Shown here in pieces: positions 1 to 64,000 of a stretch of DNA of 64,000 nt (position 1 is its first letter; each line of letters begins with the position of its first letter). Source of the DNA: Lytechinus pictus. Taxonomy: Eukaryota. The notes below the pieces were generated by a model that was not told the origin of the DNA, did not search any database, and saw only the letters and a list, made by a program, of their open reading frames with translations. The stretch lies in assembly GCF_037042905.1 (NCBI RefSeq), contig NC_087247.1, positions 17,980,001 through 18,044,000 on the forward strand. The letters are read 5' to 3'. The position numbers and the translations under genes were made by a program.

Positions 1-727
1 CATTGTGAGTAAACTAAAACATCTTTCTCGTCAAGGTTACCAAGGATAATGCTATTGATGTAGATAATATCGTAGTGAATTATGTATTTAATTCCAAAGA
101 ACGTAATGCGTGAGCGAAAACTCTCTTTCAGCAATAATAGCCTTTTTTATCTCAACGATCGATCCGTCCCTTTTCTCTAATATTTATTACGATGCAACAG
201 ATGAAACTAAATGAGTGCCATTATTTTCACGGGGATGACGTCTTGCGGATTTTTTTTTGTTTCGTCTCAGATAGACATCTCCCTCAACCCAACAACGAAA
301 GAAACACAAAACGTTAAATTGCTAGATTTGCAGACGATGATTAAAATGGACTCAACATTTTAAAATAAAACTCTCATTCAGCCATATATTGATACTTCGG
401 TATTTCAGATCACAGTGACTTTTTACTCGCCAGAATTCATTAGTGAGCCCATTCAAGATTCTCATATTCCTCCTCCCATACAGCCACTGTAACTGCTGAA
501 AGATTTTTCGAAAGCAAAAGGTGACTGTTTTGATAATGTTTCATAAAAACCTTAAATGGATTTTGATATCCACCCTGGACAGAACTAATATAAGTTCACA
601 AAGGTTATGGCAGATCACGAGGATATTTATATAGATTTGATGTTTATTCCAAAGTGTCGGGTTCTATTTAGGACGTGACTTCACCCGGACAATATCGACT
701 TTGACTACAAAAGAGATAGATACCGAC

Positions 728-918
728 GGGGGTGTTTCACAAAGATACCGAGAGTCGCACTTAAATGCCTAGTTGCGTGCGGTATAAAAGGCATGACCGC
801 ATTGGTCAGATCGTGCCATGAGGACGCGAACTACTGCGTATCAATCAATAAGATCACGCGTTGCATATCATGTACGCGTCGGCTGTAAGTCATACTTAAA
901 TCTTTGTGAAACACCCCC
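728..918. mobile_element. PIF/Harbinger-like MITE (~190 bp)
   Basis: 19-bp TIRs gggggtgtttcacaaagat (728-746) / atctttgtgaaacaccccc (900-918); non-coding interior. Confidence 0.75.
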
Positions 919-3900
919 AGGATAGATAGTGATGAACGTCCAAAAATACTTTGCATCAACTGTTTAGTACTACCAGTTTACAGTTTACAGAGAAGGAGAC
1001 AAAGAGAAAGACTTAAGGTGCTGTTTTGGAATGGGGGAGGGGAGGCAGTTTAATCTCATGATGTCACAATTATATGAATGTGAAATAAGCTCTGAGTATC
1101 AATTAGAAATCGTCTTTGATGTGTCATTAACATAATTATCCCACTTCATCAGTCAAAAATGTCATAAGAAAAAAATGATTTTTTTTTTCTTCAAATATTC
1201 ATCAGATTAGAAATTATTTCATTTCCAAAATAAATGAAAAAAAGAGATAACAATCGCATTTGAATACCTAACCGTTTAAATATCTTTTATCAATATTCAC
1301 AATGAGGAACATAAACCCTTTGTAATCCCTTAATCAGATTTCATTCAGACAACAATGTAACCAAAAAAAAAAAGTTTATTTTACTCTCCTGCATAAGCTA
1401 GGATTTAGTGTTAACCACTTTCAACAGCTGAAAAAGAACATGTTTTGTCGCTACTGCTAAAGTCTAAAAGAAAAAAAAGTGGAGTGAGGGGGGCTGAAGT
1501 CCACCCGCCCCCGTTTCCGCGGCCCCTGTTATAGATACAAATACAAGGCGAAGATGATGATTTTTTTTTTCTTATCAAGCGAATATGTCTCATAAGTAAA
1601 CAAGGGTCGTATAATAGGTCCTATCGAGCCAATTTTAAGCCATTCGAATTGCTGGTTGTACACGCAAAGATGTGAAGAGAGTTCACTTTGCCTGGATGAT
1701 ATTAAACGAAGGAGTGGTATACGACGAAAAGTAAGTGCCAGTTGCACATTCGGAGGTTTCAAAAAGTGAATTGCATATTGCAGACATTTCGGATATACTT
1801 TGAAGTGCTTCGGAATTCCTCTATGTGATGACCTCCGACATCCTTTTACCAATGTCACATCTGAAACTCCGTCAATGAACAACTTTGCACATTAATTCAG
1901 AAAAATGGTGCAAATATGCACCTTGATATTTTTTTTCTGAAAGATGCAAAGTTGCAGCTTTAAAGGAACCCCTTTTCTGAAAGATGCAAAATGGGGACAA
2001 AAATTGCATCTCTAACGATGCTCCCGGTGTGACATAGGTTTCATAAACTTATAATTGAAAAAATAATAACAAAGGTGCAAGTTAAACCTATATTTCTTAG
2101 AGTGTATCCTTTACTAAGATTAACAACGTTAGATTTCGTCAGTTTGGGCGGAGTATTGTTTTTGCTGCACACTCTTGATAGGTTTCAAAAGAGTGACCAT
2201 TCAAATGATTAAGTTTACATTTGTTTGTACATTTACCTTAGCAAAGTGATTGAAATAAATAGAAATACGAGAGCAATAATCTCAGGAACGTCAAAAACGT
2301 TTCTTTCAAACAAAGATTATTACATCCTTTATATTGATTTGCGCATTTTAGCATATTAATGAAAATTTTAGAATAGTTAAATTTGATTTAAAATTGGAAA
2401 ATAGACTAAGAGTTCGTCTTTATACACATGATACATTGTGCCTATCATCATGCTCATGCTTCCTATAATTTTTATTCACTGTTCAAGATCGATTTTCGTA
2501 AATTTTAATTGAGTTATTATTCTCGAATATGTCTAGCATTAATATGAATACATGAAGCGACTTATTGCGAAACTTATCTTCTCTATGCATTTTAACCCAT
2601 CTTAAACAATATTATTTTTATATATATGATAGTAATGCAATCAACTTGCTCATGTCATTTGATTAGCATTATACATTGGTCGTCACTAGGGGCAAGTTTT
2701 TTCTCATTTCTCAAAGGTTTTGACGCCACATCATCAAAATGATTCAATGTTAATTATGTAACAAAAACATACACAACCTTGAAATTTGACCTGTATACGT
2801 AAGAATAGTCAACGGACGTTTAGCACATCGTCAGTTAATTCCTTGTTACATTTAAATCTTTTCAATTAATGGTAAGCGGAAATATCAATTCTGATTATGG
2901 TCAGATACAGCAGACAGAATAACACACATTGTAAAATTCATTCATTTAGATATCAAACATATATTTATCTGGATAATAACGCTTAGTTTTACAAGGTTGG
3001 TTTTCATCCTGGTCATTTCAATTGAAATCATTATCATATTAGTCTATAAAATATAAAAATATCAATAATTAAGCCATTATGAAAATCAACTATAAATCAA
3101 ACATGAACCGCATAATATTTAATTTAAGGTATATAAGTAGGCAGTTGAATGTCTTTCATTGTGCTTTCCAATGCTTTTAAAACGAAATATTTACATTGAA
3201 TATTATAATTTTTCAAGTTGTCAATATTATTGTTTTCAAAGAACCAGCACGATTATTTCCCAGAGCTTTGAATCAAGATGCATGATGCATGATGCAAGAT
3301 ACCTACCTATATACGCAATGTCCTTATGATCTGAAATGGCTAAATTAAAAAAATAAACCATGTCGTTGTCATGGTTCTCCATTAACTCTTTCAGTTTGCC
3401 TCGCTTGAAATCATTTTCACAAGGTTGGATGTCACTGAAAAATGGACAGTAACGCAATATGCACGTCCAAAAGCATTAGCTTTTATCATTTTGATTATCG
3501 TGCACTGTGACCAAGCTTACATGAACGGAAACATGATGTCCAACAACATAAATAAGAATGCCACATTCTTCAATGTTTTGGGGCAACGCTAGTTCCGACT
3601 AAAAGATAACCCGGAATGATGCTGGAGGTGACCCATTGCCATTTCATACCGTATTCCTGGTAATTTTTACCCTAGTCAAAGCCATTTTAGACACCAAAAC
3701 GACAGATTTTCGGGTCAAATTTTAAGAGTTCAGGGCGTGATAAAAAATTCTAGTTACCAAAAATGAAATCTCATTATGGTGCATCGGTCCAATATCGCTG
3801 TAACACTTCTGTATAATATATAAGAGAGTGAGAGCATCTAATATCAAAATCTCTACACTATATGGCTCTTGAACGAGCCTGTTATAATTGCAATAATCTG

Positions 3901-5287
3901 AAATTCAGATTTCTCAGCTTTGACATACTCTATCATCTCTGATTGTAACAAGAAGGATAAAAAAAAATGTGGGATACTAGGGCAGATTTATGACCCTGTA
4001 TTCATAGAATATCAGTTACATGTCTACGCTGACTGTCAAAAAATGCGCCATTTTGCCATGTGGTCCGCACAGTCAAACCAAAAATTAATCATTTCATTTT
4101 TCTTTTATTTTGTTTTCATGCAATATCTCCCTAATTTTGGAAAAGGATATTCTTCTTCCTATAACGACGAATCTGCATTTCATATCAATAAATTATATTG
4201 ATTGCCTTTTATTTCATGTTTTTGTAGACTAATATGAAGCAGAGCGGCTCTAAGAATGACTGGTGAAACTTTCTTACGCGCTAAATAATCATCAATGAAC
4301 ATAAATGGTGAAAATCATTAACCACAAGAAAGGATAACCAGTCGTTCTTAAAGTCACTCTTAACTTACGAACAGCTTTATGAAATGACCCCTGGTACATA
4401 GGCTTTCAAGATAATCTAATTTTTGGTCTCTTGTTGTTGGGCTCCGTATTGATCGAAGTTCACCCCCAAATTTCCCGTTACCCCACTCTCATGTAACATC
4501 TATAAGACGTAATTTGTTTTATTGGAAACGTTTGCTCAAACCGGGGGTTAACCGATTTTCTGAATTAATACATAGCCGGTCACATACAATAATTAAGAAA
4601 TAGTGGCTGAACCTAGGCGAATCTCATAGAAATAACAGCACATATTTCATTATGACAGTATTTGAAGCCACGTAACATTTTAATACATTAAAAGTTGAGC
4701 GCAATTTGAGAAATACGAAGCTCGAAAATATTTAACAGTTCTTATTGTTGATTTATGAAAACTAAACATATTGCGTCAAGCTCCATTGGGAAAGAATTAG
4801 AGCGTGAAGTAACGTCCACAGAAAAAGCAGGAAAGAGAAGGAAGCAACTCAAGGAAAGAAAAAAAATGAAAATACATTTTGACGCTATGATCTGTGACAG
4901 CTTCAAACATGCTGCCTGAGAAGTCCGCCCTATCGCAGCACTTTTAACCTCTCTTCATCTCTCTTTTTCTCTCAGTCATGTCAGTTACTCCGGGTAACCA
5001 GCAAATTATGAACATTTTACTCGATTTCTTATAGTGTCTTGCATTGATCTGATTTAGACGTATTGATGGGATATCACATAGCTATAGCAGCGGAAAGCTA
5101 GAAGGTAGCAACCACTCTGAGTGATGAAACTTCTTTGATTCATACTTTCTCATTTCCTGGATTATTACCCCCATTTTTATGGTGCAAGGAAAGAATGGGA
5201 TTATGACTCGATAGATAATTAAAGATCGAGGGCCGTTCCACGCCTGCATACAAATTTATCCTTTAAAGTGTTCATGAAACAACTATA

Positions 5288-6094
5288 CAGTGCGTCCCAG
5301 AAAAAACGAAACCGAGATTTAGCAATGATTTATTATAAATTAATCTCAAATACAATAGACAAATGACCTACCATTGTAAAGCTTAGAATCTCCTCTTTCA
5401 TCTGAAATTACTTAGATTATGTCACAAAAACAATTTGAAGAGGGGATACCAAAAAGTCATTTGGCGGGATGTATCTGGGTTTCAAAAAGAAAACCACATT
5501 TAAAAAAAATTCAATATCTGTTCTTTAATTTGATACCTCAATTACAGAAAATGGTCAAGAAATAACAAAGTTCTGGTTATTTGAAAAAAGGCTTGAATTT
5601 CAATAATTTCATAAAATGAAGAGGTTTTACAGGATAGCGTTCAAACTCACTCGACACTCCGTTTTGTTGACGATCAGCCATGCATTAAGTCTTTTGCTAA
5701 CCGTGCGATAGCTTCTGTGGGAAACCGGTGAAAGCACGTTTATTTAATGAAATTATGGAAATACAAGCATTGTTTCGAGGGAACATAACTTTTTTACTTC
5801 TTGACCAATTTTTGTGATTAAGGTATCAAATAAAAGAGCAGATATTGAACTCTTTAGGCATGTGATTTTCTTTTTGAAATTCAGACACCCCCCCCCCCGC
5901 CAAATGAGTTTTTGGTATCCTTTCTTCAAATTGTTTTTGCTCACTCATGCGTGAATGAGGAATAATCTAAGTAATATCAGGTGAAAGAGAAGATTCTAAG
6001 CTTTACATTGGTAGGTCATTTGTCTATTGTATTTATGATTAAGTTATGATAAATCATCGCTAAATCTCGGTTTCGTTTATTCTGGGACGCACTG
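5288..6094. mobile_element. Tc1/mariner-type MITE with long TIRs
   Basis: TA|cagtgcgtcccagaaaaaacgaaaccgagatttagc ... gctaaatctcggtttcgtttattctgggacgcactg|TA; inverted similarity extends ~300 bp inward. Confidence 0.9.
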
Positions 6095-7477
6095 TATTTC
6101 ATTTGAAAATAATATTTTAATGAAGTGAACTGCAGGGATTCGTGTTAATCGAATTTTACATCACAGTAGAAAACATAGTATTCTCATTATCCAAGCGTAA
6201 ACATATCACGTAATAATGGTATCAAGATCTTGGAGAGTATAATTATCATTATTCACTTGGCAGAACAGCTGTGCCAACTTATAAGTTGAAAGTATCTATG
6301 TTTTTCCATAATACATCTATTTAAGTTCTTCAACATGTTCAAAGAACCCATGCTGGTCGTAAATAACTTTATAAAATGGATTCTAAAGCAATTTTAGCCA
6401 TTAAAATCAAACGCCCACTTTGTTCAGGGATTATTACGAAAAACACATTACTTGGTCCTCATGGTCTTACAACTTTAGAATACCTCATTATGTATTAACA
6501 TCAAATTCAACACACCCATTGGGTGATTTTGCCCCCACGCCCTCCTCTTTCCTCCATCGTAAGCTATAAGGGTAAATACACAGGCTCGGTGGACGGTCTT
6601 ATGCCAGGGTCCAGATAGTGCTGGACATGAAATAACGTTTATTTTGTTTGGTTTTACAGGCAGGGATGAGTTAGCTTTATGAAATAATTATATTGAAATG
6701 CAGAATTAATTCAATGTTCAAATTCAGTATTACTGGACATGATCTATTAGTCGACTACGGCGATATCATGATATACACCGTGTACCATTGCAATTGATCG
6801 TCACCACTATTAAGGCACAACTAAGTTTTTTAAAACCCTTACTTTTTTGTGCATGGGTGGGGGGGGGGGGGAATCAGCAAAGATGATAGTTTAGAAACCT
6901 AAACAAAATTCACTGCTCTACATGAACTTCACGTACACCCACCATTATGATTATGATAAACTAGAAATATATAAATATACTGTATTTTATTACGGATAAC
7001 TTGAACTGTCTCGTTGGATAAAATGCTCTGGTAATGTCATGATTTGATAGGTTATTCTACCATGTCTACCAGTGCAAAGAAACTACTTTAAAAAAACCCT
7101 ATTATTTGGATCAATTCGTTCCCTCTTTTAGCAAAGATAATTTGTTTTCGCATATATGACGAACTTAAGTTGTATGATCTAGACTACATAATCCCAAGAG
7201 CTGATTGCTAGATTTGCGTAATGCATCTTAAAGCTTTCACCTTAACCTCATTTCTTGTGCATAATGAAATTGGTCTGACGGAAATATAGGATGAACTGTA
7301 ATACATTTATCATTTTTCAACGACATTGATAGTAATAAGGACCTCATCAATTATTGTTTATATTTTTATTTAGCATACCAAAAGTATTATCCATGTTATT
7401 TATAATATAGTGACACACGGAAAAGATATTTTATTTGAATTTTGTATATGTTTTCCTTCTCAATGAACACAAATAGT

Positions 7478-7711
7478 CTTGGCCGTACGCAGAAACTTTT
7501 CGCGGGGGGGGGGGGGGGGCAGCACGCGTAAACTTTTTTTTTTTTAAATCGAAAGCGAAGCGACCGGGCTTGTTATTGGGGTGTTTTTGCATTTTGTCAA
7601 GTAAAATTGATGCACACCTTTGGTGAAAATTGTGAGAATTTTCAGTAAAAAAATGTAAGTTTTCACATTTCTGGGGAGCAACTGCCCCCTCCCCCACTGC
7701 GTAAGGCCATG
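7478..7711. mobile_element. hAT-like MITE
   Basis: Termini cttggccgtacgcag / ctgcgtaaggccatg; degenerate 8-bp TSD caaatagt/cgtatagt; related copy at 47934-48189. Confidence 0.65.
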
Positions 7712-8339
7712 CGTATAGTGTTTGTATTTCTTTTACATTACCCATTGAATGTCAGAGACTGGACACAAATTCTTTTCCATTTTATGAAATATATATGATT
7801 CATCCTCTTACTCATAAATGATAATTTTCTTCATTTGTATGTATTTTATTGCAAAGCGCATAGATAATTGAATCACTATACGTTTATAAAATCTAAGGAT
7901 TTTATCACCATCAAGGTAGGTTGACAATGACCTCATGTTAGATTTTAATAAAGCAGAAAAAGAGAAAAACTTATCAAAGGGAGAAATTGTAAAATCGCAA
8001 GTTATCTGTATAAATTAGAAATATGGAATTTGATGGTTTGAATTTGAAAAAAGACTATAACTGTTCTCGCTTTATTTGCTTCCATTTCGTTATCTTATAG
8101 ATCCATTTTTGGAAAATTGGGTTTAGAATTTTAAATGTTGTCGTTGATTTTTTTTCGCTCGTATCTACTTCTTGCTAAGTACTGTTCCTCCAGAAGAGTA
8201 TGAACGAATAATATCCTATGCAAAAAATTCATAAATTATTCATTTATGTTGATTGTCCCCCCAATTTTAGAACTAAGTTTTAGTGGTAAATTATGTAATA
8301 TCCTGCGTAAAACGCATTTGATATTATTGCTATTCAATT

Positions 8340-8427
8340 ATGTCTCTCAAGTCACCGCTAGCTGGCTTCGCTCTCTCACACTACTGCATATATATTTGGT
8401 CGTCCGGGGCACAGATTCATTTCTTAG
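8340..8427 (+). CDS. Putative neuropeptide precursor, coding exon 1 (candidate signal peptide MSLKSPLAGFALSHYCIYIWSSGA/QIHFL)
   Basis: ATG at 8340, 88 nt, donor G|gtacgt, phase 1 fits exon 2. Hydrophobic stretch ends in small residues SSGA followed by Q. The h-region is only moderately hydrophobic, so this is the least certain exon. Confidence 0.55.
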
Positions 8428-9479
8428 GTACGTTTTAACACACAACTACAATCCCATTTACACCCCACACGCACGCGTACTCTCGCCCCTCATCCAAACC
8501 ACACCCTACATACACATTCAATACAACCAAGGATCACACACCCTTTTCCCCTGTCATTATAAACAAAACGGAATTTCATTATATTTATCTTCGAATTTGG
8601 TCTTCATGTTTTAAAGAGTAAAATGGAATAGTTTTGGCCAATAACACACATGCTCTCCAAATCATCGATAACATTCGGCTTTGGTGTGGGTTGTTCTTTA
8701 GCATGGATGGAAATATCTTGATTGGGGATGAATTTTAGTCTAATTAAGATGAGAATGAAATAAATTGCTCGCTAATAAGAATATTTATAGGTCTCCAGAG
8801 TAATTTACCATACAAACTGTCCGAAGCGATTTATCTTCCATCACTGTCAAATACGCTATTTAGGAAGTAGAAAAAGGATTCAATCAAACGAGGGAAAGAT
8901 CTGTTTGTTTCTCCCCGTATCCCCATTATTACATCTCAGAGTTTTTCTGTATTTGTATCAATCAATATATAACAATTTCCGGTTTAGATTATATGGCATG
9001 CAGGACAATTCTAAAAACAACAATATTTCAATGGTATAATTTTGCTAACTAGAGCAAAAATTTGTTCATGAATATTTATAAAATACTGAAATTGGAATCT
9101 CTAGGTAGTACTTTATAGCATTATCCTTAATCTATTATCATGATATAGTCTGCATGAGACCAACGAAGAAGGTTAGATTTTACTAATTTTAGTTTCAATC
9201 AATGACCTTTTAAAAAAACTGCATGATCAACCTGTATCTAGTTTGCAATTATGTACACTCCTACTTGCGATTGGAGCATCACCAAAATCTTTCTTGATTT
9301 AGGTAAAATTACTTCCATTCATTATTTTAGTTATTTCTAATAGACTTTTTTTTTAAAACAATATTACAAAACGGGTTACAGTCATCTCAACGTCGGCACA
9401 AGTTCAAGTTTTAGCTAGTGTCATGGATAACATGCTAGAAGGTCAGCCAATAAAGCTGAAATGACTACCTGGGTAAAAG

Positions 9480-9660
9480 ATTTATCATCATAATTTTACT
9501 GTTATATTATTATCATTATTTTTATCAATATCATTATCATTATTATTACTATTAAATTGTTATGAATTTTTATTATAATATTAATACTAATAGTATTATC
9601 ATTATCATTACTATTATGATTATCATTATCAGTAGTATTTTAACTATTGTTACTAATATT
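9480..9660. repeat. Degenerate (TAT/CAT)n low-complexity tract
   Basis: Runs of tattat/atcatt/actatt. Confidence 0.8.
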
Positions 9661-10226
9661 AGTTTCAATATTATATGAATAAAGAAGATAAAATTTTAGA
9701 CAGAACAAAAGTTTATTTCAGGACTGTACGATTCGTTGCTATTGTTTCCAGACTAATTTTCTTTTTTCTCATGTACAAAATAACTCTCGATTAAATATAC
9801 CGGTAATGTATAAATATCTATACACCACAAATTAGAAAATGTGATAAAAATGCAATCCAGTAACGGAGTAACGTTACTTTAATTGTACTTTGTAACCTTT
9901 AACTTTAAAAAAATAGATTGTTAGTCGGTGCGAAAATGTGAAGAAACGTCTTCTGCGCATCTGTAATCGGGTAACTCATGAACAAAATTTTGTACATCGA
10001 TGCGAAGGGCAAGAACATCTGCATGATTTTTGACACGTTTGCTGATTCTAATCAATTTGGTGGTATTAAAATAGGAGAGGTAAATATAGAGAGTACGTGT
10101 CAGCATACAGCTGCACATTGGTTACAGAAATAATCCTGTTTTATAATTGTGAACTTGCTTTCAAAGTCATGGAGAATTAATTCAAAGATAGGCCTACTGG
10201 AAATTTGCAAAAATGCATCTGCATAT

Positions 10227-10448
10227 ACTTAGTAAGGAATATGCTAAACATTTGGAGTAATTTGACTATTACTTATCATGATATATTTTGACAGCCAAAC
10301 TGATAAGAGTAATGATGATCATGATGGTGATACTAAGAAACTTAGTAAGGAATATGCTAAACATTTGGAGTAATTTGCCTATTACTTATGATATATTTTG
10401 ACAGTCAAACTGATAAGAGTAATGATGATCATGATGGTGATACTAAGA
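10227..10448. repeat. Tandem duplication, ~113-bp unit x2
   Basis: acttagtaaggaatatgctaaacatttgg...gatactaaga starts at 10227 and at 10340; few differences. Confidence 0.95.
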
Positions 10449-11055
10449 TACTATCTCATATGAGAAAAAAAACCTAAATTTTTATCCTATACTACTACCA
10501 CTGCTACTACTACTTATACTACTACTACTACAGTATTTCTACATGCTATTGCTACTTCTAATAGATCCAATATTATTTCAAGTAATAAGTTATATTAAAC
10601 ATAATGAATAATTGTTATAATGTAATACATAACAAAGAAGACTGATGGTAAAAGTTGTATTTACGTATACTACTTCAAGTAATAAAAGTCAATTAAAACA
10701 GATAAATTGTTATAATGTAAAACATAATGGGCAATACGGATGGTAAATGTTTCATTTACCTATTAACTCTTCTGAAAAAAACATAAGAACATTATTATTT
10801 TATTTGCCCCAAGTCAGGTAAAGATCTACTGAATTCCGTCTGACTAGAAGACTTATTCAATCCAGTAAAATGGCAGTTTTATACCTCAAGAAACCCAGGT
10901 GTTATGATTCATAAGTTAAAAAAAGTGAATTATTCATAGCATGATAACTAAACAGACTTGAATTTCATCTTCTTATTTCTCTCACTCATCGGACAAAGTC
11001 GTTTCCTATTAGCACCAAGTTTGTAACTTAATGCCTTGTGTTTTTGAATCCGTAG

Positions 11056-11127
11056 GGAGCTTCTGTCAAACACGTTGCACGGGTGGAAGCAGGAAGAGCG
11101 AGCTATGTTTCTACTGTCGAAGAAATC
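11056..11127 (+). CDS. Putative neuropeptide precursor, exon 2 ((G)SFCQTRCTGGSRKSELCFYCRRN(P))
   Basis: Acceptor tgtttttgaatccgtag, donor gtaagt, 72 nt, phase 1/1; four Cys spaced C-x3-C-x9-C-x2-C. Confidence 0.75.
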
Positions 11128-11939
11128 GTAAGTTATACCCCAAAATAGTCTTATTATTATGACAACGGTGAGAGATCAGCCTGATTGAGGGTGATGAGCG
11201 AGAGAATATGTTTTCATCCATTTTCCTTCGAAGTGATAATAAAGTAAACTTGATATTGCACTGCGAGGGTGGATCTTATTGGGCATGGTGGAAGGGTGTC
11301 TACCCAGGCGCAGAGTTTGGTGATTTGATAGGAATGGTTCTCCTTGGTGATTGAATGACGATGACGATGAAGGTGATGAAAATGGGGATGATAACAATAA
11401 TGACGCAAATTTGAAATATGAATTTGATGACTAAAGTGGGGTATCTTAAGAAAGTGACTAGGATTTACCTAAGCGGTTCAGGACCTGAGCTGTTGTTTTA
11501 ACATTGCTTTTAGTATTTTTTTTTACCAAATCGATGTCAAAGTGTGCGTTCCCTTTCATCGTTCTTGATATTTCCTTCTCGTAGATATAGTAGATGTTTC
11601 ATTGATTCTGACCATGAGTAATTTTAGAAACTTATATCCGGTGTTGTTTTATGAAACCATTCGTCAGTATTGCATGGATCGATTGTATCATGTTCTTGGC
11701 TATAAATAAGCTTCTTGATTCCCATTAGCAGAAGTGGTTTGCAAGTTAAAGTTATTATGTTGTTAATAACCATCTGAATAAGAATGTTCGTTAATTGTAA
11801 GGATTTCAGTTGGGTTATTGGTGATTCAGGTCATTTACAGAACTGGTAAAAAACGGGAAATTCAAGCAAAAACAGGCAACCAATTCTTCGGTGAGAAGAG
11901 AACAGTTTTATGTACCATCCCCTGCTCCACTGGAATATA

Positions 11940-12910
11940 CAGTGCGTATCAAAAAATAAGTTTACACTTAGAAAAAATTCTGTAAAATTATACATTTGTA
12001 ATATCCTGAAGATTTTTCCACATTTTAACATTGGTACAGATCCATCTAAGCAAATGACGATATAACTGTCGAAAAATATTTCCGCTTGAGTGAGCAGCAC
12101 TTACTTTGAAAAGTAAGTGAAAAATGATTTGCGCAGAACTTTGAAATAGTTATGCGAATAAAAGTAGACCTTAATCATGAAGAACACGTGGAATTTAGCA
12201 AGTAAAATTGATTTGAAGATATCTTTTACCTTTTTCAAACTTGTTTCCTTGCCCAAAACACTTCGAAGAGTGCATTGCGCCCCACACCACTCCCCCAAAC
12301 ACCGAGGCCATCGTGACGATATTTGCTTTACACCGAGCTGTGATTTACATGAAATGGCTTAGGCTTGATTTTTATTTTGTTAATCATTGTCAAGCTTGGG
12401 AAAAATGTGGAGAGACAAGTATTGAAAGAAAAATGAAATGTAAACCCACTTTAAATGATAAAAACTTAGTGAAAAATTGCTAGAATTGTCTGATATAAAC
12501 GTTTGTTCAGATTCAGTTATGTCCTCAGATCCAGCTGGCACAAAAGGCGTTATGGTTGTGCTAACTAAGTGTTAAAATGTCAATTTTGGTGGGAAAATTG
12601 TTGCAAAATGCTTGAATGTATCCGTTTTATTTCAATTGACTAAAAGTGCAAGGGAAATGTATGAGAAATGTTTCGCAGGGTAAGTTTGATTTCGCCCCTT
12701 CCCCTTGACACAGCGTGATAACGAGCATTTTTGCGAGCTTTACAAAAAATGGACGGTGCACACTCAAGTGTAACATTCTGTAAAAACTTTTACTTTCATG
12801 GGATAGATGAGACCCAAACCCAAGATTATATATGAAAAAAATACCCACATGTTGTATATTTTTTAATTCCCAGGGCTTTTTCAAAGTGTAAACTTTTTTG
12901 ATACGCATTT
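11940..12910. mobile_element. Tc1/mariner-type non-autonomous element (~970 bp)
   Basis: TA|cagtgcgtatcaaaaaataagtttacactt ... aagtgtaaacttttttgatacgcattt|TA. Confidence 0.85.
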
Positions 12911-13539
12911 TAGATTGGAGTGCTTAGGCACTGACTCTCAAAGGTTTCTCTATAACAAGAACAAAAATTAAAAGAGAAAAGGAAAAGAAAAGGGTGCAAT
13001 AGGATATACTCTTCTGAATATTTTAGTCAAACTCTATCACAAATTGATATATATGTCATATATGTCATTTAAAACGTCATCATTTTGGTTTTCTCACGAC
13101 ATTTTAGAAAGTTGGCCCCAAACGCCATGTGCGACCCCCTCAATTTTTTTTCTAGCTCATTACACGCCGCTGACTAGCTCATCTACTTTTTCCCATTATG
13201 ACGTCTGGAAGATAGCTAATACCTCATCTTCTGATTCTTCACAGAAACTTTGCATGTTCTCATATCTTCATTCGCAGACACGATGTCCAAAGGATGCGAT
13301 ATTAAGAAAGTCATTTTGGTCTCCAGATGTATGCTGAGTAAATGAAATGTCTTTTAGATTAAAAACTCGAGGGAATGTCCGTACTTCCATTTACGAAATA
13401 TTTGCGTCTAGCACTATAACACTATTAGCAATTCCCCCAACAATTCCCAGTTTGGAAAACAATGTTAGTGCGATAATTGTCATAATGTGTTAATTTAATT
13501 CTACACCGAAATTTTTAAAATCATCATCATCATAATTAC

Positions 13540-14262
13540 CATTAAATCATAAACGTATCCTTAAAGTCAGTAACATGTACCGCTTACAACTTTTCCAATT
13601 CATGTATCAGGTAGATAGAAATAGTGTACCTAATGTCTTACAAAATCAATTTATGAGAAACAATAATTTGCATTCATTGAATACGAGACAGTCAAATAAC
13701 TATCACTTACCTAAAAGAAGATCAGTATTTTCTAGCAAAACTGTATTTTTCACAGGACCCAAACTCTGGAATTCTCTGGACAGAGATATAAAAGAGGCAA
13801 CTAATCTGAACCGATTTAAATTACTCATCAAAAAATTTCTTCTGAATTCTTACTGATTCAATCAAATACTTTGTGAATACTATCCACGGTAGTGTTGATT
13901 ATTTTAAGGTCAATATATTATTTTGTATATGATGTATATACCATCGTGTTACAGTGTTTATATATACTGTATATAATTATATATATATACATTTATAGAG
14001 TTTTGCTGATTATTTTGCTCTACTTATATCATATTACCCTTGTATAAAATGTTGATAGGGGGTCTACATCTTACAAGCTTTGCATATCAGTAGGCCCCTC
14101 CACTTTTTTTTTATTTCGTTGGTACGTTTCAAACCTGCATAATTTATGTTATGCAGTTGATGCATCTTTTCATTGTAAAAATGCTTTTTAATGAAATGTA
14201 CTTTGGGGATTTGTGGAATATGAATATATCAATAAATAAAATAAAAATAAATAAAATGAAAA
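13540..14262 (+). mobile_element. 5'-truncated CR1-group (Crack/L2-like) LINE 3' end
   Basis: ORF 13575-13856 has the typical ORF2 C-terminus (HSLNTRQSNNYHLP...TVFFTGPKLWNSLD...FKLLIKKFLL*), then an AT-rich 3' UTR and an (AATAA)n tail. Confidence 0.85.
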
Positions 14263-14835
14263 TATTTTGACAAGTGATATTCCCAAGATACCATTTCTCT
14301 TCTATTTTGTTATTTTATTCAGCTAATATAATTTCTCTGCATTGAGAACTTTAAATTGCTTGGAAATTGTGTTGTGCAATGCCCCGCAAAATAGCAATAT
14401 TCTAATCTAAGATATAACCTTTCTCTGCCCCTTATATCCCTACTATGTGTGCCACAGTGTGTTCACAGTTCAGTGTGGAACACAGTGTGAAAACACCTTC
14501 ACACTGTTAAATTTGAGCATTTCAACAGTGTGAATCACATATTCATATAGTTGATCATGTGAACATATTTTAATCACATTGCGTTCTTTCAAGCAGGGAT
14601 TATACGTCAAATTCGTTATTTTCTACAATTCGCAAAGTAAAAAGCAATTATATGTCCGTATTAAATTTATGATGTCACGTAAGAAAGTCGATATCAATAC
14701 TTAGTTTAATTTTTGAGAAAAAAAAAATGCCCATCGATGATCTATGTAATACTTTATGATTACTACGTGCACCAGATTGAAAAGTCATGCAAATGTTGAT
14801 ATCAATGAAAATCTCTTCACATGCTCGTGAACTTA

Positions 14836-14985
14836 TGCTGCAGTCACATTTCCCCTACGGTGCGGCGGTCGTACGGCGAGTCAAAAACAGCGGTTTTATT
14901 CATTTCTATTCAAACGAAGTATATAGCTGGTACAAAAAATGTCGACTCGCCGTACGGCCGCCGTAGGGGAAATATGACTGCGCCA
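14836..14985. mobile_element. PIF/Harbinger-like MITE
   Basis: TIR gcagtcacatttcccctacgg..cgtacggcgagtc / gactcgccgtacgg..ccgtaggggaaatatgactgc; tta/cta flanks. Confidence 0.8.
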
Positions 14986-17510
14986 CTAGGTTGCGTGTTT
15001 GGCATAAACATGGATTGACAATCACGATCCCATGGACACAATCATTTTCAATCTTAACAGTCTTCTTTCTTGAATTCAAATCAATACTGCCTGGACCAGG
15101 GAGTGTGTCACAATGAGATAAGTAGTTGTCAAACAGTCACATCCAGGTGTAAACGCGCAAGTTAAATTTAACGTATCTTCTCATTGGTCCGAATCATGAG
15201 CGGATTTTTTATTTTTTATTTTTTTTTTAAAGATTCGAGAGACTTCAAGGGAACAAAACGACCCTCCTATTGGAGTTATTGTAGGCTACTGTGCACAAAA
15301 AAACAAATAAAAATAAATAATAGAAAAATGGGGGAACGGGTTGTAAAGACACATGTACATGTATTTCTTACTTTCTGATTTCTTATTGCATGGTATCGCT
15401 CGTTTTTCCCCACCATCTTCCTGGTCTTTTTATTATAAGAGCGACCCTTACAATAAAAAAGTTCTAGCTCTACTGTTCCCGATGGCGGCACAGTAACGGA
15501 TTCAAGATTGTATTGAAGGGGGGGGGGGGTCATAGATGTGTGATTCGCCACGCACATCATTTGAAAGGTTAATTAATTATAGGAAGGCCATAATGTCTTT
15601 CATATTATTGTAATGAATAGTCAACACAAATATGCCCAATTTATGAATCATCACTTAAATTCATGATCTCATAAGTTGTTCGTGTTGGCCTATGACAGTA
15701 TGAGCAATAAGAAGTGCTTGCACTTTATACTAATGAATTTCATACCCAAATTTTCCCCATGCAAATCCTTCATGAAACAATGCTAAATCTTATAACTCCA
15801 GAATGAATTGACGATATATTTAATTGCTTAGCATTACCCAAGGGAAATCAAATCGATGCTCGAAGAATGCACTTGGTCAATATTAATGAAGTAAGTCCCC
15901 TTTTTTTAAAATCGTGTACCATGTTCGGCAAGTTGTACAGAAGAGTGGATATCCACTAGTCTGATCGGAAGTATAAATCTTTATACAAACTCCTTCCCAA
16001 ACACAATCAAATATTCGTCTCCGGGGAGATTCTTGGAGGAATAAAACATTTGTGGAAATCAATTCACTCTTCTTCAGGCTCAACAAGACATTATTACTGT
16101 GTGATCTATCAGTCAATATTGCATCATTATTATTGACCTGGAAAGTACATGGAGACACATTCAAATTTTCACTTAATTTTCAACAATTGAGATATTAATG
16201 GAAATAACTTTCGATTTAAAATATAAGAGTGATGATAACTGCATTTTATTAACTGAATGGGCTAGATTAGCTCGAAATCAGAATTCATAATTTGTTTTGT
16301 AATTATATAGAGACCAAGTTAAATGCGTAAGGCCTTCTCGCCTTCAAAAGTGCAAAATGTTGGTTGATGAACAAATAGTGATGACGTCCCATGAGTGAAT
16401 GATTATATATTCTCTATTACTTAAGGTAGGAACCAAGTGAAAAATATATATCTCTAATTTTTGAAAAGGGACGACAATTAAAAAAGAGATATACGTGTTT
16501 TGGAACGGGAAATGTGGGAATATATATTGAATGTTGTTATTATTCTTATTAGATTCTCGTACTTGATCCTCGCCGTTGTGTAAAATATTCAATCGTCACC
16601 ACTACAAAGATACGAAGAATATAGTTATGCTTAATATGGTGACATAACTTTTAAGTTTGCCGGGTTACCGTGTAAAAAAAGCATGTTTCATGGCTGAATT
16701 TCAACATTACTCCAAATTTTACCCCCCCCCAAAAAAAAATGCACCGGGGGGGGGGGGGGGTAAGAGGAGAAAAAGAAAGAAAATGGAGACTAAAAAAGGT
16801 AGGATATGACGTTATGAGGTATACAAAAAAAAAAACATTTTGTCAAAATCTGTCACAAAACTAGATTTTCATTTTTTTAAAGTTAAATTTTTGCTCGCTC
16901 ATTTCGCTCGCTCGGGACTCTTAAGAAATGTTGTCATAGACCATGTATTGCCCCCTCAGTTACTTCAGTGCGAAAGAATATATGCTTATATTTTGCAATG
17001 GCAGTTAACAAAAAGGGCACTTGCTTAATACCGGCTTAATGATTATGCCAAATAGACTTTTCAGAATACGTTCACATCTACATCTGATTTCACGTGTAAT
17101 GAATGGATGTTTCAATGAGAGGGAAAGACAATCTTCGTATGTCGAGACGTGGAGCGTCTGTGCAAAGTTTTAAATCATCGTACTTATTTCAAATCCTTGG
17201 CTATATGCTACCCTCCTTATGAGAATTAAATCGAATTTATATATCCAATGGTCATGACCATATAGCAACTGTTGTATCGGGGGGGGGGTGGTTAGAAAAG
17301 GGAAAAGGGTTGCATATAAAAAAAGGAAAATAAAAAATGAAGATAAAAGGGCAAAGGAATAAAGGGGCGGAAAAGGAATACCATCGAAGGTGATTAATAC
17401 CCCCGTCATATGCTGTTACCATGGTAATGAAGATTCCAACACATTTGGAAAATGGTTGTTGCATGTCTTTACCCAGGGATGAATTTTCGTGCCAAATTTC
17501 GATTTGTGAT

Positions 17511-17872
17511 ATACTTATTTCCTTCAAGAATTCCAACAAAGAGTCCTTAAAATATTTCCTTTTCAAACTCAAATATCATAACTTTTCATCTCTAGCTTAA
17601 CCCTCGTGCGTGCATTGATAGCTTACTTAGATACCCATTGTTGGGAGTACTTCTCCCTAAAATATCCTGATTTCTGGTCTCAATATCAATGATACTTATT
17701 TCCTTCAAGAATTCCAACAAAGAGTCCTTAAAATATTTCCTTTTCAAACTCAAATATCATAACTTTTCATCTCTAGCTTAACCCTCGTGCGTGCATTGAT
17801 AGCTTACTTTGATACCCATTGTTGGGAGTACTTCTCCCTAAAATATCCTGATTTCTGGTCTCAATATCAATG
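17511..17872. repeat. Near-perfect 181-bp tandem duplication inside a hAT-like element ending at 18489
   Basis: atacttatttccttcaagaattcc... starts at 17511 and at 17692; one visible mismatch; host element ends tacgccactg. Confidence 0.95.
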
Positions 17873-20800
17873 ATAATGAGCTCGCGTTTCGCGCTCACAA
17901 CTGTTTAAAACTGTTTAGATATACATCATGTTAAGGATTACAAAAAACGCTTAGAATAATCAGTCTAAAGATATTAATATTGAAAAAAAAAAGGCTTGCG
18001 CTTCGCCCTCGTATTAGGTCGATTCATTTAATGAGATTTCTGTCATTTATGACTTCCTAAAAAGGGCCTTTTAAATGTTCCCTTTCGGGTCTAAATATCG
18101 ATCATTATCAGCTCGCGTTTCGCGCTCATATTCACTGTTTAGTTAGATACGAATCATGTTTATGATTACAAAAGAGCAACTTAGAATATCCCGTTTTAAC
18201 GTCTTAAGATTGAAAAATATTCGCAGTCGAATAGATGTTATCTTTTATTTTGACTGGTCCTGTGTTTACAAAGAGTATGTATATGATTTTGCATTCTCTT
18301 TTTTGTCACATTATGGGCACTGACGAAGAGTGTGACGTTACCTTTCATTTTTAAAAGCTACGCTCCTTTTAAAATCTATGATTTTATTTCTACGGCATTT
18401 TAATAAACCAGTTGTGATTATTATACACTTTGAAAGGGGTGAGATTTTAGCCCTTGCCCCTTGCGCCTTCTGCCCAAGATACGCCACTGTATAACAGTCA
18501 TATGCTCTACTACAATTTGAAACAAATCTGGCCTTTATCAAAAAATAATGTTTTGAAAATATCAAAAATTTCGATAATACTATTCTTATAGTTAATTTGC
18601 CCCTCAAATGAAATGATTCTATTCGTTCATAATCTCATAACATGATCAAAACACGAATTTATTCCGAATTCGGATCAGGGACCATTCGTACGCTGAGCAG
18701 TGGCTCAAAACGCACAATAAGCCGTCAGACAATGTTATCTGTAATGAGCCATAATGGCAATTTGGCCTTTGAATATCAAAATTTTGCCACCGATGTCCTG
18801 GCACTTCGGAACACGGACTCCAGCTTCCCATGAGTCCCATAATGACTAATTCCAGCTGTGCTCATGTAATGAGCAAAATTATTAGTTCCATTGTTTTTTC
18901 AGGATTTTCTAATAAGCTCGTGATGATAATGTTGGCGCAACGACACCCCTTGATGATATTTTCTTTCAAATTCCAGATATAAGATGCTACAATGATGAAA
19001 ACAATTTGATTTTTTCAGAGCTTGCATACTAAAATTATTCAGGTAGTAACAGTGTTGCATTAGAGACCGGGTTTGCAGAAAATATAAAACAGGAAAGGGG
19101 TTGCTTTCCTTACCTCATTCCTTTTACATGATTTATTTCTTCTCTTCTCCGAGTAAAGATTAATGACCCAAGGACATCTCTTTGTATTCTACCTTATAAT
19201 TTACCGGCTAGTGCTTAGGCAACCATATTGATCGATATGTTCTTTTGAGTCATTTATAAGTTGAAAAACGTCTTATCTTATGAAGACCAATGAATATTGT
19301 GCACTGACGTTTACTTACACGCGGCCAAAGTATGTGACACGGTCAATGTAACGAACTCATATCACGATGACAAGTGTCTCTCTTAACACGTTTTCTGTTT
19401 TTCTGTCCGTCAATTTGCCCTCTTCTTCACCCCCCCCCCCCGCCTTCTCTCTCTACCCCCTCTTAGTTTCTATCTCCCCCGCTCTCTCTCTCTCTCCCTT
19501 TATTCTTGCTGATGAAACTTTCGTAGAAGTGATTGAAGCACTTCTTGCAAATAAACTGACTATAGATTTATGGTCAGCTTGATATTCTATTTCTTGTCAG
19601 AAAGCAACGGAATGCTTTCAAAGACACCAACACTCGCAGTACAACACAATACACATTTTGTAAAGCGTTAAGCGAAATTTTACTTTAAAGAAGCGACGTA
19701 CCATTGAAAACACTCTCACACCCCAACATACATCCACGCACCAGCAGGCATATATACATTCACCTCATACTCTAATAGACCACCACGTTGGTATTTTGTT
19801 CTTTCCTTTTACATGTTTTAACTTCTTACAGACGCCCTTGGAATAAGATAAAATGATACTTTACTTTACTAAGATACATTTTTATCTCTATTCTGTCACG
19901 TGAAAAAGAAATGTGCCGCACATGTTTAGATCTACGAAGCAAATGCATTAAAGGTCGTAGATTAAATTTGTTTATGAAACTGTTTATGATTAAGACAGCC
20001 TACATATTAGCTTTAATCCTCTATCTTTCTTTGTCTATTTTCCTATTAAGCGCATAGAGACGCCCATAGACAGTGATATGTGCTATACAAGCAACGTCGT
20101 ATTATAATTAAAGAGCGTTCAAATTTTGGTAGTAAATGTAAATTTTACAAAAAACATACTTTTCAGGTCGTGTTTTTTTTCTCAGTTGTATTATTGGTGT
20201 TTACTGCATTTGGCAATGTTATCTAGGTCCAGTTGTACAGATTATTTATTATAGAAATATATGCCGAATTATGTATATAATTTTTTTGGTGGCGAAATAA
20301 ATATACAATCTTTAAAATATCGGATAAAATGAAATACAATTTTATGTTTCGCATGAAATGTGTTTTCAACTTCGATTCAACACTTTTTATTATGTCAACA
20401 ACAAAAAAACTGACCTACAAAATTAAGACTATTCTGGTAACGTTCAGTTTAATAAATAAACAGCCTATATGAGGTGTGAAAAGTGAGAGATAAGAATGGA
20501 CATACCTATTTGGCCATATGGGAATAAAGTAAATATTCAAACATACGACAGAATGATCTGAGCATGGCAAGACAACTGTCGCTCTGAGGTGCTCCAGTAT
20601 TATTAAAAATTTATAATAGGCTTTCCACATTGTCACATGCATCTGACAGCTCAAACATTTCTTCAATATTCTTACATTATACATCTTAGCGTCCTGTCCT
20701 ACCTGTATAGCCATATTCCGTAAGTTTAAAATACATTTTGGATATATATATATGTGTATATAAATGTATATATATATATATATATACTTAAATAAAAGAG

Positions 20801-20943
20801 TTGCCAAATCTGTTGTACATGTATAACTTTACACAACTATATATATATATATATATCTTAAAGATTCACGTATTGGCTTCTGTAGGTAACAAAATAATGC
20901 TGAAGATAATGCTTTCATTGCCAATAAAGTTTTTTATTGTTTC

Positions 20944-20979
20944 CTCAAATTTTCGACGGTCCTCCGTCTTCTTCAGGAG
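20944..20979 (-). ncRNA. Minimal type I hammerhead ribozyme motif (Penelope-like element type)
   Basis: Minus strand: ctc-CTGAAGA-a-gacgg(agga)ccgtc-GAAA-att-t-gag. Conserved core, 5-bp stem II, palindromic AAATTT stem III, 3-bp stem I, AATAAA just downstream, (TA)n flanks. Confidence 0.65.
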
Positions 20980-21203
20980 TTTAACAAATATATATATATA
21001 TTTGTTAAACTTCTTCTTCAGGAGTTTAACAAATATATATATATATATATATTTGTGTAAAGTTATACATGTACAACAGCTTTGGCAACTCTTTTATTTA
21101 AATATTGTAAAGAAATGGATGAAGAGAACAATGGTAGGCGTAGCTTAAATCAAGGTTCCCCAGAGCTATCTACCCTTTGGAAAAATTGGTGATGCCGAAA
21201 AAA

Positions 21204-21275
21204 TGTCTCCGCCGGGAATCGAACCCGGGCCCCCAGCTTTGAACGCCGGTGCCTTAACCACTAGACCACAGAGAC
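21204..21275 (-). tRNA. tRNA-like gene with TCA anticodon (tRNA-Glu-like body; opal-suppressor-type anticodon) embedded in a repeat
   Basis: GTCTCTG TG GTCT AGTGGTTA AGGC A CCGGC GT-TCA-AA GCTGG GGGC CCGGG TTCGATT CCCGG CGGAGAC A, then TTTTTT. All four stems pair; A and B boxes intact. Confidence 0.75.
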
Positions 21276-22058
21276 GGGTTAGTGGCTAGGGCGACCCCGA
21301 TCCGATTGACCGGCGGAGACATTTTTTCGGCATCACCAATTTTTCCAAAGGGTAGATAGCTCTGGGGAACCTTGAAGTAAGCTACGCCTACCATTGTTCT
21401 CTTCATCCATTTCTTTACAATATTTGAATAAAAGAGTTGCCAAAGCTGTTGTACATGTATAACTTTACACAATTGTATACTTTCTCCCATACGTGTACTG
21501 TATCAAAGCAATAGCTTTGATCCAGCTGAAGCATGGCGGCTTGTCATTGTTCGAAACCCACCTTCACCCGACAAAGGAAATTATAATTGGTATAGTGTCG
21601 AAAATCTGTCTATCTGACGGTCACTGGGGGCCCGGGTTCGATTCCCGGCGGAGACATTTTTTCGGCATCACCAATTTTTCCAAAGGGTAGATAGCTCTGG
21701 GGAATCTTGATTTAAGCTATGCCTACCAATTGTTCTCTTCATCAATTTCTTTACAATATAATATATGTCACTCTTCTATCAGAAATTTGTCTCATTCGTA
21801 AATTGTGACAACTGGTACTATCTTGATATCTCTCAGTCATCGATATGTTCTTCCTTTTGTATATTCCCTATAGACATATCATTATTCACAAATGTCACTT
21901 GGTTCATATCACTAAATACGTTAATTTGGACAGTCGTTCAAAGGCAGTCATATTAAAGCTAAAATGACGTGTGGATGATTTTCTTTATAACATGTATAAT
22001 CTTTTAAACGTAATAATAATGATCATAAAATACATAGAGAAATTTTGAAATACGCGAC

Positions 22059-23547
22059 CAGTGGCTTACCGTGGGTCACGGCTCTGGGGGGGCACCAGCA
22101 AAATTTTTGAGTCACTTAGTGAGCACGCGAAGCGCGCTCAGTTGCCACGTATAGGCGTACTGACCTAATAGAGACATTTAATGGACGGTGCCATTAAACG
22201 GATATGTATCTCACTGATTAATTAATGCGAGCGTGAAGCGCGAGCTGAAATTTTTTTATATTCAGACGTTAAAAGGGACACTATAAACACATTTTTATAA
22301 TCATGTTACGTACCTGTCTCGCTAAACAACAATGCGAGCGCGAAGCGCGAGCTGAAATTCTTCTATATATTGACACCAAGCAGGGACGTTTTAAGGACTA
22401 TATTTTAGGAATCCATTCAGATTATACCTTGGTCATATAATGCGAGTGCCAAGCGCTTGTTGATTTTGTTAGAATTACATCTTAACACATGAAACATTTG
22501 TAGTCGTTGTAATCATGATTAACATGCGCATCTCACTAATCAATTATTGCGAGCTGAAAATGTTGGAAGTTCAGACCTGAAAAGGGCCATTTTAAGGCTT
22601 GTTTGTAGGAACTCACGAAGACCATACGTATTTCACTAACCAAATGATGCGAGCGCGAAGCGCGAGCTGAAATTTTTGTATATATTGACCCCAAACATGG
22701 ATATTTTAAGGACTATTTTTAAGGAATCCATTAAGTGTATATATATCTCACATTAGTCATCTAATACGAGTGCCAAGCGCTTGCTGATTTTGTTAGAATT
22801 ACATTTAAACACATGAAGCACTCTTTGTAGTCATTGTTATCATGATTACCATACGCATCTCACTAATCAAATATTGCGAGCACGAAGCGCGAGCTGAAAA
22901 TTTTGGAAATTTAGACCTGAAGAGGGGCATTCTAAGGCTTGTTTGTAGGAATTCACTAAGACCATAAGTATTTCACTAACCAAATGATGCGAGTGCGAAG
23001 CGCGAGCTGAAATTTTTTTATATTCAGATCAGAAAAGGGGATATATTTTGAGGACTGATTTTAGGACTAAGCAGACATATCTAACCAATCCACTAATGCA
23101 AACGTAAGCACAGAAAGGAAATGTTATATATTAAGACCTTAAAATGGGGCAATCACTTTAAGTAGTGATGAAAAAGAAGCACATGTCACTGCATAAAACA
23201 ATAATAACTCGAAGTGCGAGGAAATGTATTTGGTGTATATTGACTTGAAAACGGGAGGTTTTAGTATAACATGATTATATATCTCGTTAAACAGACTATG
23301 CGAGCCCCATGTGAAGACATAGGCCCTGAGCAAATTATGTTTCATAAAGTTATGAAAAAATGCTTCTTATGTAATATAACATTACATAATTATAATATAA
23401 TATAACATTATAATGAACAATAATTTCTTCTTTCCCACTACGTTTCTCTTCCTTTCTCCCTCTTTTTCTCCTTTTCCCGTTTTTTTTTTGGCCAGCCGAT
23501 GGGGGGGGGGGCACGTGCCCCTCATGCCCCCCGTAGTTACGCCACTT
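22059..23547. mobile_element. hAT-family non-autonomous element with internal ~320-340-bp tandem units
   Basis: Termini cagtggcttac / gttacgccactt; 8-bp TSD tacgcgac/tacgcaac; recurring gcgagcgcgaagcgcgagctgaaa motif. Confidence 0.85.
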
Positions 23548-23899
23548 TACGCAACATTGTATATCCCAATAAGTGATCCAGCGTAACCGAAACAAGAGGG
23601 TAGCTTTTTTAGCAAGCACTATCACCTGTTAACTGTGTGACGAAGAAAATTCCCGAAATAAGAATAAATGCATACTGTACGATTTGCTTCCTTATGAAAC
23701 CATCTAAACCGTGAAGGCTATTTGCATCCCCAATTGTCAAAGGAACAGATTTTGTCTATAAATGTCCATATTTCGGCATGATCACAATGCGAATAAATAC
23801 CAAATCCTGAATTCGTAACTACTTGTTAACACAGACAGTGAAATACTGAAATAATGGAATGCATTTCAAAAGGAAATAATTCCAAGTTCCATAGACCGA

Positions 23900-24176
23900 G
23901 GGCCCATTTTATAAAACTTGTTATAATAAAAAATATTCAATAACAGTTTAAAGCCTCTGAAATCCTTCAAGTTGATAGGTTGATAGTAATTTTGTTACAG
24001 AAGTTGTGCATTTGTTAAAATAACAAGTTTTCGTGAAACGGGACCCTGGGCGCCGTAACACAAGAATTAGCGATTAATCGTTGCACGCGCATTTTTTCTC
24101 AGTAGACTGACCGGGAACCAATCAGAATTGTCCTTTCAAATTAGCGATCAATCGCTAACCTTTGTGTTACGGGACC
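23900..24176. mobile_element. Two abutting PIF/Harbinger-like MITEs (23900-24045, 24049-24176)
   Basis: gggcccattttataaaacttg / caagttttcgtgaaacgggacc; ggcgccgtaacacaag / ctttgtgttacgggacc with ctg on both flanks. Confidence 0.7.
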
Positions 24177-24196
24177 CTGAACCGTATTTGACAATA

Positions 24197-24492
24197 GGGA
24201 GTTTTCGCAGTTGCAACGTGTACGGCTTCTGCAACGTGATAAATCTATTAAAAATGCAAGTCAATCACAATGGGCAGGCAGGGCAGCTGAAAGGGTTTTA
24301 TCGTAAGTTTGTGAACTGGGTCAGCAGATTGTTCGAAGATTCGGACCGGAAGAAAATGTCGTTTGTCCAGAGCCCAGAACGTCACTGTTTTGATTCAACG
24401 ATTCTCGACAAAGACTTCTTTGTCATGGAGAGCATCTAACAATAGATACTCTGTGTTCCAGAAGGTGTCTGCGTAGTGTTGCAAATACTCCT
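24197..24492. mobile_element. Degenerate ~300-bp MITE family member (also 32802-33106, 47156-47447, ~47820-48290)
   Basis: gggagttttcgca / gcaaatactcc termini; internal motifs shared with the other copies (aatctatt, cgacaaagac, cagctg). Confidence 0.6.
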
Positions 24493-25762
24493 TTTTAACG
24501 CTACTAATCATTTACATGTCCTTCATTTTAATTCATCATATCATCTTTATTGATACGTCCGATTTCGCTTTCCCTAATGAGATAAATAACCCATTATGAC
24601 CCATTTTCAGTCATACAATGCCAAACAAATTAATTGAGATGGTTCATTAACGGTAAAAAAAATCTAGGTCATTCCTTCATTTCGATACTGTGCGCGGGTG
24701 AATATGGGATGCGGCCGATTATGGTTTATCTTCATGCTTTTAGAAGAGAAATAATTATGAATTCTGTTTAGTATTGTACACCAACAAATGATGGCAGAAT
24801 TGATCTTAAAAAAAAAACATCAGGGGATGTACTTTGAAAATATAACCTTTGCTGTATTCCTAAATTATTTTGTCTTATAATATCACGAAGATGATAAATC
24901 TTAACACATAATTTAAATTGAGTTTGTTTGGTTTGCTTTATGGCACGTCCGTGGTGTTTATAACGAACTTGGTTTGTCATATTTTCAAGCATTTTGCTTA
25001 AAATTACAATCTCTTTCGCATGTGATGTTATTTTATGTTCAGTAATGTATCTGATTTATTGTCAAAGTCTCTCTGTGATGTTTATGATAGCTTATTATTT
25101 TGTTATGCAGAAGAAAAATATATCAAATTAAGTTTCAATGAGGCAGCTTGCAAGTGGAGAATGGGATATAAAATCACGTCATAACTACTAATAATCGCTT
25201 TATTTTGTGACAGAAAAGAATATTTCATAGAAATATGTTTTTAGAGGCCTTTTTATGTTGAATTTATTGATCGTAATACTCCTCGAGTCTAGTACTCGTT
25301 ATTTTTAGATAATTTAGGTCATTTGAGTATGTGAGCAAATGGAACGTTCAACAATACCATTCAACTAAAAACCTTTGTGATTCTAAATGAAATGAATGAA
25401 ATATGTAGTTTGAATGGTTCACCAGTAACATCGGATGCGCCACTCACCTGGATTTATTGTATTTCAAATGTCTTGAAAATGTGAAAGTGTAATTATTCTA
25501 ATTCTGGAGTATTTTCTTAGAATGTAGTCAGTTTCGTTTTAAACTTTTGGATTTATATCATTATCATATTTGTCTGTATGCAATTGGTGCTTTGTGACTA
25601 TTAATTTATCAGTCGGAAATTCCTCAATTTACCTTATAGTCTATTGATAATAACAGACACGTTTGTTTTATGTTGCATTTCTATGGATATACATCTGAAT
25701 TAAAATACTCAAAACCAGCTATGGATTTTGCCATCAATAATGTGTAAAGATGATTATATTAA

Positions 25763-26344
25763 AGGGATGGTCCGGGCTGAAAATGTATATATCTTAATAC
25801 ATAGAGTAGAATTCACTGAGCAAAGTGCCGAAAATGTCATCAAAATCGGATAACAAATAATAAAGTTATTGAAGTTTAAAGTTTAGCAATATTTTGTGAA
25901 AACAGTCGTCATGAATAATCATTAGGTGGGCTGATGATGTCACATCTCCACTTTCCGTTTTCTTATGTTATTACATAAAATCAGATTTTTTTCATTATTT
26001 CATACTTGTGTAAATAAAATGTCTCCCTAATAATGAAATAAGTTACAGCAGTAAATATCTAATGCACTAAATCAGTTGTCAATCCAATTTTTCTAGTTCT
26101 TGGAGGAAAAAATTTGAATAAACCTAATTTTATATGATAAAATACAAAAGAACAAGTGGGGGTGTGACATAATCAGCCCACCTAATGAATATTCATGCCG
26201 ACTGTTTTCACAAAATATTGCTTAACTTTAAAATTCAATAACTTTGTTATTTGTTATCCGATTTTGATGAAATTTTCGGCATTTTGCTCAGTGAATTCTA
26301 CTCTATTTATCAAGCTATAAACACTTTCAGCCCGGACCATCCCT
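25763..26344. mobile_element. TTAA-targeting (Kolobok-like) non-autonomous element
   Basis: TTAA|agggatggtccgggctgaaa ... tttcagcccggaccatccct|TTAG; ~190-bp inverted arms. Confidence 0.85.
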
Positions 26345-26492
26345 TTAGGTAACAGAGCTTTTATAGGACTTACAGATGGTTGTAAACGATCGAGCAACCT
26401 TGAAAAGTGAATTCATGAAAATGACTGGATAACAAGAACATGATTTATTTTATTATGTGACACACAGTATTATTTTTCTCTCTCGCTCTTAG

Positions 26493-26554
26493 CGGCTGGT
26501 AAAAGATCGGGAAGCGGAGGTAGTACAATAAAGGAAGATGGGACTGTAAATGAG
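26493..26554 (+). CDS. Putative neuropeptide precursor, exon 3 ((P)AGKRSGSGGSTIKEDGTVNE)
   Basis: Strong acceptor tttttctctctcgctcttag, donor GAG|gtaagg, 62 nt, phase 1/0; supplies the G-KR amidation/cleavage site. Confidence 0.8.
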
Positions 26555-27080
26555 GTAAGGAAATCTATACACCGATCTATTTCCCACTTTCAATACTATA
26601 CTCGAAAACCCAGCACTGTATGGTTTAATTTGCCCACCCCTTTATCGTTTAAGTCACTTACTTCATGCATGTCCTGATTCTAAATTCATTCAGTTGGCAA
26701 ACGAAATGATTACCAAGGTTCTAAACTCATTAATTTGCCAAAATTTATTCTTTCGAAATTCAATCACTATTTTGTGTCACCGAATGCATGCCCCGAATTC
26801 GAATCTAAATTGTAAAAACGTTAACTTTAATTCTATTATGAATGAATCGTGATTTATTCATTATGGAATTTATGCTTGGTTTCTTAATGGAAATATTTAT
26901 CATTAACTAATAATAAAACATTAAACTTGCTTTTGTCCAAATTAAGTAAATTATATCTGATAACTTATAATTGATTTATGTAAGTGATCTCATTTCTAAA
27001 CTTTATTCATTTTGAAAACGTTTGCGTTTTTAGGCACCAGTGTATAGGGAAAATACTGTATATACATATATTTCGTACAG

Positions 27081-27206
27081 TAGCCTTAAAAACTAGTGTA
27101 CTGAAGCTTTTCGACATGCACTCATTGGAGTAAAATCGAGTGAATAGCTAAAGCGTTTCCGATGAATTCTTGTCGGAAAGCTTCAGTATGTCCGTTTTTA
27201 AGGCTA
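27081..27206. repeat. Imperfect palindrome (MITE remnant)
   Basis: tagccttaaaaac..tactgaagcttttcgaca / tgtcggaaagcttcagta..gtttttaaggcta. Confidence 0.6.
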
Positions 27207-27708
27207 TTTTACGATTTTGCGGTACCAAACACTCTTTTTCGTATTTTTAATGCAGTTCAATATTAAGCATATGTACATCTCTGCTTACTTTAAGTAGGAA
27301 GTCTCGTTACCAGATTTTTCATGAAAACCTCCCACCTTATCTACGAGAACTTGGGCCCACCAGCTGGCAAACATACATTTTAAGTATAAAAATGCTCTGA
27401 TCCACGTGAATTATGAGGGTGTCCAAGAATGTATGGCCGTTGTATTATGCCGTTGAAATGTGTCACTTCATTAAAACAAATCATGTTGTTGGACAATTTT
27501 GATCGCAGTGACATTGCCAACTTACCTTTTGCATGTTCAACCTACCCTTTTCATGTAAAGTGCAATCATTTCTTCATGCAGTTTCTAGTTTAGAATTGGA
27601 TTTGTTAGGTCTAGCTTTTTATATCTTGAAAAGTGTATTTGTATTTTTTAATCGTATTTTGATTATCTTTAACATGATAATTCATTCAGTTTGATTTCTA
27701 TCTTACAG

Positions 27709-27813
27709 AGACAAACTAGCTTAAATTTTGGATCGGCTTTTGACAACTCAGCATGTGTTTTGGATTCAATCGCCTCACAATTACCAGCTGTTTGGCAAGA
27801 TAGATTAGTAGAT
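27709..27813 (+). CDS. Putative neuropeptide precursor, exon 4 (RQTSLNFGSAFDNSACVLDSIASQLPAVWQDRLVD)
   Basis: Acceptor tttctatcttacag, donor gtaagt, 105 nt; only the phase-0 frame is open, matching both neighbours. Confidence 0.8.
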
Positions 27814-28815
27814 GTAAGTACCTTCCGAATACTGTTTTTATTTTTAAGAAGACGAACTCCTTTACGAAGTTTTGGTTTGATTTGATAAAAAGATGATATT
27901 ATCGACTAATCCATAAATGAAATGGGAGCAAGGGCGATCCGAGCAATTCGACTAGCAAAAAAGAGGTTTCTCTACAAAATGTAGATCCTTTTGGTTATAT
28001 TTATCCATTTTGCCACACCTAACAGAATCCCAGGGGCTGCTGCCTATGGAAAATAACCCACTCAGCACCCACCAGGAAGATTTTCCTGCATCCCAGCACC
28101 CCCGCTTCCTAAGGCCATGGGGGAGGGGACGTGCCCCCTTGAATTTCGAATTTGTACAGCAAGAAATTTTCATCGCCCTTAAGAGACAATAATCTCACAA
28201 ATTCGCGCCCAACCACATTAACAATGTTTCATTATTAAAATCTTGAATTTGCCAGTTACATCATTTTTCACGAACTGATTCTTTGTGATGATTTGAATCC
28301 GACTCTTAAATTAGATTGATTAAATTGCTGGTGAATTGTCATTTTTTTCCATTCAGGCCTTCTAAAAACTTATATGTACATGTATATTATAACAGAGGTT
28401 AAATCAGAAAGCTAAAGATACAATCATGAAATCCTTTTCCGTGTATAAGAAAGACAAAAATACAATTAAAAAAATAGCTGGAACAAGACTGTTCCTGTCA
28501 ATATATTTTTTTTTAATTTGCCATATTTATAAGGTGTCTTTCAAAAAATGTTTATATTCATCATGATAATTAGCAAGAATTATGTATGTATTTGCACACG
28601 TTGCTTTAAAAAAGTTCCTTAAAGTATATTTTGAGCCCATTTAAAAGTTCCTAGTATGGTGGTATTATGAAGTTACTACGAAACTTCATTTAATATTTAT
28701 CAAAGTGCAGTTTATTTAATCTTTTATATCACGTCAATCTGATGATATTTTTTGTCCCCCCCCCCCTCTCTCTCTCTCTGTCTCTCTTTCTCTATCTGTC
28801 TCTGTCATTTCCTAG

Positions 28816-28857
28816 GTTATTCGAAGCGCCTTGCAAGAGGATGACACGTGGTACTAA
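28816..28857 (+). CDS. Putative neuropeptide precursor, terminal coding exon (VIRSALQEDDTWY*)
   Basis: Long (CT)n polypyrimidine tract then catttcctag acceptor; phase 0; TAA at 28855-28857. Confidence 0.7.
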   Translation, partial: VIRSALQEDDTWY

Positions 28858-30569
28858 CCATACTATCTTGATGATTATTTAATGTAGATAAAATTAAATC
28901 TATTGCGGGATACAAACAAAAGAACATGAAATATGCCAGGAATTGTCATTTCAACCAGATAAAAGTATGGGAGGAAACACCGGAAGTTGTTGTTGCCTGG
29001 AAACGGATTCTTTGTGCCTGCAGAATTCTCGATAAGCGCCCATCAAAGCAAAGGACTGATACAATAGAAATATAAGCATTGGTTCATTGTAACACTAGCA
29101 CAATTTCCTTTCTGCTATTGTCAGGATCTTTTTTTCCGAGTTCACATGATTGTGCTCTTAGCCAAGGTCTTTGTGCAATGTTGAACGCTTTTTAAACCAA
29201 CCTTAATGAGCAGACATACACCCATACGTACATTAAGCATGTATGTAGCATGCCCATTGGCACTTTACAATATAACATAACAGTAAATTCTACTCTCCAA
29301 GTGCTTACAAAATATAAAAAGGGGATATTACTGAGAGAAAAAAAAATCGGATTTTAACTTATTTCTTAATACTCGTTCATTTATGACAATAAAAAGCTCT
29401 CTTAATTCTTAAAGTATCTTTCTTTTCATAATATGTTTATAAATGCACTTTTGTTATTTATCGATTTCTTACAAGTTTCCTTGATTTTGATTGGCTGAGG
29501 GGGGCACTGTAACTGTCAGATAAAGCAGGACTTGTCAGATAAAAGGGCCGACGAGTCCTTTCATGAAACGCTCCCCTACAGTCCAAAGTCACCAAAAAAT
29601 CCCGTTAAAGTGGTTATATAGATTTGGAATCAATTCTCATTTAATTCTGGAAAGATTACGCATAGAAAATAAGATTCAACTTGCATAAAAATGTCCATGT
29701 TGATTCACTAAAAATATAGGTTACCTTTAGAAATTGACTGAAAAGAACAATATTATTTGTCATGTATGATTGAATATTTAATTCCGTTCATTATTTATTT
29801 TTCAAATCATTTATACGTCTGCATGTTATACCTTGTTGACCTACTTGTCATCGTTATTTTATCTGAATTGAAAATGTAGAGGTTGTGAATGTTTGTTACA
29901 AAATAGTTTATAGAAATCATGGTTGTTCTTTATTATTTTTTTCTTTACTTATTACAAGTAATATTTATAGTGAACCACTTTCCTCCTTCGTCAGCCTTGA
30001 AAAACCATGATGACATAAAACTGAAGCTGTTGTGACATGACAACACGGTTCTGACTGTAGAAACAGACATATTACATGTTAATCATTGTGTAATATGTAG
30101 ATAATACATAGAGTTATGTAAAAGCAAATGGACCTATATAAATGAATTACAAAATATGTAACCGTGATTAGTAACGTGTCCTGATGTCATGATTATGACA
30201 AACTAATTCTTCAAAATTGTTTAAAAAGGAATGTTGCACGGAAATATTAATTTGAATTGATATTTGTGATATATACATGTATAAATAATTTATTTCTAAA
30301 TACTAAAATCGCATCCACTTTTCAAAGCGATATAAATCTGTTTTATAGGTCTGTTCTATCAACTGTTTTGATTTCATGGTTATATCTGTTTTTTAACATG
30401 TAATATTTTTTTTGATAGATAGAAATTATTGTTTACAATACTCATTTAGTAAGCTCAATTATAACATCTCTGAAAAACATTTCAAATAGTGAAATTTGAC
30501 AAATGTTTGGAAATGATAACTCTAACGATAATTTCTTTTAACAACTGTTTTGAAATATCTCATGGTGAG

Positions 30570-30575
30570 AATAAA
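30570..30575 (+). promoter_or_regulatory. Candidate polyadenylation signal for the + strand gene
   Basis: AATAAA followed ~30 nt later by a GT/T-rich tract (ttggtgtttttttttc); other AATAAA sites exist upstream (e.g. ~29388). Confidence 0.3.
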
Positions 30576-30812
30576 TGTATTTGCAATATATCTCTTTGTA
30601 ACCTTGGTGTTTTTTTTTCTTAGTTTCGGGAATATTTTCATACAGATAAAGATATGAGATATCCATAAATTATGTCATGTAGACTTGAGTTTTAAGGACA
30701 TATATGTTTTTTGTCTTCCAATCTCACTATAGCGCATGGAGACTTGATTTTATCTTTCCTGTTGCCCACGCTCTGGGCGGACCCACCAAGCACCCCGAGT
30801 TAGAAGACTTTG

Positions 30813-31643
30813 GGTCAGATGCATAAAAAGTAGCAATTGCTTGAAAGGAATTGCTTACAGCAAAATCAATAGCTAGCCAAGCAAAAGATCAGGCTCCAGC
30901 AATTGCTTTATTTCATATGCATAACCCTTTGCTTCTGCTTAAACCCTTTTCTTGCCTTCAGAAAGCAATTGCTATCGGTTTGAACAATAGCGACGTCACG
31001 CTGGTGCGAACACGACTCGCAGAAAAAATACGGGACTAGAATGTAAAGGTGTGACAGTGCAAAATATCGCTTTTCACACATTACATATTTTCCTTTAATA
31101 GATGTGGCGTCAAACTATTCCTTTAACTTGTTTCTAATCAATAAATGCATATAGCTGGCATTCAGTTTGCACTTACTTAACAGGGGCCGCGGAACGGTTT
31201 TCAAAGTGGAGTGGCCGAGTCAGAAGTGGGGGGGGGGGGCTGACCATGCAAAAAATCACAATCATAAGTCATTTTAAGTTTTTGTACATCGTTTTGGAAA
31301 AAATGGGGGGAGGGGCTGAAGCCCGCTCCCCAGCCCCCCACTTAGGATGAAAACATTTACAATGATTATGAAACGCGAATACCATGATCAAGCAAATTAA
31401 CGCTCAAGCTGCTCTGACGGAGCTTTAAAAAAACAAGCAAATGCTTGAACGAATAAACAAAGGGGTTCGCTTATATGCCTTTTTAGTAATAGCTTAATCG
31501 TTAAGCAAATGCTAGCAGGCAGTTAGCAATTTCTTGTGCTTACTAGCAAGAGCATTTGTTCGCTCATTTGTATGCATATGGAATCAAGCCAAAGCCGAGC
31601 ATGAGTGTAGCAAAAGCAATTGCTGCTTTTTATACATCTGACC
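30813..31643. mobile_element. MITE with a nested hAT-like insert (~31181-31345)
   Basis: TIR ggtcagatgcataaaaagtagcaattgct / agcaattgctgctttttatacatctgacc; internal insert begins caggggccgcggaacgg. Confidence 0.7.
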
Positions 31644-32573
31644 GGTTATTTGAGAATTATTTTACACATTCAAATCAGAGGCATATAACTTAGTTTACCT
31701 AAAATAGAACAGATTTAATTTACCGAAGTTTGTTAGTGAATTTTGTTAATCAGCCAGGCGAGGAGGGGGGGGGGGCGATGTTTCGACAAACATTGTATAT
31801 TTTTTGTAGCTGGCGAGTCATAATGAATCCATCGGCACATAATGATATGCGCATTTATTGTCCACTAGTCATGCTAGTATCCAATCAATATTGTTTCTTT
31901 TTTTTGTATTATCGATACGGGCGTACTTCGACCCGTCCTTTCCATAACATTATAAAAAAAAAACTTTCTGCTGAGAGGAAACGATAATGAGTATCGAAGT
32001 CTTACAAAGGCGAACATGTAGCCTTTTAAATAAAGTACATCAGCCATCAAAATATTTTTTAGGATCTATGCGTTAGATCAAGATAATAATGTTTGATATT
32101 GATATAAACTATAAAGGGCTGACTTTCCGTGATTTAACCACCCGAAAACATAGGCCCAGTAACACAAAGGTTAGCAAGTAATCGTACGCTTTATTTTCAC
32201 CATTAATTATACATTATGGTTAATGCAATCAATCGTTAAAAAAAGAAAAAAAAATACGATGATTGCTAAGCTTTGTGTAGCTGTTAATGATTTGCGAGTG
32301 ACTCTACGTAAGACTGATGATCTTTTCTTGAGATATTAGATATATTCATATTGTAAAAGAAGGGCTCGCGTAGAATCAGGCTGAATTCCTTGCGAGCACT
32401 CTTACTGTTTTGGTTCTACACGGTTGCCTTGAAATTGCAGCATATGCGAGCCCATAAAGTCGTTACGACTTATTCTTCATGATGTAGAAATAATTCCGTG
32501 GAACTTGAAAGATTTTCGAGGCAGCAGAATTTAGGTGCACTTCAACCGATCAAGTTAGATTAGGAGTGCCCCG

Positions 32574-32709
32574 GGGAGCGTTTCATGAAAGGACTCGTCA
32601 GACGTTTTATCCGACAGTTACTAAGGTAACAGTGCCTCTCAGCTAATCATAATCACGGAAAGTTGTCAGACCTGACGACTTGTCGGACGAGTGTTGATGA
32701 AACGCTCCC
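32574..32709. mobile_element. PIF/Harbinger-like MITE (half copy at ~29460-29576)
   Basis: gggagcgtttcatgaa / ttgatgaaacgctccc; ccg on both flanks. Confidence 0.75.
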
Positions 32710-32801
32710 CCGATCTTCTGACTAATTATACTTCAAAGGCACTTTTTTATGACACCTCAAAATTTCGTTTATTTTACAATCTTATCTGGAGATCTATATA
32801 T

Positions 32802-33106
32802 GGCAGTTTTCACAATCGTGACGGGGGACGGATTCTACAACATATAAATCTATTGTCAAAAAGCTCTTCATGACAATGCAGTCTTTGTCCAAAATCGGTA
32901 AATCAAAACAGCAGTTTCGTCCGGAATCTGGACAAACCACATATTTGCAATTTTTTTTTCGTCAGCTCAGAATCTTACAATGATCAGCTGTCCCGGTTCA
33001 CCAATTTTCGACAAAGACCCTCAGCTGTTCATTGTGATTTGACGGGCATTTTCAATAGATTTTTTATGTTTTAGAATTCGTTCCTGTCGAAATTCCGAAA
33101 ACTCGC
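32802..33106. mobile_element. ~300-bp MITE family member
   Basis: Collinear with 47156-47447 (gacgggggacggattctacaac...ccggttcaccaattt...gacgggcattttcaatagatttt). Confidence 0.75.
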
Positions 33107-36100
33107 AATTAGGAGAGGGATCGGCTGAGTAAAAAACAAATCAATGTAGTTAACGTCTAATTTGACTATTTTCGGGGAGATATAATCGATTTATACGGAA
33201 CCGTCCATTTCTTATTGATAATTTGAATTATACTTATTTGTGTGGGTATGAAAGGGTATAGGCCTACCGGAAATATTCTACAGAAATAAAATAACAATGT
33301 TGCTTTTCATTCGTATATAAAAATCTACAACAGGAATGAAAAAAATATAATAAAACGTGCATGAATAATTGATGAAGGACATCATGTCATCTTCGTAAGT
33401 ACTAAAAAAAAACTAATGGATTCGATTTACTCGATCTTTTATCTTGATCATGCGAAATACCAAAATATAATGGTGGATTTAGGCCTTCTTTCCATCATAA
33501 ATACGGTAGCAGAAGATAGAAAATATATTTTTGGCTTACAATCATCATCTATCAGATACAGGATTAGTATGTAATTTAAAAGTGATATATTTTGGTTTAG
33601 CCCATATTTTTTAATACCTTTTACATGTCACAGAATGATAACTAAACATTTTAAGGTATTGAGTTGAAAAAGTATTTGACTTTATTCCTGTTTCCGGCGA
33701 CGTTAAAATAATTATTTCAGATTTTCTATGACAGTGTCTAGGTTTGTCATGAAATGTGACACCCATATACATGCAATATTTTCTGATTTTTTTTAGAACC
33801 TTGTATAGGAGCATTGTATCTTAGAGAAACACGCTTTATGAAATATGAAATGTTTATGTTATCGTGATGACGATGTAGTCAGTACTCTGACCCATTTATA
33901 CATTATCAGGAAGCTAAGAACTGATTTAATACGCAATGTAAATAAGGGGTTTATGTCATATTCATTATTTGGTTTATTTGGTTTCATAACATTCTGCAAT
34001 CAAGACATGCAAAGACCTTTCATTCTAGATCGGTATAGTTTGAATTTTTTCACTCACCCGCAGCCGAAAGCAACCAAAATTCATACGAGCAAAGACGAGT
34101 TACAACGAGCAATTACGAGCATAAACGAACAATAACGAGCAACGGCGAGCAGATTACATATGCCAACGCAGCGTTATGATTCGGTGGAGTTTGCCCAGGT
34201 GTGCGTGGGGGGGGGCATATATATTCACCTCCACCTTTATATTGATAATTTTATGGTTAAAACACATTTCAGGAAAAATTATCACTCTTTACTAAAAGAA
34301 AATAAACATTTTGGTATACCATATCAAAAGTAAATTTACGCATTCCTTGACGTTTACTTCGATATGCATTCGTTCAATCAAGACAGGAAAAAGTTTGATG
34401 TTACGTTTATGACTGACAACATGGGTTTGGTAACAAAATCTGTTCTACTTTTTGATAATCTATATAAATTTAGCAATTCCAAATTAATCGCGATTTCTCC
34501 CACCCCTTCCCCCACCTCCACATTCATCCATCCGTGCAAAACACGGTATCAGGAAACGTGCAATTACTTTATTAATGAAAGATAAACAACCACAACAACT
34601 GAACATTCACCATAAGAACAAATTTACGAAATAAATTCCGATAATTTCTCTTGTAACATTTGAAAATTAAAATGTTGCTCTTAACATGTAGATCCATGCT
34701 GTTAATGTCAGCTCACTCATGCAATAACTCGATGAATCGACATTTATTTTAACATAACAGTTCTTAATTTTGATAGAAAAAAAAAGTTTCAAAATCAACG
34801 CCGTTTTGATTTATGGAGATTTTTTCGTTTTTGGTACGTTCATTTACCAAGTATTTTTGTCTGAAATAAGAATATTCAGATTGATTTCTTGGACCATCGA
34901 TTGAAAATTATAACGATTGGATTACATTAATAATTCAAAGATTCTAGAGTATGCGGTTTCACACGATCGATGTATTAAATCTCATGAAAATGGTAAATTT
35001 GGGTTTTTATTGATCCGAGCAAATAATTATCTAGTAGAATTGTGTCAGCGAAACAACTATCAGCAGGAAGAAAACTGATCAAAGAGAGCCGCTTGATTTC
35101 TAGATGTCCTATGTGTTATTTGCTAACCTCATTATTCAAAATAGTGGTATACTTGATTAAATACACAACCACACCAACAGAATGGGTAACAACATGTTTT
35201 GAATTTTTCTTTTATAAAATTGTTGTCAACGTTCGTGCAAGAAATGGAGCCAAGTGATATTTTCATGTTACGGACGTAAAGATAGTGATTCAGAAACGCC
35301 CCCCCCCCCCTTTATTGTCAAACAATATTCCCGTCTAAAGTATGGCTGCATATCTTTTGAGTATTGATTATTTTGATGACGATATCGTCTATATCAACTG
35401 ACATCACATCACCCACCCCTACCCTTGTTCTGTATAAGAGATAGAGAATTCGTTCCAGAAAAAAGGGCGTTAGTTAATTTGTCTACCAGAAGCGAATAAT
35501 TCGTGATTATACATGTACATAATTATATTATAGGAAAAGGTATTACGATATTTTTTTCAGGTTTTATGTTTTCGGCCATAAAGAAGGAACTTCGTAAAAA
35601 CTTGTGATTTTGTTCTCCCAATTTCCATGCATCAGCATTTTTTCCATACAGGATTTCTACGAAATTAGAAAGGACTCATTTATCCGATAATGGTCCCCAT
35701 ACATCACCTTATTTCTTTCCCCCTAAGTGGATGTGATAGATTCGCCCTATCGTCCGAAGGTCGATAATAACCAGCGCCTCCCCTCCGTGATGTTTTTAGC
35801 TTGAGAGGTATATAGTTTGTTCTCCTTTCAACCTCGTTGATTCGGATATTCATTCAATCCAATGGCATATCATATTATACGTCTTGATTTACAACAATTC
35901 AGAGTTCATTCCCCTTTAGTCATCCTTTGTCCGTGTATATTGCCTCCCCTTCAACCTGTGCTTGATAGTTTAAGGAATATCAGAGGATGCCTGGCAACAT
36001 GATCAAGTCCAGAACTGAAAATCTGAGTATGTTGTAAAACTATAATTAGTTCATTTTTCTCCAATAAAGTACATGCAATGATATAATCGTTATATGCAAG

Positions 36101-38699
36101 TGTTTATTCCCTTTCTTTCTTGAGTGAGTCAGTTATCAATGCAAAGTCGTTGTGTAAATCTTGTATCGCCTATGTACTTCATGTAATATATATATTTTTT
36201 TCTGTATGACTGGTTTGTTATGTACTAGTATTCATAAACGTTATCTCGTTCAAACATGGTGATTCCAAACGCAGTGCAAAGAAGAAAAATAGTAGAATTT
36301 AAGAAACCTACATACAAATTCATATTCAATATGAAGATTCGATCTCTGTTTTTATTAGTAGTATTTCATTAAATGAATGCATGGGGAATACATGTGCATT
36401 TGGTAAATAACCATCTCTTTTCCCGCGCTATACGGGGTGTCCCAGAAAAACACGGAGCCGCGGATTCTAAGTTTTCTGTTGTCAGAGAGTGCGATTTTGT
36501 TTTCCTGCATACTGGGTTTACGCATCTTCTAAACTCTTAATATTGGTCACATAACCGATACACTTGTCAAAATCAATACAAATTATGTTACATTTTAAAA
36601 TTATGTTAATCTATGATATTTTTTAAACCAAGTTCGATCGAGCACAGTGGTTTTCTTGACCAACTCATTGAAACAAAATGTCAAAAAATTACAAAAAGAT
36701 CAAGTTTGTGCGTTTTCAAAGTCCGGTTATTTAAAATATCGCATATCAAATAAATCATTCAATATGGCCTCTAAACGATGTTTATTGGAAACAGGCCTAC
36801 ATATTTTATAACTTCTTACTCTTTCATTTTGACCCCATTAAAAGATTTCAACAAACTAAAATGACAAAATCTTTGGATCTAAACAGAAAATTTCATTAGG
36901 CTTGAAGTTTTATTTTTCGCTAAATCAACCTCATAGAATTTATAAGATTAAATTTTCGTTAAATAAGTTTTTGAAGACTTAAGTATTTACAAGTCTCGCA
37001 TTAGAATTAAAATTCAAAGTCTCGGGAATTTAAAAAGAGAATATTGAGTTTTTCATCCAAATACAATTTGATGTCCTTTTTGTTAGAAAGCAGCTTTCTA
37101 AGCAGCATTATGCACATTGAAAAAAAAAAAATTCTTTGAGGTTAAGAGTTCATCATTCTCATTTTCTGACGTGTAAGATGATTTGATTTTGCATAACGAC
37201 GAAATTTCATGTTAATGTGTATAAAACTCATTAAATGATTAATTTATATATAGCATTGCGAATATTCCACTAGATATCAAGTTGAATAAATCCAAAGTGT
37301 CACAGAGAAGGATTAACCTTTGCATCCCAATGTTTTTTTTCTGACTCAATGAGTTTACATCGTGTGTTATAAAATATGGTTGATTGATGATTTTTAAGAA
37401 GTATTATAGTGATGTTATAATTGCTTCGAAATGAGTGACAACGAAAGCTTAGTTATTAGATACCGTTTAACTACAGCACAGAGAGGAAAAATGATTAATG
37501 ATTGTCTCCTTAATCCTAGTCACAATGGCCAACATGACCAAGCTGACTCCAGTCTGATCAAAGCTACGTTATATTTATTGAAAAATGGCGGGAGTTTGCA
37601 ATTACTTTGGTGCAACACTTTTAAACAATGCCCCATGTGTAAAAGAATTTAAAAAATTGATTGTCGATATATAAGGCCCATCTTTTTCATTGTGTAAACT
37701 AATTTACTCATCAAAGTCACTCCTTAGTAATTAACAAAAATAATGTTAATTTTTTTTTGTTCTCACTAGGTTAATGGAATCTATATGAAACTCTATTAAG
37801 TGTGTGATTAAAAAATAAAAATCACATACGGTACCCGACCCACTTTTAATTGAAATTGAGTCTGGTATGAAATGCGTTCCATAATTATCTGCGTTCGAAC
37901 TGAATTATATCCCGATATTCTAAGATAATAATTTCGGAAAGCGCAAGTACTACTATTTTCTTAATACACTCTTGGATTCAGAGTCTGATATATGCAAAAT
38001 TAACATTCTGTTTTTCGGTTAAAGATTAGATTTAAAACCTTCGAAATTGAACTTATCAATAATCTAAAAAGTTGGTAAAGTTCTTTTTCCTTACTCCAAA
38101 CGTTATTGGAATTAATGGGGGACAATATACAATTTGTATTAACATGGAGAAGATTTAAGACAGAATTGGAATTATGATTGTCATATTCATCCATAAGATT
38201 GATGAAAAAAATTGTAATTGTAGAAAATCAAAATAGACAATTATTTACTGATTTAATTTTAATGCACTTCAATCACAGCAGTTTTTAATGAAGCTAAATT
38301 TTGAAGCAAAAAAAACAACAACAAAAACAACAACAAAAACAACAAAAACTTGTGTACATAGCAAACGCATGGTTTTTGCTACGACGGACTAAACTGCACA
38401 AATTCTTAATCAAAGTACATGTATATCATGATTATAATTTCATGTGAAATGCCACCCCCCCCCCCCGACAAACATACACACACGCCCACATGCATCCCAC
38501 CAGTAGATTCTGGAGAGAAAACAAAAAATCACAAAGTCTGTGCTTTCATCGTACGTTGATCAAGGATGTTGTAGCCTATGGGGTATGTGCCATTGATTAT
38601 TCTATTGATTATGGCCCGTTTAATAAAATGATCATTACGGTATTTAATTCTATTTTCTATTTAAAAAATCACCTAAACAGTTCTTAACTTACCTTTGTG

Positions 38700-39000
38700 T
38701 GTATTTTCCCACCTTGATAACTGCAATTCTGCTCTTTCTGGAATCCAGCTATCACATTATTTTCCGCCCTCTCCAATGAAGTCAAAATACTTTTGCAAGG
38801 CTTGTTACTCTCTCTAGAAAATCTGAACGTATAGGACGCCAATTCTGAAATCTCTTCACGGGCTTCCAATGCGCCAGTGCATCCTTTCCAAGTTATTCTC
38901 ATATCTTACAGGATCATCAAAGACCGAGATCCTGGATATCTCGCTGACCTCATCCATTTACGCTCCTTTAGCTCTCCCAGACCACTTCGTTCTTCTACGA
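38700..39000 (+). mobile_element. Decayed L2-clade LINE ORF2 C-terminal fragment
   Basis: With frameshifts reads LDNCNSALSGI..QNTFARLVTLSRKSERI-TPILKSLHGLPMRQCI..SYRIIKDRDPGYLADLI..PRPLRSS, matching the L2 motif LDYCNS..QNAAARL..HITPVLKSLHWLP..PxYL..RxLRSS. Confidence 0.85.
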
Positions 39001-39425
39001 TCTTGTAGCTAACCCGAGGCGTGGACCCGAACATATACCACTTTTCTAAACCAGTTCGTTGTTATCCCAGGGGCAACATTGATCAAATGAACGCTCATTT
39101 ATTCCATCAGGATAGGCAAATTTCAATTATGTGAGAATACCTAACATAGCAGAATGCAGAATTTGCATAGACCAGGTGACTAAAATATCACTTCAATGAA
39201 CTCTTTATAAAGGGATTTGTTGCACTTCGAATGCATTAACATGTTGCTGTTACATTGTTTGGCCAACTGTTATTCGCTGTGGGCGCATTGTTGCTTTCCA
39301 GTGGATCGAATGGAGAGCACACTTGTTTAGAATATATAAAAATAATCAAGACATAATGCGCCGAATGTATCTACAAATTGGTCTATCATAAACACACATC
39401 CATAATCCCAACTCCCTTGATCAAT

Positions 39426-39553
39426 NNNNNNNNNNNNNNNNNNNNNNNNNNNNNNNNNNNNNNNNNNNNNNNNNNNNNNNNNNNNNNNNNNNNNNNNNNN
39501 NNNNNNNNNNNNNNNNNNNNNNNNNNNNNNNNNNNNNNNNNNNNNNNNNNNNN
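39426..39553. other. Assembly gap (128 N)
   Basis: Run of n. Confidence 1.
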
Positions 39554-42068
39554 CCACAGAGTAGCCCTTTCAGTTAGCAAACTGATTTACAAAGGGGCCC
39601 TGCAACATGATAAAAAACCATACAAATTAGATAATACAATATAAATATGAAATAGATTGAAAATAATATATACATACAGTAACAAATATACAATATGAAA
39701 AAGAGTTTTTTAATGTCAAGATTTCCCATTCTGTATACAGTGTATAGCATTCACCGTTAGCCTATTGTCTGCTGCTTTGTTGGGAATATGGAATGCTTGT
39801 TTGTCGGTAATCCGTAGAAATTAAACATGTTTTCATGCAACATTTTCTCGACCATACATCATTTATATTTTGTTTTTATGTCTCATATGACAACAAAAAA
39901 ATTGGTTATTTAAGTTATGAACTTTGTTTTCTCAATAAATAGCAGTAATAGCCAGAAATCTCACTCAAAATTGTAATTTGCTCGTGCGGTTGAAAATTTG
40001 CTAGCACCACTTTCAATTTGTTCTAACTCAATCATGGGTGCATTATGAACGTTGAGATGGGCCAATTTATGATTATGTCAGCAAAACTTTCACTGAATAA
40101 CGGTCTCGTTTTTTTTCTGGTACGCATTGTATAATTACCCCCAAATTACGTTATATTTTCCACATGAGGCCATTGCCAAACTCTAAAAAGAAATCAACTA
40201 TTAAACCATGGAGCTATTATCTATGATTAAACGATAGTAGATTTAGTTGGAACTTCTAACTATTGGACAATAGTTTGTAGTTCCAACTAAACCTGATATT
40301 CTCATACAAATTGCTTTAAACTGATTTGACTAAACGGTATGCTGAAACCTTAACTATTAATCACACAAGTATGCATTCTAATATAAATCACAATATCGTC
40401 ACCGCGCCTTAATCACCATCTACCCATGCGTTTCAGTCTTATGTACCAATCTGAGAATATGTTGCATATGGTACTGTATGAAAAATTTTAATAAACTAAT
40501 CTTACTTTAATTGTTAGAAAGTCATGATAGCGTGCATTCCGTCCCAGAAATTTCTCAAAACTATTGCGTATGAATATTAATTATCTTGAAATACCAATAT
40601 TTATTTGAAATTTCATACTTTATATATACCATTGGCCTATGACGATTTAACAAAAATGGAAATGATATAATGAATATGCAAGAAGAAAGTTGCCCAACGA
40701 AAATTCCCATACTCTTGCATGTATGACCATGGGAATGAAAGAAATGACCTAGTAAATAACAATGAGGATCGTTTGTGACGAAATTACCCTATTATCTGAT
40801 GCCCTTTCTGAAATTTACCCAACTACGGGGCCAAAATGTCCCCAACTCTCATTACCACATGATGCTGGTAATCATTGTCCAATATTTGAGTAAACATAAC
40901 GGTCCAATAATGGTTAAATTACAGGAATGCTCAACTCAGAATTGATTGCCCATTATCATGATATACTTTTGCCAACCAAAAACATACCAACTAAATTCAC
41001 CCAACTTTTTACTAGTGTATATATGGAAAGCGGTCTTCATTCCCTTGTGATTATTTCAGCAATGATCATCCAGTGCTAGACATTTTCTTTACATAAAATT
41101 TGACATGCAAATAAAAACAACGAAATGATTATCACTCTCTAAATGGCCAAACGGCATAATTATTTTTCATAACTGCTATGGGAGCCCCGTTTGTACGGCC
41201 CTGCCATTATAATTAACATTAAGAGCCAAAAGAGTAGGCCAATTACTCGGGCTAATGTTATAATTTCTATTCGATTTGGCGGGAAACGGGTGATTTTGTT
41301 CTTCTGATATACTATGGTGACAAGGACGTTAAAAGGGACATTAAAAATGTCTCTCTGCTGAAACATCATAGAAATCATTCGAATTCTGAGTCTTTAGTTG
41401 CCTCAAATTTCCATAAATTCATTTCCGAGTACTGGAAAAAAATGCCAGTATCGATCCAAAACATGATTAATTTTTAAATCATGAGGATTTTATAACTTTA
41501 CTATCTGTCCTTTTTATTCACCTTTTTTCAGAAAAATTAGTAAAAGGAAGAGAAATTGTCCTCTTACCACTCACATCATGATTGACTTAAATCTGCCCGA
41601 ATATCATGAATATTGTTATAAATAAATACAGTTTATTTGTAAACAGTTCGGTACACATAGGCTATTTCTATCTGGCATATCGCGCCTTGTCAAATCAGAA
41701 CGCAATGTATGCCGATGTGGCTGATATTAAGTATTTTCCAACGAATAAAGATAGGATGATTAGATTGTTTTCAAAATTGACAAATTTCTGTAATAGCGAC
41801 GATTAGAATATTTTGATTTGTTTCATTTTACTTCAACACGGTAAAAAAAAGCCCTCGATCATCCAATGGCTGGTTTTCAGAGACGCCGTGCTTATTATAC
41901 GAGTAAAAGAAAAAAAAGGTGTGTCACTTTTTATCCTAACAAATGCGGATGACTGTAAATAGAAAATTACAATAAATGATTAGCATTCAAGTGAACTGTC
42001 ACGGAGTAGTGTATTCTCTAGCTAAACTCAATCAAAAGGAATGTTTATCTAAAATCCAGCAAGGTAAG

Positions 42069-42145
42069 AGACCTTTGCATGAATATATGCAAAGCCGTGA
42101 AACTTTTAAAGTTTCACGGCTTTGCATATATTCATGCAAAGGTCT
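42069..42145. repeat. Perfect palindrome, 38-bp arms with 1-nt spacer
   Basis: agacctttgcatgaatatatgcaaagccgtgaaacttt-t-aaagtttcacggctttgcatatattcatgcaaaggtct. Confidence 0.95.
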
Positions 42146-44355
42146 TACGCATTCACAATATATTATTTTCTTTCCCCATGTGTTTGCGTTTTTAAAGTGG
42201 ATTTATGAGTTGATGAGAAGGAAATTTATAATTGTAGAGTGTGCATGGGTGTGTGTGTGCGTGGGTGAGGGTGGGTGTGTGGGAGGGTGTATATATGTGG
42301 GCGTGCATAGGATGCAATATTCAACGTTAAGAGAGCCTATAATCTTATGATATTGACTGGTCATAAAGGATCTGATTGGAAGCCACGACAGACGAAGCAA
42401 TGTGAATGTGAATTTCACGTTCGTGCCACGGCAATATAGGCCTAATATATTTGAGAACCGCCCATTGTGATTCTAGAGACAATAGGCATGATAGGTGAGA
42501 TTAATGCAAAACTAATAACAAAAACAATGATAACACTTCGACGATCTAGATGGTGTTTCGTGGCGGTTCGGCTGTCCGCCGTGTAAGCATCGTGAATAAA
42601 CCCTATAGTCATCTGTCTCTCATCGGCCGCAAACCTCGAGAATCGCAGGGAACATCCAAAACATTATGTATAAGTGATTGAATGCATAGTTCTTATAGTG
42701 TTGTTCTTGGCATGGAGCTTCTGTAGTTTGATAATAATACAACACTATACCATGTCTACTCGCTACAATATTTCAGGAATATGCGGAAAGGAAACGAATG
42801 CAACAGATAAGGAGAACAAGAATAAAGTAATCATTTAGTTCTTGGTGGTATGGATGGCAATTACTACTTCTACTTTTCTCGCTCGCGGCTCTCACCTTAT
42901 GTGTCATCTTTATTCAAAACACATTAGTGAAATTAAAGAAGAATACAGAAGAGTAAATCAGAAGCGAATTCACCGGGGCGAGGTGGGCCTTGCCCCCTTT
43001 TTTTCACTTGGAATGATATTGATATACGCCACTGAGTCGTTAAGCAATATGTTGACAAATAGCTAAATAATCGACACAATAAGGGCGGCGCTAGAGGGAG
43101 CAGGGGCGACCACCTCTAAGTTTTTCTAGGTAACATGAAAGAAAAAAAAACAGGGAGAAATATTATTGAAGGAAGAAAGAAAGAAGAAAATAGTATAAGA
43201 TAAGAAAGTAATGGGTCTTGTAACGTTTCATTACTCCCGTTTCCAATTGAGAGAGAAAACAAATTAAAAAAAAGGGCATTTCAAAATCATAATCAATGTC
43301 GCAATATGTCCAGTTGTCAAAAAGTCAGGTCGGAGAAAACATAAATTCAATGAAATATACTAAGTTGAGAACTACACTTGTTTATGACAATAATCCTTTT
43401 ATTATTTACTCGTTTATTCATTTATTTGTTTTTTGTTAATTTACTTTTATTAATTCATTTTTATGTTTTTATGTTATTTCATTGTAATCTATACTTTTTT
43501 TAAATTTCAGTTTTATTTCATTTTCCTTTTTTTAGTTGTTCATTTTTTTCTATTTTCGGAGGGGGGAGAGTTAGTAGCTCCCCCAATATAAGCCAGTACA
43601 CATGACTACGACTGCAGACCACTGTTTAGGATCACCTTATACGCACTCGTTGTATGTAAAGTTGTGTCAAAGTGAAACGTGACATTTTTATCAACACCTT
43701 AATGGAGTATCTATTCCATTCCCCGATTATTAGCATATAGAAAGTCTCATCAAAGTGATGTCACTCATAAAGCTTTGTCTAAGACCAATACGCTACGCAC
43801 CCCCCCTTCACTGGTGATGCTTCTTTATAATGTAGAGAGATCGATCATGACCTACAAGATGATTTTTTTTTATCTTTAAAAAAAATGAAAAGCTGTCTCG
43901 ACGAATAATCAATTTGAACCATGTATTGCACATTTTAACTAACGAGGTGTCTATCTACTTTGGATTACTTCTCGAAGATGAACGTGTTAATCACGAGAGA
44001 TTATCTTGCTAGAAATAGCACCGTCATGGCCCGTATTGCTTCTCTTCTCTGTTAAACCAACATCGACATGACAAAATTGATCTAGTTTAAATCGTCTAAA
44101 TCATAGGGAAAACTCTGAAATGTGTTAATATATTATCGCCAAAGGCAATAACTTAATATATTTTTAACTTAAGTACGGAATTAATGAGATGGCAGATTTG
44201 ATCCTGTTTAAATTTGCTGCTTAGCGGTTATTCACAGGAAGATCTCAGATATACGACAGAAGGCAGAGAAAGTTTAAGGAAGCATACTGCGCATGTCTGT
44301 TCTTTTTCTTCTGAGCGTTGATTTTTTATCTGGATCCGCGATCCCGTTTTCATCC

Positions 44356-47089
44356 TAGTCCAGGATAGAAGAGGCATAACCTTGTTTTTTCATATGTACA
44401 ATATTTTTTGATGGTTTCTTGTCAATTCGAGGGTACTGATTACGAATCTGCATGATGCAACTCGTGTAACCTTGAGCATTTTCCGCAAATTGGCAAAATC
44501 CGATATGGCCGCCAAAATATGCATATTACCCATGAAAATCATAAAATTGCCAGCAAATTGGCCATAAAATGTATGTAATTGTATTGCAGGAGTGAAATAC
44601 TCTCTGAAAAAAAAAAACATTTTTGACAAAATATTTATTCATTGATATTCAAAATGGCCGCCACAGACCTCTGTATACCCTATTACGTACAATATGAATA
44701 GGGAAAATTAATTTTTCACAAAAAAAGATCATTAAACTGTAAGTAATTGTGATCTATGGACGAAGTAATAAATGAAAATCATCCATGCTAACATGATGTA
44801 TCACTTATTATGTCATGTATGGGAAAATTGTTGTATTTAATATTCAAAATAGCTGCCACTGGCCCAAATAGTATTATTTTCTATGGCAAGGGGCCAACAA
44901 AAATCGCAAAAGTGAGCACTAAAATGCATATTATTAAGAGAAACGAGTGGAATACTGACTGAAAACACAATTGCTAAAGCAATATATTATTCAATATGCC
45001 ATGTATGCGATAAATGCTGTATTTTGATATTCAAAATGCCTCCAAAGGCCCTAACAGATGAGAAAGAGGACCAAAGAAATTACAAGAGTGAGCACTGATA
45101 ATTCATCAATTTGTGATGAATAAATGGCATACTGTCTAAAAAAAACACATAATTTTTAACGAAATATATCATTCAGGTTTAAAGTTTGTGTTTATTACTG
45201 TATTTTGACTTTCAAAATGGCCGCCATAGACATTGATTGTATTATGTACAATGCGAACTAGAAAATACATTTTGATCTATGAGTAAAATGTTGTCTGAAA
45301 GCATAATTTCTAACAAGATACATCAGTTCTTCTGCCGGTTAGGGGATAAATACTGTATTTTGAAAGTCAAAATGGCCGCTACAGGCCCCAACAGTATTAT
45401 ATGCAATGTGAATGGGACAAATGATTTTAACAGATTTTGGCTTTGCTTGACTAAATGGTGTTGTATGAGTGAAATATTGTCTGAAAACATTATTACTAAC
45501 GAAATATATTATATCATCTAAAATGTAGGTGATAAATGTTATATTTCAAAATTCTAAATGGCCTCCATATGCCCTTTAGTGAAAATTATCTGTCCTCATT
45601 CAAATTGTACATTATACAATAAGGGCCAATGGCGGCGATTTTCCTTTTCAGAATGCAGCATTTATCACCTTAAATGCACCATATATGATATACCTCGTTA
45701 GGAACCATTGTTTTAGACAATATTTCACTCTTACGTTACAATTATATACAATTCTTAAGTTATAGTCAAGCAAAGCCAAATTCTGTCAAAATTATATGTC
45801 CCAAATTACAATGTACATGAAACTTTTAGGACCTATGGCAGCCATTTTGAATTTCAAAGTACAGCATTTATTACCTCCATGACCAATATGTGATGTTTTT
45901 ATTTAGAAATCATGTTTAAGACAGTATTTCTACTTATACATCACAGTTACATGCATTTTATGGCCCACTCTTGTAAAAAAGTAGATTCCATATACGCATG
46001 TAACATAATTTAGTTAGGGCTTGTATCAGCTATTTTGTATGCTAAAATACAGTATTTATCACTTACATGGCAGAAGAAATGTTATATTTCATAAAAATCA
46101 TGTTTTCAATAATGTTTTATCATACAACAGGATTTTATGGATTTCATAGTCAAGTAAATCCAAATTCTTTCAAAATTACATGTCCCCATTAACCGTGTAT
46201 ATAATACTGTTAGGGCCTATAGGGGCCATTTTGAATTTCACAATACAGCATTTATCTCATGCATGACAAAAGAAATGATAATTTTCGCTAGAAAACATGT
46301 TTTCAGACATTATTTTACTCGGTAATCACAATTACATGCATTTTATAGTTCTTACTCTTGTGAAAATTAATTTCTCCATCGCATTGTACAAAATGTATAA
46401 TGGGCCTATATATGGCGGCCATTTTGAATGTCAAAATACATTTATCACATAAATTGCATTTATATTTCGTTAAAAATTCTGTTTTTAGCCAGTATTACCC
46501 TCGCTTATGCATTTTAATACTCACTCTTGTGATTTTCTTTCGTCCCCATTAACATTGTACATAATACTGTCAGGGAATTTGGTGGCTTTTTGAATATTAA
46601 AATGCTTCATTTATTACATACATGACATAAAAAATGATACATTTCGTTAGCAATCATGTTTTCATCCATTATTTCATTAAAAATCACAATTACTTGCATT
46701 TAGTGCTCACCTTTTGTGAAATTTAGTTTCCCCCATTCATATTGTACATAATATAGAATACAGGGGTCTATGGCGGCCAATTTGAATATCTAGAAAATTT
46801 TGTTTTTTTGGTCAAAAATCGTTTTTTCAGAGAGTATTTCACTCCTGCAACACAAATACATACATTTTATAACCAATACGCGGGCAATTTTATGATTTTC
46901 AAGGGTAATTTGCATATTTTGGCGGCCATATTGGATTTTGCCAATTTGCGGAAAATGCTCAAGGTTACACGAGTGGCATTATTCGGATTCTTAATCAGCA
47001 CCATCGAATTGACAAGAAACCATCAAAAAATATTGTATATATGAAAAAACAAGGTTTGGTCATTTTTCTATGGGGCCTATCCTGGACTA
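44356..47089. mobile_element. 2.7-kb foldback-type non-autonomous DNA transposon
   Basis: Termini tagtccaggatag / ctatcctggacta; ~270-bp highly similar outer arms (mirror ORFs 44390-44629 and 46808-47044); internal ~150-190-bp modules with caaaatggccgcc switch strand near 45580. Confidence 0.85.
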
Positions 47090-47155
47090 CAAGGTCGAAT
47101 TATAGATTGGAGACGGTCAGTTTGGTAAGTATTAAATGAGCTTATTATATAATTA

Positions 47156-47447
47156 GGCAGTGTTCGCAATCGCGACGGGGGCGGATTCTACAACGTAGAA
47201 AATCTATTGTCAAAAAGCCCTTCGTGACAAAGCAGTCTTTGACGAAAATATGTGAATCAAAACAGCAGTTTTGTCCTGGAATCTGGACAAAGGAAATATT
47301 TGCCATTTTCGTTAGCTCAGAATCTAACGTCCCGGTTCACCAATTTTTTACAAAGAGCTTTCAGCTGTTCGTTGCGATTTGACGGGAATTTTTCAATAGA
47401 TTTTCTATTTTATAGAATCCGTCATCCTCGCGATTGAGAAAACTCGT
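47156..47447. mobile_element. ~300-bp MITE family member
   Basis: TIR cgcaatcgcgacgggggcggattcta / tagaatccgtcatcctcgcgattgag. Confidence 0.75.
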
Positions 47448-47933
47448 TATTATTCCGAAAACACGGACCTCAAAATTAGGCAAAATCGACGGCTATCGAA
47501 AGGATCAAGATGATTTTAATCTAACAGCATCATCAACAAAATTTCTTTCAATTCTTGAAGCGTTTTGAATTAAATATGACACTTATTCTTAGATTCAAAT
47601 GAATCAAATTCTTGAGATGTGTCGTGATAAAATATTTGTGTCACCAAAAACAAAATGCGACGTATAGCATAATCCTTTTTGATTTTCATGGTGTATTTTG
47701 CAACCCTTTTACCATTGAAAATCTTGCATTTTTGGTTTTAACATGAGGAAGTTTTTTTTAATTTCACGATGCATGACGAATTTAAGAACACAGTAAATGC
47801 ATTGACAATGTACGTCAAAGGACAACAAACAGCTGGGAAGTCTTTGTCGGAAATTGGTGAATCGAAACAGCAGCTTCAACCTACGTTTCGCAGCTGACGA
47901 AAAATTGCAAATATGTTTGTCCAGAGTCTCGGA

Positions 47934-48189
47934 CTTTGCCGTACGCAGCGGGGAAAGGGGGCAGTTGCCCCTCCCCTGACCTGATATTTTGAAAACTTAC
48001 AATCTGTTTATTGAAAATCTTTAAAGAAATTAAGCCAAAGGGTGCATGAAATCCTTCAATTTCACTTCAGAAAATGCAAAAATGCCCCAACGAAAAGCTT
48101 GGTCGCTAAGCTCTCTAAATTTCGAGTTTCTTCGAAAATTTATACGCGCTCGCCCCCTCCCCAAGAAAAAAAATTTGCGTACAGCCATG
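47934..48189. mobile_element. hAT-like MITE nested in an older MITE
   Basis: ctttgccgtacgcag / ttgcgtacagccatg; degenerate TSD gtctcgga/gtccagga. Confidence 0.65.
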
Positions 48190-49681
48190 GTCCAGGACCA
48201 TGATTCATCAATTTTCGACGGACTTTTTGGTTGTCAATTTTCATTTGACGGGCATTAGACAATACATTTTCTATTCTTGAAACCGTCATGGAAGAAAAAA
48301 ATCTCTACCATTATTTTACTAGGTAATCCCTAATAATCCAATATAATAAACCGGGAACAATATTTTCAACATAGGCTTGAGTACTATGCTTTTGTGCTTG
48401 GGTTGATTCGAAACCAACCGATTTCGGCGTGATTTAACGAAGACTTTAATACGAGAACAGAGCAATGCCAATCTTTTTAAATAAGTGCATTCAACTGATC
48501 TGTACACTAACAGTTAGTATACAAATCACAAATGCATGACATTGTCTTAAAGCAAGAACAAAATGAATACCCCTCATATGAATGATGTCAACATTAATTA
48601 ACATCAGTTGCAAGAAGGTGGAGATTAAGCACACTAAAGAAAGAGGGAGGAGAAAGGTAGAAATGAGAGCACCGATAAAAATATAATTCTATATATCATG
48701 TGCATGTAATGAATGCTTAATCACTTAGTTTGGCGAGAACTACATAAGAAAGGCAGCAGAAAGTTTAAGATTACAATACCATGCTTTAATCGAATCTCAT
48801 TCACAAAATATACTTTCTGTACACGATAAAGAAAGCTTGATTCTCACATAATCGTTCAATGATATACATACAACACTTTCATTGACATGACTTTAAACAT
48901 ATGCATAATCATTTAATTCCCAGCAGCATTTCAAATGAAAATATGCCAGAAAAGGGTAGCTATCTACATTGCAAAAAGGTATTCATCGAAACTAGATACA
49001 AATATTATTTGAAGATCAATATATATATATATAGGTCCCTGGCAGGAAAAGTGTGACACTAAATGCCAATAGCAGGCCAAACAAATGTAGTGTATACAGA
49101 CATAAGAAATAATCCATGACAATATATATATGAAGAAGGAAAGGAAAATGTTGAGTATGGGGAAATGGAAGCGGAGAACAAGCCTAAAAACGGGTGAAGT
49201 TACATTGTCGAATACAATTCAAACATTTATCATAAAGGGATCAACGGCATATCTGTCATGAAAAGGAACCTTGCAAATGAATACGCCATGGATTACATAT
49301 AGCATCTGCGGAAAAAACGACAACAAGAAGAACATTATGAAATAATAACGCTGATAGTAATAATAACAATGATGATGATGAAACAAAATAATAACTTCAA
49401 TCTAAAAAAATAATTTGTTTTTAAATACTTTTTGGAAGCTCTGCATGACAGATTATTCCTAAATAATATCATATCTGATCCACAGCCAAATCAATTCATT
49501 ATCATTATTCCATTCAAATAATGTAAATTTATTAAAATCAATAGTTTTACTCTATTTGTGAAGAAATATGGAATAACATCCTGAAATTTATGTATTGATA
49601 CTTCGTGACCCTGAAGTTATTTTCATTGTTGAATATCCACTGCGGTGTTCATGGGTGCCTCATTACATGTGCAAGGACCAG

Positions 49682-49837
49682 GGGCCCGTTTCATAAAGGA
49701 CTTGCAACTGTTGTAACTTTGCCATTATGGCAACTACCATAGTAACCTTGATTATGATTGACTGCTGAGGCCTGTTACCATGGTAGTTGCCATTATGACA
49801 AGTGACAACAGTTGCAAGTCCTTTATGAAACGGGCCC
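49682..49837. mobile_element. PIF/Harbinger-like MITE
   Basis: CAG|gggcccgtttcataaaggacttgcaactgttgt ... acaacagttgcaagtcctttatgaaacgggccc|CAG. Confidence 0.9.
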
Positions 49838-50720
49838 CAGTTTTAGGAAATACCTGAAAGAAAAAACGAGTCTTGAATTTTTCGATGAACAATCTCGAAA
49901 CCGCAGGGAAAGACACAACGGAACAAGACAGAGGATGGTTATTCTTTTGGCTTTCAAATATTCACTTATCGATATCCCTTTCAACTTTCGGTTGCAGAAC
50001 GTGCAGAGAGCTTATGATTTTGTGAAACTCTAGGAAAAAGAAAACAGCTGCAGTTATCAAGAAGATGTGTGAAAGTGGAGATAAATTTCACCTCCGAAAT
50101 ATCGGTTTAACGTTGGGACCTTTTTACATTTACACCCTGAACGTGACTTAAATAGCTGTATTTCTTCAACTTTACATGCCTACTTGTCGAACATACATTA
50201 AATTTAATGAATGAAATATTTGTTGCAGATTTTGGCATTTTTTCTCAAAGTTTTACTAGATTCGGACTTTCAAAGCAAGAAGCTGTATTGTTTGGATTCA
50301 TTTATACCTTTTCTTCTCTGTTAAGGGATCATTTCTATTTTGGATATTCAAAACAAGTAAATTGACAAGATGAAACATTAAAATTCTATCGTCTTTTCAC
50401 ACAGTCAAAACAAACTTAAACAACCTGTGTGCACTTTATACGACCTAGTTTAAACTTATCGGCTGTACTTTAAGAGCTCATATAAATTTTTGATTTAATT
50501 TAATTCAATTTCGTTTATTTCCATTTCCAACAATTACAATAATTCGATTTCTATCGTTTATCTTGACAACAATAAACATACTATATTAGAAGAAAAATAT
50601 TAACAGGGTGAAACAGGTGTGTAATGAAGGAGGCCTCCAATTAAAACACTCAATAGTATAGACATAAACATTAATAACTTAAGTACCAGAAAATGACAAT
50701 TAGAACATTACACCATTAAA

Positions 50721-50916
50721 GGTGACATGGCCGAGTGGTCAAAGGCGCCTAACTAGACACATGAATGTCCGGGGTTCGATCCCGGCCATGGCACTTATGT
50801 GAGCAAGGCATTTATTCAACTAGTGCTCTTCTATCCTGAAATGAAATAAATAGAAATGCTATACGCATTCTTTTCAACTATGTGTGCATTTGTTTTTTAA
50901 TAAAAGAAAATAAAAA
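50721..50916 (+). mobile_element. tRNA-derived SINE
   Basis: A box tggccgagtgg, B box ggttcgatcc, body gagcaaggcattt, A-rich tail; anticodon arm does not fold. Confidence 0.75.
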
Positions 50917-51567
50917 CAGTTGACTAACATAAAAAATATCAATGAAGATATTAAAAAACTATCTAATGTTTTGAAATTTGAAAGGAAAATATGCTACAAC
51001 ATTAGATAATTTTATTGTGTAAGAATCATGAAGACATGAACTATTACAAAATCTTTTAATTTTTAAATTTTGCATGGCTGGATCACACAGCTATGGCAAT
51101 CGGGACAAAATGTGTATATTCATCCCTTTCTTTAAAATCTAGATAACCTTAGATATATTACGACATGGTATATGACCACGTCATATCAACCCACCCAATG
51201 GCATTTCTTCCTGCTCTCCAGGAAATTATGAATACGTCTCTTTGCTCAGAATACAAGACATAAAGTTCCATCTTTATTCCAGTAGTAAGAAACATGATAT
51301 GAGTGAGTAAATAATATTATATATCACACACACGTTTCGAATAATGTACATTCAGCAATTACTTCTTCCAACCCGCCAGCCACGTATTCTATTGAAAATG
51401 AATAAAAACAACAAAATACCGATGCAGTTCCAAAAATATGAAGAAGGAAATGTGATAAAAAAAGGCAGCGCTTCAATCGATATTTCCATCGAACATAATC
51501 GTCTGGGGTTTCCTGAAAGAAGGATTACGTCATTGAAAGATGGAGTACATGGGGACGTGACCCCTCC

Positions 51568-51714
51568 TCAACGGTTGAATATATTTAAATGCAGCAGCTC
51601 TTCCTCGTAGTATGAGAGTAGAAACATGATGGCCCAGCCAACCAATAAACCGATATTTTGACAGATAAAAACTGCCAGCTTGGATCTCTTTTCGGATTTT
51701 TCGTTGAGCGCCAT
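51568..51714 (-). CDS. ZIP zinc transporter (LIV-1 family, SLC39A12/4-like), last coding exon (TM8)
   Basis: Acceptor ...aatcgacag; MALNEKSEKRSKLAVFICQNIGLLVGWAIMFLLSYYEEELLHLNIFNR*; matches the QNxGLLxGW..LL..YE motif. Confidence 0.9.
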   Translation of the reverse strand: MALNEKSEKRSKLAVFICQNIGLLVGWAIMFLLSYYEEELLHLNIFNR

Positions 51715-53566
51715 CTGTCGATTACATTTCATACACAAAAAGAAAAGAGAAATAATACGTGATAAGAATTTTGAATCGACAATCTACGATCATCGATACC
51801 AATTCTTCGGAAAGAAATCATATCATGTGGAAATCTTAGTGCGGTTTTAATTACATATTCCCTGATGTAAACTTATGATGAATTTCAATTCAAATCAATG
51901 CATTCAATGATATTGATCATATTCACCAAACATATTTTAAGTTGCATCTGAATCAACATGGCTTCACTTTTCAACGAAAGGATTTTGATCAAACTCAATC
52001 AGTGGTAGTAGAACCGTTCCTATATTAACTTTTGTTTAAACATTAAGTGAAGCCATGCATTAACGAGTACACATCAAAGACAAGTTTGCCACTTTTCGAA
52101 GAGTAATTTAAATGATTTATTTCGTCAAACTTCTTATTGGTAAAGGTTTAAAGATGATGTATCACTAAATCCATCCAGATTATTGAGGCATCAAGATAAT
52201 TGAGGCAAATAAAACAAAAATGTTCCCCAAGAAAGAATTATTGTATAAACATCCATTGGGGATAAACACAAGAGATAACTTCAATCAAGTGCTGTAAGTT
52301 GTTCAGATTTCTTGTCACGGCCGGGAAAGGGGAGGGGTATTTTACGGGACACGCCCCTCCCGGTATTGCTGTCTACAATCTGCTGTTTTCTCTCCCTCTT
52401 GTAGCCCTTTTCTTTCCCCTTTTATAGCCTTTTATAGCCGTTTTGTAGCCCTTAAAAAACGGAAAAAGATTGAGAATTTTGTCAATGTAGATTTCTCCTT
52501 TGAAATTAGTACATGAAATGGCTTCAAAACGGATAATTTTTTTCAATTAGATTTCTCCATAGACATTAGTACATGAAGTGGCTACAAACAGCAAAGGTTG
52601 TCTATTTTGTGCAGCTTTAATCACTGTGGTTGCTTTCTGTGTAGTTATTATGGTTGAGTGAGCACATATGAAATGAACGAAATAAACAGTGAAACTTCAG
52701 CCTTTAATGTGTGCTTACTCAGGCATGACCTAACGAACCGGTATTATATATTTCACAGAAATCTAAGTAAGTCAAAAAGTCTAACATGTCATAATATATT
52801 TTTTTAATAATGAAAAGTTATGCCATTTCTATGTAGGGAATATTTTATATCTGCGTTATAAAAAAACAAGTATTTACAAAGAGAAGCAGCTGATGAACAA
52901 AGCAAAACAAATAACATACTCGCATGTTAAGTATCTGATAGGCCTATTGCTGGAAGGCCGACCTCTCATCTTTAAAAAATCTATATGCTTTTTGACCTAA
53001 TTTCTGCCAAAAACAAACAATTGCCGCATTGGAGACTGTTCCACAAAGTAATAATTATAATTTCATCTAAATTTCCTGCAAATATAAAGAAATTTGCCAT
53101 GTTCTTTCTCTCAACACCCGCCCTCCCGAAAAAAGGTAATAAATATATCATACCTCTTGTAGCCAGCTATGTCTATTACTCATCGCTGGTGATCTCTTCA
53201 ACGAAGTCGACGATGATCCGTGAGAGTGACCATGACCATGATCATCTTTCCGTAACATTCCACCAAACTAAAAAACAAAGGAAGCAAATAAAAAGAAATA
53301 CATATAAGTGCAATGGTTCATTACGTCATGTACGTTGAGGTCAATGTTCTAAATATGGGGAGCCAAAATGACCAGTACCTACTTACCTATCCTTTTAAAA
53401 GCATATTTTTTGTATACATATTAGTATTATTATTACTATTATAAATATTAGTATTATCATTATTATTTATTAATCCCCGTAACTTAAAGTCACGAAAATC
53501 TTCCTCGGAGACCACACAGATTGACCTCACTGAGTCAATACAGTTCACATCAACCAAACACACTAA

Positions 53567-53789
53567 GGGGGTGTTGCAAGAAAATATTTGCAATCAATTG
53601 CAAATATTCTGTTGCAATTTTACAACTGATAGAGAAATTTTAGCTATAGCAAATCAGATTACACTCCTTGTTTCAATGAAGGAGCAGATAAGCAATCAAT
53701 CAAGAATTTGCAATTATTTGCAAGACAAATAATTGATTTAGGGACCCCAAAAGGCTTGCAATTGATCGCAAGTTTCTTGCAATGCCCCA
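53567..53789. mobile_element. PIF/Harbinger-like MITE in ZIP intron
   Basis: TAA|gggggtgttgcaagaaa ... tttcttgcaatgcccca|TAA. Confidence 0.8.
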
Positions 53790-55554
53790 TAAGACACTTA
53801 ATACGCCGATCAATACGCTTGCTACTTAATATGTAGATCGATTTATCTCTATTAAATTGTCCAGGTACAGTTTTTTCTCGTATGATCTACATGATACGAC
53901 AATGACAGGTACACTTAGTAAATTTCAGCAAATGCGGATGAACCTTATAAAGGTTGGAAAGGGTTAAAATTACAAGCATAATACTTTGACTCCAATATTT
54001 TTTTTCTTTTTCTATATTTTGCCTCATTCTACGATGAACGATATCTCGTTAATGCATTGTGAACATTGTGTATAAAAATATGATGATAATAGGCTGCAAG
54101 ATTGACATGACTTGATTATAATCTATTTTTATATACAGGAACAAATGTATATAGCCAAAAGGTCACTCAGCTTTCCGTGACAGCTCAAGAAGTATGACCA
54201 TGACTATATTTGGCATGGGTAAATTGACCAATCTCCCAATGGACTATTTATACCCTTGTATGTAAAACAAGAATCGGCAAAGGCCTTTTAACCCCCAAAA
54301 TAGCCATTTGAATCGATACGTGCATGTTTCCTTCTTTGTTGGGTGTTTACAGAAAACTCATTTAAGTAGTATGTCGCTCTCCATAAAGCATCATTTTTTT
54401 AGACAAATAGGCCCTACCATGTTTTAAAAATTAACAAAAATATAAAGACACGCTTGTCACTTCCTGATATTTTTTGTAGCGTTACTGAGCGTATCTAGGG
54501 GGTGCAAGGGGGTACGTGCCCTGGGTGCCACTTTAGGGGGCGCATACAAAGAAAAAGAAAACAAAAAACAAAAATGAATGGAGGCGAAGAAAAGGAATAC
54601 CACTGAATGTGATTAATACCCCCGTCCTAAAACGATGTTAATGCAGTTTACAACACATATTGACACTTTCTCGAGAAACAAACATACAAGGATATGCCAA
54701 TTATGATATGAGTAGCATAATTCAAGGAATCGTAGGCATATTTTAACATACCACTCTGAAAAAATATAAAATGTTGATTATTCGAATCAATATAACGAAC
54801 GACGTCATTGTGATTTATTAAGAATTCTTTATGGAATACATTGACACAAAAATCTTGTCTAAAACTAAAACGTCTGTTACACTTTTTTGAAAATCTGCTA
54901 GGATTATTGTCAAAATGCGGCTTTGGTAGTGTTAATGCAGGTGTTCTAAAGTCTCTACTATCCACTGGCGTAAATCCGGTCCGAGAAGTGGGGGGCGATA
55001 ACATTTTATTGACCTGAAAATTCAAAATTTGGGGGATACACCCATGGGTGTCGATCTGTATTCATGGTTGGGGGGAATGACCGACACAAATATTGTTTAC
55101 TGAAAGGGATTTTTTTCTCTTAGTTTGAAGGGGGGGGGGGGTCTTTGGTATTACGAGCCTAACATGTTTAGGGGGCCAGGCATAAAGGGCAAAGTTTATT
55201 ATCTTAAAAGCTGCGAGCGAGCAAAAATTGTGACAATTTTAATACAAAATCTAATTTTGTGATAGACATGATATTTAAAATATGTATCATATTTCTTCTT
55301 TTATTTCTTTCTTTTGTCCTTCTTTCTTGGTTGTGAAACTTTCATGGAGGTCCATGGCCTCCAAACCTCACGTCTGCATGCCATCTAGTGCGGAAGAAGA
55401 AGAACTTAACACCAAAGTTTTAAGTATAATGTTAGCTTTATTTCTACGATACTAGATACTTATAAGGACTATATCAATAATGCGAGCGCGAAGCGTGAGC
55501 TTAAATTTTTTGGAAAAAAATTGACCTGAAAATGAGGCATTTTGAGGACTCTTA

Positions 55555-55721
55555 CACTGTAAAACATGAAGTGCTAATTTAGCACTTACATTGCTTGTAT
55601 AGTGACTGCACGACGAGTGCTTATTTTTTAGTTCAAATTTAAACTAGAAAATCAGCACTCGTAGTGCAGTCACTATACAAGCAATGTAAGTGCTGAATTA
55701 GTACTTCATTTTTTTACATTG
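55555..55721. mobile_element. Palindromic CACTA/EnSpm-like MITE, copy 1
   Basis: cactgtaaaa...ttttacattg; nearly fully self-complementary; 2-bp TA flanks. Confidence 0.8.
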
Positions 55722-55897
55722 TATCGGTTCTCATTGCTACATCCCTTTTATACATTTTTTTAAATCACAATTTTAATTTTTTGATAAATTTTCTTTAGTT
55801 TACGCAATGTTAGCTGTTTCACTGATGCCAGGGCGATGCGCGAGCTGAATTTTTGTGAAACATTGACCTGCATTCCATTGTCAAGCATGCATGCCCA

Positions 55898-56063
55898 CAC
55901 TGTAAAAAATGATTTGCTAATTTAGCACTTAAAGTGCTCGTATAGTGACCGCACTACGAGTGCTGATTTTCTAGTTTAAATTTGAACTAGCAAATCAACA
56001 CTCGTAGTGCAGTCACTATACGAGCACTGTAAGTGCTAAATTAGCACTTCATTTTTTACAGTG
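55898..56063. mobile_element. Palindromic CACTA/EnSpm-like MITE, copy 2
   Basis: cactgtaaaaaa...ttttttacagtg; 2-bp CA flanks. Confidence 0.85.
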
Positions 56064-56626
56064 CACGATCTTCATAATAATTAAATTGCATTATTTATGT
56101 GCATGCAAAGTCAAGTTATTTTCATCAGGTGGAAAGGCGTTCTTACTGAATGCTTATTCAATCTTCTATCAATTTTTCGCAAGACATATTTTTTACATCC
56201 TGGATAAAAACGATCAGTGCCCATAAGCATTAACAATATTGATCTTACTCTGTACAGGCCCGTACAAGGAAAGAGTGCAACTTTTGTATACAAACCGAAT
56301 CTCCAGAGAATTCGCATTTTTGCTCACTTTAAATTTCTTTTTAAATGATATTAGGAAGGACATACCTAACATTTCATCACGTTGATTTTGAGATTGAATA
56401 TAAAAAGATAACAAATAACACATCATTTGGTGATACAGAAGACAGTATGATAAATGAAAATAGTCAAAATGGATTAATAGGGAAAAAAGAGATGGAAAGA
56501 AAACACAGGCCAGTGATCTTGTATGTTTTTGTTTTATGTCAGGAAATAACAGAAGACGAATGTGGGCTTTGGGACAATTAAATTCAACTATAATAATGTG
56601 AATGAATCGTCGAAATGAAATCTTAC

Positions 56627-56814
56627 CAAATCAACCATTGAAATATATAGAAAAAAGCCAGCGGTGATTGCGAAAAGCCACTGTTGGGCGCCCTCTCTCG
56701 TCCCAATAATTATACCTAGATATAAACCTGCGAAGGCTGAACAACCGCTGGCGAAGTTCCAGAACACCGCTCGTCTGTTACTCATTCCATTCTCTATTAA
56801 AACACCAAAGTCAC
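56627..56814 (-). CDS. ZIP transporter exon (TM5 end-TM7): GDFGVLIENGMSNRRAVFWNFASGCSAFAGLYLG...WLFAITAGFFLYISMVDL
   Basis: ag/gtaaga boundaries, 188 nt, phase 1/0; completes HExPHExGD. Confidence 0.95.
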
Positions 56815-56949
56815 CTTTCATAAAGAAGAAATGGGCATAATCCCCAAAGTACATGTTAATATCCTCTAACTGGACAGATCACTAACACTATAGCACACAA
56901 TGTCAAGCATATTGATATATAATATTGAAATGATAAATTGAAATTGATA

Positions 56950-58284
56950 TAAATGTGGAGTACCACAAGTGTCATTACTTGGCCCACTTTTGTTTATTTT
57001 ATTTATCAATGACATCTATCGTTCGTCAAATCTCCTTTCCTTTATCATGTACGCCAAAGATACCAATATTGTTTATTCTGATAAAAATCTTTATCACTTG
57101 TGTGAAACTGTAAATACTGAACTAACAAATGTTTGTAAATGGTTTTGTGCAAACAAGCTTACCATGAACTATACAAAATGCAATTAAATTATATTCCGTA
57201 ACTCTACAAGGCGTATTGATCTTAATCATGTAGTGGTGAAGCTTAACAACCAAATTATTGCCAGAGTTGAAAATACTAGGTTTCTTGGCGTTATCATTGA
57301 TAGTAATTTAAAAGGGATACATCACATAAATGAAATTGAGAACAGAGTTGCAAAAACATTGGAATAATACATCGCCTAAGTTTTTACTTGCCTAAAACTG
57401 TATTGCGTACTTTATATTGCTCTTTAATCTTGCCATATTTTCATTACTGTAATTTGGTCTGGGCTAACACATACCGAACCCATCTTGAAAAATTATGTTC
57501 CCTTCAAAATAGAATTGTACGTATTATATCTCCAGACGACAAGATACCACTAGCGAATACTACAAATTTGTTTCATTCCCTAAACTTGTTGAAATTAGAC
57601 GACAACAAACTTCAACAATGTCATTTTCTCTACAGGTGTTTAAATTCTCAAATTCCACAAAAATTTCGTGATTCATTACGCATGTTTCCAACATACATTA
57701 TTTTGATACCCGCTCAAATAATCAAATATTCATTCCCAAACATAGAAAAATAATCTTCCAACACAACATTCGTTATACTGGCCCCCAAAATATGGAACGA
57801 AATTCCGGATTACATAAAAAAATCTCTATAACTAGCTTAAAGTATTAAAAAAAATGGCTTCTGTCATTTTATATATGAATATTTTCCATCTTACGTTTCC
57901 TTTTGACTTTAAGTTAACATGATAACATGAACCATGGACAATTGTTGTTGTGGCATTTGTATTTATATTTTGCTCCCCACTGATACATTTGTTTTATTTA
58001 GTAATTCATGCCCGCCTCCCCGCTCACGTCTCCCTCTCTCGTTCCCTTTCCTTCTTTTCTTTTCTCTGCCTTTTCCTTCGTATCGTTTTTATTGTATTGT
58101 ATTTTTGTCTATCGGCGTATTCCGCCACAAGCCTCTGCTTTAAGGGTATACGCCTTCTTCTATAAACCCAAGATGTACATCTTTATATTTTTCATAACAA
58201 ATTTATTTTTGTATGAATTGATGTTTACGAAAAATGTTATGAAATGGAAGAAAATAAATGTTTATTTGAATTGAATTGAATGAA
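56950..58284 (+). mobile_element. Decayed, 5'-truncated Crack/CR1-group LINE in ZIP intron, antisense to host
   Basis: KCGVPQVSLLGPLLFILFINDI..YAKDT (RT motifs), LYCSLILPYFHYCNLVWANT, GP-IWN; stops and frameshifts; (TTGAA)n tail. Confidence 0.9.
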
Positions 58285-58772
58285 TTATTTGATACTATTT
58301 GTACGATATTGAAAAAAATGCTGTAAACTGGTGACTGAATTAACTGATTCGGGGAAAAGTGCAATCATCTGTATTTATGCAATACCTGGGAAGTCACACT
58401 CGCTCTTTATTTCACGTTTGTATGTATTATCTCTACCTTATTTTATTCCCTCTACTTTACTAAATTCTTGTTTTTGCCACCACAGTTCCTAGACGAACGG
58501 AAAAAGGGAGAGAGCAGGAAAGGGGGAAATGAAACATGATATAATTTTCTGGATAGTATTTCATAGAATTAGATTTTTGCATTAAAGAGATCTTTTTTTC
58601 TCGCTTCGCTCGCTCCCAGCTTTTTTCAGGAATATTGCTCCATATGCCAATAATGCCTACTCTTCTCAAATGTTCCGCTTGTTACGCTACTGCCCCCATG
58701 CCAACCCCATCTTCTTCAAAATAAATATGCGACACTCCTGTGATTACATAATATGGAAGATAATGTACTTAC

Positions 58773-58925
58773 CAAGCTCATGTGGTATTTCGTGGCACAA
58801 TATAGCAATACTCGTCGATATTCCAACAAATATATTGGATGTGAAAGCCGCTCCTAACACTAAACCATCCATTGCATTGTGTAAGGCATCCCCTAACAGC
58901 ACCATGATCGAAACAGGTGTCAATC
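58773..58925 (-). CDS. ZIP transporter exon (TM4-TM5): [28 protein letters not shown]...[12 protein letters not shown](G)
   Basis: catag/gtaagt boundaries, 153 nt, phase 1/1; HNxxD and LIV-1 CHExPHExG signatures. Confidence 0.97.
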
Positions 58926-59689
58926 CTATGGGAGTTAAAAATGAGAAAAAAGTACTTTCCTTGTCTGCCTTTGAAGATGGAGTTTTCGATGAACGAGACC
59001 CCCCCCCCCCTACACACAATATAAAATCTCGAAGCGCAGGAAATATCTAAAATCTTGAAAGATTCTATATTCTCCAAGCCTTCCTCTTACCTAATTTTAT
59101 CAATTTTTCTTCCTTCACTTATCTTTTATCTTTCTTCCCTTTTCTCCTCTCATTCATTTTCCCCCTCCTCTTCTCTTTACTTTCTTTTCCCCCTATTTAT
59201 GCCGCCAATTTTTACTAGCTTTCTGAATTTATTATTTCGTAAACATTTTTACTTTCTTAACTTAGAGATTGGGTCTAAATGATATAAATCTAGTAAGTGT
59301 TTATGAAATACACTCAGTCTTGTCCGCAAAAAATGTTTGAAATTTCACTGCTAAAAATCCCATAAAACTGTTTTCATTTCAACAATCTTCAAGATAAAAA
59401 CATATATTCAGATAATTCATGAGATATACTAAAAAAGGTTCTGATTAGTTAATATTGAGAGTTCTACTGTAAGTTATTTCTGCTATAATTTGAAATGATT
59501 ACAAAGACTAAAAAAATATCGTAATTGAGATTTTAAAGCTAGTTGTATAGTTGAAACTTCACATCATACTTGATAACTAATATCTATTTCAAAATACTTT
59601 GTCCTGGATCTATACAGTTTTCATTGAAATATCAATTAAACTAAGCGCTCAATATACCAATCTTGTTCAAGTCTAGAATTTGATCGTAC

Positions 59690-59795
59690 CTCTCATAAAA
59701 AACGATCTGTTATCTTCATCCTTTTGTTCTTGAACGAGACTCTCAAAACCTCGATCTTCCGCGTCATTATTGCCATTCATGTTAATCGACAATGG
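59690..59795 (-). CDS. ZIP transporter exon (TM3-4 loop): PLSINMNGNNDAEDRGFESLVQEQKDEDNRSFFMR(G)
   Basis: tttctttcgcag / gtacga, 106 nt, phase 0/1 fits flanking exons. Confidence 0.8.
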
Positions 59796-60723
59796 CTGCG
59801 AAAGAAATGGTCAAGATTACGTAAAATATATAATTATAAGATTTGTTTTAAACTCTCAAAAGCGTAGGTGCACCCGAAAGCACCCTAAATTAAAAAACAA
59901 AATTACTGGTTGGAGTTTGTTTCTATAAAGCGTCTGTATAAACCAAATATCTATGCCAACAGCATGAAATAGAGCCCCGTTTTATACTGATCACAACTAT
60001 CTTTTTTATATTCAAATCTAATAATACCGAATCCTTCATCGGTTTAACATTATTTTCAGTTTCTTTTCTTTGTGATTAAAGGAATAATTTCTTTGTTTCT
60101 TAAATAATTATGAGTAAGAAATGCAATATATTTATGATTATGTTGCTACCAGCAAACTGAACACCACAACTTAAAAAAGCCTTTGAGAGTGATTGTTTTG
60201 ATATTCTATCGTGAAAGGAGATCTTGGACCCCCTTTTATATATAAAACTTGGTACCAATGGCATGTATACAAACAGTGCTATAAGCGACTGGAATAAGAA
60301 TCTTAGTGAATAATACCAAATTTTAATGTTTTCTTATTAAGCGACATAGCGTATTAAATATTATATTGTTCGAAAGAATAGTAAACTATATTTCCCTTTC
60401 CCTTGGCAAGACAAGATTGTGTCTGATATACCAACGCCATGCTAAAGGTATTGAAAACATACTATTTCGATGAGCGTTCTGCTTCATATTTTTAATAGGG
60501 GAAGCAATAAATAAATTAAAAAAAGAATATGTTGAAACACACACTTGATTACATTTTAGAGAGTTCTGTCACGTAACTTTCCACTGATTGTAATAAAAAT
60601 TGACAAATAGATATAAAATCTTTGGTAGAAATTGCCAAAGAACTGCGGCTCTGACTTGATACCAATAACAAGTTTGATAAATGACTTGCTAACATGGCAG
60701 TCATATTGTATTGAAGAGATTAC

Positions 60724-60828
60724 CGTTAAAGTGCTAGGTTCGGGAAGATTTGGAATGCCATTGTCTGTATCATTCAGCCACACTTGCTCTGTTTGTTGGT
60801 TGAATACTGATGTCTTCTCATCGCAATC
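60724..60828 (-). CDS. ZIP transporter exon (TM3-4 loop): DCDEKTSVFNQQTEQVWLNDTDNGIPNLPEPSTLT
   Basis: tttctttcccaaacaag / gtaatc, 105 nt, phase 0/0, open frame. Confidence 0.65.
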
Positions 60829-61258
60829 CTTGTTTGGGAAAGAAATAATATAATTGGTATTATTTTACAGATTGTGAAGAGAATAAATTCAAAGCTCACA
60901 GTAAACACGTGAATAGACCCCCCCCCCACGCTCTTAATCGCAGACGCAGCTTGGGAAGGTTTCACTTACTTTTCTCAATTACACTATGACATCTATCTCT
61001 TTGAATTAGATTTATGAATTCACGTCCATATTCTTCAAGTCCAGTGATATTACATTTGGTAAATGAAATAGCTGAATGCATTCCTATTAAATACAAATTC
61101 CTTCTATTCACATTCACCCTTCTATTAGTAACACAGATATGTATATATTTTAACATAGACTCGCTATCATTGAGTTCAATAATTTATTAAAAAAAATAAG
61201 GAAATTCATATTTTCGGGAGGGGGCGCTAGACTTTTTACATCCAAAGACAATACTTAC

Positions 61259-61495
61259 TTCTACTAATCTTGAACATCTTCTTGTCTCCGCATCTTCACT
61301 TTTCTTTCTGCTAAACAAGACATTCATCAAGGATTCAAATAGAAAGAAGAAGTAAATAGCCCCCAGAACCGTCGCCATTTTGTACATGATATTCATCATA
61401 TCGATCTCAACCAACATCACGCCATGATCGTGATTACCATCTGGAGCATGATGGTCATTTTCGTCATCGTCACCGTGACTGTGAAGACCAATGGC
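61259..61495 (-). CDS. ZIP transporter exon (His-rich TM2-3 loop + TM3): AIGLHSHGDDDENDHHAPDGNHDHG...KMATVLGAIYFFFLFE...
   Basis: tttttgccag / gtaagt, 237 nt, phase 0/0. Confidence 0.92.
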
Positions 61496-61919
61496 CTGGC
61501 AAAAACGGCATAAGAGATAGAAATGTTGATATTAAACAAGAGGAGAATAACAAGAACAAACCCAAGAATACTAAAGCTGTTTAAAAGTTTTTCTGACGTA
61601 TGCGTGACGGAGGCCTTTTGCTAAACTTAAAATCATTTAATTTCCAGATGCCAAATGTGCAAATTGTATAGAGGTAAGTAAATAGGCCTATTAGAATTCC
61701 ATAAACCATAGAGTTGCACATTCCAAACTTAGCTTTGTGATGGTCTTCTTTCTTCTGTATTTCTCTCCCTTTTCACACATACGTTGGTATCCACGCCCCC
61801 TGTGTGACGCCCATAAATGAAGTTCTAACAAACAGATAAAACGTTAAAAACATTTTCAGTGAAATCATTTTTCTTTTGCCTTCATGTGAATGAAATAGTT
61901 CGAGATCCTCCCCATGATG

Positions 61920-62125
61920 GTAAGAAATACTTTTTTTGTGTTGAAGACCTTGTTTTTTGCTTGTCAAATTTTTTCTGGTAAGAAATCCTTTATTTGTGGT
62001 TCAGGACCTTTTTATTTTTTAATTTTTTTCTTTGTTTGTCAAATTTTTTTGTGGTAAGAAATCCTTAATTTGTGGTTGAAGACCTTTTTTTTTTTTTTTT
62101 TTTTTTTTGCTTGTCAAATTTTATC
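61920..62125. repeat. ~60-70-bp minisatellite x3 within a hAT-like element ending near 62186
   Basis: ggtaagaaatcctt..tgtggttgaagacctttt..gcttgtcaaatttt repeated. Confidence 0.8.
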
Positions 62126-63299
62126 GCGGACGAAATATCCTCCAAAATTTTTTACCCCCTTCTGAAAAATCCTAGGTACGCCAGTGCTCTGGCTGTATTC
62201 TGAACTCGTATTTAACTTAGACCAAGGTATAACTCTTTGACGAAGAAGCCGAAAATATCACAAGTAAACTATGTTTAAATTGTTTCTGATCTTTACTTTG
62301 TTCTTCCCCATGCTTAAATGGTGAACAAAAAAAATTGTTAACATTCCCTGCCAGCTGGTTATGAATGAGGTGAATGTCAAATGACATGATAAACTTGTAC
62401 TGTTAAACCACAACTTTATAGTTAGGATAAAACCCGAGCCCAGAATACGTGCCTCTATATTCCGGTCATTCATAAAGTCACGCATTTACGAATAGAATGA
62501 TTTATGGAACATTTTCACGTCCGGGTCATTACGAACTAGGTAATGAAGGCGGGGAGAGTAAAGGACAGAGTAGTATGATGAACATTTACCCAACATTCAC
62601 GGATACTGACTAATTGATCTGTAGGGGACATAAGATGAAAACAGCATGAAATCCAGGGATGAAAAACAAAACGAAGAATTCATTAGAGGAAAGACATGAT
62701 GAGGGGAGTATAGAGAGAGGAAATTAACATTGACTTTACGAGTTTCTTATAAATAGATACAGACCAAAGTCCGAGCAACGCAATCTCATCTCTTAAAGAA
62801 TGCATCATTTTCCGGGAGTACAAGTCATCCCGATCTCAACCCTACAATTTTTTTACCATGTCTTAAATGATATTCTGGCCACAAAGCACACCACTGATAA
62901 GATTATTCGGCTTCAAAATCTCCAATGCTCGTGGTACATCACGAGGTCAAAATTTCCACACTCAACTTCCAAGCCTTGCAGATAATGAATTCTAACTATG
63001 AGCAGGTTGATCTCATCGTGTGGGAATCGTGAATAGATCGTTAAGAGATCGTTGTGAAGGGATCGTGTTGATTAGTTAGAGATCGGTGGATTAATAGGAA
63101 CTAGTATAATTTTGGCTATCCCTGACCACCGGTCGATTTGCCTTTCAATTTTCTTTATCTGTAATTTCTTGTTTCCCCTTCGCCAGAAATGAGATACAAT
63201 ATCGAGTGTATACGATTTCACCATTATCGTTGTAATCATGAGAAGAGGAAGATGAAGAAGAAGAAGAAGAAGAAAGAAGAAGAGAGAAACAAAAATTAC

Positions 63300-63469
63300 C
63301 TGTGGAATAAGATGCATGAGTGCATCTCCCGACATAGTACTGATGGAGAGGGCCACAAAGGCATGTATGACGTATTGTTGCACCGAGTCACTGAGACAGG
63401 GTAGAATAAGAACGGCTAATATTGATGTTGCCGTGATGATGAATACCGCTAGCGTTCCATAACCGTACA
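63300..63469 (-). CDS. ZIP transporter exon (TM1-TM2): YGYGTLAVFIITATSILAV...FVALSISTMSGDALMHLIPQ; upstream exons lie outside the window
   Basis: aaattcag / gtaatt, 170 nt, phase 1/0; YGY..SGDAxxHLIPQ is typical of ZIP12/ZIP4. Confidence 0.95.
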
Positions 63470-64000
63470 CTGAATTTTAAAAGAAGTTGAAAAAGACAGA
63501 AAAAAGGTTTAAAGGTCTTAAAATGATAAAGGTATAGTAAACCAAAGAATCAGTTTGAAAAAAATTAGTCACAACTGGAGCATTCATGACACCCTCCACA
63601 TCGATAAAAGGCCAAACCCACAAAAATCAAGTACTAGTACATTAAAAAAAAACAAAAACAAATACAAATGAACCAGATATAAAAATTAAATCACTATTGA
63701 ATTCAAAATGAGAAATTCTAATAATCATACATATATACTCCATGTCCCTTAAAATGAGAATTAGGCCTTATTAATCACAAGCGAATTAGTATTCAATTTG
63801 AATTCCTTTAATTCGGGTGAAACAACGGGGGGGGGGGGGGGCATCCCACTCCCTCATTCAATTACAAGAAATGATAGCTAAGACTTTCTTTAACAAGATA
63901 AATCATGGTGTAATCTTCCTTTTCTTTTAGTATTATTACGTGATACAACATGCGGAGAATGCTTATGATGTAAACATAGCACCAAAATGGCCATTTTCCT

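What the first reader, a model, noticed from the sequence alone, without database searches (positions are those of the whole stretch)
8340..28857. Hidden 5-exon gene encoding a candidate Cys-bridged, amidated neuropeptide precursor
Seen in sequence: five small exons with canonical GT-AG sites and compatible phases (88+72+62+105+42 = 369 nt) join into a stop-free 122-aa ORF: MSLKSPLAGFALSHYCIYIWSSGA-QIHFLGSFCQTRCTGGSRKSELCFYCRRNPA-GKR-SGSGGSTIKEDGTVNERQTSLNFGSAFDNSACVLDSIASQLPAVWQDRLVDVIRSALQEDDTWY*. The P-A-G-K-R site forms only across the 15.4-kb intron 2. Established knowledge: signal peptide + peptide + G-KR + acidic spacer is the canonical prohormone layout (convertase cleavage, PAM amidation, N-terminal Gln cyclisation). 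Inference: the mature product is a 31-aa pGlu...Pro-Ala-NH2 peptide with two disulfides (C-x3-C-x9-C-x2-C). It loosely recalls the four-Cys CCRFamide/HFAamide-type precursors but lacks RF, so it may be a divergent or undescribed family. Such micro-exon genes are easily missed by annotation.
Basis: partly seen in the sequence, partly recalled or inferred. Interest (0 to 1): 0.85.

Follow-up and report, generated by a model that had tools for sequence, protein, structure and literature searches.

The report
Sea urchin four-cysteine peptide precursor gene

Summary
The five exons, their GT-AG borders and the 122-aa translation are in the sequence exactly as described.

Exons 2-5 are real. They match S. 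purpuratus "uncharacterized protein LOC105446332" (124 aa, E 7e-49). Exon 2 sits in RNA contigs with its exact borders. One contig runs from position 11127 straight into exon 3, so the P-A-G-K-R site is made by splicing.

Its RNA depth is zero. The contig upstream of exon 2 encodes ...LVLLSSTVVSG, the end of the S. purpuratus signal peptide. That sequence is absent from the window, and synteny places the real exon 1 upstream of position 1.

The predicted product is therefore (G)SFCQTRCTGGSRKSELCFYCRRNPA-NH2, 25-26 residues, not a 31-residue pGlu peptide.

Between the two urchins the peptide plus GKR shows 0 nonsynonymous and 6 synonymous changes, while the spacer is only 60% identical. That is the conservation pattern of a prohormone.

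No paper I could search describes this protein. It resembles crinoid "PCNP7" in layout, cysteine spacing (C-x3-C-x9-C), peptide length and intron phases. The sequence statistics for that link are only marginal.

Neuronal expression, processing and amidation were not tested.

The parts
1..11055 (+). 3' part of intron 1. The real exon 1 (5'UTR plus signal peptide) lies upstream of the window.
   Evidence: The RNA contig letters before 11055 encode LVLLSSTVVS(G). That 30-mer is absent from the window at up to 3 mismatches. S. purpuratus exon 1 lies 3.4 kb upstream of the block that aligns to window 334-658.
8340..8427 (+). It is NOT part of the transcript; it is a chance ATG-to-GT stretch inside intron 1.
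   Evidence: RNA depth is zero in all 4 runs. It has no match to the S. purpuratus locus. It is one of 18 chance candidates and is weakly hydrophobic.
11056..11127 (+). Exon 2 (72 nt, phase 1 to phase 1). It encodes (G)SFCQTRCTGGSRKSELCFYCRRN plus the first base of Pro, and so holds all four cysteines of the predicted peptide.
   Evidence: It is 100% identical in protein to S. purpuratus, with 6 synonymous differences. It is held with these borders in 3 RNA contigs, and RNA runs hold 0.83 of its words.
10857..11261 (+). Conserved block around exon 2. The intron flanks, about 200 nt upstream and 134 nt downstream, are conserved as well.
   Evidence: blastn gives 78% identity over 407 nt to S. 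purpuratus L001:20084-20473.
26493..26554 (+). Exon 3 (62 nt). It completes Pro, then encodes A-G-K-R (amidation and dibasic cleavage site) and the start of the variable spacer.
   Evidence: The loose end behind 11127 in the X10 contig equals 26493-26522 with one mismatch. It matches S. purpuratus exon 3.
27709..27813 (+). Exon 4 (105 nt, phase 0 to phase 0). It encodes the end of the spacer and most of the conserved C-terminal region, including a fifth cysteine.
   Evidence: tblastn to P0001 gives E 2e-17. blastn gives 87% identity. dN/dS for the C-terminal region is 0.14.
28816..28857 (+). Exon 5 coding part: VIRSALQEDDTWY plus the TAA stop.
   Evidence: 12 of 13 residues are identical to S. 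purpuratus. The S. purpuratus gene has the same phase-0 intron in front of it.
28858..29410 (+). 3' UTR. The end is approximate. It is conserved to about 29106, and poly(A) signals sit at 28893 (ATTAAA) and 29388 (AATAAA).
   Evidence: A blastn block at 28793-29106 is 78% identical to S. purpuratus. Contigs extend 576-846 nt 3' of exon 2.

Best explanation
The window holds exons 2-5 of a real, transcribed and conserved sea urchin gene. It is the orthologue of S. purpuratus LOC105446332 and encodes a secreted precursor of about 124 aa with a prohormone layout.

Exon 1, which lies upstream of the window, encodes a classical signal peptide ending ...LVLLSSTVVS-G.

Inferred steps:
1. Signal peptidase frees a peptide starting at G or S, immediately before FCQ.
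2. A prohormone convertase cuts after the K-R of P-A-G-K-R. This site is assembled only by splicing exon 2 to exon 3 across 15.4 kb.
3. Carboxypeptidase and peptidylglycine alpha-amidating monooxygenase then give (G)SFCQTRCTGGSRKSELCFYCRRNPA-NH2.
4. That peptide has 25-26 residues, net charge about +4 and probably two disulfides (C-x3-C-x9-C-x2-C).
5. A 64-residue C-terminal piece with a conserved helical acidic end is released alongside it.

The most likely role is an intercellular signalling peptide, either a neuropeptide or a peptide hormone, acting on an unknown receptor. It may be the echinoid counterpart of the crinoid candidate neuropeptide precursor PCNP7.

Shown here: the gene, exons 2-5, the 2/3 splice, transcription, the signal-peptide end, and selection on the peptide. 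Inferred: cleavage, amidation, disulfides, neuronal expression and function.
For: - Orthologue: P0001 is found at E 6.8e-49 with 87% identity, and it carries a proper signal peptide. The S. purpuratus gene has the same five-exon plan over 21 kb and is collinear with the window.
- RNA: exon 2 is held at 0.83 of its words in 7 RNA runs under two organism labels. Contigs of 512-1289 nt hold exon 2 with exact borders, and the loose ends read the exon 3 start on one side and LVLLSSTVVS(G) on the other.
- Selection: the peptide plus GKR (29 codons) has 0 nonsynonymous and 6 synonymous differences, about 1e-4 under neutrality by my arithmetic. The spacer is 60% identical. The C-terminus is 91% identical with dN/dS 0.14.
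- Frame: only this frame is open across exons 2-5.
- Class: the nearest language-model feature neighbours of both the urchin protein and crinoid PCNP7 are single-peptide prohormones (CCHamide, CCAP, GnRH, spexin, neuromedin B, corazonin, galanin) at scores of 0.88-0.91. No defence-peptide family appears among them.
- PCNP7: it has a signal peptide directly followed by C-x3-C-x9-C-x3-C, with 23 residues from C1 to the amidated residue as here, then GKR, a spacer and a helical C-terminus. The Anneissia gene is also a roughly 30-kb micro-exon gene, with a phase 1-1 peptide exon and a phase-0 intron 12 codons before the stop, against 13 here.
- Similarity scores: BLASTP to Antedon PCNP7 gives E 8e-5, and full-length hhalign gives P 5e-5.
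Against: - No tissue information could be read because the runs are coded, so neuronal expression is untested.
- No peptide-level evidence exists for cleavage, amidation or disulfides.
- There is no Pfam hit, no PDB relative, and no relative beyond the S. purpuratus protein in an exhaustive phmmer of 1.84 billion representatives. The two weak hits are repeat proteins.
- The PCNP7 link is weak once the signal peptide is removed. hhalign gives p of about 0.03-0.06 by column shuffling. Only one of six pairwise comparisons is significant, and the C-terminal halves alone are not. BLASTP against Anneissia gives E 0.48.
- The third Cys spacing differs (2 against 3), and the second intron sits 4 codons away from its crinoid counterpart.
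- Internal RK and RR pairs could lead to different products.
- The AlphaFold model has low confidence (pLDDT 52.7).
- The same precursor layout is used by some arthropod antimicrobial peptides (my own knowledge of the tachyplesin and gomesin precursors).
Confidence: 0.68

Rival explanations
1. This is a host-defence or other non-neuronal secreted peptide. A cationic, disulfide-stapled, amidated peptide is made in coelomocytes or epithelia, and the acidic C-terminal propeptide neutralises it until release, as in the tachyplesin and gomesin precursors.
For: The predicted peptide has net charge +4 and four Cys. The layout signal, peptide, GKR, acidic tail is shared with arthropod antimicrobial peptide precursors (my own knowledge, not tested here). 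The tissue of expression is unknown.
Against: The peptide is 100% conserved between two urchins that have dS of about 0.4, whereas defence peptides usually evolve fast. The crinoid look-alikes carry only about +2. The language-model neighbours are all neuropeptide prohormones. The C-terminal region is conserved in sequence, not just in acidity.
Confidence: 0.13
2. This is a small secreted protein whose working part is the conserved C-terminal helical domain, or the whole 92-residue chain. On this view the G-K-R is not used as a processing site.
For: The C-terminal 44 residues are 91% identical with dN/dS 0.14. Two helices are predicted there. A fifth, unpaired Cys could make dimers.
Against: The N-terminal peptide plus GKR is even more conserved, with no amino-acid change. 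Gly-Lys-Arg right after a Cys-rich stretch is kept in the crinoid look-alikes. The spacer between the two parts is free to vary, as in prohormones. Conserved associated peptides are usual in GnRH-, CCAP- and CCHamide-type precursors.
Confidence: 0.12
3. One reading: exon 1 at 8340-8427 is used, giving a 122-aa precursor and a 31-residue pGlu...Pro-Ala-NH2 peptide.
For: There is a good donor (TAG|GTACGT), the phase is compatible and the ORF is open. An alternative first exon used in an unsampled tissue cannot be strictly excluded.
Against: RNA depth is zero over it in four runs, while the exon 2 contigs carry a different upstream sequence that matches the S. purpuratus signal peptide. It is not conserved with S. 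purpuratus. Hydrophobicity is weak, and 18 chance candidates of the same kind exist.
Confidence: 0.03
4. This is a non-coding or chance ORF, and the exons belong to a non-coding RNA.
For: There is no Pfam domain and no homologue beyond one urchin species in very large databases.
Against: Changes in exon 2 are synonymous only, and dN/dS is 0.14-0.20 elsewhere. The ORF is open in both species. The signal peptide is conserved.
Confidence: 0.02

Closest known systems
Strongylocentrotus purpuratus uncharacterized protein LOC105446332 (P0001; genome record AAGJ06000006.1)
   Same: It is the orthologue. It has five exons with the same phases, and 87% protein identity over exons 2-5. The peptide plus GKR is identical, and the locus is collinear with the window.
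   Different: It comes from a different species (exon DNA 82-87% identical). Intron 2 is 8.7 kb there against 15.4 kb here. The S. purpuratus intron 3 has a GC donor where the window has GT. It carries no functional annotation.
[quoted passage not shown] 2022, PMC9793003; Anneissia LOC117103332 = P0004)
   Same: The signal peptide is directly followed by a four-Cys peptide with C-x3-C-x9-C spacing. There are 23 residues from the first Cys to the amidated residue. GKR, a variable spacer and a helical acidic C-terminus follow. The gene is a 20-30 kb micro-exon gene. The peptide sits on a phase 1-1 exon, and a phase-0 intron lies 12-13 codons before the stop, in front of a last exon that starts with V-I.
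   Different: The last Cys spacing is 2, not 3. The amidated end is ...RRNPA rather than a hydrophobic or aromatic residue. The second intron lies 4 codons earlier. The urchin gene has one extra intron in the spacer. Sequence similarity is marginal without the signal peptide. The paper states that no homologue in other echinoderms was known.
CCHamide / GGNG-type and echinoderm CCHamide-like (Arnp25) precursors
   Same: One cyclic amidated peptide sits right after the signal peptide, followed by a dibasic site and a C-terminal associated peptide. A CCHamide cluster is the top language-model neighbour, at score 0.91 with 186 shared features.
   Different: Those peptides have two Cys and 11-14 residues. 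There is no sequence similarity and no Pfam CCHa1_2 hit. The atlas output itself flags the family assignment as probably wrong.
Orexin-A type precursors
   Same: A four-Cys, two-disulfide amidated peptide lies directly after the signal peptide in chordates (text of PMC4772807).
   Different: Ambulacrarian orexin-type peptides have six Cys, and S. purpuratus already has two such precursors. The Cys pattern differs and the hydrophobic amidated C-terminus is absent.
Tachyplesin / gomesin-type antimicrobial peptide precursors (my own knowledge; not tested here)
   Same: They share the layout of signal peptide, short cationic four-Cys amidated peptide, Gly-Lys-Arg and acidic C-terminal propeptide.
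   Different: They are arthropod haemocyte products with a different Cys spacing. The peptide here is fully conserved between species, and its feature neighbours are neuropeptide-like.

Membership tests
Neuropeptide / peptide-hormone precursor (general definition used in echinoderm surveys, e.g. PMC9793003) | N-terminal signal peptide | tested here: met
   The orthologue starts with a basic n-region (R6, H7, K8), then a 15-residue hydrophobic core and SSTVVSG (Kyte-Doolittle maximum 3.23). The window species' RNA encodes LVLLSSTVVS(G) just before exon 2. No SignalP run was possible.
Neuropeptide / peptide-hormone precursor (general definition used in echinoderm surveys, e.g. PMC9793003) | Peptide bounded by a dibasic cleavage site, with C-terminal Gly as amide donor | tested here: met
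   P-A-G-K-R is formed by the exon 2/3 splice, which is seen in RNA. It is identical in S. purpuratus.
Neuropeptide / peptide-hormone precursor (general definition used in echinoderm surveys, e.g. PMC9793003) | Bioactive peptide more conserved than the spacer | tested here: met
   There are 0 nonsynonymous and 6 synonymous changes in the peptide plus GKR. The spacer is 60% identical.
Neuropeptide / peptide-hormone precursor (general definition used in echinoderm surveys, e.g. PMC9793003) | Expression in neurons or endocrine cells, and the mature peptide detected | not testable with these tools
   The runs are coded and carry no tissue labels. No peptidomics data were accessible.
Crinoid PCNP7-type precursors | Four-Cys peptide directly after the signal peptide, with spacing C-x3-C-x9-C-x3-C | tested here: inconclusive
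   Here the spacing is C-x3-C-x9-C-x2-C. The first three Cys are in register and the fourth is one residue early. The C1-to-amide length is 23 in both.
Crinoid PCNP7-type precursors | Significant sequence similarity over the precursor | tested here: inconclusive
   BLASTP gives E 8e-5 against Antedon but 0.48 against Anneissia. hhalign on full-length sequences gives P 5e-5 local and 3e-4 global. With the signal peptide removed, p is about 0.03-0.06. The C-terminal halves are not significant.
Crinoid PCNP7-type precursors | Shared gene structure | tested here: met
   Both genes have a phase-1 intron 3-4 codons before C1, a phase-1 intron at or near GKR (4 codons apart), and a phase-0 intron 12-13 codons before the stop, ahead of a last exon starting V-I. 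Both genes span 20-30 kb. Phase-1 introns after signal peptides are common, so only the last intron is specific.
CCHamide / GGNG family | Two-Cys cyclic peptide of about 13 residues, and the Pfam CCHa1_2 domain | tested here: not met
   The peptide has four Cys and 25-26 residues. There is no Pfam hit even at E 10. The only link is a language-model neighbourhood.
   No reference sequences were obtained, and the terms are absent from PMC3890597. The peptide ends in Pro-Ala-amide, so it has no RF.

The most novel reading that the evidence does not exclude
The gene is the echinoid member of an ancient, echinoderm-wide family of four-cysteine amidated neuropeptides. So far that family is known only as the crinoid-specific candidate PCNP7. 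Crinoids and echinoids sit on either side of the deepest split among living echinoderms, so the family would date to the echinoderm ancestor. It would then be an unplaced signalling system with an unknown receptor, and possibly a diverged branch of a bilaterian family.
Probability: 0.4. Interest if true: 0.6.

Novelty: new member of a known kind. Interest (0 to 1): 0.5.

Why it matters
Sea urchins are a reference group for reconstructing how neuropeptide signalling evolved in deuterostomes, and their catalogue of precursors is thought to be fairly complete. This gene is a strongly conserved, expressed precursor with the full prohormone layout. It has only an "uncharacterized" label in S. purpuratus, and I found it in no searchable paper.

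If its peptide is confirmed, it adds a new disulfide-rich amidated ligand to screen against orphan receptors. If the link to crinoid PCNP7 holds, that crinoid-only candidate becomes an ancient echinoderm family.

It also shows a practical point. The defining amidation site exists only across a 15-kb intron, and the signal-peptide exon lies more than 11 kb upstream of exon 2. Genes of this kind are therefore easy to mis-model at the 5' end.

Tried and rejected
- **True exon 1 inside the window.** tblastn with the S. purpuratus N-terminus gave only a poly-Leu reading of the (TAC)14 microsatellite at 10477-10524. An in-frame stop directly precedes it, so it is a false lead. blastn with the S. purpuratus exon 1 region found nothing, and the RNA-derived 30-mer is absent.
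- **Distant homologues.** The word-indexed search found only P0001. An exhaustive phmmer found only P0001 plus two repeat proteins, which I judged spurious. A search with Anneissia PCNP7 found only itself. Pfam gave nothing. The best PDB hits were designed alpha-repeat proteins at E 1.8 or worse, which is meaningless.
- **Structure.** Single-sequence AlphaFold gave pLDDT 52.7, too low for a fold search, so none was run.
- **Literature.** Peptide strings and the LOC number have no full-text hit. The starfish, brittle star and sea cucumber surveys describe no matching four-Cys amidated precursor. The CCRFamide/HFAamide terms were not found in the Platynereis paper.
- **PCNP7 homology tests.** Tests without the signal peptide were only marginal, so I do not file the gene as a proven member.

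Full report
**1. The observation**

Each internal border is AG...GT with a pyrimidine tract. The lengths are 88+72+62+105+42 = 369 nt, and the joined sequence translates to the quoted 122 residues plus TAA. The window is AT-rich (34% GC) and holds no long ORFs, as expected for an animal locus with long introns.

**2. Exons 2-5 are a real gene**

A search with the spliced protein found one protein, S. purpuratus "uncharacterized protein LOC105446332". It has 124 aa, E 6.8e-49 and 87% identity, but covers only 76% of the query.

The S. purpuratus protein starts instead with a textbook signal peptide: a basic n-region, a 15-residue hydrophobic core, then SSTVVSG.

Its gene has five coding exons over 21.1 kb, at L001 10001-10094, 20277-20348, 29010-29071, 30331-30435 and 31097-31138. 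Exons 2-5 have the same lengths and phases as in the window.

blastn between the two loci gives collinear blocks. The exon blocks stop at or near the exon borders, at 26490-26563 and 27677-27821, and 28793-29106 covers exon 5 plus the 3'UTR.

**3. Transcription and the key splice**

Seven RNA runs under two organism labels hold 0.83 of the sampled words of 11046-11137. Four runs of a third label, probably DNA, hold 1.00. RNA runs also hold about 15% of the words of 27600-28950, roughly exon 4 plus exon 5 plus UTR.

I laid three sets of RNA contigs and one raw-read run on 5400-11300. Exon 2 appears with exact borders (11055/6-11127, no mismatches) inside contigs of 512, 1220 and 1289 nt.

In the 1289-nt contig, the 30 letters that follow 11127 are the first 30 letters of exon 3 with one mismatch. 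The 11127/26493 junction that creates P-A-G-K-R is therefore real.

They rest on orthology and conservation.

**4.

- RNA depth over 8158-8551 is zero in all four runs.
- In the 1289-nt contig, the 30 letters before exon 2 translate, in frame with the shared G, to LVLLSSTVVS-G. This is the end of the S. purpuratus signal peptide.
- That 30-mer is not in the window at up to 3 mismatches.
- S. purpuratus exon 1 lies 3.4 kb upstream of the block that aligns to window 334-658, so the real exon 1 is expected upstream of position 1.
- A count of ATG-started open stretches ending in a phase-1 G|GT gives 18 such candidates in the 11 kb upstream of exon 2.
- A tblastn match at 10477-10524 is a poly-Leu reading of a (TAC)14 microsatellite with an in-frame stop directly before it, so it is not an exon.

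**5. What the product looks like**

The signal peptide ends in V-V-S-G, with small residues at positions -1 and -3 for either candidate cleavage site (established signal-peptidase rule). The secreted chain therefore begins G-S-F-C or S-F-C.

The predicted peptide is (G)SFCQTRCTGGSRKSELCFYCRRNPA, followed by G-K-R. That makes 25-26 residues with net charge +4 and Cys spacing C-x3-C-x9-C-x2-C.

Cleavage after K-R, removal of the basic residues and conversion of Gly to a C-terminal amide are inferred from established prohormone chemistry. They were not observed.

A low-confidence AlphaFold model (pLDDT 52.7) puts the two Cys pairs on two helices separated by the GGSRKS loop, and predicts two helices in the C-terminal region. 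I treat this only as a hint of a disulfide-stapled helical hairpin.

**6. Selection**

Between the window and S. purpuratus:
- The 29 codons of peptide plus GKR have 6 synonymous and 0 nonsynonymous differences (dS 0.43).
- The 20-codon spacer is 60% identical (dN/dS 0.20).
- The 44-codon C-terminal region is 91% identical (dN/dS 0.14).

From the site counts, six of six changes falling on synonymous sites has a neutral probability of about (18.5/87)^6, or roughly 1e-4 (my arithmetic). An invariant peptide, a free spacer and a conserved associated peptide is the pattern expected of a prohormone.

**7. Comparison with known families**

Sequence and profile searches found nothing:
- There is no Pfam family, even at E 10.
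- There is no meaningful PDB relative.
- An exhaustive phmmer of 1.84 billion representatives found nothing beyond the protein itself and two repeat proteins.

Language-model feature neighbours of the urchin protein are all single-peptide prohormones: CCHamide (0.91, 186 shared features), spexin, GnRH, neuromedin B, CCAP, corazonin, galanin and PrRP. The same holds when the signal peptide is removed. These are leads, and the tool itself warns that the specific family is probably wrong.

The peptide strings and the LOC number occur in no searchable paper. The starfish, brittle star and sea cucumber surveys describe no matching four-Cys amidated precursor. Echinoderm CCHamide-like/Arnp25 peptides have two Cys and 11-14 residues, and ambulacrarian orexin-type peptides have six Cys.

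**8. A closer look-alike: crinoid PCNP7**

The crinoid survey (PMC9793003) lists "predicted crinoid neuropeptide precursor 7" in three species, and states that no homologue in other echinoderms was known.

Shared features:
- In PCNP7 the signal peptide is followed directly by C-x3-C-x9-C-x3-C, then four residues and GKR. The distance from the first Cys to the amidated residue is 23, as in the urchin. A spacer and a helical C-terminus follow.
- Anneissia PCNP7 is LOC117103332, and its gene spans 30.3 kb.
- By my reading, the Anneissia exons are 3001-3067, 14813-14899, 32529-32671 and 33249-33287.
- Intron 1 is phase 1, four codons before C1 (three in the urchin).
- Intron 2 is phase 1, inside the Arg of GKR. 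In the urchin it sits inside the Pro four codons earlier.
- The last intron is phase 0, 12 codons before the stop, in front of V-I-L-E.... The urchin has the same phase, 13 codons before the stop, in front of V-I-R-S....
- The urchin gene has one extra phase-0 intron in the spacer.
- The language-model neighbours of PCNP7 are the same prohormone families.

The statistics are mixed:
- BLASTP of the urchin protein against Antedon PCNP7 gives E 8e-5, but against Anneissia 0.48.
- hhalign of urchin against crinoid profiles gives P 5e-5 (local) and 3e-4 (global) on full-length sequences.
- With signal peptides removed, it gives only p of about 0.03-0.06 against column-shuffled controls.
- In Smith-Waterman shuffles only Spur-Amed is significant (p 0.002-0.007), and the C-terminal halves alone are not.

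I therefore rate homology with PCNP7 as plausible, at about 40-50%, and not shown.

**9. Verdict**

Four of the five exons and the intron-spanning amidation site are right. The first exon, the N-terminus and the peptide length are wrong.

The prohormone interpretation is well supported at the level of gene, layout and selection. It is untested at the level of tissue, processing and function.

The main rivals are a defence-type secreted peptide and an unprocessed small secreted protein.

The gene is not unannotated in the clade, but it is unrecognised as a candidate neuropeptide precursor in everything I could search. I class it as a new member of a known kind, of moderate interest.

Noticed in passing
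window 5400-6187: This is a multi-copy repeat. RNA contigs and reads pile up here with summed word depths in the thousands, many variant letters, many internal joints and many loose ends. It looks like a transposable element or SINE-like family that is abundant in transcripts. It is unrelated to the peptide gene.
   Followed up: no
L001 29072 (S. purpuratus) vs window 26555: The S. purpuratus orthologue has a GC donor (GAG|gcaagt) at intron 3, where the window species has a canonical GT (GAG|gtaagg).
   Followed up: partly
window 10477-10531: A (TAC)14 microsatellite reads as poly-Leu in one frame and mimics a signal peptide in tblastn (E 0.03 with the N-terminal query). An in-frame stop directly precedes it, so it is a false exon.
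   Followed up: yes
window 334-658, 3876-3944, 4770-5158, 13307-13436, 15758-16064, 33546-33674, 35655-35917: These are conserved non-coding blocks, 65-78% identical to and collinear with the S. purpuratus locus. They lie in introns 1 and 2 and downstream of the gene, and could be regulatory elements.
   Followed up: no
window 21053-21760 (inside intron 2): The scan's earlier notes on this window describe a tRNA-like cloverleaf with a UCA anticodon inside a repeat arrangement. It lies within the 15.4-kb intron 2 and is not part of the transcript described here.
   Followed up: no
window 10227-10452 and 17511-17875: Two young tandem duplications sit in introns 1 and 2: 110 bp x2 at 94% match, and 181 bp x2 at 99% match.
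   Followed up: no
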